A program made the translations under genes and the position numbers. From NCBI RefSeq assembly GCF_009834535.1, contig NC_045696.1:54686001-54750000 (forward strand): a DNA stretch of 64,000 nt, given 5' to 3'. Positions 1-64,000 of the stretch are shown in pieces (the stretch's first letter is position 1; every line of letters starts with the position of its first letter). Below the pieces are notes generated by a model. The model did not search any database, had not been told where the DNA came from, and was given only the letters and a program-made list of their open reading frames with translations. The DNA is from Camelus ferus (Eukaryota).

Positions 1-1092
1 TTTATGATACTGAACTGGGCTTTCAGGAAGAGATAATGACTAAGCAGTGAAGTTTTAAAGGGTATTTCAAGTGAGCTGAATTTAGTAAATAGAATCCAAA
101 TAGCCATGTTTGAGGCTATTCAAAAAATTAGCTAGGAATTTTAGATAGATTTTTTTTTAATTTCTTAATATCACATCACTCTTTCTTAGAGATTAGACTC
201 ATTGTCTAGTCCTCTCTGCCAGCATCCAGGCAGAGCTGTCACTGACTCTTTCCTTCCACTCCACTTCCGCTACTTTGGCCAGGACTGCCTGTGCGTTCCC
301 TGGGTGACACAGAAGGCTGGCTGAGATGTCACCCATGACAGGCCTAAGTGGCTAGTTTCAGACATCAGTCGCTAATACTGATCTCAGTGTCCCACATTTG
401 ATTGCTTGGATGATTAATAGGATTTTCATGACAGTTTTGTAGCATGTTTCTTCTTCTTGTCTTTCACTTTAATAAAAGCGGGATTACCTATCCTCATCAT
501 GCTGGGTCTAAAGAAGTAGTCAAGTTGACAAGAAAAAAAAAAGTGACACGTACTTTGAGAAGGGGGAAGACAGAGGAGCTTAAGTCAGCTTTTTTTTTTC
601 AGGGGCCAAAGTAGTGACTCTTGTTTTGCTGGACATGGGCCTTTCATTTTCTGCCTGTATTTGTATACCGAATGCCTCTGAGCATCAGCCTTTTTGTCTA
701 TGAAACGAGGCTAATAATACAAATGTAGCCCAGAGCAAAGCTATAAGGATGAATTAATAAAACATGACTGTTAAACCCACTGCAAACATGAAGCATGGTC
801 TGAAGCTACTTGGTTAGAAAGTAATAAAGTGAAGCCTTTGAAAGAACAGGGCAGAGCTGCAGCAGGCTCAGTGCCCCGGCACCTCTCCCTTGGAGCATTC
901 ACGTCAGGGGGACCTGCTTTGTATCCTCACCACAGAAATTGTTCCCAAACCCCAGACCAGGAGTGTCTCCCGTAAAGGCTCAATACTCACACAGGCCTCC
1001 CTATTCTTCCACTTGCACCTGCTGTTCTCCGATCGTTGGTGAATCTTAGTTGCTAGATTTTGATTCCATCCTTTCTCATAAAGATCTCTCAC

Positions 1093-1108
1093 CTTCCAAT
1101 TGTCTCAG
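1093..1108 (-). CDS. Candidate 16-nt exon (AETIG.), with an alternative distal donor giving 991-1108 and an in-frame stop
   Basis: Minus strand reads gaatttttattttcag|CTGAGACAATTGGAAG|gtgaga. A second donor TGT|gtgagt lies at 990-985. Confidence 0.5.
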
Positions 1109-2839
1109 CTGAAAATAAAAATTCTTTCTACAGTAGAAAGAATTCCCCAATCATGCTCTTCACTCAATAAAGCAGAAGGCCTTGATGCTGCTTCTCCCTC
1201 ACCTCCCTTGTGTCTATCTGCATGTGTCTCTCTGTCACATACACACACATGTGCATGCACATGTAGTGAGATTACAATGATTAACTGGGAACCATGTGAC
1301 AGGAGAGAATACCTTCTCCAAGAAGTGGATTCTGAAATACTCACTAACTTGGCTTGATTCAAAAATTCTGTAACGAATTAATAGAAATATTTACCACACA
1401 GGTTTCTCTGAAAAGCACTGTGCTAGCCGTAGTGTAGAACAAGGTCACAAGCCCCTTGCCCTCATAAGGCAGAGAGGTCCGTACATAAGTAACCATAACA
1501 TCAATGGATCCACGGTGCTGTCTCTGTCTAAGGGATACAAGCAAAGGGAGAGAGATTTCAGCTTGATACAAGAAAGGAAGGATAGATGAAAGGAAGTCTT
1601 ACGTCTGTAAAGGGACCTGCATAATCTCATCAGGACAATAAATGCTTCCATGTAAGTTATTTAAGTTAAACTTTCTGACTACTCTATGGTATAGCATTAT
1701 TATTCCAGATGTTAAAACTGACAATCAAAAAAGTAACTTTCCCCATTTGTCAGTGTCAGTGGTATAATATGAAGTTAAGAGCACATTCACAATATAAAAC
1801 CTGGGATTCTGTTGGTAGTTCCAAACATACTACTACTCATAACTATGCCAGCAATACCACATTGTATAAATTACCATATAGAGTATAAATCTTTGAGTGG
1901 ATTGGTGTGGATACCCTTAAATTGCTGGCACTATGTTAATCAACAGAGTTGTAGTGTCACTAAATGGCTACTTGGAAACATTTTCTAACAATAGTATGAC
2001 ATGAAGCAGGGTCACGACTTTTCTAATACATATCAGAAGAAGTAATTTAGTATGGCAGCATTCATGGACCAACAATAAAGGCAAGTGGCAAAGGCTCATT
2101 GAAAAACCTTGACCCATCACTGAACACCATTGTCAACAGCTGAATGTCATGGAACACAACTTTTCAAAGGATATGAAGCTAGAATGTATTACAGGAAAAA
2201 GCACAACATACACACTTTATAAGATAGGATTCAATGTTGAAGACAATCTGCCTTAGCCAAGATATAAGGTCAAGGGGTTAATGTCTATTTTTTAATATTA
2301 TTTGATTAGCTTAATTTTCCATTAAATATCAAATCAGCAGCCTACTATCTATTTCAGAGCAGACAGGGCATCTGACATTCTTAGCAGCTGTGATTTTTCC
2401 CTAAGGGTTTAATGGGTTTGTGTAATATTTGTACAAAGTAATATTATCATTATCATAAATGTTTTCTAATTATTTCTTGGGATTAATGGAAGCATGTTGT
2501 ATTATTGATGGATTCAGTACAATATTTATAAAACAGTGATAGGATTAAAGGAAATAAATATGTATATCTTTCTGCATATGTAAATAATAAATATTAATTT
2601 CCATCATCAATTCTGTGCAAAGTGGTTTAGTACATACTAGTAACTACTAAACAGTTCAGTTATCTGTTGTGGATTTGAGGTATGTTTATCTGCAAGCTGA
2701 AGGACTTTGGTAAAGCCCTTGAAGATTGCAGAAAGGACAAGGATATGGAAAATGAACCCAAGAAATAATCAAAGTGTGTTGGATTTTCAGAAAATCAACA
2801 AAATGTAACCAATAAAATTCCAAGGAGGAGGAAACTTAC

Positions 2840-2845
2840 CAACTT
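2840..2845 (-). CDS. Candidate 6-nt microexon AAGTTG (E-V in phase 1)
   Basis: Minus strand reads ctttgttgtttttctgtttttgatag|AAGTTG|gtaagt: long U-rich tract, consensus GTAAGT donor, frame-preserving length. Confidence 0.5.
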
Positions 2846-4734
2846 CTATCAAAAACAGAAAAACAACAAAGTTCCATGGGCTATCATAAACTCACAAAGA
2901 GAATATCCATGTGTATACAGTTGTTGGTTCATGCATGTATATTATTTATGCTAGAGTGCCTCTTCAGCGTCATCCTATTGCTTTTTGACTTGTGCATGCA
3001 TGTTTTTTTCTCTGACCCATTTGGTTGTGTAAGCTCCCTGCATATAGCAATAAAGCATCTATGTGACAGACTGTAAACCAACAAGGATTGGAAGATAGAA
3101 GATTTGGCTTGGAATTCAGACCGTGACTTACCAGCTGAGAGATGTTAGGAGACAGTAATGGTGTGCATCACTAGTTCTTTCTCTTACTATCATTTTCAAT
3201 AACTAGGTCAATCCTTTACTGCAACCAAGGACTTGGTTTTGATATAAATGCAAAGCAATTTCTCCTCCAGAACTGAAAAGCGTAACACATTTTAAGGCTA
3301 AGATATGAACCACTCAAGAAACATATGTTTGCTGATGAGGTTTTAAAGAAATTACATCAGTGAACTGATGGAAGTCACGTAAACAAATAGATTCATAAGA
3401 GACTACAGAAAAGATGATACAGTTTTAAATTGCATTGCCATTTCCGGTAGATAGATAGAGAAAGCTGTTTTCCCTTTGGATTAATGTATTCTAAGTTAAG
3501 AGACAATGGTTTAGGAATTTAAAAAACAGGAAAGCTCTGGTCTTTCTATTCTAGTCTATGAATAAATATGAGTCTGAGTGGTATAACCTTCTGAATTTCT
3601 CATTTGATTAACTTGATCAATTTAATTTCTGTTTTAAATAAGCCTGTTTCTAACACACTATTACCTTTTCCTATGGGCAAAGTTATTGTCAATAACCCTT
3701 ATGGTTCATTATCCTAGTCTTAATAGATTTGTTAAGAATGGAATAACATCAGCTAAGGAGAAATCATTTACAAAATCAGATTGTGAAGTCTTAGTCTCAG
3801 CATCCAGGCTTATTTTTCCAAGGAAGTAATCCAGGCAGTGTGGACTTTTCAGAAGTTTGCCAGGGTGACAGTTGGCTGTATAATGACATGCACAGATGTT
3901 ATGAATACAGGAGGCATCTCTGGATCACCCCAGAAGTCTGAGCCTTCACCCTAGGCATCCCTAAGGTGCAAGAAAACTTTTCAAATCTTCACCTGTTTCA
4001 GAGGACACAGAATGCCCCCGGATCCCAAGTTGGCTCAAGCATCTGTTCTTACTGCATTGCACCAGAGCTAACATCACGAAAACTACTATGCTGCCTGAAC
4101 AACATGACAATAAATACTGTTCCTTAATGTAAATGAATTTGCATAAACCTGTCCAAGCAAGAAATGACCATGTATTCTTTTAATCACTTATGCTTTTTGC
4201 TGTTTCTGGAAAGGTTCAGGTTAGTGTCATATTTTTTCTAAGCAATTTTAGGCCAAGTAGGTATTTCCAATCTCATTCAGTCCACAAAAGTTATTTCTAA
4301 TCAGCTATTTGTTTTCTATGGCCACTCAAATTGAGAATAAAGGCACTATCGAAGCACAGAAGATTCCTGGTTAACTGGTACCCAGGCAACAGGAGTGATG
4401 AAAACAGGTACAAATCAAGTTCAAGAGGCAGAAAATACAGCAATCTGGGCTGCTGAAGATGGTCAGATGAATTGTGTGTAAGTTGCCTTTTGGAAATGTT
4501 ATTCATCACCACAGTCAGACTTAATCGGTCTTTGTCAAATTTAAGAAATAAGAGTTAGGCCTTATTATCCATAGGCAAGGTCATTTACTCTCCAAATTTA
4601 GAGAAATCTTAGCTGAGAGTGCATGTTAGCTTAACAGACATTATTAGAAAAGGAATATGATCCTATAAGTAAATGTCCACAAAGATTTTAAGTAATTCTA
4701 TGAATATACCATTATATTAACATACAGCTGAGAA

Positions 4735-4878
4735 CAGTGGTATGGTATGAGTATGGTCCTCAAACCAGCAACATCAGCATCACCTGAGAACTTGTTGGAA
4801 ACAAAAATTCTTAGACTCTATCTCACACTTCTTTAATCCAAAACACTAGAGGTGGAGTCCAGCAACCTGCCTTTAATG
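4735..4878 (+). mobile_element. MER5A-like hAT-Charlie MITE (partial)
   Basis: CCAGCAACATCAGCATCACCTGAGAACTTGTTGGAAA...GTGGAGTCCAGCAACCTG. Confidence 0.8.
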
Positions 4879-6317
4879 AAGAGCAACACAGAGAAAATTA
4901 TGTCCCTAAATTCTAATCAAAAGCATATTTATTCCAGGCTAGTTCCATATAGAAATTAATTTAACCTGCAGTTCACTGGAAAATTAAGCTAATTCTAATA
5001 TTCTAGTCCTTGATCATACCTGTTGATTAAATTATTGTAGTTATTTTCCTCAACTACAATATTTAGAAATTTATTAATATTTAGAATACCATCTGTTTTG
5101 GATTCAGTGGTTTAATTGTGACTACAACTGTAGTAAAATATTTTAAATAACAAGAATATAAGACAGGTGCTTTAATGTATCTATGTACCTAAGCCCCAGG
5201 CAACATACTGATTTTTATGTATCTTTCAGGATTTGCATCAAAGAATAAAAGACAGTGTTAAAATTATACAGTATCAGATGAACTATACAAGAATATTTAG
5301 GATCTGGTGTGACTTGAGAATAGAATATGAAATCTTTGCTTTTAGAAGTCTCCTGTGGAATTGAGGTGGAGAACTGCATGGCAGAATAATATTCTCACTT
5401 CTCTTGGGAGTTTAAATTCTTCTGAGCAGCTCAGAACTCCTGTAGAGACTACCTGACACTTTCATTTTCCTTCCCATCTTTCTCTTCTAATTGCCCTTGG
5501 CCAAATCCAAAACCACAGGGGCATAAAAAACTTCCCACCCCCTCAATGAATGATTTCTAAGTCATAGATAACTGTGTTCTGAATTTCACAGTGATGGAGC
5601 AGAAAATTGCAGAAGGTACAAAGTAAAGGATGAAAAGGACTCATTCAGAAGCTGACAGCTGGTAAAGAGCAGAGATGAAACAATTAGGGACAAGCCAGTC
5701 AGATCTGGAACTGAAGAAAGTAGAGAACTAGGCACGCAGTAACAAGGTCGTCAGAATTAGTCAGGTCAGCAGCCAAAGGAAACAGGAAATGGAAAGGTCA
5801 AGGATTGATTAGGGAGGAAGGAAACTATGCCACTTCCTTTAAATCCCATTGCAAGCCCTTTTCTCAGGATTCTAAGTTAGGTCATGTACTAGACGCTGGC
5901 AAGTCAATGAATCTACACTTTAATTCATGTACTAAACTTTATAATCCAGTACACTAAGGTGCTACTCAGCGCCTGGCTACCTTTATACCCTTGACTTGTA
6001 CAATGCAGTGGTTATCTTAAAGTACCTCATTTTGCTCAGATCACCTCTCTTCTTCCTCCTATTTAGGAAGCAAATACAAGATGTCAGCTCACAAATTTGG
6101 CCTGGAAAGAAATCCACCTTGGCTTGCTTTTTACCAGGTTATAAGTGACAAAAGTGAGAAACTAATGGGATGGTCTGTTCTTCCATCCTCTGCATATCCT
6201 GGACACCAGGGAAAGAGTTCAGGCCGTCACGGCTGACCCTTCTCAGCCCTCAATCAAGATAGTATAGACAAACGATAAGCGATTAATCAGATATCAAATG
6301 GTCAATCTTATCTGGCT

Positions 6318-6366
6318 ATCTTAATGACTAAAACAAGGGGAAATTAGTTCTTTTAGTCACTAAGAT
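6318..6366. repeat. 16-bp inverted repeat (hairpin)
   Basis: ATCTTAATGACTAAAA-(17 nt)-TTTTAGTCACTAAGAT, with one mismatch. Confidence 0.85.
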
Positions 6367-6479
6367 CACAAAATCCGATCATTCACTCTAGAAGTGATGG
6401 ATGGACTCTGAATCCCTAACTCAATTTAAAAACAAATAGTTAATAGAAGACACATACCTTAAAACTCACCATATTAATC

Positions 6480-6674
6480 TTTTTTTTTCTTTTGTCAAAT
6501 AACCCTTTATTGAATCATTTTTCCTTGTAGTTCTTAACTCTCTGGGCATTCCACCATATCACTGTTGTCATCTATGATGTCATGAGGGTGGCAGCCATCA
6601 ACACTGCAGTCTGCAGACTGGGCAGTCCCCAGGATCTCTTTAATGGTTTCAGAGAGTTCTCTAAATAAAGATCA
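6480..6674 (-). pseudogene. RPL12: Processed pseudogene: 5'-truncated 3' fragment of ribosomal protein L12 (uL11) mRNA
   Basis: Minus strand translates [45 protein letters not shown], against the RPL12 C-terminus [50 protein letters not shown] is at 6536-6534, AATAAA at 6511-6506, followed by an A-tail. Confidence 0.95.
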
Positions 6675-8035
6675 TTTTTAAATGTACTGTCAAATATTTT
6701 GAAATAAAATTTAAATAAAAATAAACCCCACATAGTTACAGCATGTAGCCCTAACCCAGTTCAAGATAATTAAAGTTGAAGGCAGCCTCAGATATAACCC
6801 TTATAGGTACTCACAGGTCCATATCCAGAAAGGGAGAAAGATCCAGAGATGTTCAACACTTTGCCCAAAGGTCACACAACCAGTGACAAAATCAAAACTA
6901 GACCCAAGCTCATTTGCAAGCCAGTTCTCTTTCCTTTTTAGTCAGTCTGAGTCAGGACAGCACAAAATGAAGCAATATGGCAATTATCTGATAAATTTGA
7001 TGGATGTGTATGGACAAACAGGGATAATTATGGCCAGAAAATCCAATTTAGATCCTCAATTACCTAGATTGACTGTCTACATTGACCAAATAAACTGGAT
7101 AATGGCCAAAAATGCACTCTACCTTGTGCTGTGCACCCGTAGCCTGAGAAGCACTTCATTGTGTTTGTGAGATTAATAGGAACACACACAACACTGAGAT
7201 AACTAAAAGTACCAATGTGAATGGATGCATCTTCCACCAATGAATGGATCTGCAAGTTACCCCACATCTCTTCTATTGACAAGTCAAGTGAAAACGATAG
7301 AAGAACTAAATGCAAACACGTTACAGAATTTCTCTGAGGAAAGCAATCACGCTGCCTCAGTCCAGATCCTTTGTTTCATCGAGATTATTATTCCTCCAAA
7401 TGAATCAGCTATAATTAGGTCCAAGCTGTAAGACGAAAAGACTACAAAGGCCTCCTACCAAAAAGCCTCAATAAATCTAGGTCATTCTTGACTGTATTCG
7501 AAAAATCACATAGGTCTCTGTTGTGAATGTAAGATAAACATTACACTTAGAATGTTTGGTTGTGGGGAAGCATTTGAGGAAAGGGGCTCTCCATCAATGT
7601 CTGTAAAAACTTTCCTGCGAGATGTCATGTTTTAAAACAAGAATTCTGCCATTCAAATTTAGAGTGATTTGCCTGTGCAAAGTTTCAACAAGAAAAAAAA
7701 TGTATCAAAAGTAAGATGTTTCTCTCCAATTTTAAGAATAAATAGGTTCAGAACTTTTTGTGCCGACATCAGGAACACAAATGACTGTGCATCATGATTA
7801 GAGGCTGAGAAGAGAAGCCAGGGGAAAGATGAATCAAAAAGCAAGATACAATTTGGTGCAGTGCAAACAGTATTGGACTGGGAGTCACAAAACTGGGTTT
7901 TACATCTCCATTTGGCAGGAAACAGCTAGGTTATATGAGACAATTCACCTTCTCTCTGGACTTTTGTTCCCTTATCTCTAAAATGTGAAAGCTGACTAGA
8001 TTAGTTTCCAGTTTTACCTCTCTGTGACTTTAAGC

Positions 8036-8258
8036 CAGGGATTAGCAAACTAAGGATGATGGTCCAAATATAGACCACCACCTGTTTTTGTAAATAAAGT
8101 TTGATTAGAGCACAGCCATGCTCCTTCATTTACATATTGCCTGTGGCAGCTTTCATGCCACAAAAGCAGAACTGGATAATTGCAACAGAGACTGGGTGGC
8201 CCACAAAGCCCAAAATACTTACTAATCTGGCCCTTTACATAGAGTCTGCTCATCTGTG
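8036..8258 (+). mobile_element. MER58A-like hAT-Charlie MITE with 8-bp TSD
   Basis: CAGGG...GCAAACTA...CCACCACCTGTTTTTGTAAATAAAGTTT...CCCACAAAGCC...TGGCCCTTTACA. TSD CTTTAAGC (8028-35) / CTCTAAGC (8259-66). Confidence 0.9.
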
Positions 8259-9214
8259 CTCTAAGCCATTGACAGTGTTTCTGACAAAAGAGGATACCTT
8301 GGCAACACTGCTAAGCCAAGTCCATATTTCAGTTTATACCCATTTCAAAGGTGGATTTTTATTCATCTCTGCCTAAGGCCATGAGGAGTAACATCCTTTG
8401 TGTGATGATATTTTGTTGTCCTTTTACAGCCTGGCCACTGGATGCACTGGTCTTTCACTATAACGTCAATACCTAAGTGACATCAGTTAATAGGGGCGTT
8501 GTCTGAAGGTAGGGTTGATGTAGGTCATTAAAATTTTATTCAAAACTAGCCAGTTCCTGGGTCAGGAGGAAATCCTCCCCCATCTAAGAAAGGACAGTAA
8601 GTCAAGAGATTGACACTGAATGAGGGAGAGAAAAGGAATGGTTGTTGAATATCTGTAAAGTCAAAAAAAAAAAAAAAAAAAGAGTATGCATCTAAGACAG
8701 TAGTGTAACTCATATAACTTTCTTCTTGAGCATCACAATTCATGTTGAAGCTGAAAATCTACATCCAAATTAGTAAGTAAAGAATTGTTGCAGACTCTGA
8801 AATTACCTGGATGCCTTAAAACTCAAATGATGCAAAGGAAGGAAACTCATACATGCTCCTTCTTATCCAATCTCACTTCTCATAAAACCTCACTATTAAT
8901 GCGGAAGCCCCTCAGAGCAACATCAAGAGAGGCCACCAGTGCAGCCTTATCTAGATGCTGCATTTCTCTGTTATCCAAGGACACGCCTGGCTCTTCTTGC
9001 AGAATCCTATCAGAATTTGTGTCTTCAGCAATCTTTCTGCTCACTGCCATACTGAGACCCTAGAGAATACTTCCCCTGGAAAATTCAAGACGCTGGCAAG
9101 GATATCCAAGAGTCAACTCTCCACTGAATTAGTAATTGTAGAATTGTTTTAAGGAATTCATAGGAGCTGCATACAGCCTTGAAACATACTCCACTGCTGG
9201 TACCTGTGGAGCCA

Positions 9215-9640
9215 ACATGATGAAGTGGAATAAAAGTGGGACTTGGGGTCAATCACTCTTGATTTACAATCTTGGTTCTGTCATTTTCTTACGGTATGAA
9301 CTTAGTTGCCTAAAGCCTCTGAACTGATTCTAGCCAATCAAACGGAGCCAAAATGTTTCCCTTACAAGAGTATTCAAATCTCTTAGAACCGTGTACAACT
9401 GTTTTAAATATCTGCTGTTATCTTTTGAGTCACCACTAGGTGCAAATACATTAACTCATTTAATCCTCAAATATCTTTCTCAAGATTGGAACCATTAATT
9501 TCATTTTACAGAGAAGGAAACCAAAGGCTAGCCAAGTTAAGAAATGTGTCAATTGTCACACTGCTATTAAATGACACAATAGGCATTTGAGTCCAGGCCT
9601 GAATCCAAAGCCTATGTTACTCCCTCAAATCCAGTGTCTT
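9215..9640. mobile_element. Two MIR SINEs in opposite orientation
   Basis: MIR core on + (GGACTTGGGGTCA...) and on - (ATTTAATCCTCA...CATTTTACAGAGAAGGAAACCAAAGGCT...GTCACAC). Confidence 0.75.
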
Positions 9641-11464
9641 CCAATGGTGATTTTTTTCTGTCTACCAATGGGCTGTAATATTAACTGGGGTACAGAGTAT
9701 GGAGCACCTGAGCCTTACCATTCAGAAATCATCTGCCTACACACCATCCAAAAGGCTATGCTCCAAGACCCTAATCCCAGTACTCCTTGCCTGCCATATG
9801 CCTTGATCCAAGGACAAAGGCTGGACAACTGACTCCACTTCCTACTTAGCTTTGAGCTTTTCCCTTTATCTCAGTTCATTCAGCTGAGTGTATATAATCT
9901 ACTTAGTCCATGCTATTCATCATCTTCCCCCTTGCCCAAAACAAACCGAGGGGTACATATCAACATCTCTCAATCCTTTGGAGGAATTTGGCCATAACTA
10001 AGAACGCCTAAGAGTAAGGAGATGCCATCTCCATGGATGAGCTGTTGCCAGGGCTTCCCCCACCAGATTTCATGCTCATCATGTTGCACCAATATGTCAT
10101 GCCCATTCTAAGATTTAAGTCCCAAATGCACAATAAAGACCATAGTGAGAGCCAGGCTTGGTGAGCAGTCACCTCCCTTCCTCTCCTCCTTCTCTCCCTG
10201 ACCATGCTGCTCACTTCCCCAGCCTGCCTCCCTCCAGGGTCTGCTCAAGGTCTGGAGTGCTCTGTGAGGAGCCAGGTGTTCTGAACAAGCAACTAGTTGT
10301 GAACTCAGTTACCCAACACACATAGATAACCATGACCTAGCCAAGGAGCTTCTGCACATTTGGTCAGGGAAGCACCCACTCCAAACCCAGGCTTCTGTAC
10401 ACATCTGATGGAGAGAGAACTGAAAATCAAGAAGAGGAAGAACTGCTGTGTGGACCTTTAACAGTGTGATTTTATGTAAGTACTCTGTTATTTGTCCAAG
10501 GGCATGTTTGCTTTGGCTAAACAAAGGGGATATGAAAAATCTTTGCTTAAAAACTTGTATGTTTCCTCTGCAAAGCCTGTTTCAATACTTCATTCTAAGA
10601 TGTTCCTTTATAACTTAGTGTAATTTGCTGTAGTTCATCATAAATGGCTCTAAAATCCCACAGGCAGGGTGCAAAGGAGAAACTGGAAATCATGGAAAAA
10701 CTGAATGAGGAAGATGAAGGGGTTTCTCTCCTTCCCTTCTCACCAGCCTAACTCATATTCCTTATGTCTTTGAAGTATACATAGCAGCAGTAAACCAAAA
10801 TATAGGAAAACATCACCCATTGTTGGCTGTCGATTCTGTCTGTTTATACTAGAAGCTTTAAATCTGGATTATAAATCAAAAACCCCTATAGTATAAAGCT
10901 TTAAGTGAATTAAGAAACTTCCAACCATGTGAAATACATGAACCTGTTTTCTAAAATATTAAAAATTGCATTGTCCAATCATTCCTCTTCAAATATATGG
11001 ATTCTCTCATGAATATACTAATTCTTCTACCTTACATTAGAGCCATTTGTAAACATAACATCTCAACTATTAGACTGTTAGCACTGAGTATAGAGTCTAT
11101 GTCAGATAAAGTATTTTCTCCCCAGGACCCAGTGCAGTAGTTGATACACAGTAGGTCCTAAAGGTGGGGGAAAGAAGACTGTGACAGAGATTCTCAGTCT
11201 TCAGGAGATATGTGTTTACACTTTCATGATAGAGATATGTCACTAGAGAGTGGCTGACACCCAGGTACTCTGTTCTCAGGTGTATCCCTGACAAATTTTA
11301 ATTATGTCAAGCTATTGAAATGTGTCTATTTGCTACAGCAACTTGAGTAACCCTAATACAATTAACACACAGTTGAATTAATTAATTGGCTAATTAATAT
11401 CTAAATGATATTAATATCTGATATTAAAAATTAACTTCTGATTATGTAAGTAAGGGAATGAAGA

Positions 11465-11672
11465 TGGAATCAGATTTATAACAAAGCCAATGAAGCTTAT
11501 ATTTTAGGGCCCTTCACTAGCACAGCCCCCTTCCAAGATCCTGGAATAGGCCTAACAACATGTTCACAGTTTTTGTAAATTTTTCAAAAGCAATTTTTAA
11601 AATTATTCTTCTTGGGAACAGATCCCAAAATTATGAAGACTTCAGGGTCCACAAAAACTGACTCTGTCCCTG
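11465..11672. mobile_element. MER53/Zaphod-like hAT MITE
   Basis: AAGCCAATGAAGCTTA...GGGCCCTTCACTAGCACAGCCCCCTTCCAAG...CTTCAGGGTCCACAAAAACTG...CCCTG. Confidence 0.7.
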
Positions 11673-13803
11673 GTTAAAGATAAAAGGGCATGATGGTATA
11701 TAATGCACATAAAGTATGAACTTTGTATTTGTAATGCACAGAAAGTCGATCTCTTCCCACTGAAGTTGACTGTTTTATTAATAAAATGTCACACAATCTA
11801 AAGTAGTCTGCAATTTATTGTCACATTTTCTCTCATTAGTTTTTCTATGATGCCTTATGTAGAAAGAATTGCCTCATTAATAACTCTGACGAGTTGCTTT
11901 TCAAAGATGTTGATTATTTTTTCCTTTTGCATTTGACAAAGCTTAGAAATAGGACCAAAATGCCTTTCTTATAATAGTGTTAGGTTACTTTTTAATAATG
12001 AGTCAACTGTGGGAGTTTTAATCACTTACACTAAATTCATCTTTATGCACAGATAAACCCTACATGATACCCAAACTAACACAGACATACAACAAAGAAT
12101 TTATGGAGTACTCAGAAAAGGGAAAAATACTCAAATAATGTTTGACTGAAGTCAGCTTTCATATATTTAATATTTTTGTGGCTGAGATTATAATTGAGGG
12201 GGAAGAGATGGCTTATAAGCAAGTAACTTACGCCTGTGGGTTTGAGTTTGAGTTTTGAAAGTGAGTGTATACAACAAAGTATCTTGCCTTAATCATCAGT
12301 TCTAAACACTTGGGTCCACTATACTAAGAGAAGCTTTCCTTAGCAAATCTCTTGAATGTGTTGTTATTCAATTTGATTTGCTTCTTCCTTTATCACTGCC
12401 CAGCTTCTTACAATCTATAAGGAAAAATTTACGTATTTTTTGCTTCACTTAAAGAGGCTTTAGTGATTTCTTAACATTTTATTATAGATTTTTTCTCCTA
12501 TTTCTGGTATCAGAATAAAAGAAAAAATTACTCTCTAGGAAAAATTAATCTTAGAAGTTTCAAAAGCAACAATCCCACAATAGTTAATTCAGGACAGCAA
12601 AACAGAAAGCAAATCAAGGAACTAAAGATTAAGGCCTGGGTGTTTATAAGACAACATTCATGCAAATAGTTAAATGCACATAATAAAAGCTGAAGATATC
12701 TCTCTAGTTTCTGAAGTGAAAGAGTTCCCATAAAACCCACAAGTATTCATAGATGTATGCAGAGTTCACATTTTAATGAGGATGACTGTTTCCAGGAATT
12801 ACACAGTGGTGGTGTGCTATCCATACATAAGCAACACAGACAGAAGCTGCAACTGGTTTTCATCCCCCAGAGCTCACTTTTAACAGCTGAACATTAAAAC
12901 ACTGAATTTAGCATCGAAGAATCTCCATTTATTAAGTTTTGTTTCCAAGAAATTTCAAATGAGCTATTACAGAATAAATAATTTGAATTTCTCCATGTGC
13001 ATTTCATAAGTGAAGGTTTTTAGTACTCATGCCCATAAAGGTGTATTTTTATTATGACTCCAGTATCGTTAGCCCAAAGAGAGGAAATTATTTCCCCTGT
13101 ATCTAATTTAGACTTCCTTAAGCTTAGTGGTTTGACTTTAAATAACTAAATTTCATCTCAGAATTCTCTCTTCTTTAACTCTTTACAAGATACTTCTGAC
13201 ATATTCAAACTCCCTAATTTTACTGGCAGCTATCAGTTAAATAAGCATTTGATTGACTCCTTCAACGCAATTTAATAATTTTCCCTAACCATTTGTGACC
13301 AGAAGCCAGTTGACAAATGTTAACTGTAACACCTGTAAGTGCTGGTAGCTTTTCACTGTCCATGGCCTCCCCATCTCTCTGTAGCCCAGAGATATATCAA
13401 TTGAACCAGCTAGATAGTGGTCAAGATTTCTTCACAGGCCCTTCTGTCTATAGTAGACATTTGTTCTGTGCTCACGAACTTGATATATGGCTGTGGAATC
13501 AAAGACATACATTCATCATAAAAGAAGCTGGTCTTTTATTTAGGAACTGTAAGGTAGCTGATAAGTGCAAAGCAAAGAACACCCAAGAGAAAGAAGGGAA
13601 GAAAGATGGGGAGCTAACAGTGAGTAGAAATGAACAAAGGATTATGGAGTACTGCACAGGAGCTATTTATTCAGCTGCTGGGTTACAACCACGTTATCTT
13701 TTCAATTTCTTTCTTCTCCAACCCTTCCTTAGGGACCTACTACATGACCTTACAATAGGAAGTGCTTAGTCAATATTCACCACCACCAGAGCACACCAAT
13801 CAC

Positions 13804-13834
13804 CTGTAGTTTGTACCATCACTTCGGTAATGCG
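13804..13834 (-). CDS. Candidate 31-nt internal exon (phase 0->1; RITEVMVQTT)
   Basis: Minus strand reads ctcac...cattcctttttcctag|CGCATTACC...CTACAG|gtgatt, with a good branch point and polypyrimidine tract. 80+31=111 nt restores phase 1. Confidence 0.6.
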
Positions 13835-14023
13835 CTAGGAAAAAGGAATGTGGACCAGTGAGACACGGAAGGAGATTCTTTTCACTCTTCTGATCGTCTT
13901 TCTTGGAGCCCCATCTTCCCTCTGCCCAGACTTTGGTATTCAGCTTAGGCCCATTAAAGTCTCTAGAAAAACTTATTTCATTTCCAGCCCCTGAACGAAA
14001 ACCAGTATTCATTTTTTTTCCAG

Positions 14024-14145
14024 GATGGAATCACAAGAGAAATACGAAAGCTAACTGCACATGGTATAAATAAACATGGTATGGGAACACAAGCGCGGAA
14101 CACGGCGGCCTGACTCGGACGAGAGACAATCCAGCATAACAAACA
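14024..14145 (+). other. CpG-rich element / candidate antisense non-coding exon
   Basis: Plus strand reads ttttttttccag|GATGG...AAACA|gtaagt. Six CpGs lie within 14093-14121. Confidence 0.3.
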
Positions 14146-15509
14146 GTAAGTTGTGCTTTGCCCCTGGCATTTTCTGGCTCCATCAATAATTATATAATAC
14201 AACAGTCACTGATTTCTCAGCCCTGGATCAATAATGGGTTTCACATCTCCTCTAGAGCTGGTTGTTGACCAAGGTGGTTGCTCAAACCCCCACCCTATTC
14301 ATGGTAAAAATCGATGCTTGCATAACTGCTATGTGCTTGGAATGTCAGCATCAGAGCACTAGAGAAATGTGGACTTCAACAGCGCTGCAGAATACGCAAT
14401 GATTTCATATCTGCCCCCACAAGCCCATACAGCTTAACAAATAGCTTCAAAGAAAAGTCCTCAAGCCAACATTTTGGAGACCTGAAAAATTAACAGCAGC
14501 CACAAACACGTGGCACACTCACAGGCCCAAAGCACACGGTGGATGGATGCCCAGTTTCATTTGTCCCACAGTTAACACATATCACACATTCTAACAGATA
14601 AGCTGACAGTGTAGCTTTGTGTATGATTCATACCAGAGGATGGTCATGCCACAATATTGGGGATGAACCCTCTGACTTCTGGTCCAGACAGATTTCATCA
14701 CATCCCACAGGGCATCAAAAGGTGATTACACATCATAAAATGTATTTTCAAAATGTCAAGAGACTCCCTGTCTTTGTGCATAGTAGCACATCTTCAAGCA
14801 CAAATATTCTCTGAAAAGCAATACTAGTGTGTGTAATAGATACACAAAATGAGGAGATCTAAAATCATCCTTTTAATCTCATCAAGACAGATGGCCCAAC
14901 TTGATAATACAGATGCCAAAATAGATTTGAAAAAATCAAATTACCCAATTTGGTTGTCTGCCTTGATTTAGTTAACTAGACAATGGCCCTGACTCCTTTT
15001 CACAGTGAAGTCCTAGAGTGGTAGTATATCAATGAGGGCAAAACTGTGAAATAGTTTCTTTCTTAACTTCTACTGCACACTCCTCTACAGGGTCTCTAGG
15101 CATGAAGATGCCAGAGGAATCCCTCACAGACATTAAGAGCCTTCATTTTGCAGTCAAAAAAATTAAAGGAAATCCAGAGAGAATGAGTGAGTCATCCAAG
15201 GTCAGCAGCATCCTTGGTGTCTCATGGGCAGGGGACCCATGTGCTGTCCACTGTGTCAAATCTCCCATTACGATGACAATTATTATGTGCAGGCTCTAGA
15301 GCCATGCTCTTAAATTACCCTCCCCTACCCCTCCTCATATCAATTTTTTAAATTTTCTCATTTTACTTATGAAATATAACTTAGCCTGATAAATGTATCC
15401 ACAATATAGTGTTATCAAGGCAGAGGCTTCTCTTCTTTTCCAACCACTTTCCCTCCCCTCCCCTCTCCAGTAACTCTTTCTACCTGTAGGTTTGTCCTAA
15501 ATCAGTTAA

Positions 15510-16440
15510 TATTAACTCCATTCTTTGAGTTGCGCAGACCACAATCTTTGGACTTTTATTATTTTAACTATGTTATGTCTAAATCTTTGGAGCCATTCCT
15601 TTCCTGACTTATGTCCCATACCCAGTCCATCATGAAGTACTGCCATCATGAAATATTTCAGCATGGATCCAGAATCTAACCATTTCTCATCACTCTCACG
15701 GCTACTACTTTGGTCCAAGTTACCATCGTATCCCACCTGTATTACTGCAATAGCTTCCCAACTATGTCTACAGGAGGATGACATTGCCTCTACCTTCGCG
15801 ATGCTCGTGCTCACCCGCAGGTTACTCTTTCATCACCACCGTCAAAATCATCCTTCTAAAGCCTAATTATGAGCATGCCACTTTTCTGCTTACAACCTTT
15901 CAATGGCTCTACAGCTCACTAGAAAGAAACAGGTCCTGACAATGGTCTGTAAGATCCTACACAATCCATCCATTTCTCTAACTTCATCTTCTCTTCACCT
16001 GCTTGCTCATTCTGTGCCCTCCACTCCGGCTTCTTGTTGCTTGAATACTCCAGGCATGCTCTGGCCTCAGCATTTCATAGCTTTCCCTTCTTCCTGGACC
16101 AATTTTCCCTCAGATATATACATGATTTGCTCCTCATCTCCTTCAAGATTCTGCCTAAATGTCACCTTCCCTGATTTCCCTTTGAAAAAATGCAACTTCC
16201 CCTCTTACCCCTGCCCCAGCCTTTCCTTCCTACTTTTCTTCACAATTAACTTCTAGCATACCATATAACTAACTTTTTCTTTTGTGTATTTTCTGTCCTC
16301 CCTGATCAAATGTAAACTTTAAGAAGTGGGGAGCTGGGGGCAGGGGACAGACGTGAAGAGGTTTGTTTTGTTCACTACTCAACCACAGTATGTAGTATGA
16401 TAGCACAGAGCAAGCATTTGGTTACTACTGACCAGTTAAT
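15510..16440 (+). mobile_element. L2 (L2a-like) fragment
   Basis: Pyrimidine-rich L2 text (CCAGAATCTAACCATTTCTC...TACTGCAATAGCTTCCCAACT...AAATGTCACCTTCC). It explains ORFs 15512..16256. Confidence 0.85.
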
Positions 16441-17295
16441 TAGTAAATTTGAAGATAAATATCAGGTTGAAGGGTAAAGAAGTAGAGGGGACAGTTCTGA
16501 ATAAAGGAACTTTCTGTATTCTGTTTATTATCACCAGAGGCAAATTCTTTCCCTGGCAACACAGAAGGTTGGTTCGAGGTATGCAAGTCTTCTACGTAAT
16601 CAGGCTTCTTTCTTAAGTAAATGTTGGAGATGATCTGACATTGAGTAATGTTCTTAGGCAGAAAAAGAATTCAGGAGTGGAAATGCTGCTGTTTTTTCCT
16701 CTAATTGTTGGGAATCCAACAATCACTCTTTACCCAGGAGGCTTGATTCAAGGGTCCAGTAGTTCCCTTCTCCAGCACTCTCTGCTCTAGCGAGTGAGTT
16801 GGCAAAAGTCAGGGAATGAGGGACTGGGGGAACAAAGAGAAAGTGTGAGGGCCTCCCTCTCTCCATGATTCCCTCAAAGTCTGAGACCTTTACTTCCCTC
16901 ACTTCTTCCCCTCTTGCCACTTTCTATGTCAAGGGGCAGGCAGGGCATGAAAAGGATTAAACAATCCTTTACACTGGGAATCAGGACTGGAGAAGGCAAT
17001 TTCAGGATTTACAAAAGTGATCAAAGGAATCTGAAGTTTTCCAAATTCCCAGTAAGAATGGAAAATTCAAAGAATTTATGGCACAAAGTACACTGAGTGA
17101 GTCACAGTCTTCTGCTGAGCTAATTATACAGAACAGAGAGCAGGGACCCATCACCACAGATGGTCAGCTGGGCAAAGAAGGAATGATGAATGGGACCTTA
17201 ACACTGTCCAACCACCTGGCCCAAAGGGCTCCCTTTCTGAAGACACCCTCAGTCTGTTTGCATGAAAGTAGAGTGCTAGAACAATTCTATCTTAC

Positions 17296-17375
17296 CTTTT
17301 TCTTTTCTTCTTTACGCATGTGCTTCAGCACGACGTCAACAAATGAAGTACCAGCAAAAAGAGACCACGTCCAGT
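17296..17375 (-). CDS. Candidate 80-nt internal exon (phase 1->0; DWTWSLFAGTSFVDVVLKHMRKEEKKK)
   Basis: Minus strand reads catttttgtag|ACTGGACG...AAAAAG|gtaaga, a strong AAG|GTAAGA donor. It has a purine-rich GAAGAA-type enhancer-like 3' end and 4 CpGs. Only one frame is open. Confidence 0.65.
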
Positions 17376-20300
17376 CTACAAAAATGTTTAGATTTCAGTG
17401 CACTTTTACTTGTTTCGTTAGAGAAAGAGTATCAGCTATATCCGACCCAACCACTCCATACAAACTTTAATTACAACACTCAGAAAACATGGCATGAAAA
17501 AAAAAATTAAATGTAAATGAAAAAGGAACTGATCCCTGGGAAGAGATAGGCTGTTGTGAACTGTGGATCTTTATTCCAAGAAAATCTACAAATGAAGACA
17601 TTATTAGGGAACTTGACAAGTAACAAACAGCAATACAAATACCAAAACACCTTCTTAATCAGAGTTGATATATGTAATTAAATTTTTTTTGGTCATTAGG
17701 GGAATCTCTTTATCTTACTGACAAGACAAAGAAGGCATCATTAGTTGAATACAACAATCAAACATAGCAACATCTGACTCCATGTGAATCATCCTGAGGT
17801 AAAGGTAAAGAGATAATGTTAAAGCTAAATAGAAGAGCCATCATTTTATTTTAGTGGTTTCCCAGGCCACTGGACATGACCTGTATTTCCAAAGTTCTGC
17901 CTCTCTTAAAGACTCCTGTGCTCAGATATGCAAATCTACTCTCATTCTAAATTTACCTTGGGAGAGTCAATCAAAATAAGGAGATCAGTAATTTATTTTT
18001 TCATGAATTTTGGGGAAGAGCTGCCACTCTGGATCTTCTGGATTAAACAATCTTCCCAGAGCAAAGTTCTGGAGAAGAGAATCCTCCTCTTGCACTTGGC
18101 TTAACCTTAGACAGGCTCTTTAACCCGAACATTACAGAATTTTGACTCTAACTTGGGCAGGAAGGTAGGCTGAAAAAGATCTTCTACCTCTGAGAGGAAT
18201 TAAAGACTGTCTGGCAGTCGAAGAGTCTGTAGAATTACATGACATTCTGTCCAGCTTGATCTTCCTGAGGCCTAGGGAATGTCCCATTGTCGGTTAGAAG
18301 TGGTTTTGTCAAACAAGTAGAACTAGTCAATGGTCACCTGATCTACATTCAGTATCACTTTGTATACTTCGATATTTGAAAGCTTTTATCACATCAGGCT
18401 AAAAAATTCAATCCTCATACCCCATTTCCTTCATTGCACTTATAATAATTGTAATTGATTAACTGTGTGATTATAGCCCTGTTTGTTCACTGCTTTATCC
18501 AACGCACTTAGAAAAATGCCTAGCAAATAATATTCATTATAAAAGTAATCAATGGATGGATAAATGGAGGAAGGAGGTAGCTTCTCTAAACTCATCCCCT
18601 TTGTTCACAATGATAATTGAGTTATTGTTTTAAGGATCTTTAATCAAATTAAAAGTTGCTGAGCTCACTTTTGAAGCAAGATCATTGTCACCTACATCCT
18701 TAAATATGGAGATAAAAGTTCCTTCCTCTGTCTGTGTTACTCCCAGGCCAACCTAGGTTTAAGGGTTTATTTATAATGGTACGAATCATTTTGTGCTGGG
18801 AATGCTCACAGCAAGTCCCTGATGTTCAAATATAAGAAATTTCAGTATTTTTCTACTAAAATCATGTGGGTGGCATGGTGGAATGAAACAAATATGCACC
18901 ATGGTGTTCTTGAAACCAGGGATTTCAATGCCAACTTGTCTTCTACACTTTATAATTAGTGGGGGATATTACATATTTCTGAGCCTCGGTTTCTCCATGT
19001 ACAAATATGTCCACACCATTGCAGACAAATTGGGAAGATCAAATGAGATTTTTAAGGAAAGGCTTAGAAAGTACTATAGACGCTTAATAATTCAACAAGG
19101 AACATCAGCAAGCCATCCTCTGCCTGAACACAGGAAAGATGGCAACAGCCATTTTATGGGTTTCATTTTCCACATTTGTAACTGAATACAGTCTCCTGCT
19201 CTCTTCTGAAGAGCATCAAAATTAGATAATTCCTGGAGCTTAAAAGTCATTCAAAGAGGAGGTTCATGAAAGTCAGCTAGGGGCTATCAAGTCCTCAGGT
19301 TCATGTTGTTGGAGTAAAGTACCGAAGATCAGGAGACATAGACTCTGGCTGGAGGCTGTCTGTGTACCTACACATGTTTCTAGACTTCACTGCTGGGCAC
19401 TCCTGCCTTGTTAGTCTGGGATATCACATCCCAAGACCAGGCCTCATCCTCAAGTAAACCATCACTTCACCACGAGTAAGGGGATATATGTTCCCAAAAA
19501 ACAAAAACTCAAAGTCCCACAAGCCACACATGCATGCAATTCAAGTAAATGATACAACATTAATTGAAATGCTTAAGAGAGGCTGTGAAGTAAGACATAC
19601 TGAAAATTAAATCCTGACTCCACCACTTATTGGTTGGGTAATGCTGGGCAAGACACACAACAAACCTGAACCAAACTTCTTCATCCAAAAGAACAAATGG
19701 AATAATCATGGCTGTTTTGCTGTGTTGTGTGAGGAATAAATAATAGAAGTCCCCACTCTATGGAAAGCATTCAATAAAGATCTGCTGTTACATTAATTCT
19801 TAGTCTATATTGTGAAAGCTTGACCTGAGAGTGTGTCTGAGAGCATACAGATGATCAATATATCAGTTTGTATTTATTGTTTAAATTGTCTTCATTTAAG
19901 GGAGCCTGTTTTTAAAAATAAACATTTGACTTTGCAACCTTAAGACTGAGATCTCCAATATAGATGAAGCAGTTCAGAAAAGGGATGACAGTTCTGATGA
20001 TCCAGGTGCTTCCATGAAGAGCCACGATGTTCAGTGGTACCAGAACCCCACATCAGTATCAGTGTGCTATCTTTAAAGGGATGCTTACACTGAAGGATGT
20101 ATTTGGGAGGGGAATAGATCTTACAAATTATGTATATTTAACACCTAAAAGAGAAAATATTACTATAACAACTTAACACTGGTACAAACTGAAAAAATGA
20201 AATGTAAAATAATTTGTACTAACACAGTGCTTATTTACCACAGGAAAATTTGACCTAAAGTTGGTATTTTTCTTAATTTCATTCATGTTTATATAAATAT

Positions 20301-20758
20301 TAGTCCAAGATTAGGAAAATGTGGGTTACCTTTTACAGACTCTGTTAAAAGAGGATCAAAGAAAGAGTTTTACATACCCAAATAAGAAACAAAATAGTGA
20401 AATATCTTGATACCCACCCTGAGAGAAATAAGCACTATCATAGGTAATGAAAAATCAACTCACATTTGGTTTTGCAAAGGCGGCACTTATGTTTAATATT
20501 ATATGTTATAAGATTTATATTACAGTAGATTAAATGTTGTAAGGATAAAATACACAATATGTAATCATATTTAATATATTAGTGATAACAATCATATTGA
20601 AATACATGTTCTGTGTTCACTATATTATACTACGGTACTGCAGTAAATTGAATTAAGTGTATTTAATACCTTGAAAACTCACAGCTCTTCACTCATAAGA
20701 TAAAGGAAGGTCTGGCTGCCTTTTTGTCCCACTGTTCATCCTTTCTATCCCCTTATTC

Positions 20759-20796
20759 TATAAATGTCTGAAGAATGCATTTCTCAGACATTTATA
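20759..20796. repeat. Perfect 13-bp inverted repeat with a partly palindromic spacer
   Basis: TATAAATGTCTGA-agaatgcatttc-TCAGACATTTATA. Confidence 0.9.
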
Positions 20797-22314
20797 AACA
20801 GCCATCCTACAGCCACGCTTGTTTCTAAACATGCTGCTTCACACCTTCCATGGGACAGGTTAATGATTATTTTTGGTTTTAGACGCCATCTGTTACAGCT
20901 TCTTCTGGGCCAAAGATCCTGTTTATGTCAACAAATTACTTAATTAAGCAAACTAGGTGATGACAATGATGAGGTTTTGAAAATGATGTGGGTGTTCACG
21001 GAAACCATGTAACTCAGTATTATGCTCTATTTGGAAGAATATAGAGGAGCTGCATTAGGGAGCAGTGTAGTGGGATAAGGGGTACAGATAAGAGGGGACC
21101 AGCAAGGTCCCCCAAGAGGTGGGATGGAAAGTGATGGAGTCCACAGGTTGAGGAACTGGCTTTAGGTCCAAGGATTCGCACCGCTTCCTCTGATAGCAAA
21201 GGAAAGAAGGTCTTTCATAAAGGAAAGAAGACAAATTGAGTTCCTCCTGTGCACTTAGTAAGGCCTACCATGTGACAGGCCATGGGGAGAAAAGGGACAT
21301 CAATACCTCTGCACAGCTGTAGAGTAGTTTCTAAAAGTCCACATTCACTTGACAATGAACTTGACTTCAGAATACTGTCTCACTCCTGAGATGCTGTATC
21401 TTATTTAATTCATGACTCCCTGATGCTCCTGCATACTCAATGAAGACTCCAAATTAGAGCACTCCTCACAAATCCCCTTAAATCACTTTTGTCAAATTAC
21501 ATGCACAAAATATGATTTCATCTCCATTAAGAAATTCACTAATTCTAAAATTAGCAGATAATTCAAATAATGTTTTTTGTTTGTAAATTCACAGCTCTCA
21601 TGGATTTTCTATAATTCTAATTACGTGCAGGAATAGACAAACCAGAGTTTATAAAGAAAACCCTTGGATTTACTATAATTTTAATAATATTGAAAGGATA
21701 GACTTAAGCCACTATTATTATCAGATGTTAAGCTTAACTGCTCACAAAAGTCATGCCTTCCATACATGGAAAGACTTCTCTTGTTTGAAATGGGATTCTA
21801 AACATGACTTCTTCAGAAAGCCCAAAATGTTAAGTAATGCTTAGTTCAGCAAAATCACTCTGGTACAAATACACTTATGGCAATAACCCTAATTATAATA
21901 ATTTGGGCAATACTGTACAAACAGCCATTGGACCACTGCCCTAACTGACCCCTGGGAGTAATACATCACTGGCATCAACACCAGGTAGATCCAAAAACAA
22001 AGTATTAAGATCTTGAGTTATGAACAGTGAAATCTCCCAATTGGAAAGTTTAGTAAAAATGCGTTGTGTATAAAGTTCATAATGAAAAAAAGGCAAGTGG
22101 TCTTGTACATAGTAACTCGAAAGCACTATTTTTAAATAGCTGGAAATAAATGAAATAAATACCTGTGTTGTTCCCTGCTGATGACCATCAGGCCCCAAAG
22201 AAATGTATTAAGAGATGGGAGGAAAGAGGAACTAAGTAGCCAGAATGGGCTCTACTCCATTCTAATCACCTCCTTCATTGCTCTGCAAGCAAATTCTGGG
22301 ATTCTAATATAAAG

Positions 22315-22445
22315 GATGATCGTAAGTCTTAGCTTGGCTTAGACAGTACTAGTTTATACCTATGGTCCCAGTGCAATTATTGATAAAGTTCCCTTTCATT
22401 CTCAGAAGTGCCTTGGACTGAACGATAAACTACGTGGTCACCCTA
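22315..22445 (-). mobile_element. MER94-like hAT-Blackjack MITE
   Basis: GGTCCCAGTGCAATTATT...CCCTTTCATTCTCA...GATAAACTACGTGGTCACCCTA terminus. Confidence 0.75.
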
Positions 22446-24700
22446 CCAGTAAGCTGTCAGACAATGATTGATCTCCCTTCAGAGTATTGTGACATTAAAA
22501 GGAATGGATCACTGCGTTATCTGTTGCTGTCATTGCTATTATTTAATACCAAGGGAACAGTATTGGTGTGCTGAAGACAAGAATCAATAAAAAGCAATGC
22601 TATGAGCCTTCAGGAGATGAACAGAACCTCATTGTGAGGAGAGATTTTAGAAGTGACTAGCATTTTATGTTCACCAAGAAAAAGCTGATTGTCCAAACAA
22701 CATGGCAATACTATAGCTTGGATTTAACATTTAACTAGCAAGTAAAATCCTTATCTACAGAATCCACAAGGCAATGAAAGGCTCATGCCTCTGCCCTGAT
22801 TCCGTTCACCTCCACAAAATGTAGAAATTGTTATTCTTCAATTGTTCAATCCACAAACTTTTATTAGAAATCTATTACAATTTACCCCACTATTTGTCAT
22901 GATGGCATTTAGAAGCAGCCATGGTACTTGCCTTTAAACAGCTCATATTTTAACTGATGATTCAAGACCAAAACAATCACATAACTAAGTACAAAACTAA
23001 GTGGCAATAACTCTTACATAAAGTAATTTTTAAAGCAACAGAATACTGAGTAAGGGCCACTCAAGAATAAAGGCTTGAACTTAGGCATAAAGGCTACAGA
23101 TGTCTCCAAAGGATGGAGAGGAGAAGAGTAACTGCAGGAATGAACATATTCAGGGGCTAAAATCAGATTGGTTTTGAAAGGAAATTTTAAAAACATAGTT
23201 GAATAGATATGGTGGAGCCATCTTCCAGAAACTTCAGAAAACTTAGGTACAAATATTCAGATTTGAGGTAAATATATGGTACTGATGTTAAAAATCATCC
23301 AGTGTCTGTCATCTCCATTTTAGTAAAGGTTTTTCTACACAACAATCTGAGACTCAACATGATAAAAAGTTCTAGACAGGAAAAATATCCAGCCTCTTGT
23401 TATCCTCAGTCCTAAAGAACAGCTGCAGTGAACAAAAAATGTGATCCAATAAACTGTACATTAATTTATGATTCAGATATTTCAGATTTCTTTGAATAAC
23501 CAAAGAAAGATATGCCCTGAATCCAAGCTCACAACTTTTAATTCATTTTCTCTTACTTCCCAAGATCACATACCCTGGTGATGACTTTAGGATTCAGAAT
23601 GTTTAGACCCTTTCAAATATACAAAGGTTATTACTCTAATCCTCTGTTTTAACCTCCTCTCACCATTGCTTTCATGAAGACTCACTTGTCTTCTGAAGGT
23701 ATTCCCAAGTAAACCTCCCTGCCTCCACTCACCAAAATTACTCCATCAAGATAACTGCCAACCAAATCTGTGAATACTCAGTATTTTCTGTATAGCAGTA
23801 ATTAATTGATGATAGGCATATTTTCATAATGTGAATCTGTCTTCTCTTTCCTCTTTTAGACTGTGATCACTACAAGGGCAGGAAACTATCTTCTATTTTC
23901 TTGCAACCATCATTATGTATTATTATTTAGCATTTAGTAAGATACAATAGTTTATTGTAGAAGAATATGAATCAGTTTCTCACAGCTGAAAGCATATAAT
24001 GACCACAAAAAATAGAAGCATTAGTACTAGCCAAAGGAATTAAAAATAAGAAAACTAACTATATGTAAAATTTTGAATCAAATAAAATAGTAAGAGAAAA
24101 TAGATTCTCTAAATAAATAGGCAGGCTTGAAATAAGTGACTGCTCAACAATGGCTAAAATACTGATTTTTTTTTTTTTCTGCAATAAACCGAAGAGCAAT
24201 GGATGATTAGGAAGTAACGAAGATGCTGCTAAAATAGCTATTGATGAAAGGCTGGTAAGAAAACACTCAGAACAACCGAACATTTACAAATAAGGAATCC
24301 CCTGGTAGAATTATTGAACATGGGACAAGCTAGGGGGAATAATTAGATAGATTTTGAAAGTGAAATTTGAGGGCCGAGGCAAAGCAGAATATTACAACAT
24401 TTCTGACACAATTACTGAGCTAGTCGACCAAAGAAATAGTGGATGAGTGCTGGCCCCATGCAGAATTGTTAAATGGTCCAAAATTGCTTCCAGGACCACC
24501 TACAACTCCTTCCCATGGCCATCCTTTGTCCATGGCCCCTTTGTCTTGACCCAATACTCTGACCAGTGCTTTGCAGCTATTCTGGCTGGCCAGATTACCA
24601 AAGGTAACTTCCTCTCCATTCTTTTCCCAGGCCTCTGTTTTCCACCAAGACAGTAGCTAGGTATGTTGTTATACTAATCAATGAAGGTTAACATAGTTTA

Positions 24701-26107
24701 CACATATGTAGTCAAATAATTTATGACAGAGGAGACAAAAATGTACGACGGGGAAAGGACAGTCTCTTCAATAAATGGTGTTGGGAAAACTAGACAGCTA
24801 AATGCAATGTAATGAATACCCTATATACACCATATACAAATACATCAAATATAGAAATTAACTTAAAATGGATTAAACACTTAAATGTAAGGCCTGAAAT
24901 GACAAAACTAGAAGAAAACATAGGTGGTAAGCTCCTTGACATTGTTCTTAATGTTTCTGTGGATCTGACTACAAAAATAAATCCAACAAAAGCAAAAATT
25001 AACAAATGGGACTACATCAAACTAAGAAGCTTCTGAAAATTGAAGGAAACTATCAACATAATGAAAAAGCAACCTACTGAATGGTAGAAGATATATGCAA
25101 ATCACATATCCGATAAGGGGTTAATATCCAAAATATATAAAGAAATCAAACTCTTTAAAAAAAATCTGATTAAAAAGTAGCCAGAGGATCTGAAAAAACA
25201 TTTTTCCAAAGATGAGATACAGATGGCCAACAGGCACATGTAAAGATGCTCAACATAATCATCAGGGAAATGCAAGTCAAAACTACAATGAGATATCACC
25301 TCGCACCTGTCAGAATGTCTACTATCAAAATGACAACAAATAACAAAAGTTGGCAAGGATGTGGAGAAAAGGAACCTCTGTGTGCTACTGGTGGGAATGT
25401 AAATTGGTGCAACCATTATGAAACAGTTTGAGGTTCCTCAAAAATTTAAAAATAGAATTACCATATGATCCAGCAATTCCACTTGAGTATTTTTCAAAAA
25501 AAAAAAAACAAAAAACAAGAACACTAATTCAAAAAGATTATGTACCCCTACGTTCACTGCAGCATTATTTACAATAGCCAAGATACAGAAGCAACCTAAG
25601 TGCCCACCTATGGATGAATAGAAAAAGAAGATGTGATATATACAAAAAATGGAGTATTACTCAGCCATAAAAAGAACAAAACCCTGCCATTTGTGACAAC
25701 ATGTATATCTAGAGGATATTATGCTAAGTGAAATAAATCAGACAGATAAATATCACATGATTTCACTGATATGAGGAATCTAAGAAACAAAGCAAAATAA
25801 GACAAAACCCAGACTCAGATACAGAGAACAGATTCATGGTTGCCAAAGGGGAGGAGGGCTGCTGGGGGTGGGGGCAAAATGGGCAAAGGAGATCAAAAGA
25901 TACAAACTTCCATGAATAAAGTAAGTAAGTCACAGGGAAGTAATGTACAGCATGGGTAACACAGTCAATAATATACTAATGTTGTGTGGTGACAGACAGT
26001 AACTAGACTTATTGTAGTGATCACTTCATAAGGTATATAAATGTTCAATCACTATGTTGCACACATGAAACTAGTAATATTGTATGTCAATTCTACTTTG
26101 ATAAGAA
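24701..26107 (+). mobile_element. 5'-truncated L1 (ORF2 3' end plus 3'UTR, L1MA/laurasiatherian type) with TSD
   Basis: ORF2 remnants (KWIKHLNVRPE...KINKWDYIKLRSF; REMQVKTTMRYHL). A 17-bp TSD AAGGTTAAC(A/C)TAGTTTA lies at 24684-24700 and 26108-26124. Confidence 0.95.
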
Positions 26108-26351
26108 AAGGTTAACCTAGTTTAATTAAATACTTTGTTTAGTGGCTCTACATGGCAGGAAGAGCTGTATACAGCAGAAGCACAGCCAATTCAGCATCAC
26201 ACAGCTGGACAAGAGGTGTGCTCACAGTCAGCAAGGCTCCTGAAAAAGTATTTTAAATTCTTCTGCCATACTTCAAGGTATTTGCTACAAATCACTGACA
26301 CTTCTCCCAAATGGCTACTGCTACACAGTCTGGTTTAATAAGGTTTTATTT

Positions 26352-26695
26352 ACAAATATCATGTGATATCACTTATATGTGGAATCTAAAAAAAAAATAC
26401 AAATGAACTTATTTACAAAACAGAAACAGACTCACAGACATAGAAAACAACTATGGTTATCAAAGGGGAAAGGGAGGAAGGAGGGATAAATTAGGAGTTT
26501 GGTACTGGAAGATACACAGTACTACACAGAAAACAGATGAACAACAAGGACCTACTGTACAGCCCAGGGAACTATATTCAATATCTTTGTACTACTCTGT
26601 AATGGAAAAGAATCACTTTTCTGTACACCTGAAATGCAATATTGTTAATCAAATATACTTCAATCAAAGAGTATATAATGTCAAATAAATTTTTA
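26352..26695 (+). mobile_element. L1 3' end (cetartiodactyl-type 3'UTR)
   Basis: AAATGAACTTATTTACAAAACAGAAACAGACTCACAGACATAG...GGGATAAATTAGGAGTTTGG motif. An imperfect TSD AAGGTTTT(A/G)TTT flanks both sides. Confidence 0.9.
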
Positions 26696-27034
26696 AAAAG
26701 GTTTTGTTTCATTGTTTTGTTTCTGGCCAGATGCTTACACTCACATCTCAGATCCCACTTATTCCTTCCCTACTCCTTGCTTTTCACAACCCTCCGTAAT
26801 TGTTCTATAGCTTGCTGGTCCTTACTCTCACTTTTTGTCTTATCTGTAAGTATGCTATGATCCTGGGTAAAAGAGTAAAGAGTTTCTTGGCTACACATTT
26901 TAAATGACCAACACCGGTTTTCATGACACACACTTGACACAATAGGATTTTTCTAGGAAAAAGTCCAAGCCTATTCATGAAGGTCCAAAAGCAGTTCTGA
27001 ATATAAGAAATTAATCGGACGGCAAAGTGAATAC

Positions 27035-27073
27035 CTAAGTCGGAAGCTTTGCATGGCGAAGTCAGGAAAACAG
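27035..27073 (-). CDS. Candidate 39-nt internal exon (phase 1->1; xVFLTSPCKASDL) of an unidentified minus-strand gene
   Basis: Minus strand reads tatctttccattttag|CTGTTTTCC...CGACTTAG|gtattc. CpGs are retained in the exon and the flanking intron. The frame continues into the 17.3-kb exon. The donor is only moderate. Confidence 0.5.
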
Positions 27074-27494
27074 CTAAAATGGAAAGATAGTTTTACATGG
27101 AAAAAAATTTCGTATAGTATAATAGGTACAAAACTCTTCCAGAACTGAAAATAGTATCATCAAGCTGTTTGAAGACTTTTTTTCGATCATCCTTTAAATT
27201 TGGAAATCTCATTTGCGAACTAAAAGATGATTCTTCAGAGAAACAAAATGCATAGTTATTCTCTACTTCAAAATAGACATATTTAGATATATATATATAT
27301 ACTCTTCCAAATGACAACCTCAGTCTTAGGCAATCAACTAAGCAAAAAGTTTCATTACATTCCAGCACTATGGACAAGCCAACAGAGAAAATTCAAAAGC
27401 ATGGTCCCTTCCCTCTAGCAATTTACAATACATTCAACAAACTTTTACTGTGGCAAACCAATGCACAAATAATTCACTGCAGAACCTTATGAAC

Positions 27495-27529
27495 TATATA
27501 TATAGTATATATATATATATAGTATATAG

Positions 27530-27562
<33 letters not shown>

Positions 27563-27570
27563 TACATATA
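27495..27570. repeat. (TA)n/(CA)n compound microsatellite
   Basis: Directly visible. Confidence 0.95.
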
Positions 27571-28431
27571 TAGGGAACGGATAAGCACAGTTCCATTAAT
27601 ATCTCTAATCTTTACTAAATATTTATAAAATAAATAAATGAACTAATGAACAGGTTATGGTGACTGGGATCAGTTGGGGGGTGGGGGGGTGGGTAGGCTT
27701 TGAGGAACTAGGGCTAATGGAGGACTGTATTCCACGAGCAAGAATGTACCAAGGCAGAGGCCACAGGATGGGAAGGGAAGAGGAAAGTTGTCCTTACCAG
27801 TGGGCAACATAGTAGAAACAAACTCAAATGGAGGGAAAGGTTGGAGGGCTTGAAGAGCACATGTACATTTCTTATAATTATCTGTTTACTCTCTAAAAAA
27901 AGAAATGCTGAATACAAGTTTATGTTACTATCATAATAATTAAATTGTTCCAGGTAATAATTTCACACATTTCATGATATGTGTACCCAAAATAACATTA
28001 ACAGGAAAAATAACTATAATCGACTATTTCAGTCATATTTTGTTTTTTCATTTTCTTGATACCACATTCTCTCCCATCACTTTTTTCCCCCTTGCTTTCA
28101 CTTCTCTTAATCTCATCAGCTTTTGTCTCTGGGTTATTTCTTGGTTCATGCATCCAAGTTTCTCTTTGAACTCCAGATTCTTAACCACCATCTATCTTAT
28201 CTGCTGAGATTTTCTGATCTCAATCTTCTCTGATCTGCAGATCCTTCACTCGTTAGTGGCCAAAACGCATAGCTTCAATATTCTGACTATGCAACATTCA
28301 TGCAGAATGCTAGCCAGGAAATAGACAGGTGCTCTACATCTTTACTGGGTACTCTGAGCAGTATGTTGGTTTCTTTGCTTCTGCCTTTATAATGGAGTCC
28401 TAAGGTGCTATTTGACCTGCACTTGGTATCA

Positions 28432-28847
28432 TTTTTTTTTTAGATTCTACATAAGTGATATCATAGGATATTTGTCTTTCTCTGTCTGACTTACTTTACT
28501 CAATTATGATAATCTCTAGGTCCATCCACATTGCTGAAATGGCATTATTTCATTCTTTTTTAATGGATGAGTAATATGTCATTATATACACACACACCCC
28601 ACATCTTTATCCAGTCACCTGTTGATGGACATTTAGGTTGTTTCCATGTCTTGGCTATTATAAATAGTGCTGCTGTGGGCACTGGAGTACATGTGTCTTT
28701 TTGAATTATAGTTTTTTCCAGATATATGTCCAAGAGTAGAACTGCTGGATCATATAGTAAGCCTATTTCAGTTTTTTTAAGAAACCTCCATACTGTCCTC
28801 CATAGTGACTGCACCAATTTACATTCCTACCAACAGTGTAGGAAGGC
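28432..28847 (-). mobile_element. L1 fragment (ORF2 C-terminus / 3'UTR start)
   Basis: ORF 28560..28817 (LWRTVWRFLKK...YDPAV...IAKTWKQPKCPS) is the L1 ORF2 C-terminus. Confidence 0.93.
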
Positions 28848-29479
28848 TTAATTCACTTCTTGATAATTAAAGAAGCTCTGTGGTGCTATGGCAAAGGAAC
28901 AAAACTTGATGTCAGAAAACCCATGCTTGAATCTTCACCTTTCATTATTTTATAAATTTAAGAAAGCCATTTAAATTGCCTTACCCTGAGTCCTCATCTG
29001 TAAAACTACTAGAAAAAAATTTCTTCACCTTTTACCTTGTAGGCGATTGTAATACCCAATGAAATAAGAGCATTAGAATATTCAAAAAATAGTATAAACA
29101 CATTTGTGTCTCTTTTAAGGTCTGATGCTTGCTACCTAATTTGTAATCTATCCTCATTGTCCTTCTCTAAATATTTTATAGATTTTTGTCTGTTTTTCTT
29201 TTGAGATGCAATGACCAAACAAACTTCAATGCCCAGAAGAGAGCCCGACATGCTGGGCACTCAATTAGCATTGTTTGACAAATGGACTAAATATCCCATA
29301 TTATGAAACACCATTTAACTCAAGATTAATGTTTCTGTATGTTTATTTTCAATTCTCTTCTTTGTCAATGTAATCAAAGGTTATCTCAAAGAATGGTCTA
29401 TAGAAAGTCTGTATCTTTTATAAGACGAACAGATAACTTAATTTATTTTTCTCTAAATATAGCTTTTTATTATTTTTTC

Positions 29480-29717
29480 CTAAGTGAATTACCTTTCATT
29501 GCCCACACTGAATATCATCTACCACTTTTCTGCCCACTCATGCAGGCTGGCAAGTTCTCCCTGCAGTTTATCTCCATCTGCTTGGCATTTAACTACCTGG
29601 AAGAGCTTAGTGTCATCTGCAAACTTGGATAATTCACCATGCATTCCCTTTTCCAAATCATTTATGAAAATGTTAAATAAGACAGGTTCCAAGGCCAATC
29701 TCTAAGAAACCAAACTG
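29480..29717 (-). mobile_element. Ancient CR1/L3-clade LINE fragment (RT catalytic domain)
   Basis: Minus strand translates LEPVLFNIFINDLEKGMHGELSKFADDTKLFQVVKCQADGDKLQGELASLHEWAEKW*M, carrying the CR1 RT motifs PVLFNIFINDL and FADDTKL. Confidence 0.9.
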
Positions 29718-29880
29718 TTTTTACTTTTCCATTTTCTATACAGAAGAGCTCTTAATTATCTCCACATTATGTTTGTATTTCCCCTTGTTAAAGTAAGCTT
29801 TGTATTATCACTATATCCTGATATGCGTATGCATTTATTCTGGGTACTAAGGCTCCTTGAAGTTTGGGGATTTGAAATTA

Positions 29881-32199
29881 CAGGCATACCTCAGAGATAT
29901 AACAGGTTCAGTTCTAAACCACAGCAATAAAGCAAATATCCCAACAAAGTGAGTCACATGAGTTTTTTGGTTTCCCAGTGCATGTAAAAGTTATGCTTAT
30001 ACTACACTATAGTTTATTAAGTGCGCAATAGAATAATGTCTAAAAATGATGTACATACCTTAATTTAAAAAGATTTTACTGTCAAAAAATGCTAACCATC
30101 ACCTGAGCCTTCAGCAAGTCATAATCTTTTTGCTGATGGAGAGTGTTGCCTATACGTGGATGGCTGCTGATTGATCAAAGTGGTGGCTGCTGAAGGTTGG
30201 AGTGGCTGTGGCAATTTCTTAAGGTAAAAATGAATTTTGCCACATTGATTGACCCTTCCTTTTTTGGAATGATTTCTCTGTAGCATGCAATACTGTTTCA
30301 TAGCATTTTAGAACTTTTTTCAAAATTGGACTCAATCCTCTCAAACTCTGCTGCTGCTGTATCAACTAGGTTTACATAATATTTGAAATCCTTTTTTGTC
30401 ATTTCAACAATCTTCACAACATCTTTGCCAAGAGTAGATTATATCTCAAGAAACCACATTCTTTGCTCATCCATTAAAGTCATATCCTGAGACTGCAGCA
30501 ATTAAAGCAACACCTTCAGGCTCCCACTTCTAATTCTAGCTCTCTTGCTCTTTCCACCACATTTGCAGTTATGTCCTCATTGAAGTCTTGAACCCTTCAA
30601 GATTATCCATGAAGGTTGGAGTCAACTTCTTCAAAACTCTTGCTAATGCTGATATTTTGACCTCCTATGAATCACTAACATTCATAAAGGAATCTAAAAG
30701 GGCGGATCCTTTCCAGAAGTTTTCAATTTACTTTGCAAAAATCCACCAGAAGAATCAGTACAGTAGCTATAGCCTTAGGAAATACAAGTCTTAAATAATA
30801 AGAAAGTCAAAATTACACCTTGATCCACAAGCCGCAGAATGGATGTTGTACTAGCAGACATGGAAACAAAATGTATCTTGTTGTTCATCTCCACCAGAGC
30901 AGCTGGGTGACCAGGTGCATTGTTAATGAGCAGTAATACTTCAAAAGACATCTTTTTCTGAGAAGTAGGTCTCAAAAGCGGGCAAACCATTCAGCAAACC
31001 ACACTGTACACATACAGTGCTGTCATCCTGGCTTCTCTGTTTCATTTATTGAACACTAGAGTAGATTTAGCATAATTCTTAGGGGCTCTAGGATTTTTGG
31101 AATGGTAAATAAGCACTAGTTTCAACTGAAAGTCACCAGCTACATTAGTCCCTAACAAGAGAGTTAGCCTGTCATTTGAAGCCAGGTATTGACTTCTCTT
31201 CTCGAGCTATGAAAGTTTAAGATGGCATCTTCTTCCAATATAAAGCTGTTCTATCTACAATGAAAATCTGTTTAGTGTTGGCACATTATCATCTTAGCTA
31301 GATCTTCCAGCTAACTTACTACCACTTCTGCATCAGCTCTCACTGCTTTACCTTGCACTTTTATGCTGTGGAGATGGCCTCTACCCTTCAACCTCATGAA
31401 CCAAGCTCTGCTAGACTCAAACTTTCTTCTTTGAGCTTTTTCACCTCTCGGCCAGCACAGAATTGAAGAGATTTAGGACTTTGATCTGGATTAGGTTTTT
31501 GCTTAAAGAACTGTTGTGGCTGGGTTGATCTTCCATCCAGACCTCTATCAGCAATAAGACTATTTTGCTTTCTTACCATTCTTGTGTTCGCTGGACTAAC
31601 ACTTGCAATTTCCTTCAAGAACTTTTCCTTTGCATCCAGAACTTGACCAACTGTTTGACAGAAGAAGCCCTGCTTTTGGCCTATCTTCTGACATGCCTTT
31701 CTCACTAAGCTTAATCATTTCTATGTTTTGATTTAAAGTGAGAAATGTGCAATCTTTCCTTTCACTTGAACACGTAAGAGGTCACTACAGGATTATTAAT
31801 TGGCCTAATTTCAATATTCTTGTGTCTTAAAGAACAGGGAGCCCTGAGGAAAGGAACAGAAATGGAGAATAGCTGGGTGGTGAAGCAGTCAAAACACACA
31901 CATTTATCAATTCAGTTTGTCGTCTTAGATGGGTGTGGTTTGTGGTACCAAAAAACAATTACATTAAAATCAAAGAACACTGATCACAGATCACCATAAC
32001 AAATACAGTAATAATGAAACAGGTTTGAAATATTCTGAGAAGTACCAAAATGTGACAGAGACATGAAGTGAGCAAATGCTGCTGAAAAAAGTAAGTTGAT
32101 AAACTTGCTGAACAGTGTTGTCATAAACCTTTAATTTGTAAAAACATAATTAACTGCAAAGGGCAATAATACAAAGCACATTAAAACAAGGTATGCTTG
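29881..32199 (-). mobile_element. Tigger1 (TcMar-Tigger/pogo DNA transposon), near full length, transposase decayed
   Basis: TIRs CAGGCATACCT...AGGTATGCTTG, with TA target duplications at 29879-80 and 32200-01. ORF remnants match the HTH region (AKEKFLKEIASVSPANTRMVRKQNSLIAD) and the DDE region (LLLINNAPGHP...DQGVI). Confidence 0.95.
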
Positions 32200-32799
32200 T
32201 ATCCAAAATCTGTTCCTTCCATAAAACTCTTAGGGGACAACAAATCTGAGTAGCAACGAGGAAGCTGAACAGATTAAGACTCTGTACCCTCTGGACTCAA
32301 TTTTCAATTTCTATTTTTGTCTATTTTATATGTCATGACATCAATTTGTGGGTAAAAAAAAAAAAATGTGTAAAGAAATTAAAGCTTTAAAACCACTGGC
32401 CCAAAGAAGCAGCTCTGGAATGAGGATCCCAAGATTTGTGCTTTGCTGAATACTCTTCTATGCGCTACCAGTGTATTCTTAGATGAGTCACCTAACCTTG
32501 CTTATATTCCGCTTCCTAAACTGTAGAGCAAGGAAAATAACTTCTGCCTTGTCTTTCTCACAGAAGTTGTGAGGATGAAGTAAGACAATGTACTTTGAGG
32601 TGAACTGTAGCATCAAAAGGAGTTAGGTTTTATAGATGAATGCAGTAGAAGGTGCAAGGGTACCAGCACTACAGAGGGAGCACAGTTCAGACATTCAAAG
32701 GGGCTGAGTTGGAAAGGGGAATTAATAATGTCAGGAGGCAACTGATACAATGACAGTGAGAGCTCAGTGAGGACTTTAATTTATAATGAGACCAAATTT

Positions 32800-33538
32800 G
32801 AGAGATAATGGCCATTTTTATAGTATTAATTGTTCCAATCTAAGAGCACAGGATATCTTTCCATTTCTTTGTATCACCTTCAATTTCCTTCATTAGTTTT
32901 ATAGTTTTAAGACCATAGGTCTTTCACCTTCTTGGTTAAGTTTATTCTTAGGTATTTTATTCTTTGTGATGTGATTTGAAACAAGAGGGTTTTTTTTAAC
33001 TTTTTGTTTTTTTGATAGTTCATTATTAGGATACAGAAAAGCAACAAAATTCAGTAAATTAATCTTATATTCTGAAACAACTAAATTTTAAGAATTCTAA
33101 TTGATTTTGGTGGAGACCTTAGGGTTTTCTATACAAAGCATCATGTCATTTGCAAATATTGAGTTTTACTTCCTCCCCTCCAATTTGGATGCTTTTTTTT
33201 CTTATCTGATGGCAGTGGCTAGGACTTTCAATACTATGTTAAATAGAAGTGGCAAGAGTGGTCATCCTTGTCTTTCTCCTGAATTTAAACAAAAGGCTTT
33301 CAGCTTTTCATTGTTGAGTACCATATTAGTGTGGTGGGTCTGTCATAAATGGCCTTTATTATGTTCAGATATGTTCACTCCATAACCACTTTGATAAGAA
33401 TTTTTATCATGAATGGTTGTGGAATTTTGTTCAATACTTTTCTTGAGTCTGTTGAGATGATCATATGATTTTTAGCCTTCCTCTTGTTAATGTGGTGTAT
33501 CACATGGTTTGATTTGTGAATAGCGAACCATCCTTATG
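32800..33538 (-). mobile_element. L1 ORF2 (RT region) fragment, apparently interrupting an L2
   Basis: Typical antisense L1 text (GGCTAGGACTTTCAATACTATGTTAAATAGAAGTGG...CATCCTTGTC). Purine-rich L2-like sequence lies on both sides. Confidence 0.9.
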
Positions 33539-33539
33539 T

Positions 33540-34160
33540 GTTTTAATATAAGAGACAATGAAAGCAAGAATGCAAAAAAGATGAAAAGAGACTGTAGTCG
33601 GAGTAAAATATTGAAGATTAATGTTTCTGAGTAATGGGGCTAAGAGTTGGTTGCTGCAGTGAAGTTGAAGTGAAGAATAGAGGATTGAGAAAAATCTAGG
33701 TCTTTTAAAATAGCATACTGTAAAGACTGCACCGCCAATGTAATAGAGAAGGAAGTAGTGAGTTTGATCCCAAGGTCGTAAAAACTAGGAAAGAGCCACC
33801 AGGAGATCCATGGTGGGCAGTGCTAAGGACGGTAGAAAGCAACATCATTAGTTGGTGAGAATCTCAAAGGAAGATCTCAAACAGGAGGATGAGACAATAG
33901 CCCAAGCCAGAAGATCATCACCCCATCCATGGTTCATGGGCTCCTAGGTAAGGGGGTTCAGGGTAAATTTTGTACTCAAAGGAGTGCCTAGATTCAAGCA
34001 TGGAGGTGCAAGTGTACAAATAATTTTGCTAAAAGGTTGACAGTATGAAAAATTTAGCATGTAAGAGGACAAGGTTTCCAGAGTGTCTACGTAGAAAATA
34101 TGGAAGGAGGAGTGAGGCAGTGCAGAGAGCTATATAAAAGCAAAAGTAAAGGGGAGGAGA
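33540..34160 (-). mobile_element. Degraded L2 fragment
   Basis: Purine-rich tract resembling L2 antisense, continuing the sequence at about 32.6-32.8 kb across the L1. Confidence 0.45.
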
Positions 34161-34506
34161 GGTGAGATGGAAAGGGACTCTGTGACCAAGTTTAAGGGTT
34201 AAAAGCACGCTTTGGTCTGGCGAAAAAACATCCTCACTTTTGGTACAGGGGTTTTGATAGTGTCACAGGGAGTATAAGGGCCCTAGATTTCATCTTCCCG
34301 TGTCTCAGAGAGTAGAGATAGTTTTTTCAAAGTTTACGAAGTGACATCAAGGGCCCTATTGTTCCAGAAAGAACATGTCTAAATCTAACCCAGATAATAT
34401 AAAAGAAATGCTCTTTTACATACTAGTGCAATACTAGTGTCCAATTTAGACATACTTTCTGAATATGAGTGACCATACACTCCAATTGAACTCAAAAAAT
34501 TCAAAT

Positions 34507-34557
34507 GTATACACACACACACATCTATACATATATATACACACACACACACACATA
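34507..34557. repeat. (CA)n/(TA)n microsatellite
   Basis: Directly visible. Confidence 0.95.
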
Positions 34558-34715
34558 CTAAAGACCAGTGCACCTATCAACTAATCAGCTTTTTCTAACT
34601 TTATTCTAAGGTTATAATAAAATCCCTTTTTTAATTTTCTGAAGCCAAACTTTAGGGGGGATAAGGCTAAACTTACTTCCTCTTATATGACAAATATGTC
34701 CTCCAGCTTTCCCAC

Positions 34716-35072
34716 TGTTATGGACTAAATGGTGCTTCCCTCCAAAATTCTTATGTTGAAGCCCTAGCCCCCAGTGTGACTATATTCAGAGATGGAGCCT
34801 TTAAAGGTTAAAAGAGGTCATACAGGTGGGGCCCCAATCCAATGACTAGTGTCACTGTAAGAAAGGGAAGAACACCAGGTGTGCTTGTACACAGACAAGG
34901 CCAAGTAGGACACAGAGTGAAGGTGGCCATCTGCAAGCTCAGGAGAGAGGCCTCAGAAGAAACCAACTCTGCCAACATGTTGACCTTGGACTTCCAACTT
35001 CCAGAACTGTAAGAAAATAACTGACTGTTTAAGCCACACAGTTCTGTGGTATTTTCTCATTGTGGCCCTAGC
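34716..35072 (+). mobile_element. MLT1 (ERVL-MaLR) solo LTR, MLT1B/C-like
   Basis: TGTTATGGACTAAATG...GTTGAAGCCCTA...GAGAGGCCTCAGAAGAAACCAAC...CCAGAACTGTAAGAAAATAA...TTTAAGCCAC. Confidence 0.9.
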
Positions 35073-35099
35073 CCATGTTTTCACATAGAGTCATTTCTC

Positions 35100-35242
35100 T
35101 TCATGTTCAAAATTGATAAGGAAACTGAGCCTCAGAGAGGTTAATGGTGTTTCTCAAGACCACACTTCTAGTGGCCATGGATCTGGAATTAAAATCCAGG
35201 CCCACCTGACTGTAAAGTCAATGAGTTTTCTGCTGCCACTAG
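35100..35242 (-). mobile_element. MIR SINE
   Basis: GATAAGGAAACTGAGCCTCAGAGAGGTTAA...AAGACCACAC. Confidence 0.8.
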
Positions 35243-36106
35243 CTTTATTTCTTGCCTCTAGCTGACTGAAAAGACAGCTTTCCCTTCCTCAAATAATTAT
35301 AATGACAATTTTTCAAGATATATATATTTTCTTAAAAGTGCTTTCAGAACATATCATTTGAGACCTGGATGGGCTTAGTTAAGCACTGGCCATCAGCTCC
35401 CCACCTCTGCACCTCAACAACAAAGGGGATATTTTTTAGGTTAAAATAAACAAATTGATCTCTTATGCTATTTTACAATACTTTTATTTTCATTTTGTTG
35501 TTTTACTGTGAACATGTCGCATTCACTGTAAAAACATAGGCAATACAGAAATATATAAAATATTAATGGACAAATACTTTGGGAGCTTTCAGTTTTTCAC
35601 TATGACAAAAAATACAATAAAATATTCTATGTGTTATTTGCAGTTTTATCCAACTAGATGTTTCAGAATAAACTTGTAGAAGTAAACTGAGTCAAAGAGT
35701 ATGTGCATGTTAAGTTTTAACAGGTATTTTCAAATTGTCTTCTAAAACCTCAGAAGTTCTATCCCCAGCCCCTAATATCACCTCACAGAACAAAGTGTGT
35801 GACTAATAAGAAATGCTATTTCCCACATTTTTCTCATAATAAAGTGTTGACACATCCTGAGCATATATCCAGGACATTTCATATTCTTTGAACAGAAAAC
35901 ATAATTTGCATTAAATGTTATCTGTATTTAGAATTGTTTCAAGTTAACATTAAAGGAAAAAATCCAACCCTCCTATTATATTTAGAAATAACGCATCTCC
36001 ACAAACCTTGAAGTAGTGAAGGCTGATTCATCACAATCAATCAGTAAGTTTAATAAAAGTGAAGCAGAAATGCAGGTTGAAACTGATAAGGCAGTATGTG
36101 GCATAT

Positions 36107-36600
36107 TGTAGCAGATACTATTAGTAATGTGCCCAATATCTACACTTTCTTCCTCCTATTAAAACCTTGATTCTGCTCAGGGTTGCTATATGCCTGCCAA
36201 GGTGAAGTCTCACTTCCCAACTCTCTAGTGTGGCTATATGACATAGTTCTAAGCCCAGAGCAGGAAACAGGTATCCACTGTGGACTCTACAAAGACTTTT
36301 GCTCTTGCTGACAGAAGGGATGGAAATCCTTTGCACTGACATCTCCCACCCTACTCTTCCTACACCATCACTTGCATCTGTTTTGATGTAAATGTGAGGC
36401 ATGGCATTACCATAGCCATTTTTGTAAACTTGAAGACAAATAATATGAAGGAAAGGCTAAGAGAATTGCAGAGATGTTAGCCTCAAAATTCTCTAGCACA
36501 GGCTTCTTGATATTTGACATAGATTATACATATGGTTTCTCTTTGTTTTAACCACTATATTGTTTTGGTACTTGAAGATGTAGACATCCCTAACCAAACA
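36107..36600. mobile_element. Old MLT1 (J/K/L-like) solo LTR
   Basis: TGTAGCAG start, CCCTAACCAAACA end, and an internal GTGGCTATATGACATAGTTCT motif. Confidence 0.65.
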
Positions 36601-37512
36601 TATATTACATTAAAAATGTAGATATGGTAAAGATGCTTTTAAAATTGAATTCCAATGAACTCTTATTTTTGAAAAAGAGGTTTGAATGAAGGTGGTGGAT
36701 TATCTCTTTAGAAGACTGTAGCCTTTGGTTGGAAAGCAGTATGATTGAAAGAAAAGAGGTTGAACTTTGGAATCTGACATACTTGAGTTAACATTTCATT
36801 TTTGTCATTTTCTACCTCTTGGGGTGGGGGGGGAAGCATGGTTGCTTCACATATAATTTAAACACATTCCTAAGAGTCTTACAGGTTTGTTCTAAGATTG
36901 CATGTGATGATCACATAGTAGGTAATCAGTACATGTTGGTTCTCATATTCCATTCAAAACTCCTCATTTTGGGGGAAAAAGCAGCCTTGATCAACCTCTC
37001 AGGAGATAATACAATTTCTCATTCTTCACTGGCTTATGAAAAGAGGAAAATAGCAAGAAAATAAGCTAATATAGGAGTTTTTAGTCTAAACCAGATACTT
37101 TAGGATGTGGTGTAAGGACAACACTGATTCAACTCAGTCCTTAAACTTTGTAGAGGTACATCCCCAACAACTGAAAATCAGTGTTCATTGTGAAGGACTA
37201 TGAGATTCCACAAGATCCTGGCCTAGAGATTTAAATTAGGTTCACTCTATTGTACTTACCAATGCAGGAAATGTAAGAAAAAAATAAAACAACGATGGTT
37301 AATTATTTGCATTTAGAACTCTGTAAGAATGACTGTTATCTAATTTTTTTAAGAATGATAACATGAATTTTTTTTAAGAAAAGGGGAAGGTGAATGATCA
37401 TTCACAATGCAAAATGACAAATTCTACAGTTATTTAAGGTTGGCAATTCTTCCAGTTGATCGAAAATAAAAGTATGTCTTTTCTGGTTGCTTTGCAACTA
37501 AGAACCATGTTT

Positions 37513-37624
37513 CTACCCAAAAAACCCATTGAATTGTACGCTTTAAATAGGTGAATTGTAAGATATGTGAAATAGGTATCAATAAAGCTTTGTACAAAGA
37601 AATTAAAATGAAAAAAAAACTAAA
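37513..37624 (+). mobile_element. Extremely 5'-truncated L1M 3' tail with perfect TSD
   Basis: CATTGAATTGTACGCTTTAAATAGGTGAATTGT...AATAAAGCT plus A-tail. A 13-bp TSD AAGAACCATGTTT lies at 37500-37512 and 37625-37637. Confidence 0.85.
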
Positions 37625-37699
37625 AAGAACCATGTTTGTAGAATTTATTTGGTTAGAGTTAGCAAAATGTAATAGAGAAGTAATCAGTAATCAATCTAC

Positions 37700-38003
37700 T
37701 GAAGTATTTCTTAAAGTGCGTTCTCAGAAACATCAGTCCCTTGGGATGCTTTGGAAAATTTTCCAATGGCTAAATAAGTTTGGAAAATACTGTGTAATAC
37801 AAAGTCCTATAGGAGATTTAAATCATGCATTAATATATTATAAGCTCTAAGAGGCCTCACCTCTAAGGAAACTAACATTTAGCTGAGCCCAAAGCCCAGA
37901 ATTTTTCCAAATGTCTTTGACCATGAAAGTTGTTTTCCTAGTAGTACCTATTAACCTATTACACAAAGAATGTTGTTTGAAACACACTTCAGAAATCGCT
38001 GGT
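37700..38003. mobile_element. hAT-Charlie non-autonomous element (Charlie4/Charlie18-like)
   Basis: AGTATTTCTTAAAGTGCG...AAATAAGTTTGGAAAATACTG...AACACACTTCAGAAATCGCTG inverted termini. Confidence 0.65.
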
Positions 38004-39142
38004 CTCTAGTACAGAGTGTGGCAGCCATATAATTATAGTGAACCTATAAAAGCAGAGTAACCTGAAACCTATTCTGCTGTCCATTCAGTCTGTCTATGCA
38101 GTCAGATAATTAAGCTGAGACAGATGGCTCACATCCAAGCAGATTAATGGGGAGAGACTGATGCTCAGACATTTTTTCAGTTCTAGATTTATGCATTCTA
38201 TTGATTTTACTGTTACTTGGAGAAAAACGTTAGCATACATGCACACACAGATACATATACGTGTAGTATATATGTGTATATATATACAAATAATTTAAGG
38301 GTACAAAAAAGTCAGCACTAAACACTTTGAGAACTTTCTCTCTGCAAAGGATTCTGTTGATAGAAGAATAGAACAGAAGACTTTTGTGTTTCAGAGTCCA
38401 GTGTGCAATAAAGAGGACGGTGGTAAAAAAAAAAAAAAAAAATTTCCCCAAACATGTTTCTCCTCAAATCTATCAACCTCTCAAACAAATAAAGAACACA
38501 AAGATGGAAACTTCAGCATAATCTGAAGTGATTGGATGTGATTTCAATTATTTTTTGAAGTCTATATTTCATCTAAGAGTAAGGTATGGTAAAAGAATGC
38601 AATAGATAAGAAGATTTTACTCGAATGGGAATTGCTAAGTAAATTTTGGTGTGGGAAAGCAGCTATAATACTGTCCAACATAAAATTTTTATTATTTTAT
38701 GTTACATAACAATTATATGGATTATCCACCATAGGCCTAAAAGTCAGCTGTAGAGTGAGAAGAATTCCCTTTCTGTTTTTTTAAGAAAATACGATCATTA
38801 TCTCAAGAGAGTTTGTAATCTAATTAGAAAGACAAGATATATGCCCATAAAACAGGTAACAACACAAGGGAGATATGATTAAGTGCCACGATAAATGACA
38901 AGTGATAAAGGTAGCAGGTGCTGTAAAAGGATTAGAGAAGAAATAAAGTTTCACTATTTTCACGGATATAAAACATCCTAAATTATAGAATCAACCTAAT
39001 TTAAGTGGATTTAACTTGTTTTGATTTTGCATGTGTAAGTCTTTATAGAATTGAGACTCTTCTCATCAGGTAGCCAGAGAGAAAAGAACAGGCACTTCTG
39101 TCCCTGGCATCTGCCAATGGCTCCTGCTGCAAATTAGATGAC

Positions 39143-39184
39143 TATATATATATATACACATACACACACAAACACACACACACA
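39143..39184. repeat. (TA)n(CA)n microsatellite
   Basis: Directly visible. Confidence 0.95.
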
Positions 39185-39860
39185 ATCACCTGATCTGCTA
39201 CACGATTTGTATTTGCAATGGGACTGAGTATTTTGAGAACCTCAGACTCAAGAAACAGAAAATACCTGGTCTCACTATCTAAACTTTCAGTCTGAGGTTT
39301 AACCATCCCTGAACAATCATGGCCCAGCACTTAAAATAAAGATCTATCTACACAAGCACAAATTGTAACAATAATACTTTGCATTTTTGAAACATCTTCT
39401 ATTGAAATAGCTCATTCTCAGCCCTGTTTACAAGGATTAATTTAACCTCACCAGAGAAAGATAATTTGCAAGGAACAGGTTACCTGTCTGGTTTGAGATA
39501 GCACAGTTCCTAAAGTCAGCATCAAGTACAGGATTTCTCACTCCTAGTGTAGTGCTTAGGCACAAGCAAAAACTACTTGAATTCCTTAATAAGTTTTACT
39601 TTCAAATACTGATGTACTATCATAATAAGTTATAGCATGTCATCAGTATAGATACAGAAAAATAATCCAAAAAAATCTTTTCTTATGAACTCTGTGTTTG
39701 TTATTACTATCATTCACAGTCTTTCAGGGGCTTTGGTAAAGTTTTTTCTGTGTCTCTGGATTCACTGACATGAAAATCACTATTTGAAGAGAATCACGTT
39801 CAAACGTGAAAAATGTTCAGTGACAGGATGAAAACACAAGCTCATAGGCTGACTTCTTCA

Positions 39861-39976
39861 TTAAAATGTGTCCTCTGGCTTATTAGTGAACGTAGTCATC
39901 ATCAGCTTATGGTAGACAACAATGGTGGGTGGGTCCGATAAAAATTTCGTAATATTTTCCCTCCGTAGTATCCCTG
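39861..39976 (-). CDS. Candidate alternative terminal exon (phase 1: xGILRRENITKFLSDPPTIVVYHKLMMTTFTNKPEDTF*)
   Basis: Minus strand reads ttctaat (branch point) ttttaattctcctggcttc cagcag, a NAGNAG acceptor. There are 6 CpGs in about 200 bp. No strong donor follows. Confidence 0.3.
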
Positions 39977-40254
39977 CTGGAAGCCAGGAGAATTAAAAAT
40001 TAGAAAGTCATGAAGCAGAAAGGCATGGGAGGGAAAAGCCAAGAGGGACTCTGACAATTATCCCTAGCACTTGGAAATTGTATCATTCACCTTCTTGTTT
40101 AATTAAATAAGTATTTTCCAAAATCAAGTGCACTACTAGGTGTAGAGACAGAATTCCTCAAAAAAGAAAGACAACCCCAAAATAAATAAGAGGTATAAAC
40201 ATATCCATTTATCCATGTATTCAATAATTCTGGAGTATCTATAACAGCACAGCC

Positions 40255-40940
40255 ACAGTTTTTAAAAGTAGTGATGTTTTTAAAGTATCAATGGAAACTC
40301 TGAAATTTGGGCTGGGGTAGTTTTTGGTTTTAGGACAAACTGGAGGAGCTCCTGGTATTTACTGGGTATTATCCAGAGACACCCTACATACTTCAATATT
40401 CAGGACAGTCTCAAAGAAGAACTGTTTCAATCCTGCATGACTTTCAAATATCCCACTGCACCATCAGGTGGGTAAGAAACTGGTTTATAACTGAGGTTAG
40501 AAACTATCTCCATACTGTATACACTGTATAAAAATGAATTACACAGTGCTAATAGACACTGAAATCTCTGAGCGCAAATACAGAAATCAAAGAAATATAC
40601 TTTTTGAGAATTTATCATTATGTGGTCACGATTTTAGAAAATCCCATCATCAATGGCTATGCCATGACATTTGAGTCAACAAAATAACACGCTGTATCCT
40701 ATTGTATGTGCCATGGCCAAGGCCTGGTGATGCCATGCTACATGTATACAGCTGCCTACTTCATCACATCTTCTCAAGACACATTTACATATTGAAATAC
40801 ATGGTATTTTATTGCAAATACATCTTTTTATTATATTTATTCAGTAACTTTAAAAATTATGTTTGTAAGTAGGTTATGTTATATCCTAATTCCAATTCAA
40901 GGTAATAAAGATGCATTTACATTTAGTTGTTATAAACACT
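40255..40940 (+). mobile_element. MER20B-like hAT-Charlie element
   Basis: AAGAACTGTTTCAATCCTGCATGACTTTCAAATATCCCACTG...GACATTTGAGTCAAC...TACATATTGAAATACAT. Confidence 0.7.
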
Positions 40941-43900
40941 ATCATATATTTTTATAATTAGTATTGTATGTTATTTTTCATAAATAATATTAAATATTAT
41001 CAAATAGGAGGTGAGCCTGTGCTATGCAGTAGAGGTAACAGTGGGTGGGATGGTCCTTGTCTTCACAATGCAGACAGTCTGGTTATTTTTTTAAAAAAGT
41101 AAGTGTCAATGCAATAAGCACACAAATCAACAGAAAAATTACAAACAGTCCTAAGTGTTCAAAGGAAAATAAGACCACAAATTGAAAAGAAAATAGCAGA
41201 GGAAGACCTAATTTGACAGGTATATAGTGTCAGGGAAAGCTCCTCTAACCAAAAAGACCCACAAGATGTCTAAAAGTTATCTAGGGGATACAGCCTAAGC
41301 AGAGGGCAGAGCATGGACAAATAAACACAATCACTAGGTACAAGGGAGAAGGCAATTAAACCAGATTAAAGGATCAGGAAACACACAGGAAGCAGCTTTT
41401 CCATGCCTCCAATTCTTCCATAATTCTTCCACCTCCCTAAGGGCATTTTCTTTAAAAGGGATTGAGATCTCTACTCAGAATCTATTTAATGGACCCCAAA
41501 TTTCTCCTGAGAAGGAAGAAATATAAAGTCTTGCCTAGAGTGTACGTGCTTTGCTTAAATGCCTTAAGATAGATTAAAGTATTCTAATAATTTCCCAAGG
41601 TGAATGCCATCTGCATTGACAAATTGGGATTTCCACTCTGTACTCCACATTTACCATGATCTTGCCTCAATACTGAAGCAAATGGCTTCTTGCCTAAGGG
41701 TTTAAAAATAACAAAGTCAAGCAATATGCACCCAAGGCTCCCCTTGGATCACTCAATCAAAGAAAATATTAAGTAGTGCTGTTTTCATAACTACCATTGT
41801 GGGGACACTCCAGTATTAAGAGAGAGAATGCAAGGCTAATTCCTATTCTCATAACGCAATGCAGTGGAGAAAAGGCACTGAGGAGGATTTGTCTCATAAA
41901 CTACAAATATACAGGAGGTGACTCCAATCAAACACCACAAAGCTTCTTTATAAGAAGTGTTTACATGAAAAGAAGCCATGTAGTTCTTGAGGCCAGTTAT
42001 CTCCCTTTTTGTAATCCCCCACACACGTTGGGTGGAGGCATGGGGAAAACGCAATCCACTGAACACCTATCCATCAATCTCCTTCTTAAATGAAGTAATT
42101 CAAGAAAATGAAGGGTATCATTCAGTAATAGCCTTCCCCCACCCCCTTTTTTTTTTCTACTTTTATTTTTAACAGAAGCAGAAGGAAATATATCCTTATC
42201 TGATTCTGGGTTGGAAAGAGTCTTTAGAGAAAGACATGACTAGCTCTGACATATGTGACACAGAAACCAGTTGAGGAGGGGAGCCTGTTCCCTACACCCC
42301 CTTTGCTGCCATTATCTTCCAAGTGAAAACATTCCTTTTCACCTAATAGGTCAAGAAAACAATTAGAACCTTGACCTCTTCCTTTGGAAAGACTGCCAAT
42401 CTTCAAAAATTAACCCTCTGAGACAAGGAATTACTATCTCACTTTCCAACTTGAAAAGAAGGTTCATGGTAGACTTTAAAACAGTAATTTTGAGTTGTGT
42501 ATCATGTAAGTATTGGAAAAATCTTTAAATTGACTGTAATCCACGTCAGGAATGTGTTTTGGAAAATACTCAAGAACTAAAAATACATAAATCCTTCTGT
42601 TTCAATAGAACCTCCACAAAATGTGTTTACTCATGTTCAGAAACTGTTGCCTCGTGTTTAACATTTGTGAAATGGAAAGTGTAAACTCCAAAGTTCTAAT
42701 CTATAACCCCAATATAGGATCCAGCCATATCAATAAGAGCTCACAGACACCTGTAAATCCCAGGAGGAAAATTAATTTCACTAAACTTTAAGAGTTTCCA
42801 CAATCACCCTTAAGTTGAATGTAAAGATAGTTCTGTGAATCTATGAACAACATGTCAGCGTCAATCTACTGCTGCTTACTTAGAAAGCCTCTGGGCTTGA
42901 AAGCTTTTATTCTCTATGCAGAATCTTGATAGTATTTTTAAATTCTAGGTTATAATGTTCCTAGACTGTGTTTTTGTTGGAAATTCTACATTTGGATTAG
43001 ATATTGTATCTAGTGAAACGAAAGTTAGAATGCAGATGTTGGGATTAAGTTACAGATTATGTGGTCCATAGGCTGGTAATGAATAAAGGCCAAGAGAGAA
43101 GAGGATTCATGCTTCAGGTTAACAAGACCTCCAACCCACACTGGCCTCCTAAAATCACTGACCTAGAGCCTTTCTTTGGGAGCAATCTGGTAGAATTTGA
43201 GAGCTCTATCTGCTTTGCCTCCTGATGTATCCTTTGCCACATACAAAGCTGTTACAAGTGAAATCTTGCTAACACCATGAGCCCAGATGTTTTCTATTTG
43301 CTGTCCCATGAACCTAGAGGGCTCTTGGTCTCTCACACTGCAAACGTGCATTATTCTAGAAAGAGTCCTAATATTCACATGACTTGGGGAGGATCATTAC
43401 CTGAAGAGAGGACATAATAAAATGCTCTATAAAATCCAGCTTCTCTTGGCCATTCCACTCCTCCTTAGAAACCTCCTCGTTAAAACTGGTGAAATGGATG
43501 TCGCTCTCTGTTCCCGTAGATTTTCATTTTATGTTCAGCCAGTCACATCATCATGAATATGTGCTCATACACCTCGTCAATCTAAACATTCCAAGTGCAC
43601 CCCCACATCCAAGGCCCTTCAATACACCTGACAGCATTCTTTGAGCGGCTCTGTTAATTCACATTTCTCTTTGTTTGATGATCCCAGGGACTTTTCTGCC
43701 CTAGCTCCAGGCAGTTATGTCTGCGATGCCTGCAATACAAGCATATCCTTAAGGCTAAATAAAATTGAAAAGCAGCTGCTAAAGATTTGCTGAAATGTTG
43801 TGAAAGTGCCTGCATAACTCATTTCCGGAAATGAATATGTTAAAACCCATTATAAATGCATACAGAAATCTAAAGTACCAGCTCTCTGATCACATTATAC

Positions 43901-46249
43901 TGTGAATTTTAGATAATGCCCACAAATGTGCTGCAGATTGACATATTTTTCCAATCTTCAGATTGATTTGATGCTTAGGAGAGACATGAATAATGCTTAA
44001 AGACTCCTCCCACAAGGATTAACCTTATAGGGTCTGGACAATGATGAGACATGGCTTTAAAATAAACTTCTTGCCCAGTGCCTCAGAGAAGTCACTGTTG
44101 GAATCAGAGTCAAAAAGATGGGTAAATTGTTGTCTGCTGGGATGCTTCCACGAGAAAATGTAGCACCTACTAATATGAGCATTCCAACATGTTTCTTCTT
44201 CAATATTTAATGTTTTCAAAAGGAAAGAAGAGAAAATTAAATTCCCAAGTCCCTTCCTGAAACTGCTAGAGATGCAGCTGTGGCTAATATATTTTTAACA
44301 AAATACTGTAAAAAATCATCAGCTAACCCCTGAGACAACAAAGTATACTTTGGTTACATAACAACAGAAACAAGTAAGAAAAATATCTGAAGATCCTCAT
44401 CTTCATATTAAAAGCAGATCCATCACTTCTTAAATAATTACCATAGATTTATTCTATGGGATGTCTATTTCTAAGGATAACACGGCTTGTTGTCCTGGAA
44501 TTGATGCCCTATCTAGGGACCAATTTTATTCAATATTTTCAGTGATCATCCTGGGAAATCAACAAAGAACCTTGAAGAAGTTATTAAATACATTCTAGTG
44601 TCCTGAAATACTATCCCTGTTCAACAGATGGTAAATGTGTTCAGAGGTCCGAGTTGCAGTCATTCAGGAATTGCTGTATGTCAATCATTCTGCTCCAGGA
44701 GCAACTGCACTGTTAAGATATGCAGGAGATCATGGGCCTCAGCTCAGCCTTCACAATCACCCAGACTGACAAGTCAGCCTAGAAGCACTTGGGTCTGCAG
44801 GAAATCTAGCAAAAGAGAAACTTTGTGAGGGGCACATACTGAAAACAATCCTGAATTCAGCTTTAGTCTAAGCACAGTTTGCATTATTAGAAAACCAAAT
44901 AAAGAAAGTATGAACACTTTTTAGGGATGCATCTGGGTACTACAGATCATTCATTTACAAATATGCATTTCAGCAACAGTTTACAATTTACTCATAATGA
45001 TGCTACTCTAACTCTATAGCAAGTAGAACACATCCTACTTCCAGAATATATTTATCAGCATCATTTCTCAGAGAACTGAGACCAATATTAATGAGTTCCC
45101 AGCATAGAAATTCCAAAAGCATCGAAGTTCTTATTCCTGAACTTCGGCTCAGCCATCTGAACAAGGGACAGAGGCAAACCCACAGGCGGTTGCTCCATGG
45201 TGTGCATTTTCGGGGAGAAGGGGGGAGACAGGAGGGAGCAGACATGAGAAAGAAGAGGAAAAATATGCAAAGCAAGGATGTAGCTGAGTACCACAGCTCT
45301 TGAGAGAAAAAAAAAGAAAGAAAGATTAAGTCCTTTAGAAACATTGCATTCTGATAGCTAAGCAAACAAGCAAAAAGCCTAAGGCAGGATGTATGATGTG
45401 AAAGAAAAATGAAGGAAGGACAAACGAACATTAGTTTGTCTACACTTCTTTGCCTGATAGGTTACTACACCCTTTCATCCACACAACCATTCGGGGGAGG
45501 AAGGTGCTACAGGTAAGGTGTTAGTAGGGCCTTCTTGTGAAACAGAGGAGCTTAGTATATAAGTAACTTGGTGAAAGACCACACCTGGAGAACGATTTAT
45601 CAAAGGAGATGGAGACTTTGAAATCCACCCTCATCCCACCATGCCTTGCTTCCTCTTGATAGCACTGGTGATGTAATGGCAACAGCTCTAGTGGGCATTC
45701 ATCAGCAGCAGATAAAACAAGTGTTGAAGTACTGAACTCCCCTTCCAGGCTTTCTCCTTGCTCCCAGTCCCACCTCTTACAGCAATTATCAAGTCACCGA
45801 CAATAAACTCCTCAGATCTTCAGATGTGTGTTTAAAAATCATCATTCTCATCTAATCCAATTACATGCAATCCAATCTAATCCAGAAATTGAGATAATCC
45901 GCCCACATACTCAATAGTAATCAGAGGACTGGGATTTACCTTCAAGTCTCCCAATTATTAGTACAATATTTTGTCCACACTTCAAATTGAAGAAAGGATT
46001 AGAACCAAGCATAGCTGGATGCTACACCCAGATGTGGGGCAGCACTAAGGAATGGAGCAGGGAGATGGCTTTGTTTTTATACTGTCCATATTAGGAGCAC
46101 AATGAAACAGAAAATTTAAAGAACTTACTAAATTTACTCAGGGAATAAATTGGTGGCAGATGGCTCAAATTCATATGCTATGACAAACTATTACACTATG
46201 ATATTATGCTACAAGCACTAAACTACTTAATCCTTATCAATTTGGAGAG

Positions 46250-48430
46250 TTCATTCTCTTTAATAGCAAAAATGTTTTAAATCACTGCTGTCTATATTTC
46301 AAATTTTAAGTTTATTTATAGTTTCCTGTTTTTTATTATGAGGTTTGAATATGTACATGTGTAGTGGTCAAATATTTTATTCTTTTTAAAATTCTGATTT
46401 AGTATTTTATCACAGTATTTTTTACTTTAAACTTTTCCCCCTATTTTTATTGCTCTGGAAATCTTTCCATGTCACAAAAGCCACTATTTTTCCCATTTTT
46501 TTTAATATTTAAATTCCTATTTCATTTGAAATTCATTTGCTATAAAATGGGGGACTAACTTTTTTTTTTCCCCAAATGGTCACACAATGATCCTTGAATG
46601 ACAAAGCAATTTGAATGGTTTTGTATTTCCTCATGGATCCCTAATGCCAGTTAAGTAATCTTGGAGAAATCACAGGATATTCAGTTTCCTCACCTGCAAA
46701 TGCAGATTAACAAAAGTATCTCACAGAGCTTCTCTGAGAAGTAAATGAGTTAACACACATGAAGCTTAGAACATGGCCTGTGCCATGACATGTCCAGTAT
46801 CATACGAGGTCTATCATCTTTTCTCACCCTCAACCATGGATTTAATTAATTTTAGAATAATTGTGGAAAGATCAAGAAACTATTTGTAAATTTGGTTGGA
46901 AAAGGCACAAGATTTGCAAAATAAGTTGGAAACTACTGACACATTTATAGGATTCATGGAACAGTGACTTACCTCCAGTTGTAAAAACAAAGATGTATGT
47001 CTCACACTACAGTTTGTAATTCATGTAAATGATGCTAATCCTGTACAGTCTATCACCATAATCAAAAATATATTCTATTTTTCTTTATATATATTGCCTG
47101 GGTTTTTTGTCATGTTGAAAAAGTACTGCTTTTTAAGTGTCTATTTTATTTAAATAGTCAAATATCAAAAATATTTTATTAATTCTAAACAATCTTTTAT
47201 AGTTGACTTTTCTTAGGTTTTCCATGTACACAGTCATCTTTTATGAAATAGAGATCATTTTGTCTCTTCGTTTCCAGTAGTCCCAGCCTCTGTATCTTAC
47301 TAGCTAAAATCTGGAAGACATCAAACAAAATTTCTCATAGTAAACCCCTTCACCTTATTTCTTATTTAATAAAAATGTTTCTAGGTTTTCACTATTAAGA
47401 GTGATATTAGTCATTGATTTTCCTTGCAAGAAAATGTAAAGAGTTTAATAATAACATTGCTTTAAATGACATCAAGTAACATTGAGATTTGACAAGGTAA
47501 ACAGTTTTCTTTAACCAACTAAGAAAAATTTTCCACATTAAATTGTGCATGCATTCCTAGAACAAATACTTCTAATTATATCCTCCATTTATATATTGGT
47601 GAATTTGATTTGTTTTATTTAGAATTTTTGTAACTTTGTAGTTTTTGTTGTTATTTTGGGGTTTTGTTGTATGTTGTGGTTTTTTTGTTTGTTTGTTTGG
47701 TTTTTTGCTATTTGTAAAGTTTTGGAATCCCGAATGGCATCATCACTATCTAATTTTATAACAATACGTAGAAGTGTTTGTTTTACCCAGAATTTTATTT
47801 TTCTGGGCTTTTAAAAAGTTAATATGAGAATTAACTTTACCTTAGCATTTTCAATTAAACTGCCTATAAAACCATGCAGAGCAAGAACTTATTGAAAGAG
47901 GATTATTTGGTATTTTCTTATTTTTTTCAATATTTATCATTTAATCTTTTAGTGAATTTTGATAATTACAGTTTCCTAATAACTCATCCAATTTATTAGG
48001 ATTTAAAATGTATCCAAATGGGATCTACAAAGCAAATTTTACTTTGCTATTAATCTTCTCCTTATCAATATTTGTAGCCCCTTTATCATTATAATGTTGC
48101 ATATTTTGTTTTCTATTTTTAATTAAACTTCCCAGACATTTGTCCATTATGGTGAATTTATCCAAAGATTTTCTATATTATGTTTCTGTTTTCAATTAAT
48201 TTATGCTGTCATTTTATTATCTTTCCTTCTGTTTTTCAGTTTGTATTCAAAATGTATAAAATATTTTAATGCAATAGTATAATTTAATGCATTTTTATAA
48301 AAGTAATGTTACCCAGTTATTTCATTTTAATTAAATTTGGTTTGAAAGTGAATATAAATCATTTTAATTTAAATACGTTAAAGTTCCAATTCTGCCACTG
48401 AGTATGAATTGTAATTTCTAGTTCATTTAG
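46250..48430 (-). mobile_element. Highly degraded old L1 (L1ME-like) tract, interrupted by a MIR near 46.65-46.8 kb
   Basis: Very T-rich tract with L1-antisense remnants (TTAGGTTTTCCATGTACACAGTCATC; AGGTTTTCACTATTAAGAGTGATATTAG). Confidence 0.6.
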
Positions 48431-51265
48431 TATTTGAAAAAATAGAGTCATAGAGCCTTCAAAAATGTTTAACAAATAGATTTCAAAAGACTATAGGCTC
48501 CAGCTGCGAATCTGGGGAAGTCAGGAAAATTTCAGAAAATACCATCTGCTGATACTTTTTTCAAGCAGGAGGGCAGCTGAAAAGGTATTTTTAAGATCAT
48601 GTTATCTTTAGTTCCGACTCTGCAATAAATGTCAAAATAACCAGCTCGTTTTCAGTTTTACAAATGAATAAAAACATCAGAAAATGTAGATTATCTACTT
48701 CTAAAATCCCAAAGGTGGTGGGCCTTGAGTAGTCATTTCTTCAATGCCTTCATTTTTTTTGCATGAAGAAGTTGTAGCCTAAGTAACTGAAGATATTAAC
48801 ATTCAGTCATTCATCCATCCATCCAGATACACTCAGTGTGGCCAGTGTGTTAGAAACCATGCTGGAACTGGGGCAGGGAGGATGTGGAGGCTAAGATAAA
48901 AAGCACGTGACCGTTGAATTCTAGGAGAACCCAATGTGGAGAGTCTAGCAGAACCACAGGCACAATACTCTCACAACACTCATCATCCTGTTTGATATTC
49001 TTGACTGTATCTATTTCTATATGAAATTACGTTACTCATTTGCTTACTTCATCTAACCCTACACTTTCTATGGTGAGCCGCAGAAAGGAAACAGGAATCT
49101 CTTTCACTACCAAATATCCCAAGTATAGAACATTTCCTGGCACAGAGCAACAGCTCAACAAATGTTTGCTGAATTAATACATGAAGCTATCTGTTGGTCT
49201 TGGAGGCTACATGGAGGCTAGTTGCACTGGTAAGTTTGAAGTTGAATAAAATTACCACCAAAACTGGATGGGGATGTTTGATAGAGGACATATCATTAGC
49301 ATGGAAGGCTGTCAGTACTGCTGTAGTTTAAAGAGGGTAAGAAAGTGGGAGGAAAGAGGCTAGAAGACAAGGGGCATCACATGTCCAATCTAGAGTGCTG
49401 CCTTTATCCTCCCATCTATTCAATAATTTTTTTAAGAGGTGAAATAGATGGATGTGAGTTTTAGAAAAATCACTTAGGTCCCTGTTTGAGGAATGAACTG
49501 GGAGAGAATGTAAGGTCACACTGATGGTTACTGGTGGAGCTGAAGCTGGAATATCTTCCACTGCACACTGTCTCATTTCACAGGATCACACTTTTCAATT
49601 TAGACTGAAAACAAGAGACAGCCATTCATTTGATCAGTTAAGGGCCCAATTTTGTGAGATTCCTGGAGGTTTATCTGTCAGACTGCCTAGAAAGGCAAAA
49701 GGAAACTACTATAACTAATAGGTGTCAGTGCTCAGATCCCAGATGTTTACTGTCTTAACGATAAAAGGCTTGTTAACAGTAAGTATGGAGGTTACAGATA
49801 AGAAGCTGATCAGTCCTGTTGTCTCTACATGGCACTTCTCTTTGAGCTAACTGTTCTTTAAATCTTATTTTGTTAAAATAATTGTATTTACTTTTGAAGA
49901 AAGATAACACATACAAACTGGCCTTTAACAGTTGAAATGATTTTTATGTCTAAGATTTGTTTGTTTGGCAGGATTTTGGGGTGGGGAGACTAAGGAATAT
50001 CTTCCTAATACACAACGAAAATGTATAACCCATTGAATTGGAGATGGTGCCTTTATAAGCCTCTGCTTTAATTAGTTTTTAATTTATACCCATCCTCATC
50101 TAAAAGGATTTACAAAGCTTTATATGTCAATTAGTTTTGGTAACTAAAAAATAATCAATATTCATTCAGTTTTCTATTGCAGTTATAAATTTCTTCTCAG
50201 AACATAACAACATCCATATAAAGCAGAAAAATCTGACACAATATGAATCTCTATAAATCCTATTTGGCTGTCTTCCAAATTTCACTTTCTCATGTAGCCA
50301 GTTAAAATCAACCCAAATGGAATGGCTGAGCTTCATTTAAGTTAGCTTAGGGTTGATTTTTTTAATGGAATTGTAGAATTTGTTAAAGAATTATATTTTA
50401 ATATACTAGTGTTTTGAGAAAAAGAACATTGGATTACTGTCTCACACACTAGTGACTTAACTGAGTGAACTATATTTAGTAAGAAAAAAATATTTGAAAT
50501 ACAAACAAGAACAAAAGTAACTCCAAGATTTTCATTAAAGGGCAATAATTTCTTCAATACCTTGATTTTTTCAATTTTACTAAATCAGTGTTTTTAAATA
50601 TATAGATCATTTTGCATATTACACTGCTTAATAATTATCTGCTAAAATAGGTATCTCCATTACCAACAGACTGTGAGCTCCCTGAGGACAGAAGTTTGGT
50701 CCAGTGTTTGTCTAGCACTGAGTGCAATGTCTTGAACATAGATGGCACTCAGTGTTAGTTGACAAATAATTTCAAGCACAGAAAATGCAGTTGCTCTCCT
50801 AACATTTCAGCACTGGAAGAGACCATCAGAATTATCTAGTCTAACTCCACTATCTTACTAAGAAAGGAATTTCTGCAGAAAAACTGGTACCTTTTTGATA
50901 AGCTCCTCAAGTCTCCCGACTCTGATTCCAATGTTTTAGTTTAAAACATTTGATATTTGAGCATTTTTCACCTGATACCTAAAAATCAGTTTCAAAATAT
51001 GATATATACCAATTCAATTCAACGTCCAGATATCAGGGACCAGGTATCAAAAGTCCAAATTTCCACAGTATAGGGAAATTTAACCACCAACTCAGCAGTA
51101 TATGTCCTGCTTTTAACAGTCCCTCTTGTGTTTCTGTGAGAACACCATAGCCTCTAAGTCACTTGCAAAATTATGGAGATAACAGAATGAGAACTCTTTC
51201 TTAGACTTCTTATATAAGATCATAACTTGAAAATAAAGTTCCCCTTTGAATAAGATCAAAAGAGA

Positions 51266-51672
51266 TGTGCAAAACAGACTGCTACTTACCAAAATGTTTC
51301 CTCTTCTTCCTAGGAAACAGGCTGACTACATTTCCCAGTGTTCATTACATGGGGTAGAACCATGTGATTTACTTCTACTCAATGAAATATGATCAGAAGT
51401 GATGCATAGCACTTCCAGGATTCACTATCAATTTGTCCCTTGCTTACTCATTCTTTTTTTTTATGGATACAACTCCTGGGGCAATCTTTTAAGTCATGTG
51501 TTAAGGTTGTCAGAAATATCAGCAGCCTGGGTCCCCAACAACTGTAAGGATCAGAGGCTTCCTGGTGACCTGAAACTCCCTTGGACTATGAGACACATAC
51601 TCCTATTGTATTCAACCTCTCCTACATTGTGGGGAAGGGCTATGGTTATTTGTTACAGCACCTAGTGTTAAC
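51266..51672. mobile_element. MLT1 (H/I-like) solo LTR
   Basis: GACTACATTTCCCAG...GCAGCCTGGGTCCC...TTTGTTACAGCACCTAG. Confidence 0.7.
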
Positions 51673-51884
51673 TTTTATCTCCAATTTCTCTGATGGAGGA
51701 AATTTTAGTATTCCTTTTTGCTAGAAAACTTCCAACATCTGGACTGCAGTGAAGAAAGACTGATCCACACCAACTTTCTTTTACATTTTCTAGCAGATAC
51801 ATGAAGATCTAGCACAGGGGAGTCTTCATTGAGCATCACCACCATGAGCTAATTAATTGAGGTCTTGTGCCTCATCCCAAAGGG

Positions 51885-52081
51885 CAGTGGTTCTCAAACT
51901 TTAGCTGTCAGCAGAATCACCTTGCAGTATTGTTAAACCAGGTAAGTGGAACTACTGGGCTTTTCCTTCATAGTTTGACTTCATAAGGTCTCAGGTGGAG
52001 CCTGATGATTTGCATTCACAACAGGTTCCCAGATGGCATCTTTGCCACTGATCCAGGCACCACACTTTAAGAACTTTAGCC
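51885..52081 (-). mobile_element. MER5A-like hAT-Charlie MITE
   Basis: CAGTGGTTCTCAAACTTTAGC...CAGAATCACC...TTTGCATT...ACCACACTTTAAGAAC. Confidence 0.85.
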
Positions 52082-54089
52082 ATAGGGCTTCTGGATTGCT
52101 CCTTAACATATTTTACCCTGTATTTTCATACACTGGTCATATATAACCAATGAGTACCCTCCCAAAGTTGCATTATCTGCTGAACAATATACCTGATGCA
52201 ATATTGAAATGGAGACTACAGGATCTCGCAGCAGCTGCTACCTAACAAGGGGGTGTTTCTCACTAAAATTGTCAAAAATAGCACTTCCGTTCTGATAGTT
52301 TGTCTGGAGGCAGAAAAATTAGCTAATAAGTAAATCAAGTCCTCTTTGTAGCTGAAAGGTAATATGAAAACTCATTTGAAGATGAGAAGAAGAGATGAGA
52401 TGTTGAGGGGGAAAGGTAATGGTAGGCTGTGGTCCTAGGAGGCCTGCTAGAGAATAAGACATCATTATTAAAGATTTGCCAGAAGGAGAAAAAGAATCTC
52501 ACCCTAGAATGAGAGGAAGCAGCCAGCTAATTCCTCCAGCAGGAAATCCATCAAAAGTTTTTACCAAAAAACAAAACAACAACAAAAAAAACTTCAGCCA
52601 GAAGGGAGAGGCATCTACTTCCAAGCACAACTTTGCCTTCCAAGTATTACGGAGCTTACTCCCCATGTGGCAGCAATGTTTGGACTGCTCCTTTTTGGTA
52701 CTTGGTCTCTAAGGCGGTAGTATCAGCCCAAAAGTGACGCTTCTAATCACATGGTCCTGCCAGGCAAGGCATGTGTAGAGAATGATAGTGAATACCATGT
52801 GCAGCAGGTATGTGATGAGGTGGCATGGGACCTACACAAGCCAGGAGGATGGAGTCAGCCTTCAAAGATCCACTGAAGCCCAACTTCAAAAAGAGTGGCA
52901 GAGCTGCGGATTGCTGACAGACAGGCAAGACTTGTTTACAAGCATCTAGGCAAGGAAAGCCTTTTAAAACAGAGGCTTGGGAGAAACAATCTAAGAGGCA
53001 GAGTTGAATAAACCTTGACAGGACTGTAAACAAACAAGTACATCTTTATTGGGGAAAGGAAAGAAAGGTTACACATCAATCTTCTAAGTTGAATTAATGG
53101 AGAGAAATTCTTGTTAGCAACATTTGTCCAAGTGAAGAATCAAAAATTCTAAATTTAAAAAGAATACTGCTAAATGTATGTTGTGCCAAAATGATGCACA
53201 TATTTAACGTCAATGAGAGATACCAAATTTATATGGTGTGCTGCAGTTTTTCAAACATGTTATCACATTTAATATTCTTAAAACTCTATGAAGTAGGCAA
53301 TATTAACCTTCTTTTACATGAGAAAATTCTGGCATTAATAGCCAAAGTTTTCCAAGTTCATTCACTTCTTTCCACTTCTGTAATCTTCATGTCTTAATAC
53401 AAGTAATGGATCTTATTTAATCTGAACATTGTAAAGGGTATTCTGCTATTGCCCTCTACAATACAGCGTGTATAAAACAGGGATGCCTTTTTCCCACAGC
53501 ATCATCTGAAATGTCTTCTTACTATGGATGGAAAATTTTAGACAATTTCTGTTCTCTATCAGAAAAAGAAAATCTGCTGGGCCAAATGCTGCCTAGAAGA
53601 CTGACCCTATTTACTCAAAAGATACATATTTTTCTCTCTCTCACAATATCAAATATTCTCTCTGCTGTAGCAGTTGGTATTAAAACCTGAGCCCTTGTAT
53701 TAAAAAGCTACCTCTCTAGAGCTTTGCTCTGTAAATGTTGCTGACTTGCTGCATGGGGCTTCACCACTACACTGCACCAGCCTCCGCAGCATCACGGCCA
53801 TCACTGTCATTGCCATTTTCACCATCTCTCCCACCTATCTCTGCAAATGGCTTTACATCTAATGGAGCTCATTTAAATGAGACTCATTGCCAGAGCAAGT
53901 GTGTTGGTTAACCCAGCACACAAAATTCAGGTAGAGCCATGGATGAAAGTCCAGAAAATCTGAAGGCCATTTGGAACCTTCATTAGTAGATAATGACCAC
54001 ATGTGTGGGAATTCTTGGAAAGATGGATAAGTAATCCTTATTTATTTACAACATTATTCCCATACGAACACCCTTCTTTATTCTGAAGC

Positions 54090-54700
54090 AGTTTACATAA
54101 TTGTTAAGCATGTTGATTCTGGAGCCAAACTACCTAGGTTCGAAACCCAATTCTGAGTAAAGCCATAAAGAGAAAGAAAAATACCATATGGTATCATTTA
54201 TACATGAAATCTAAAAAAAAAAAAAAAAAAAAAAGACAGAAATGAACTTATTTACAAAACAGAAACAGACTTACAGACATAGAGAACAAACTTATGGTTA
54301 CAGTGGAGGGGGGAAGTGGGTAGAAAGGGATAAATTGGGAATTTAAGATTTGCAGATACTAAGTACTATATATCTAATAGATAAACATTAAGTTTCTTAT
54401 GTATAGCACAGGGAACTATATTCAATACCTTGTAGTAATAATAATGAAAAAGGATACGAAAATGAACCTATGTATGTTTATGTATGACTGAAACAGTGTG
54501 CTGTACACCAGAAATTAACACAACATTGTAAACTGATTATACTTCAATTTAAAAAAATTCTACTTTTTAGCTATGTGACATTAGACAACTGAAACTTCTC
54601 CATGCCTCACTTTGTTCACCCATCATGTGATAATAATAATAGTAGTAGTAGTGGTAGTAGCAGTAGTAGTAGAATTAAATCAGTTAATACACTTAAACCA
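54090..54700 (+). mobile_element. MIR SINE split by an L1, containing a (TAG)n expansion
   Basis: TCTGGAGCCAAACTACCTAGGTTCGAAACCC | L1 | CTATGTGAC...CCTCAC...AAATCAGTTAATAC. Confidence 0.75.
54155..54557 (+). mobile_element. Young L1 3' end (camelid-like 3'UTR) inserted into a MIR
   Basis: L1 3'UTR with a long internal A-run and GGGATAAATTGGGAATTTAAGATTTGCAGATACT. The MIR halves resume on each side around a duplicated AATTCT. Confidence 0.9.
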
Positions 54701-55344
54701 TTGAGTATTTTGATGATGATAATATAGTGCAGCCCTGCTTTGCAGAGTCCTTCACTGGAGCTCAGCCTTTGTGACTTTCATGTATCATGAAGCCTCTGTC
54801 CACAATATGTTATTCTATTCCCAGCAACTATATTCCAAGTAAACTGGTCTTGTGCTATTAGAATTCTACGCTGGTTTTAAGAGGCCAATACAGTGAGACC
54901 ATTCCTAACCCTTTTCTCACATGGGGACGAAGAGTGAATTTCTAAATAGAAATCAAAGACAATAGTTTAAAAATGCACTGTCTCCTTTCATCTATGAAAA
55001 GGCCAATTCTGAGCTCTCCTTTCGTGACATCATTTCAGAAATATTCTCTGAACTATTGTGTTCTAGAAGAGAGGTTTAATGCTCTGTAATGGGACTTCTA
55101 GAGGGGCTAATTTGCATGAGTAAATGAAAAGTTATACAGGAAGTAATTTACCCCTGAAAGAACATTGTTTGCAAAACCTGAAAAAACTCAAGAATGAGAA
55201 TTGGGGAGACAACACTGTTGGAAGAAAAAACTGATTTTGATGATGAAATGCTCTCCAACCCAGCTCCATAAACTCATACTTGAGTCTTCTGGGTGCTTGG
55301 AAGTTGACAGTTTGGGGAGGGTGCATTTTTGTTTTGTTTTATTG

Positions 55345-55655
55345 TTTTTTTAAACAGTTTCACTGAAATGTAACCGACATGCAAAAAAACTAAAAAATTT
55401 TAATGTATACAATGTGTTGAGTTTGGACATATGCATATGCCTATTCATCAGCACAGTCAAGATACTGAATACATCCATTACCTCATGCCTCTTTGTTTTG
55501 TTTTGCTTTGTGGTAAGAACACTTAACATGAGATCTACCCTCAATACTTTAAGAGCACAATACAGTATTGTTAACTGTAGGCACCAGGCTGTACAGGAGA
55601 GCTCTAGAACTCACTCATCTTGCATAACTGAAATGTGATAGCTTTGAACAATAAA
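55345..55655 (-). mobile_element. L1MA (L1MA8/9-like) 3' end
   Basis: GTGGTAAGAACACTTAACATGAGATCTACCCTC...CTCTAGAACTCACTCATCTTGCATAACTGAAA matches the L1MA 3'UTR antisense. Confidence 0.85.
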
Positions 55656-58600
55656 GATATCAAATTTGGAAAGGGATACTTTCATAACAGAGTCAACTTT
55701 TCTGAAAAATTGAACACAAACTAATAAAGGTCAAGACAACCTTTGGTCCAGTCACAAAATGTGGTTCAAATGGGAGAAGGTGTTTTGTCAATTTCAACAA
55801 GGTGATCAATTATTGGAATACATGTGAGGCAAACATGAATCAGAAGGAGTAAGGGAAGAGGTCTGAACAGGAGTGACTTGGAGACCATGGAAGGTAACCA
55901 AGCGTAGGGTGTAAGATACTGAGGACGACAGCTGGGAACACGTGCAGAGCAGACTCTGTAACCTCCTCCTTTCACCCTGCTCACAAACCAATCACTCAGC
56001 TTTTTCTCACTGAGCCCACACTAAACCGCCGAATCTGTAAGACTACAGTTCTCCATGAGTCACAGTGATCAGTCTGGAATTGTATATAAAGTGAAATCTA
56101 CAAAGCCCTATCTGCTCTGGGGACCTCCTATCTGCAGGAGAGGGATTTGAGGGAGATAAGAGATCTCTGAAATCAGAGGACAGATCAGAGAAAATATTGC
56201 TTATTATTATTATGGCTATTTCTTGAGAGAGCCATAAAGGGATGATAGGTTTCATAAAACATTCACATTCTCACCTACTTGCTCTTTTTTGTGGACAGCT
56301 TTACACATTGCAGGATGTTTGACTCAAATCAATGTAGGTATCAATGGGACTAGGTTTCCCTATATTGCCCTCCTATGATTGAGAGGCTATTGTCTAGTGA
56401 TATGATTAAGTCCACCTTACCAGCTGGTGGGCTCTTTGAAATTACCTTACTGTATTATAAATTAAAATTTACCCTGCTTTCAATGCATATAAGCATTATA
56501 GAAAAATACAGACAAAGGCTTCACTATATTTGAAACACACTACAAAAAAAAACAAAACAAAAACTGAGCATTGGAAAACACTAGTTATATTCTCTTCCAA
56601 TCCTTTCAGATGATGAAACCGAGATCAGGTTATGTTAACCAACTTGCCTTAAAAGCATGTGTGGCAGAGCCAAAGCTGGAAACCTTTATATTCGCCTTCT
56701 CCCTGACACCGTACTGACCTATGGGTTAGTCAAAGGACTTAAAGGCATCTCTGCCCAAAGGTAGGGAATAAACTGCTATGAGCCCAGGTAGGGGTATGTG
56801 GCAATCACTTAGAACAGGAGATAACAGAAGCTACAGCAGGAGTAGTGACACTGGGAATGCACAAAATTAGACAGTCTAAAAATACTTATGAATGTTTGAG
56901 AAGAATTAATGCATAGAAGATACAGCATTTGAAACAAGAAATAAGATAAAGTATACTAGTGTTAAAAACAAACATTAATTTTACTGAATGTAGCTGGAAA
57001 TTCTATACCTAAATAACTAAAATGATGCAACTGGGAAATATAATACTCTACCTTATTATGACAATGAAACTAAGTTGGAAAACTAAAAAACAGATACTAA
57101 TGAAGCTTTTTGACTATTTAAATGCAGACTAGGAGAAAAAAAAACAGGATTAAAAAACTGCACGTTTGATAGGCCCTAGAACTGCACCCTGAGACAGGTA
57201 GTTCTAGAATGAATAGGAAGGATGAGTGTTGGGTCAGGGAGCAGGACTCTTGACACAAAGTAGCTGCAGAAATCAACTGAGGCTAATTCATGTGTAAGAC
57301 TCAACCCTATATCCTGGTGGTAGAGGGAAATTCAAAGAGATCAATCACACTGTTATTTTAGCAAAGAAAACAGGGACAAAATGACATCATTAGGAAAAAA
57401 AAAAAAAAACTACAGATAAAAATAACCCATAAGATGTCTTAAAGCTCTCTAGAAACACTTTAAAGCCTAGATTAAATGTAAGTCCAGAAAGGAAGGAAGG
57501 AAGGGAGGGAGAGTGGGAGAAAGACCAAAAAGAAAGCTTGTAGAAGTCCTTTGCTACAAACTAATGAAGTATAAGATATATTAAAAGGCAGAGGAAACAC
57601 AAAAGTAAGTATGTACAAAATATAAATAGATTTTAAATAACAAGGCCACAAAATGTGGTACTGCAAATGCAACTCGGGAATTATAGGAGTCTAAACAAAG
57701 AAACTAAGGAAAAGCATGCAAGAGTCTAGAGAGCCTAATATAATTTCTTTAAGTGTAGCAAAGAGAGGGCATCAGGACAAGTACATACATCACCTGGCCA
57801 CAGGAATGAGAAAGCATACCCAGGGCAACAAGTTAAAAGCAAAGAAACGACATCTTTTGCCTCAGTCTATCTCAGGGTCATTACCTGCTTCCTATTTTAA
57901 AGGGACCATCAGAGCAAAGGATGCTGGACATGCGATCTTTAAAAACAAATTGACAAACCAAATGTAGATGAGTCATCCTTGCTGGATGGTATCCATCTCC
58001 AAATTCTAAAAGTAACTCAAAGGTGGGACCTTGAGACTGTAGATCAATGTAGTTATGCTTTTAAACTGCCACATTCTAGACAACTTGAGATTTGCCAGAG
58101 AGATTTCCCCACAGGCAGGCATCGGAGAGGAGCCAGGTGAAACTCCCTTTCATAATGAAGCCAAATCCCAGTGAAGAGCCTGAAACAACTGCTGCTCTCT
58201 CCGCACTAGAGGAGGTGCAGTGGAGGGGAGTGCTGGGCCAGGAGGGGGAGCACCATGCTACTGACTAGCATTTTATCTCACTAAAATGACTGAACCTTGT
58301 AAGGTGTGTTTCCTCATCTTTAAAAGGGGTATAATCATCCCTAACCAAAAAAAAAAAAAAAAAAAAGAGTAAAGATTCAAGGAGATAACATGACCATGAC
58401 TGTTCAAGTAACAACAGCAATTAGTATTTTCAGAGCTTTCACTCCATTGCCAGGTGCTGGACAAGAAGTCATATATGCAATCCTCACACTACAGGTGCCT
58501 GATGCTCTTAGCCTTCTTTCTTCCCCCCAGAGTATTCCTGAGGCCCAAACAAGTGAATGTAAGCAAAAGCACTTCATAAAGTGCAAATTGTTGTGAGCAC

Positions 58601-58779
58601 ACAGGTACTTATGGAGAGATCATGGGATCTATTAACAAGGATGTATCACTGAACAAGCAACCAAACATAAGCTATTAGGGGAAAATCAACATGGTTTTCT
58701 GAAAGATGAAATAACACTGGATTAATATGCTAGTCAGTTTCCTAAGTTCGCTAAAAACCACTATGGTCATGAAGCAAGA

Positions 58780-59190
58780 ACAAATTAATTGCGGATGGCA
58801 TCATGTAATATCTCCCTATTTTAAAAATAAAAGCGCTCACCAAAAATTATATTCAATAGGGCACTGATGAATAAATTATGGTATGGGACACTACGCAACC
58901 ATTTACAAAGATGTTGCAGGTGAATATTTGATAACAGAGAAAAACATTTCATGACATGCTGTTCAAAGAGAAGAGTAAATCACAGAGTATATCTCAATCA
59001 TGATCCTAATTTTGTAATTTATGCCTGGGGGAAGGAGGAGGTCTCGAATGGTATACAACCACCAAAAGTTAACAGATTTCTCTAGTACTGAGTGTATGAT
59101 TAATTTTTCATTTTCCCAGTGCGTTTTGGTGTTTCCTCATTTGTCTACAATGAACACATTAATTTATAATGAGAAACTTTTAAAAATACA
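58780..59190 (+). mobile_element. Old L1ME-like 3' end
   Basis: GATGAATAAATTATGGTA...TTTGTCTACAATGAACACATTAATTTATAATGAGAAA pattern. Confidence 0.6.
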
Positions 59191-60899
59191 AATGATCCTT
59201 TAAACCCTATCAGGGAAAACTGTCGCTTCACTCATTCTAAGAATGTAAAAGAAGCAAGCTTTGCTTTGGAATGCAATGGGAAGCACTTCAACGTTTCTTC
59301 ACTGTTGCCAAGGTTTATTTAACAATATTTTCTCACCATATATTATACAAGAACAGAACTAAACAGATGGTCTACATCGGAAACCCAGCAATCTAGGAAA
59401 AGCTATCCTCACTACCTACTCATCATATATTTCATACTATACATTACACACACAACTCCTTACTGCTTTACTAATACCATACATGCCTAAGACTCACATA
59501 GATCCTTTAGTCAAAGCCAATCTACAGGACTCTCACACATCTGTGTGTATGTGTCTTAAGATGACATGCTAGAGATACACTCGTGAAATGAACCAACGCA
59601 CTTTACAAATTACATTCTTGCCTCATGGATTTGTAGATTTTATACAGAAAAACTGAGAAGCTTGGAATTTGCAGTAAACAAAGGCATGGCTTGCATTTGA
59701 CTCAGTATTATGTATGCAAAAGGCATCTTGGCATCAAATTAGTCTTCCAGAAGCAACATTTCCTTTATGTCACTTCCTTCCTGAACCAATCAATGGCCCT
59801 TTATTTCTTTCAGGATCAAGTACAAATGGCTCAGCCTGGCATCCAAGGTTCACCCCAGTCTCCAGGCTTCTTTGTCAGTACTCTCCAGCATCAACCCTTA
59901 ACTCTACTCGGGCTAGAGTCCATGCCACAACCCAAACACAGAACATCCTTTCTCTGTTCCCCCGTTTGTGTTTTTACCCCAGTGGAAGTATCCTTCATCT
60001 TTTTCCTTCCTCCTGTAAATCCTCCTAGCCATCAATATCAGACTTAAGGTCCCGTCCGTAATACACCCCCATCCTCTAGTTTCTCTGTTTTCTGAACCAA
60101 TCTGCTTTACAGTTTACTGTATTTTATCTATTACGTTTTAGGGAATTATTTAGTACTAGACTCCCAATAAATACATACTGAATTCAGCTCAAACATACAG
60201 TGGCATAAAGTTTTATAGAGATACAGTATAAAAATGTAACAAACAGCTAGTGTTACGATTTTAGTGATTTAACTGGAAATAAATGATGCCACTAATTATA
60301 AAAGAATTCGGTTCTTTTTTAATCTGGCCATAAAACTAGGTCAGCAAGACCCTCTCCTTGAGAAGACTTTGTTGGGAATTAGCTTTTTCTGTATGTACCT
60401 GAATGTAATAAAACTGCATTCTTTAAAAATGGTATTTAATTCAGCCGTTTTGCTAATTAAGACTAGACTCTTCCCAATGAGAATAAAATCACAGAGTCAC
60501 CTAATTTTTTGAGTTCAAAGAGACCTTAGGGATTATTTCCAGAATCAGAGAGTAACTTGTCCAAGGCCACACAGATAGTTGGTCAAAAATGGTTTGTTTT
60601 TTTTTCATTCTGTAAGTCATTCCCATTTATTCCACTACTTAGGGTAATGCACTGTAAGGGAAAAGACCTGGATTTGTAGACAGAAGCCAGGCTTCTAAGA
60701 CAAGCCCAGTTTTACTTGCTTTAAACCTCTTTCCTAAGCTGTAAAGTGGAAATAAGGTTATATGACCTCACAAGGTTGTTAGCAACAGGCAGTAACAGGT
60801 GAGAGGTAATATACAAGCACAGCCATTTTAAATAGTCAATTTTGTGTCTTCAGCCCAAACTACAGTGGTTGTTTACGTACTCAAATGCCAGAGAACCTC

Positions 60900-61570
60900 G
60901 CTCAACCAGCCCCGACGACGACTCTGTCCCTGCATCTCTCATCAGTGCTTTCATTCTCTCTCCAATGCCACAACTGCCATCAGAACCTCCATGACCTCTA
61001 CCTTATCCAAGAAAAGCCTCTGAACTGCCCTCTCCCCATCGCTCTTTTCCTTTTCCTACACTGCAGCCAGAGTCCTCTTGCAGAAACTCACACCTTGTGT
61101 GACACTTTCCTTCTTTAAAGACCGTCAGTATCTTCCCTTATTTTTGCGCCTTAGACTAAATCTTACATCCTTGCAAGGCCCTGTAGCTTTGGGCTTAGTT
61201 CACCTATCAAGGTTTACCTTGTCGTTTCTTCCTTGGTCTTTGCACCTCTCTATTCCTTCAGCTCCTGGTATAGACTAGTCTCTTTTGTACCTCAAACAGT
61301 GGCAAGACTCCTCTTTGCTGGGAAAGCCCTCTCTCCACACAGCTAACTCCTACTCATCACTCATATCCAATTACATGTAATTCTGCAAGGAAAGCCCTTC
61401 CTGGCTCCCAAGACTAAGCTAAGTCTCCCTAAAATAGTCTCATGGTACCCTAAATACTTCATTATTATATATTACAGTAATAATTAGTTATCTTTTAAGT
61501 GTCTTTTTTCTTTGCTTTAAGGTTTATTAGTGTTTGCTTAGGCTTAATAAACATTTATGAAAGAAATGGA
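60900..61570 (+). mobile_element. L2 fragment
   Basis: CTACACTGCAGCCAGAGT...CAGCTAACTCCTACTCATC...AAGCCCTTCCTG...AATAAACATTTATGAA. Confidence 0.7.
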
Positions 61571-64000
61571 GGGAGGAATTTAGTTTTCCTTTGCATATTC
61601 AGCCACGTTCTTATTACTCTCTACCTTGTATATACCCTAACTAGCTGACGTAACTACCCATCCTTCATGCTGTGCACATAACACAAACAAAAATAACTTT
61701 AAACCCACAAAATGCCCACTCTCCTCTTTCCTCCTCAGCTCAGACCACATTAGTGCCTAATGGCAAAGACAGGAAATTAAAATTTCAGTAACAAAACCAT
61801 AGTTGTTACCAGGAGCAGATTCAAGCCTGCATCTGATATGCCTGCCCTGGGTTGGGTCAGGTCAGTGGGACTAGTCTTATCTCTGATACATGAGACAAAA
61901 ATCACAGTTTCTCCCCATTCCTATTCATTCAGAGGGTCCTCAGTGGAAAGCAAGTCTGATCGCTGGCTCCTGGACCAGACTGACCCAGCCAGACGCCCCC
62001 AGAGATTTGTTACAGACAGCAAATCTGGGTTTCCTCCCAGCATCTTGCTGCTGTCTCCTTAGGGGACTGTTACGCATCCCCTCTCCTGGGAGTAGCACAG
62101 AGCTTCTGTGGCTGCCAAACTGAAGGAAGGGGAGATGGCAGAAGTGGGGAGACGTAAATCTCCTTTCTGCCCACCCCTGAGAGTACACAACTACGATCTC
62201 AAGGAGAGAAAAGGGGGCATGTTCCTAAAACTGAGAAGACACGTAAAAATTCTTGCTTTCTCATAAAACACTTGGCATTCATTCCATTTAAAAATGAAGT
62301 TGTATTGTTGGTTTAAATGTACCTAATTCTGCACTTAAAATAAGGCTATAAAAACAGCCCTATAAATGGTGCCCACAGAGAATCCCTTAGCATCACTATT
62401 TCAGTGGAAGACACAAACACTCATTATACACATCAACAATGCCAGCATATTTCCCTGCATAACTTCCTTTTTTCTGACTTTCTTCATCCTGAATAAGATA
62501 GGAGGAACGTAAAGGAAGAGACGGGTTGGAGGTTATTTGAGCAGCAGAGTTCTGGTCTGCTGACACCCTCAGCAAGATTCATTAATCTTGCAGATTCTCA
62601 CTCTCATTTACTAAACAGTGATTCACACAGAGTTACACAGCCACAGTAGCAAAGTTAATTGGAATCTAGATCCCCTAACATTTCTTCCTTCCTTCAGCAA
62701 TTCCTCAGTACTGCAAGCTGAAATAAAATGAGACTGCTGTAGGCTTATGAAAAAGGGAAACAAACAAAGGGTGGCTAGCATGGGATTAAAAATGGACACA
62801 TGTTTCCCTTCCCTTTTTGTTTTGCTTTATTTTGTGTTTTGGCTTAAGCCCTTTGAGCAAAGTGAGGAGGCAGAAGCAGCTTACCCAGGCCCATATCAAT
62901 GCTAGGATCCCCCCTTAGCACTAGATTAGCACTGGGAGCTCAGTATGGCTCTCACCCAAGCCCGGAGAAATAAAGAAAGGAGGCAGGGAGAGAGATGGCT
63001 ATGAACACTGGCAAATTCTGTTCAGTCGGTGGCAAGCGGCCAGATAATTCCTTTTAATTTAACTCTTCATCTTCTCTGGCAGAAACAAATAGTGCATTTC
63101 CTTGAAGCATCATAACTTTCAAAGGATACAAATGACATCAGGCAGGCACCATTTTCCCAATCCAGCAAATGAGGAAACTGAGACTTAAATGCGATTACAG
63201 TCTACCTTTTATCGGGAAATTATTAGTAGATTCAAAATCAGTATCTAGGCTTTATAATGTGCACCTCAGTGTTCTCTTCCCTTGACCACCTTCCTACTCA
63301 GCATTCAGAGTAGCACCGCCTATGTTGGCAGCATTGATGTTTTTAAATAGTTAAGAATGATACAGAACAAGGAAGTCATGTTTGGCAGAAGGGAAATGAA
63401 ATGAAGGATCACGTAAGGAAATTAATTTTTTATTTCAAATAATTCCACACTATTAGGCAGGGTAGAAAAGTACATAGTGAAGAAAATGCACTATGTAAGT
63501 AATATGACAAACAAGAGCTCCCCAGTACAAACACTGTTATATGGCAGAAGACAGGGCTGGCTTTAGGATCTGACCACAATTGTGGAAAATGGATTATGGT
63601 CTCCTGGGGTTGGCCTGTAGACAGTTATCAAAGGAAATAAAAGAAATCCTATGGCCTTATGGTCAATTCCTTTCCTTCTAGACTCACAGTTGTGCCTCTC
63701 TGGATTAATAAGCTATTTATAAAGAACTCCTGCAAAAAGACACAATATGCATTTTTCTGCAGTCATCACAGTCATTTGAACAAGCAGTTCACATTACATT
63801 ACAGTCTTAGAACCTGCGACAAGGTCTGTTCAACCACCTATGAAATCTAGAGAGAAAACAACATTCCAAGGGTAAAGGCTAGGTTCTTTAGAATGTCCAT
63901 ATCAGTATTGTTTTTAAACAGGTGATGTCAGACATTACCTTGGAATGTAAGTACTTTAGAAAAAAAGAACTGTATCTTCAATATCTCAAACGGACCTCCC

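Follow-up and report, generated by a model that had tools for sequence, protein, structure and literature searches.

In humans, an annotated long non-coding RNA carries LSAMP exon 1a, and we take the name AC092691.1 to denote the same gene as LINC03051/lnc-LSAMP-1/ENSG00000239268. The latter three names are linked in PMC11276434 and in a supplement row of PMC9074231, and long reads join AC092691.1 exon 1 to LSAMP exons in PMC10823626. In rodents, PMC5288359 and PMC4409639 describe exon 1a', a lineage-restricted extra exon in the phase-1 intron between exons 1a and 1b'' of the same gene, which is spliced straight to exon 1a and stays in LSAMP mRNA as a frame-keeping cassette. According to PMC5288359, the signal peptide is the sole difference between the products of LSAMP promoters 1a and 1b. 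PMC8797253 places four recursive sites in mouse Lsamp introns. One of these is 393 kb further on than the first, and a 60-bp exon, which its length suggests to be 1a', lies beyond it. Beyond this gene, intronic-polyadenylation or alternative-last-exon isoforms from the 5' part of genes are short transcripts with a new last exon in the first intron and a small ORF, including isoforms that encode microproteins (PMC12548281), and SRRM4-regulated neural microexons measure 3-27 nt (PMC6948980).

The host intron and the five segments

We compared these systems with a 64,000-nt stretch of Camelus ferus DNA (the window), all of which, on the minus strand, belongs to the LSAMP first intron running from exon 1a to exon 1b''. 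This intron is 1,355,482 nt long and of phase 1. The signal peptide of exon 1a shares 22/22 residues with named LSAMP isoforms, exon 1b'' starts at C1:53398477, downstream on the same strand and more than 1 Mb away, and the Ig-domain exons follow downstream on that strand at 53.08-52.83 Mb with 81-94% identity to mouse. A sequence-only reading of the window had proposed a long-intron, possibly neural host gene and a phase-1 frame, and both proposals hold, since exon 1a, exon 1b'' and the Ig exons identify LSAMP and its first intron is of phase 1.

That reading had also joined five AG...GT-bounded minus-strand segments, which lie 41-67 kb downstream of exon 1a, into a modular, possibly coding chain. 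The borders and lengths of the segments (39, 80, 31, 6, and 16 nt) are as it described them, the joined 172 nt are open in one frame of three, and the three larger segments do contain 2+4+2 CpGs. The segments and their upstream partners are as follows:

27035..27073, minus strand: segment 1, 39 nt, AG..GT with weak sites, unsupported
17296..17375, minus strand: segment 2, 80 nt, acceptor 17375 used, strong donor 17296 with no use seen
17078..17295, minus strand: continuation of segment 2, unspliced past the donor, present in the U1-U2 contig over 218 nt or more
13804..13834, minus strand: segment 3, 31 nt, both flanking sites good
2840..2845, minus strand: segment 4, 6 nt, splice sites good, UGC absent upstream
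1093..1108, minus strand: segment 5, 16 nt, donor strong, acceptor weak with two rival AGs
L012:3960-4026 (window-equivalent 67960-68026), minus strand: exon 1a, right of the window, upstream partner
L013:9061-9142 (window-equivalent 83061-83142), minus strand: U2 exon, right of the window, upstream partner
L014:431 (window-equivalent 84431), minus strand: donor of the U1 exon, right of the window, upstream partner

A multicopy repeat lies immediately upstream of U1: 40 of its 666 candidate matches were scored, and these included 39 further copies with 76-81% identity. We presume this repeat to be LTR-like from its general features rather than from a repeat library. Own-genome searches around segments 1, 2, 3, and 5 returned one match each, the locus itself, and a pseudogene or repeat origin of these single-copy segments was rejected, with the proviso that old repeats can be missed by such searches. 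Rfam gave 0 matches to structured RNA in the window.

Splice sites were scored with a crude matrix built from general splice-site frequencies. The segment 1 sites ranked in the top 15% of intron AGs and the top 18% of intron GTs, and acceptor 17375 ranked only in the top 37%; since this acceptor is used, a low matrix score is not evidence against a site. Donor 17296 ranked in the top 0.22% and is thus among the strongest in the intron, an observation that speaks against a terminal exon. As a rule, a weak acceptor that lies 50 kb deep in an intron is recognized jointly with a strong donor. Micro-segments as good as the 6-nt segment 4 numbered 10 antisense versus 9 sense in 964 kb.

Splicing into the segment 2 acceptor

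Four RNA-seq runs were compared with positions 17100-17600; runs X6 and X2 gave coverage, and the single-cell raw-read runs X22 and X23 gave 0 reads. X6 yielded a 56-nt contig (depth 4.6) whose sole loose end is at acceptor 17375 and whose 26 loose letters are the 3' end of exon 1a, a junction that removes a 50,584-nt intron. A further junction came from the 2,303-nt contig behind the Logan protein P0026, which is reproduced 132/132 by window positions 17078-17375 plus U2 and U1 with GT..AG introns; here a 65,685-nt intron is removed between U2 and 17375, the U1-U2-17375 junctions being read from the translated ORF rather than from the nucleotide letters of the contig. Segment 2 therefore starts at a real, unannotated acceptor in the LSAMP first intron, joined to both exon 1a and U2, and this start was rightly singled out. 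Its acceptor is the one splice site of the ten that is shown in use, and segment 1 is skipped in both observed junctions.

Donor 17296 is read through in X6 and in the P0026 contig. A second X6 record runs unbroken from 17377 to 17100, X2 contains unspliced sequence only, and the match of P0026 to 17078-17375 means that its contig passes the donor by at least 218 nt. No joining of the donor to a downstream acceptor was seen in X6, X2, or the P0026 contig, contigs being prone to drop rare forms, and none of the four junctions of the proposed chain was seen in the RNA comparison at 17100-17600 or in the P0026 contig. All 33 cluster representatives that exon 1a retrieved likewise lack every segment, as do the further listed members showing the 1b'' start. 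For segment 2, the earlier proposal holds as to the acceptor; its place in a chain is unsupported, and both runs with a junction into 17375 contain sequence that continues past the donor.

We favor, with a probability of about 0.6, the reading that segment 2 is the beginning of a longer, cryptic terminal exon diverting some LSAMP transcripts from the full-length form, the other four segments being chance look-alikes. The P0026 contig shows the read-through expected of a last exon, as two upstream introns have been removed and yet the sequence past donor 17296 is kept, and 17078..17295 is likely the body of this longer exon. Transcripts spliced from exon 1a to 17375 would leave the path to full-length LSAMP, and the exon probably terminates at a poly(A) signal within the intron, for which AATAAA at 16529 and at 15560, both downstream of segment 2, are candidates. 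No poly(A) site appeared in the contigs, which do not reveal transcript ends. The LTR-like repeat may provide the start of the U1-U2 transcript, which is presumably non-coding, and the segment 2 exon is probably lineage-restricted.

Such an exon would resemble the intronic-polyadenylation isoforms in giving a short transcript with a new last exon in the first intron and a small ORF, although those isoforms end in 5'UTR introns (PMC12548281), while the LSAMP intron here follows a coding signal-peptide exon. The human LINC03051 likewise carries exon 1a, and the UniRef entry P0028 under the LINC03051/lnc-LSAMP-1 name is the exon 1a peptide; the U1-U2 exons are not known to be part of this lncRNA. 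Segment 2 is spliced straight to exon 1a like rodent 1a', but it has no sequence likeness to 1a', its donor is read through, exons lying upstream of 1a also splice into it, and alone it would shift the frame that 1a' keeps.

It is also conceivable, though rather unlikely in our view, that segment 2 is a true 80-nt cassette or poison exon whose frameshift into 1b'' leads to nonsense-mediated decay, with the read-through contigs representing splicing intermediates. The strong donor and the demonstrated use of acceptor 17375 would suit such an exon, segment 2 alone spliced to exon 1b'' is out of frame with a stop after 66 codons and likely decay, and decayed forms would be scarce and lost from contigs. 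X6 also covers the intron at depth 7.4, so nascent RNA is likely present and the read-through of 17296 in this run may reflect half-spliced nascent RNA. However, X6 contains no loose end at 17296, and the P0026 contig runs past the donor even with its two upstream introns gone. By either route, whether terminal exon or decay, we would predict a small leak that lowers LSAMP-1a output rather than a new protein module.

Frames, CpG density, and the remaining segments

Spliced between exon 1a and the next LSAMP exon, all five segments together would cause a frameshift with a stop after 88 codons, segment 5 (16 nt, not a multiple of three) breaking the frame of the full chain. Neither the chain nor segment 2 alone therefore keeps the frame as 1a' does. 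The LSAMP frame is kept by 12/32 segment subsets, about the third expected; these include 1, 2+3, 4, and 1+2+3+4, and segment 3 together with segment 2 would restore phase 1. None of the frame-keeping subsets that hold any segment was observed in the RNA and protein records examined. With segment 1 skipped, donor 17296 read through, segment 2 entered in two frames, and the full chain frameshifted, the five-exon modular coding chain is unsupported.

How readily such chains arise was gauged in two ways. Random five-segment chains of 150-200 nt, drawn from 798 candidate segments, left the phase-1 frame open in 650 of 26,757 draws, and the open frame of the proposed chain is no more than chance can give. 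A comparable chain (3-4 segments, at least 140 nt, CpG-rich, phase-1-preserving, stop-free) could be built in 15/29 control strand-windows (antisense 7/15, sense 8/14). Against chance, only 2 of the ten controls nearest in CpG count (336-372 versus 325 in the window) yield such a chain.

Segments 1-3 contain 8 CpGs in 150 nt versus 0.76 expected (P 1.4e-6), and only 6 of 610 window segments, at four loci, are as CpG-dense, segments 1-3 being three of these loci. The segments had been chosen with CpG in view. Clusters of at least 4 CpGs per 100 nt number 28 in 166 kb of the LSAMP first intron. Out of thousands of AGs, the sequence-only reading selected an acceptor that is in use, and it arrived at phase 1 with no view of exon 1a, which raises the odds for its other picks; nevertheless, segments 1, 3, 4, and 5 and the modular coding chain are unsupported, if not disproved, and likely due to chance.

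These measurements bear on a quite improbable alternative in which segments 1, 2+3, and 4 are in-frame cassettes between exons 1a and 1b'' and, in the manner of rodent 1a', would lengthen the protein by 2 to 52 residues just after the signal peptide. Phase 1 fits the host intron, the subsets 1, 2+3, 4, and 1+2+3+4 are in frame, segments 3 and 4 have good sites, the CpG density is high, and other lineages have their own inserts here (20 and 34 residues in mouse, 36 in swallow). Yet chance chains arise in the control windows at the rate given above, the observed contigs skip segment 1 and do not splice at the segment 2 donor, the full chain loses its frame through segment 5, and no protein record with an insert was found among those examined. 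Segments 4 and 5 fit the size of the SRRM4-regulated microexons (PMC6948980), and the host is neural; segment 4 agrees in both size and frame, whereas segment 5 is not frame-preserving. The UGC of the upstream polypyrimidine tract associated with SRRM4 regulation was found within 40 nt upstream of neither segment (searched as TGC).

Searches for a 1a' counterpart covered 964 kb of the 1,355-kb intron and gave nothing clear, with a best E of 0.36. One candidate remnant 107 kb from exon 1a was dismissed because its match is weak (E 1.5) and its distance too short, given that the mouse 60-bp exon lies beyond the recursive site that follows the first by 393 kb.

The putative exon 1a/segment 2 product and its significance

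The exon 1a and U2 routes enter segment 2 in different frames, giving ORFs of 51 and 49 codons. The form started in exon 1a could encode no more than 51 residues, 29 of them beyond the signal peptide, and its ORF closes three codons past donor 17296; with the start codon coming from exon 1a, there is no need to call on the in-frame ATGs pointed out in the joined peptide. The segment 2 frame and peptide had 0 matches at E 0.001 among 1.84 billion representatives, where clustering would mask any isoform grouped with LSAMP, three queries hit 0 Pfam families, and the Atlas gave no usable match to the peptide. For the peptide, unrecognized at first reading, no homologue was thus found in these collections. 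Metagenome scans say nothing on conservation: a host-DNA scan with the segment 2 pattern gave 62 matches with 0 confirmed relatives, and a motif scan with segment 2 gave 6, none aligning to the locus.

We regard it as very improbable that exon 1a plus the long segment 2 is a small-protein mRNA, in which the LSAMP signal peptide would secrete a peptide of ~29 residues with a basic end. The junction is observed and in frame, the ORF ends just past the unused donor, and microprotein-encoding intronic-polyadenylation isoforms are described (PMC12548281); against this, homologues were absent from the searches above, the U2 route uses another frame, and by our estimate roughly one in five stretches of 80 nt would lack a stop in any one frame. 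Finally, the proposal that segment 2 is a recursive-splicing stop for stepwise removal of the giant intron, suggested by the recursive sites of mouse Lsamp and by the fact that such an intermediate would look like exon 1a joined to sequence that is still unspliced further downstream, is scarcely credible and already largely refuted by the missing GT, as 0/5 segments start with GT (the defining AG|GT) and the last bases of exon 1a rebuild no donor with segment 2.

On the reading that we favor, the Camelus ferus LSAMP locus gains an exon start absent from the annotation, together with a repeat-linked transcript from upstream. This is useful for annotation; giant first introns are known to be prone to leaking into cryptic exons, a pattern that the finding matches, and it is not surprising. 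We think it unlikely that the 1a promoter makes a second product, either an exon 1a/segment 2 secreted peptide or brain cassettes 1-4 adding up to 52 residues to the LSAMP tip. Were the 1a product translated and secreted, or the cassettes included in brain, the finding would matter more, because promoters 1a and 1b differ only in the signal peptide according to PMC5288359. If real, the cassettes would alter the tuning of an adhesion molecule for which both promoters are considered to yield the same mature protein.

LSAMP as the host gene

The sequence-only reading had placed five minus-strand segments of the window (segments 1 to 5: 27035-27073, 17296-17375, 13804-13834, 2840-2845 and 1093-1108) in a long-intron gene. 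The window corresponds to C1:54686001-54750000 of the assembly. We searched the genome (2.09 Gb, mammalian) for copies of the segments and for host exons, and the host proved to be LSAMP, whose first intron is flanked by the following exons (window-equivalent coordinates extend the window numbering beyond its right end).

Exon 1a: window-equivalent 67960-68026, minus strand; codes 22 hydrophobic residues and ends in phase 1
Exon 1b'': starts at C1:53398477; LSAMP exon

Exon 1a lies in a CpG island 3-6 kb to the right of the window, its 22 residues recur in named LSAMP isoforms when it is used as a protein query, and a mouse LSAMP isoform places exon by exon on the same contig (C1), from 54.754 to 52.83 Mb. 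Given the start of exon 1b'', the intron is therefore 1,355,482 nt long, with the segments 41-67 kb into it. The phase 1 proposed for the segments is the phase in which exon 1a ends. PMC5288359 and PMC4409639 describe a two-promoter LSAMP structure, the assembly of 1a, 1b'' and exon 2, and an extra rodent exon, 1a'. Human exon 1a is carried under the lncRNA LINC03051 (protein record P0028; PMC11276434, PMC9074231 and PMC10823626).

Two upstream partners of the segment-2 acceptor

We compared reads from four of the 24 listed runs with one stretch, 17100-17600. About 1% of the single-cell raw reads of runs X22 and X23 was sampled and gave 0 reads on this stretch, and X2 gave a single, unspliced contig. 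X6, reproductive-tract RNA-seq by its record, gave three contigs, of which one of 56 nt (depth 4.6) departs from the genome at the segment-2 acceptor (17375) and continues for a further 26 letters as the 3' end of exon 1a, a GT..AG join spanning 50,584 nt. Since segment 2 has one match in the genome, a retrocopy in this assembly is ruled out as the source of this join. X6 also covers the intron upstream of segment 2 at depth 7.4, so unspliced RNA or DNA is present in this run.

The antisense ORF over segment 2, used as a query, gave two hits among four candidates. P0025 and its cluster mate P0062 agree with the genome (1 and 0 changes, respectively); P0026, translated from a 2,303-nt Logan contig, leaves it exactly at the segment-2 acceptor, a second, independent junction as read from the translation. 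Its tail was located 15 kb upstream of exon 1a, and among 20 join positions tried, solely the one with a GT donor reproduced it. The resulting model, 17078-17375 plus U2 plus U1, matches P0026 at 132/132 residues, and the two introns it implies, 65,685 and 1,288 nt long, are canonical.

U2: window-equivalent 83061-83142 (L013:9061-9142); exon of the P0026 model
U1: from window-equivalent 84431 (L014:about 431-810); exon of the P0026 model

This transcript omits exon 1a and segment 1. Just upstream of U1 lies a repeat that has hundreds of candidate copies, 76-81% identical, and resembles a solo LTR. The spliced U1-U2 transcript, whose upstream exons lie in window-equivalent 83061-84810, begins upstream of the LSAMP 1a promoter, adjoins this LTR-like repeat, crosses exon 1a without using it and ends up in the first intron.

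The segment-2 donor (17296) is read through both in this spliced contig, which extends at least 218 nt beyond it, and in run X6, where a neighbouring contig spans it without a break and no contig has a loose end there. Such read-through would have to be half-completed splicing if segment 2 were an 80-nt poison cassette; joining segment 2 alone to exon 1b'' does give a computed stop after 66 codons, and we regard this reading as possible, if doubtful.

The five-segment chain against chance

The five segments, each with AG before and GT after, are present in the sequence, and joined by coordinate they make up the claimed 172 nt, open in one of its three frames. The three larger segments indeed hold 2, 4 and 2 CpGs, against a window CpG observed/expected ratio of 0.15. 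Of the window's 19 stop-to-stop ORFs of at least 100 codons, none was recognised as a gene, and an Rfam scan of the window returned 0 matches.

Using the thresholds of the weakest of the five and a crude splice matrix, we found 798 candidate segments of 3-100 nt in the window. Random five-chains of 150-200 nt had the phase-1 frame open in 650 of 26,757 draws and any frame open in 1,853. The CpG density of segments 1-3 was reached by only 6/610 window segments of 25-100 nt; these fall at four loci, of which segments 1-3 make up three. Because this looked striking, we put fifteen 64-kb windows from this intron through the same procedure, each on both strands (964 of 1,355 kb covered). Of 29 control strand-windows, 15 held a CpG-rich, phase-1, stop-free chain of at least 140 nt, among them 7/15 antisense; most control windows are CpG-richer than the one under study, and of the ten with the closest CpG counts, not reckoning the antisense strand of the window itself, two had such a chain. 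That antisense strand had none, and micro-segments with sites as good as those of segment 4 numbered 9 sense versus 10 antisense. Given the control-window and micro-segment counts, the chain is within chance level, though not strongly so.

Two more CpG clusters lie near segment 3 (13996-14120 and 15699-15855), the second holding an AG..GT segment (15815-15855) that is as CpG-dense as those chosen and was left out of the chain.

Splicing to exon 1b'' keeps the LSAMP frame in 12 of the 32 subsets of the five segments, about the third expected. All five together are computed to reach a stop after 88 codons, and segments 1-4 to give a 52-residue insert. In-frame cassettes as originally proposed, with segment 5 dropped, are conceivable and improbable: a five-exon coding chain is unsupported, with comparable chains in the controls and segment 1 skipped by the U1-U2 transcript, whereas the segment-2 acceptor is truly used, being joined to exon 1a in one transcript and to U2 in another. 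Since the sequence-only reading hit this acceptor and the phase, its other picks are not dismissible.

Homologues and the nature of the segment-2 exon

A search of 1.84 billion representatives with the 35-residue open frame over segment 2 gave 0 hits, and there was no Pfam match and no usable Atlas match. Two metagenome scans for segment 2 were also blank, with no relative confirmed among 62 and 6 matches, a result that does not bear on conservation. Exon 1a retrieved 33 proteins (24 longer, 9 of similar length), and none of them runs on into a segment. Several LSAMP records hold different inserts at this position, of 20 and 34 residues in mouse and 36 in swallow. In the hypothetical proteins P0017 and P0035, from sheep and goat, exon 1a is followed by other pieces of the intron, 108-239 kb further downstream; since some of their counterparts in this genome have stops or frame shifts, these models probably arose as artefacts of prediction. 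A rodent hypothetical protein starting with exon 1a (P0013) shares 49% of 45 residues with 45039-45170 on the minus strand (E 1e-5); this stretch is probably a conserved non-coding element. The best match to rodent exon 1a' in the 964 of 1,355 kb of intron searched is weak (6/13 residues, E 0.36).

G000:C1:54646179-54514768, minus strand: counterparts of the P0017/P0035 intron pieces
G000:C1:54196139-54196177, minus strand: weak exon 1a' match, 558 kb from exon 1a

Two Logan records, P0014 and P0015, are transcript-derived LSAMP-1a forms that run from exon 1a or 1a' directly to the middle Ig region, omitting exon 1b'' and the first Ig domain. Our literature search, thin on subscription papers, found no published description of a segment-2 exon; an annotated human counterpart may exist.

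Segment 2 gives a 51-codon ORF if it follows exon 1a and its donor is read through, and a 49-codon ORF in another frame if it follows U1-U2; that the exon 1a product is a secreted micropeptide seems slightly less probable even than in-frame cassettes. Recursive splicing is most improbable: PMC8797253 reports such sites in mouse Lsamp, but none of the five segments starts with GT.

The segment-2 acceptor is a real, apparently unannotated exon start within the first intron of LSAMP, a known gene, and a second upstream transcript also feeds it. Our preferred reading, at a probability of roughly 0.6, is a longer cryptic last exon that begins with segment 2 and would finish at an AATAAA signal within the intron (16529 or 15560). 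This exon would serve the repeat-linked, presumably non-coding upstream transcript, which could interfere with the LSAMP 1a promoter, and would draw off part of the exon 1a output.
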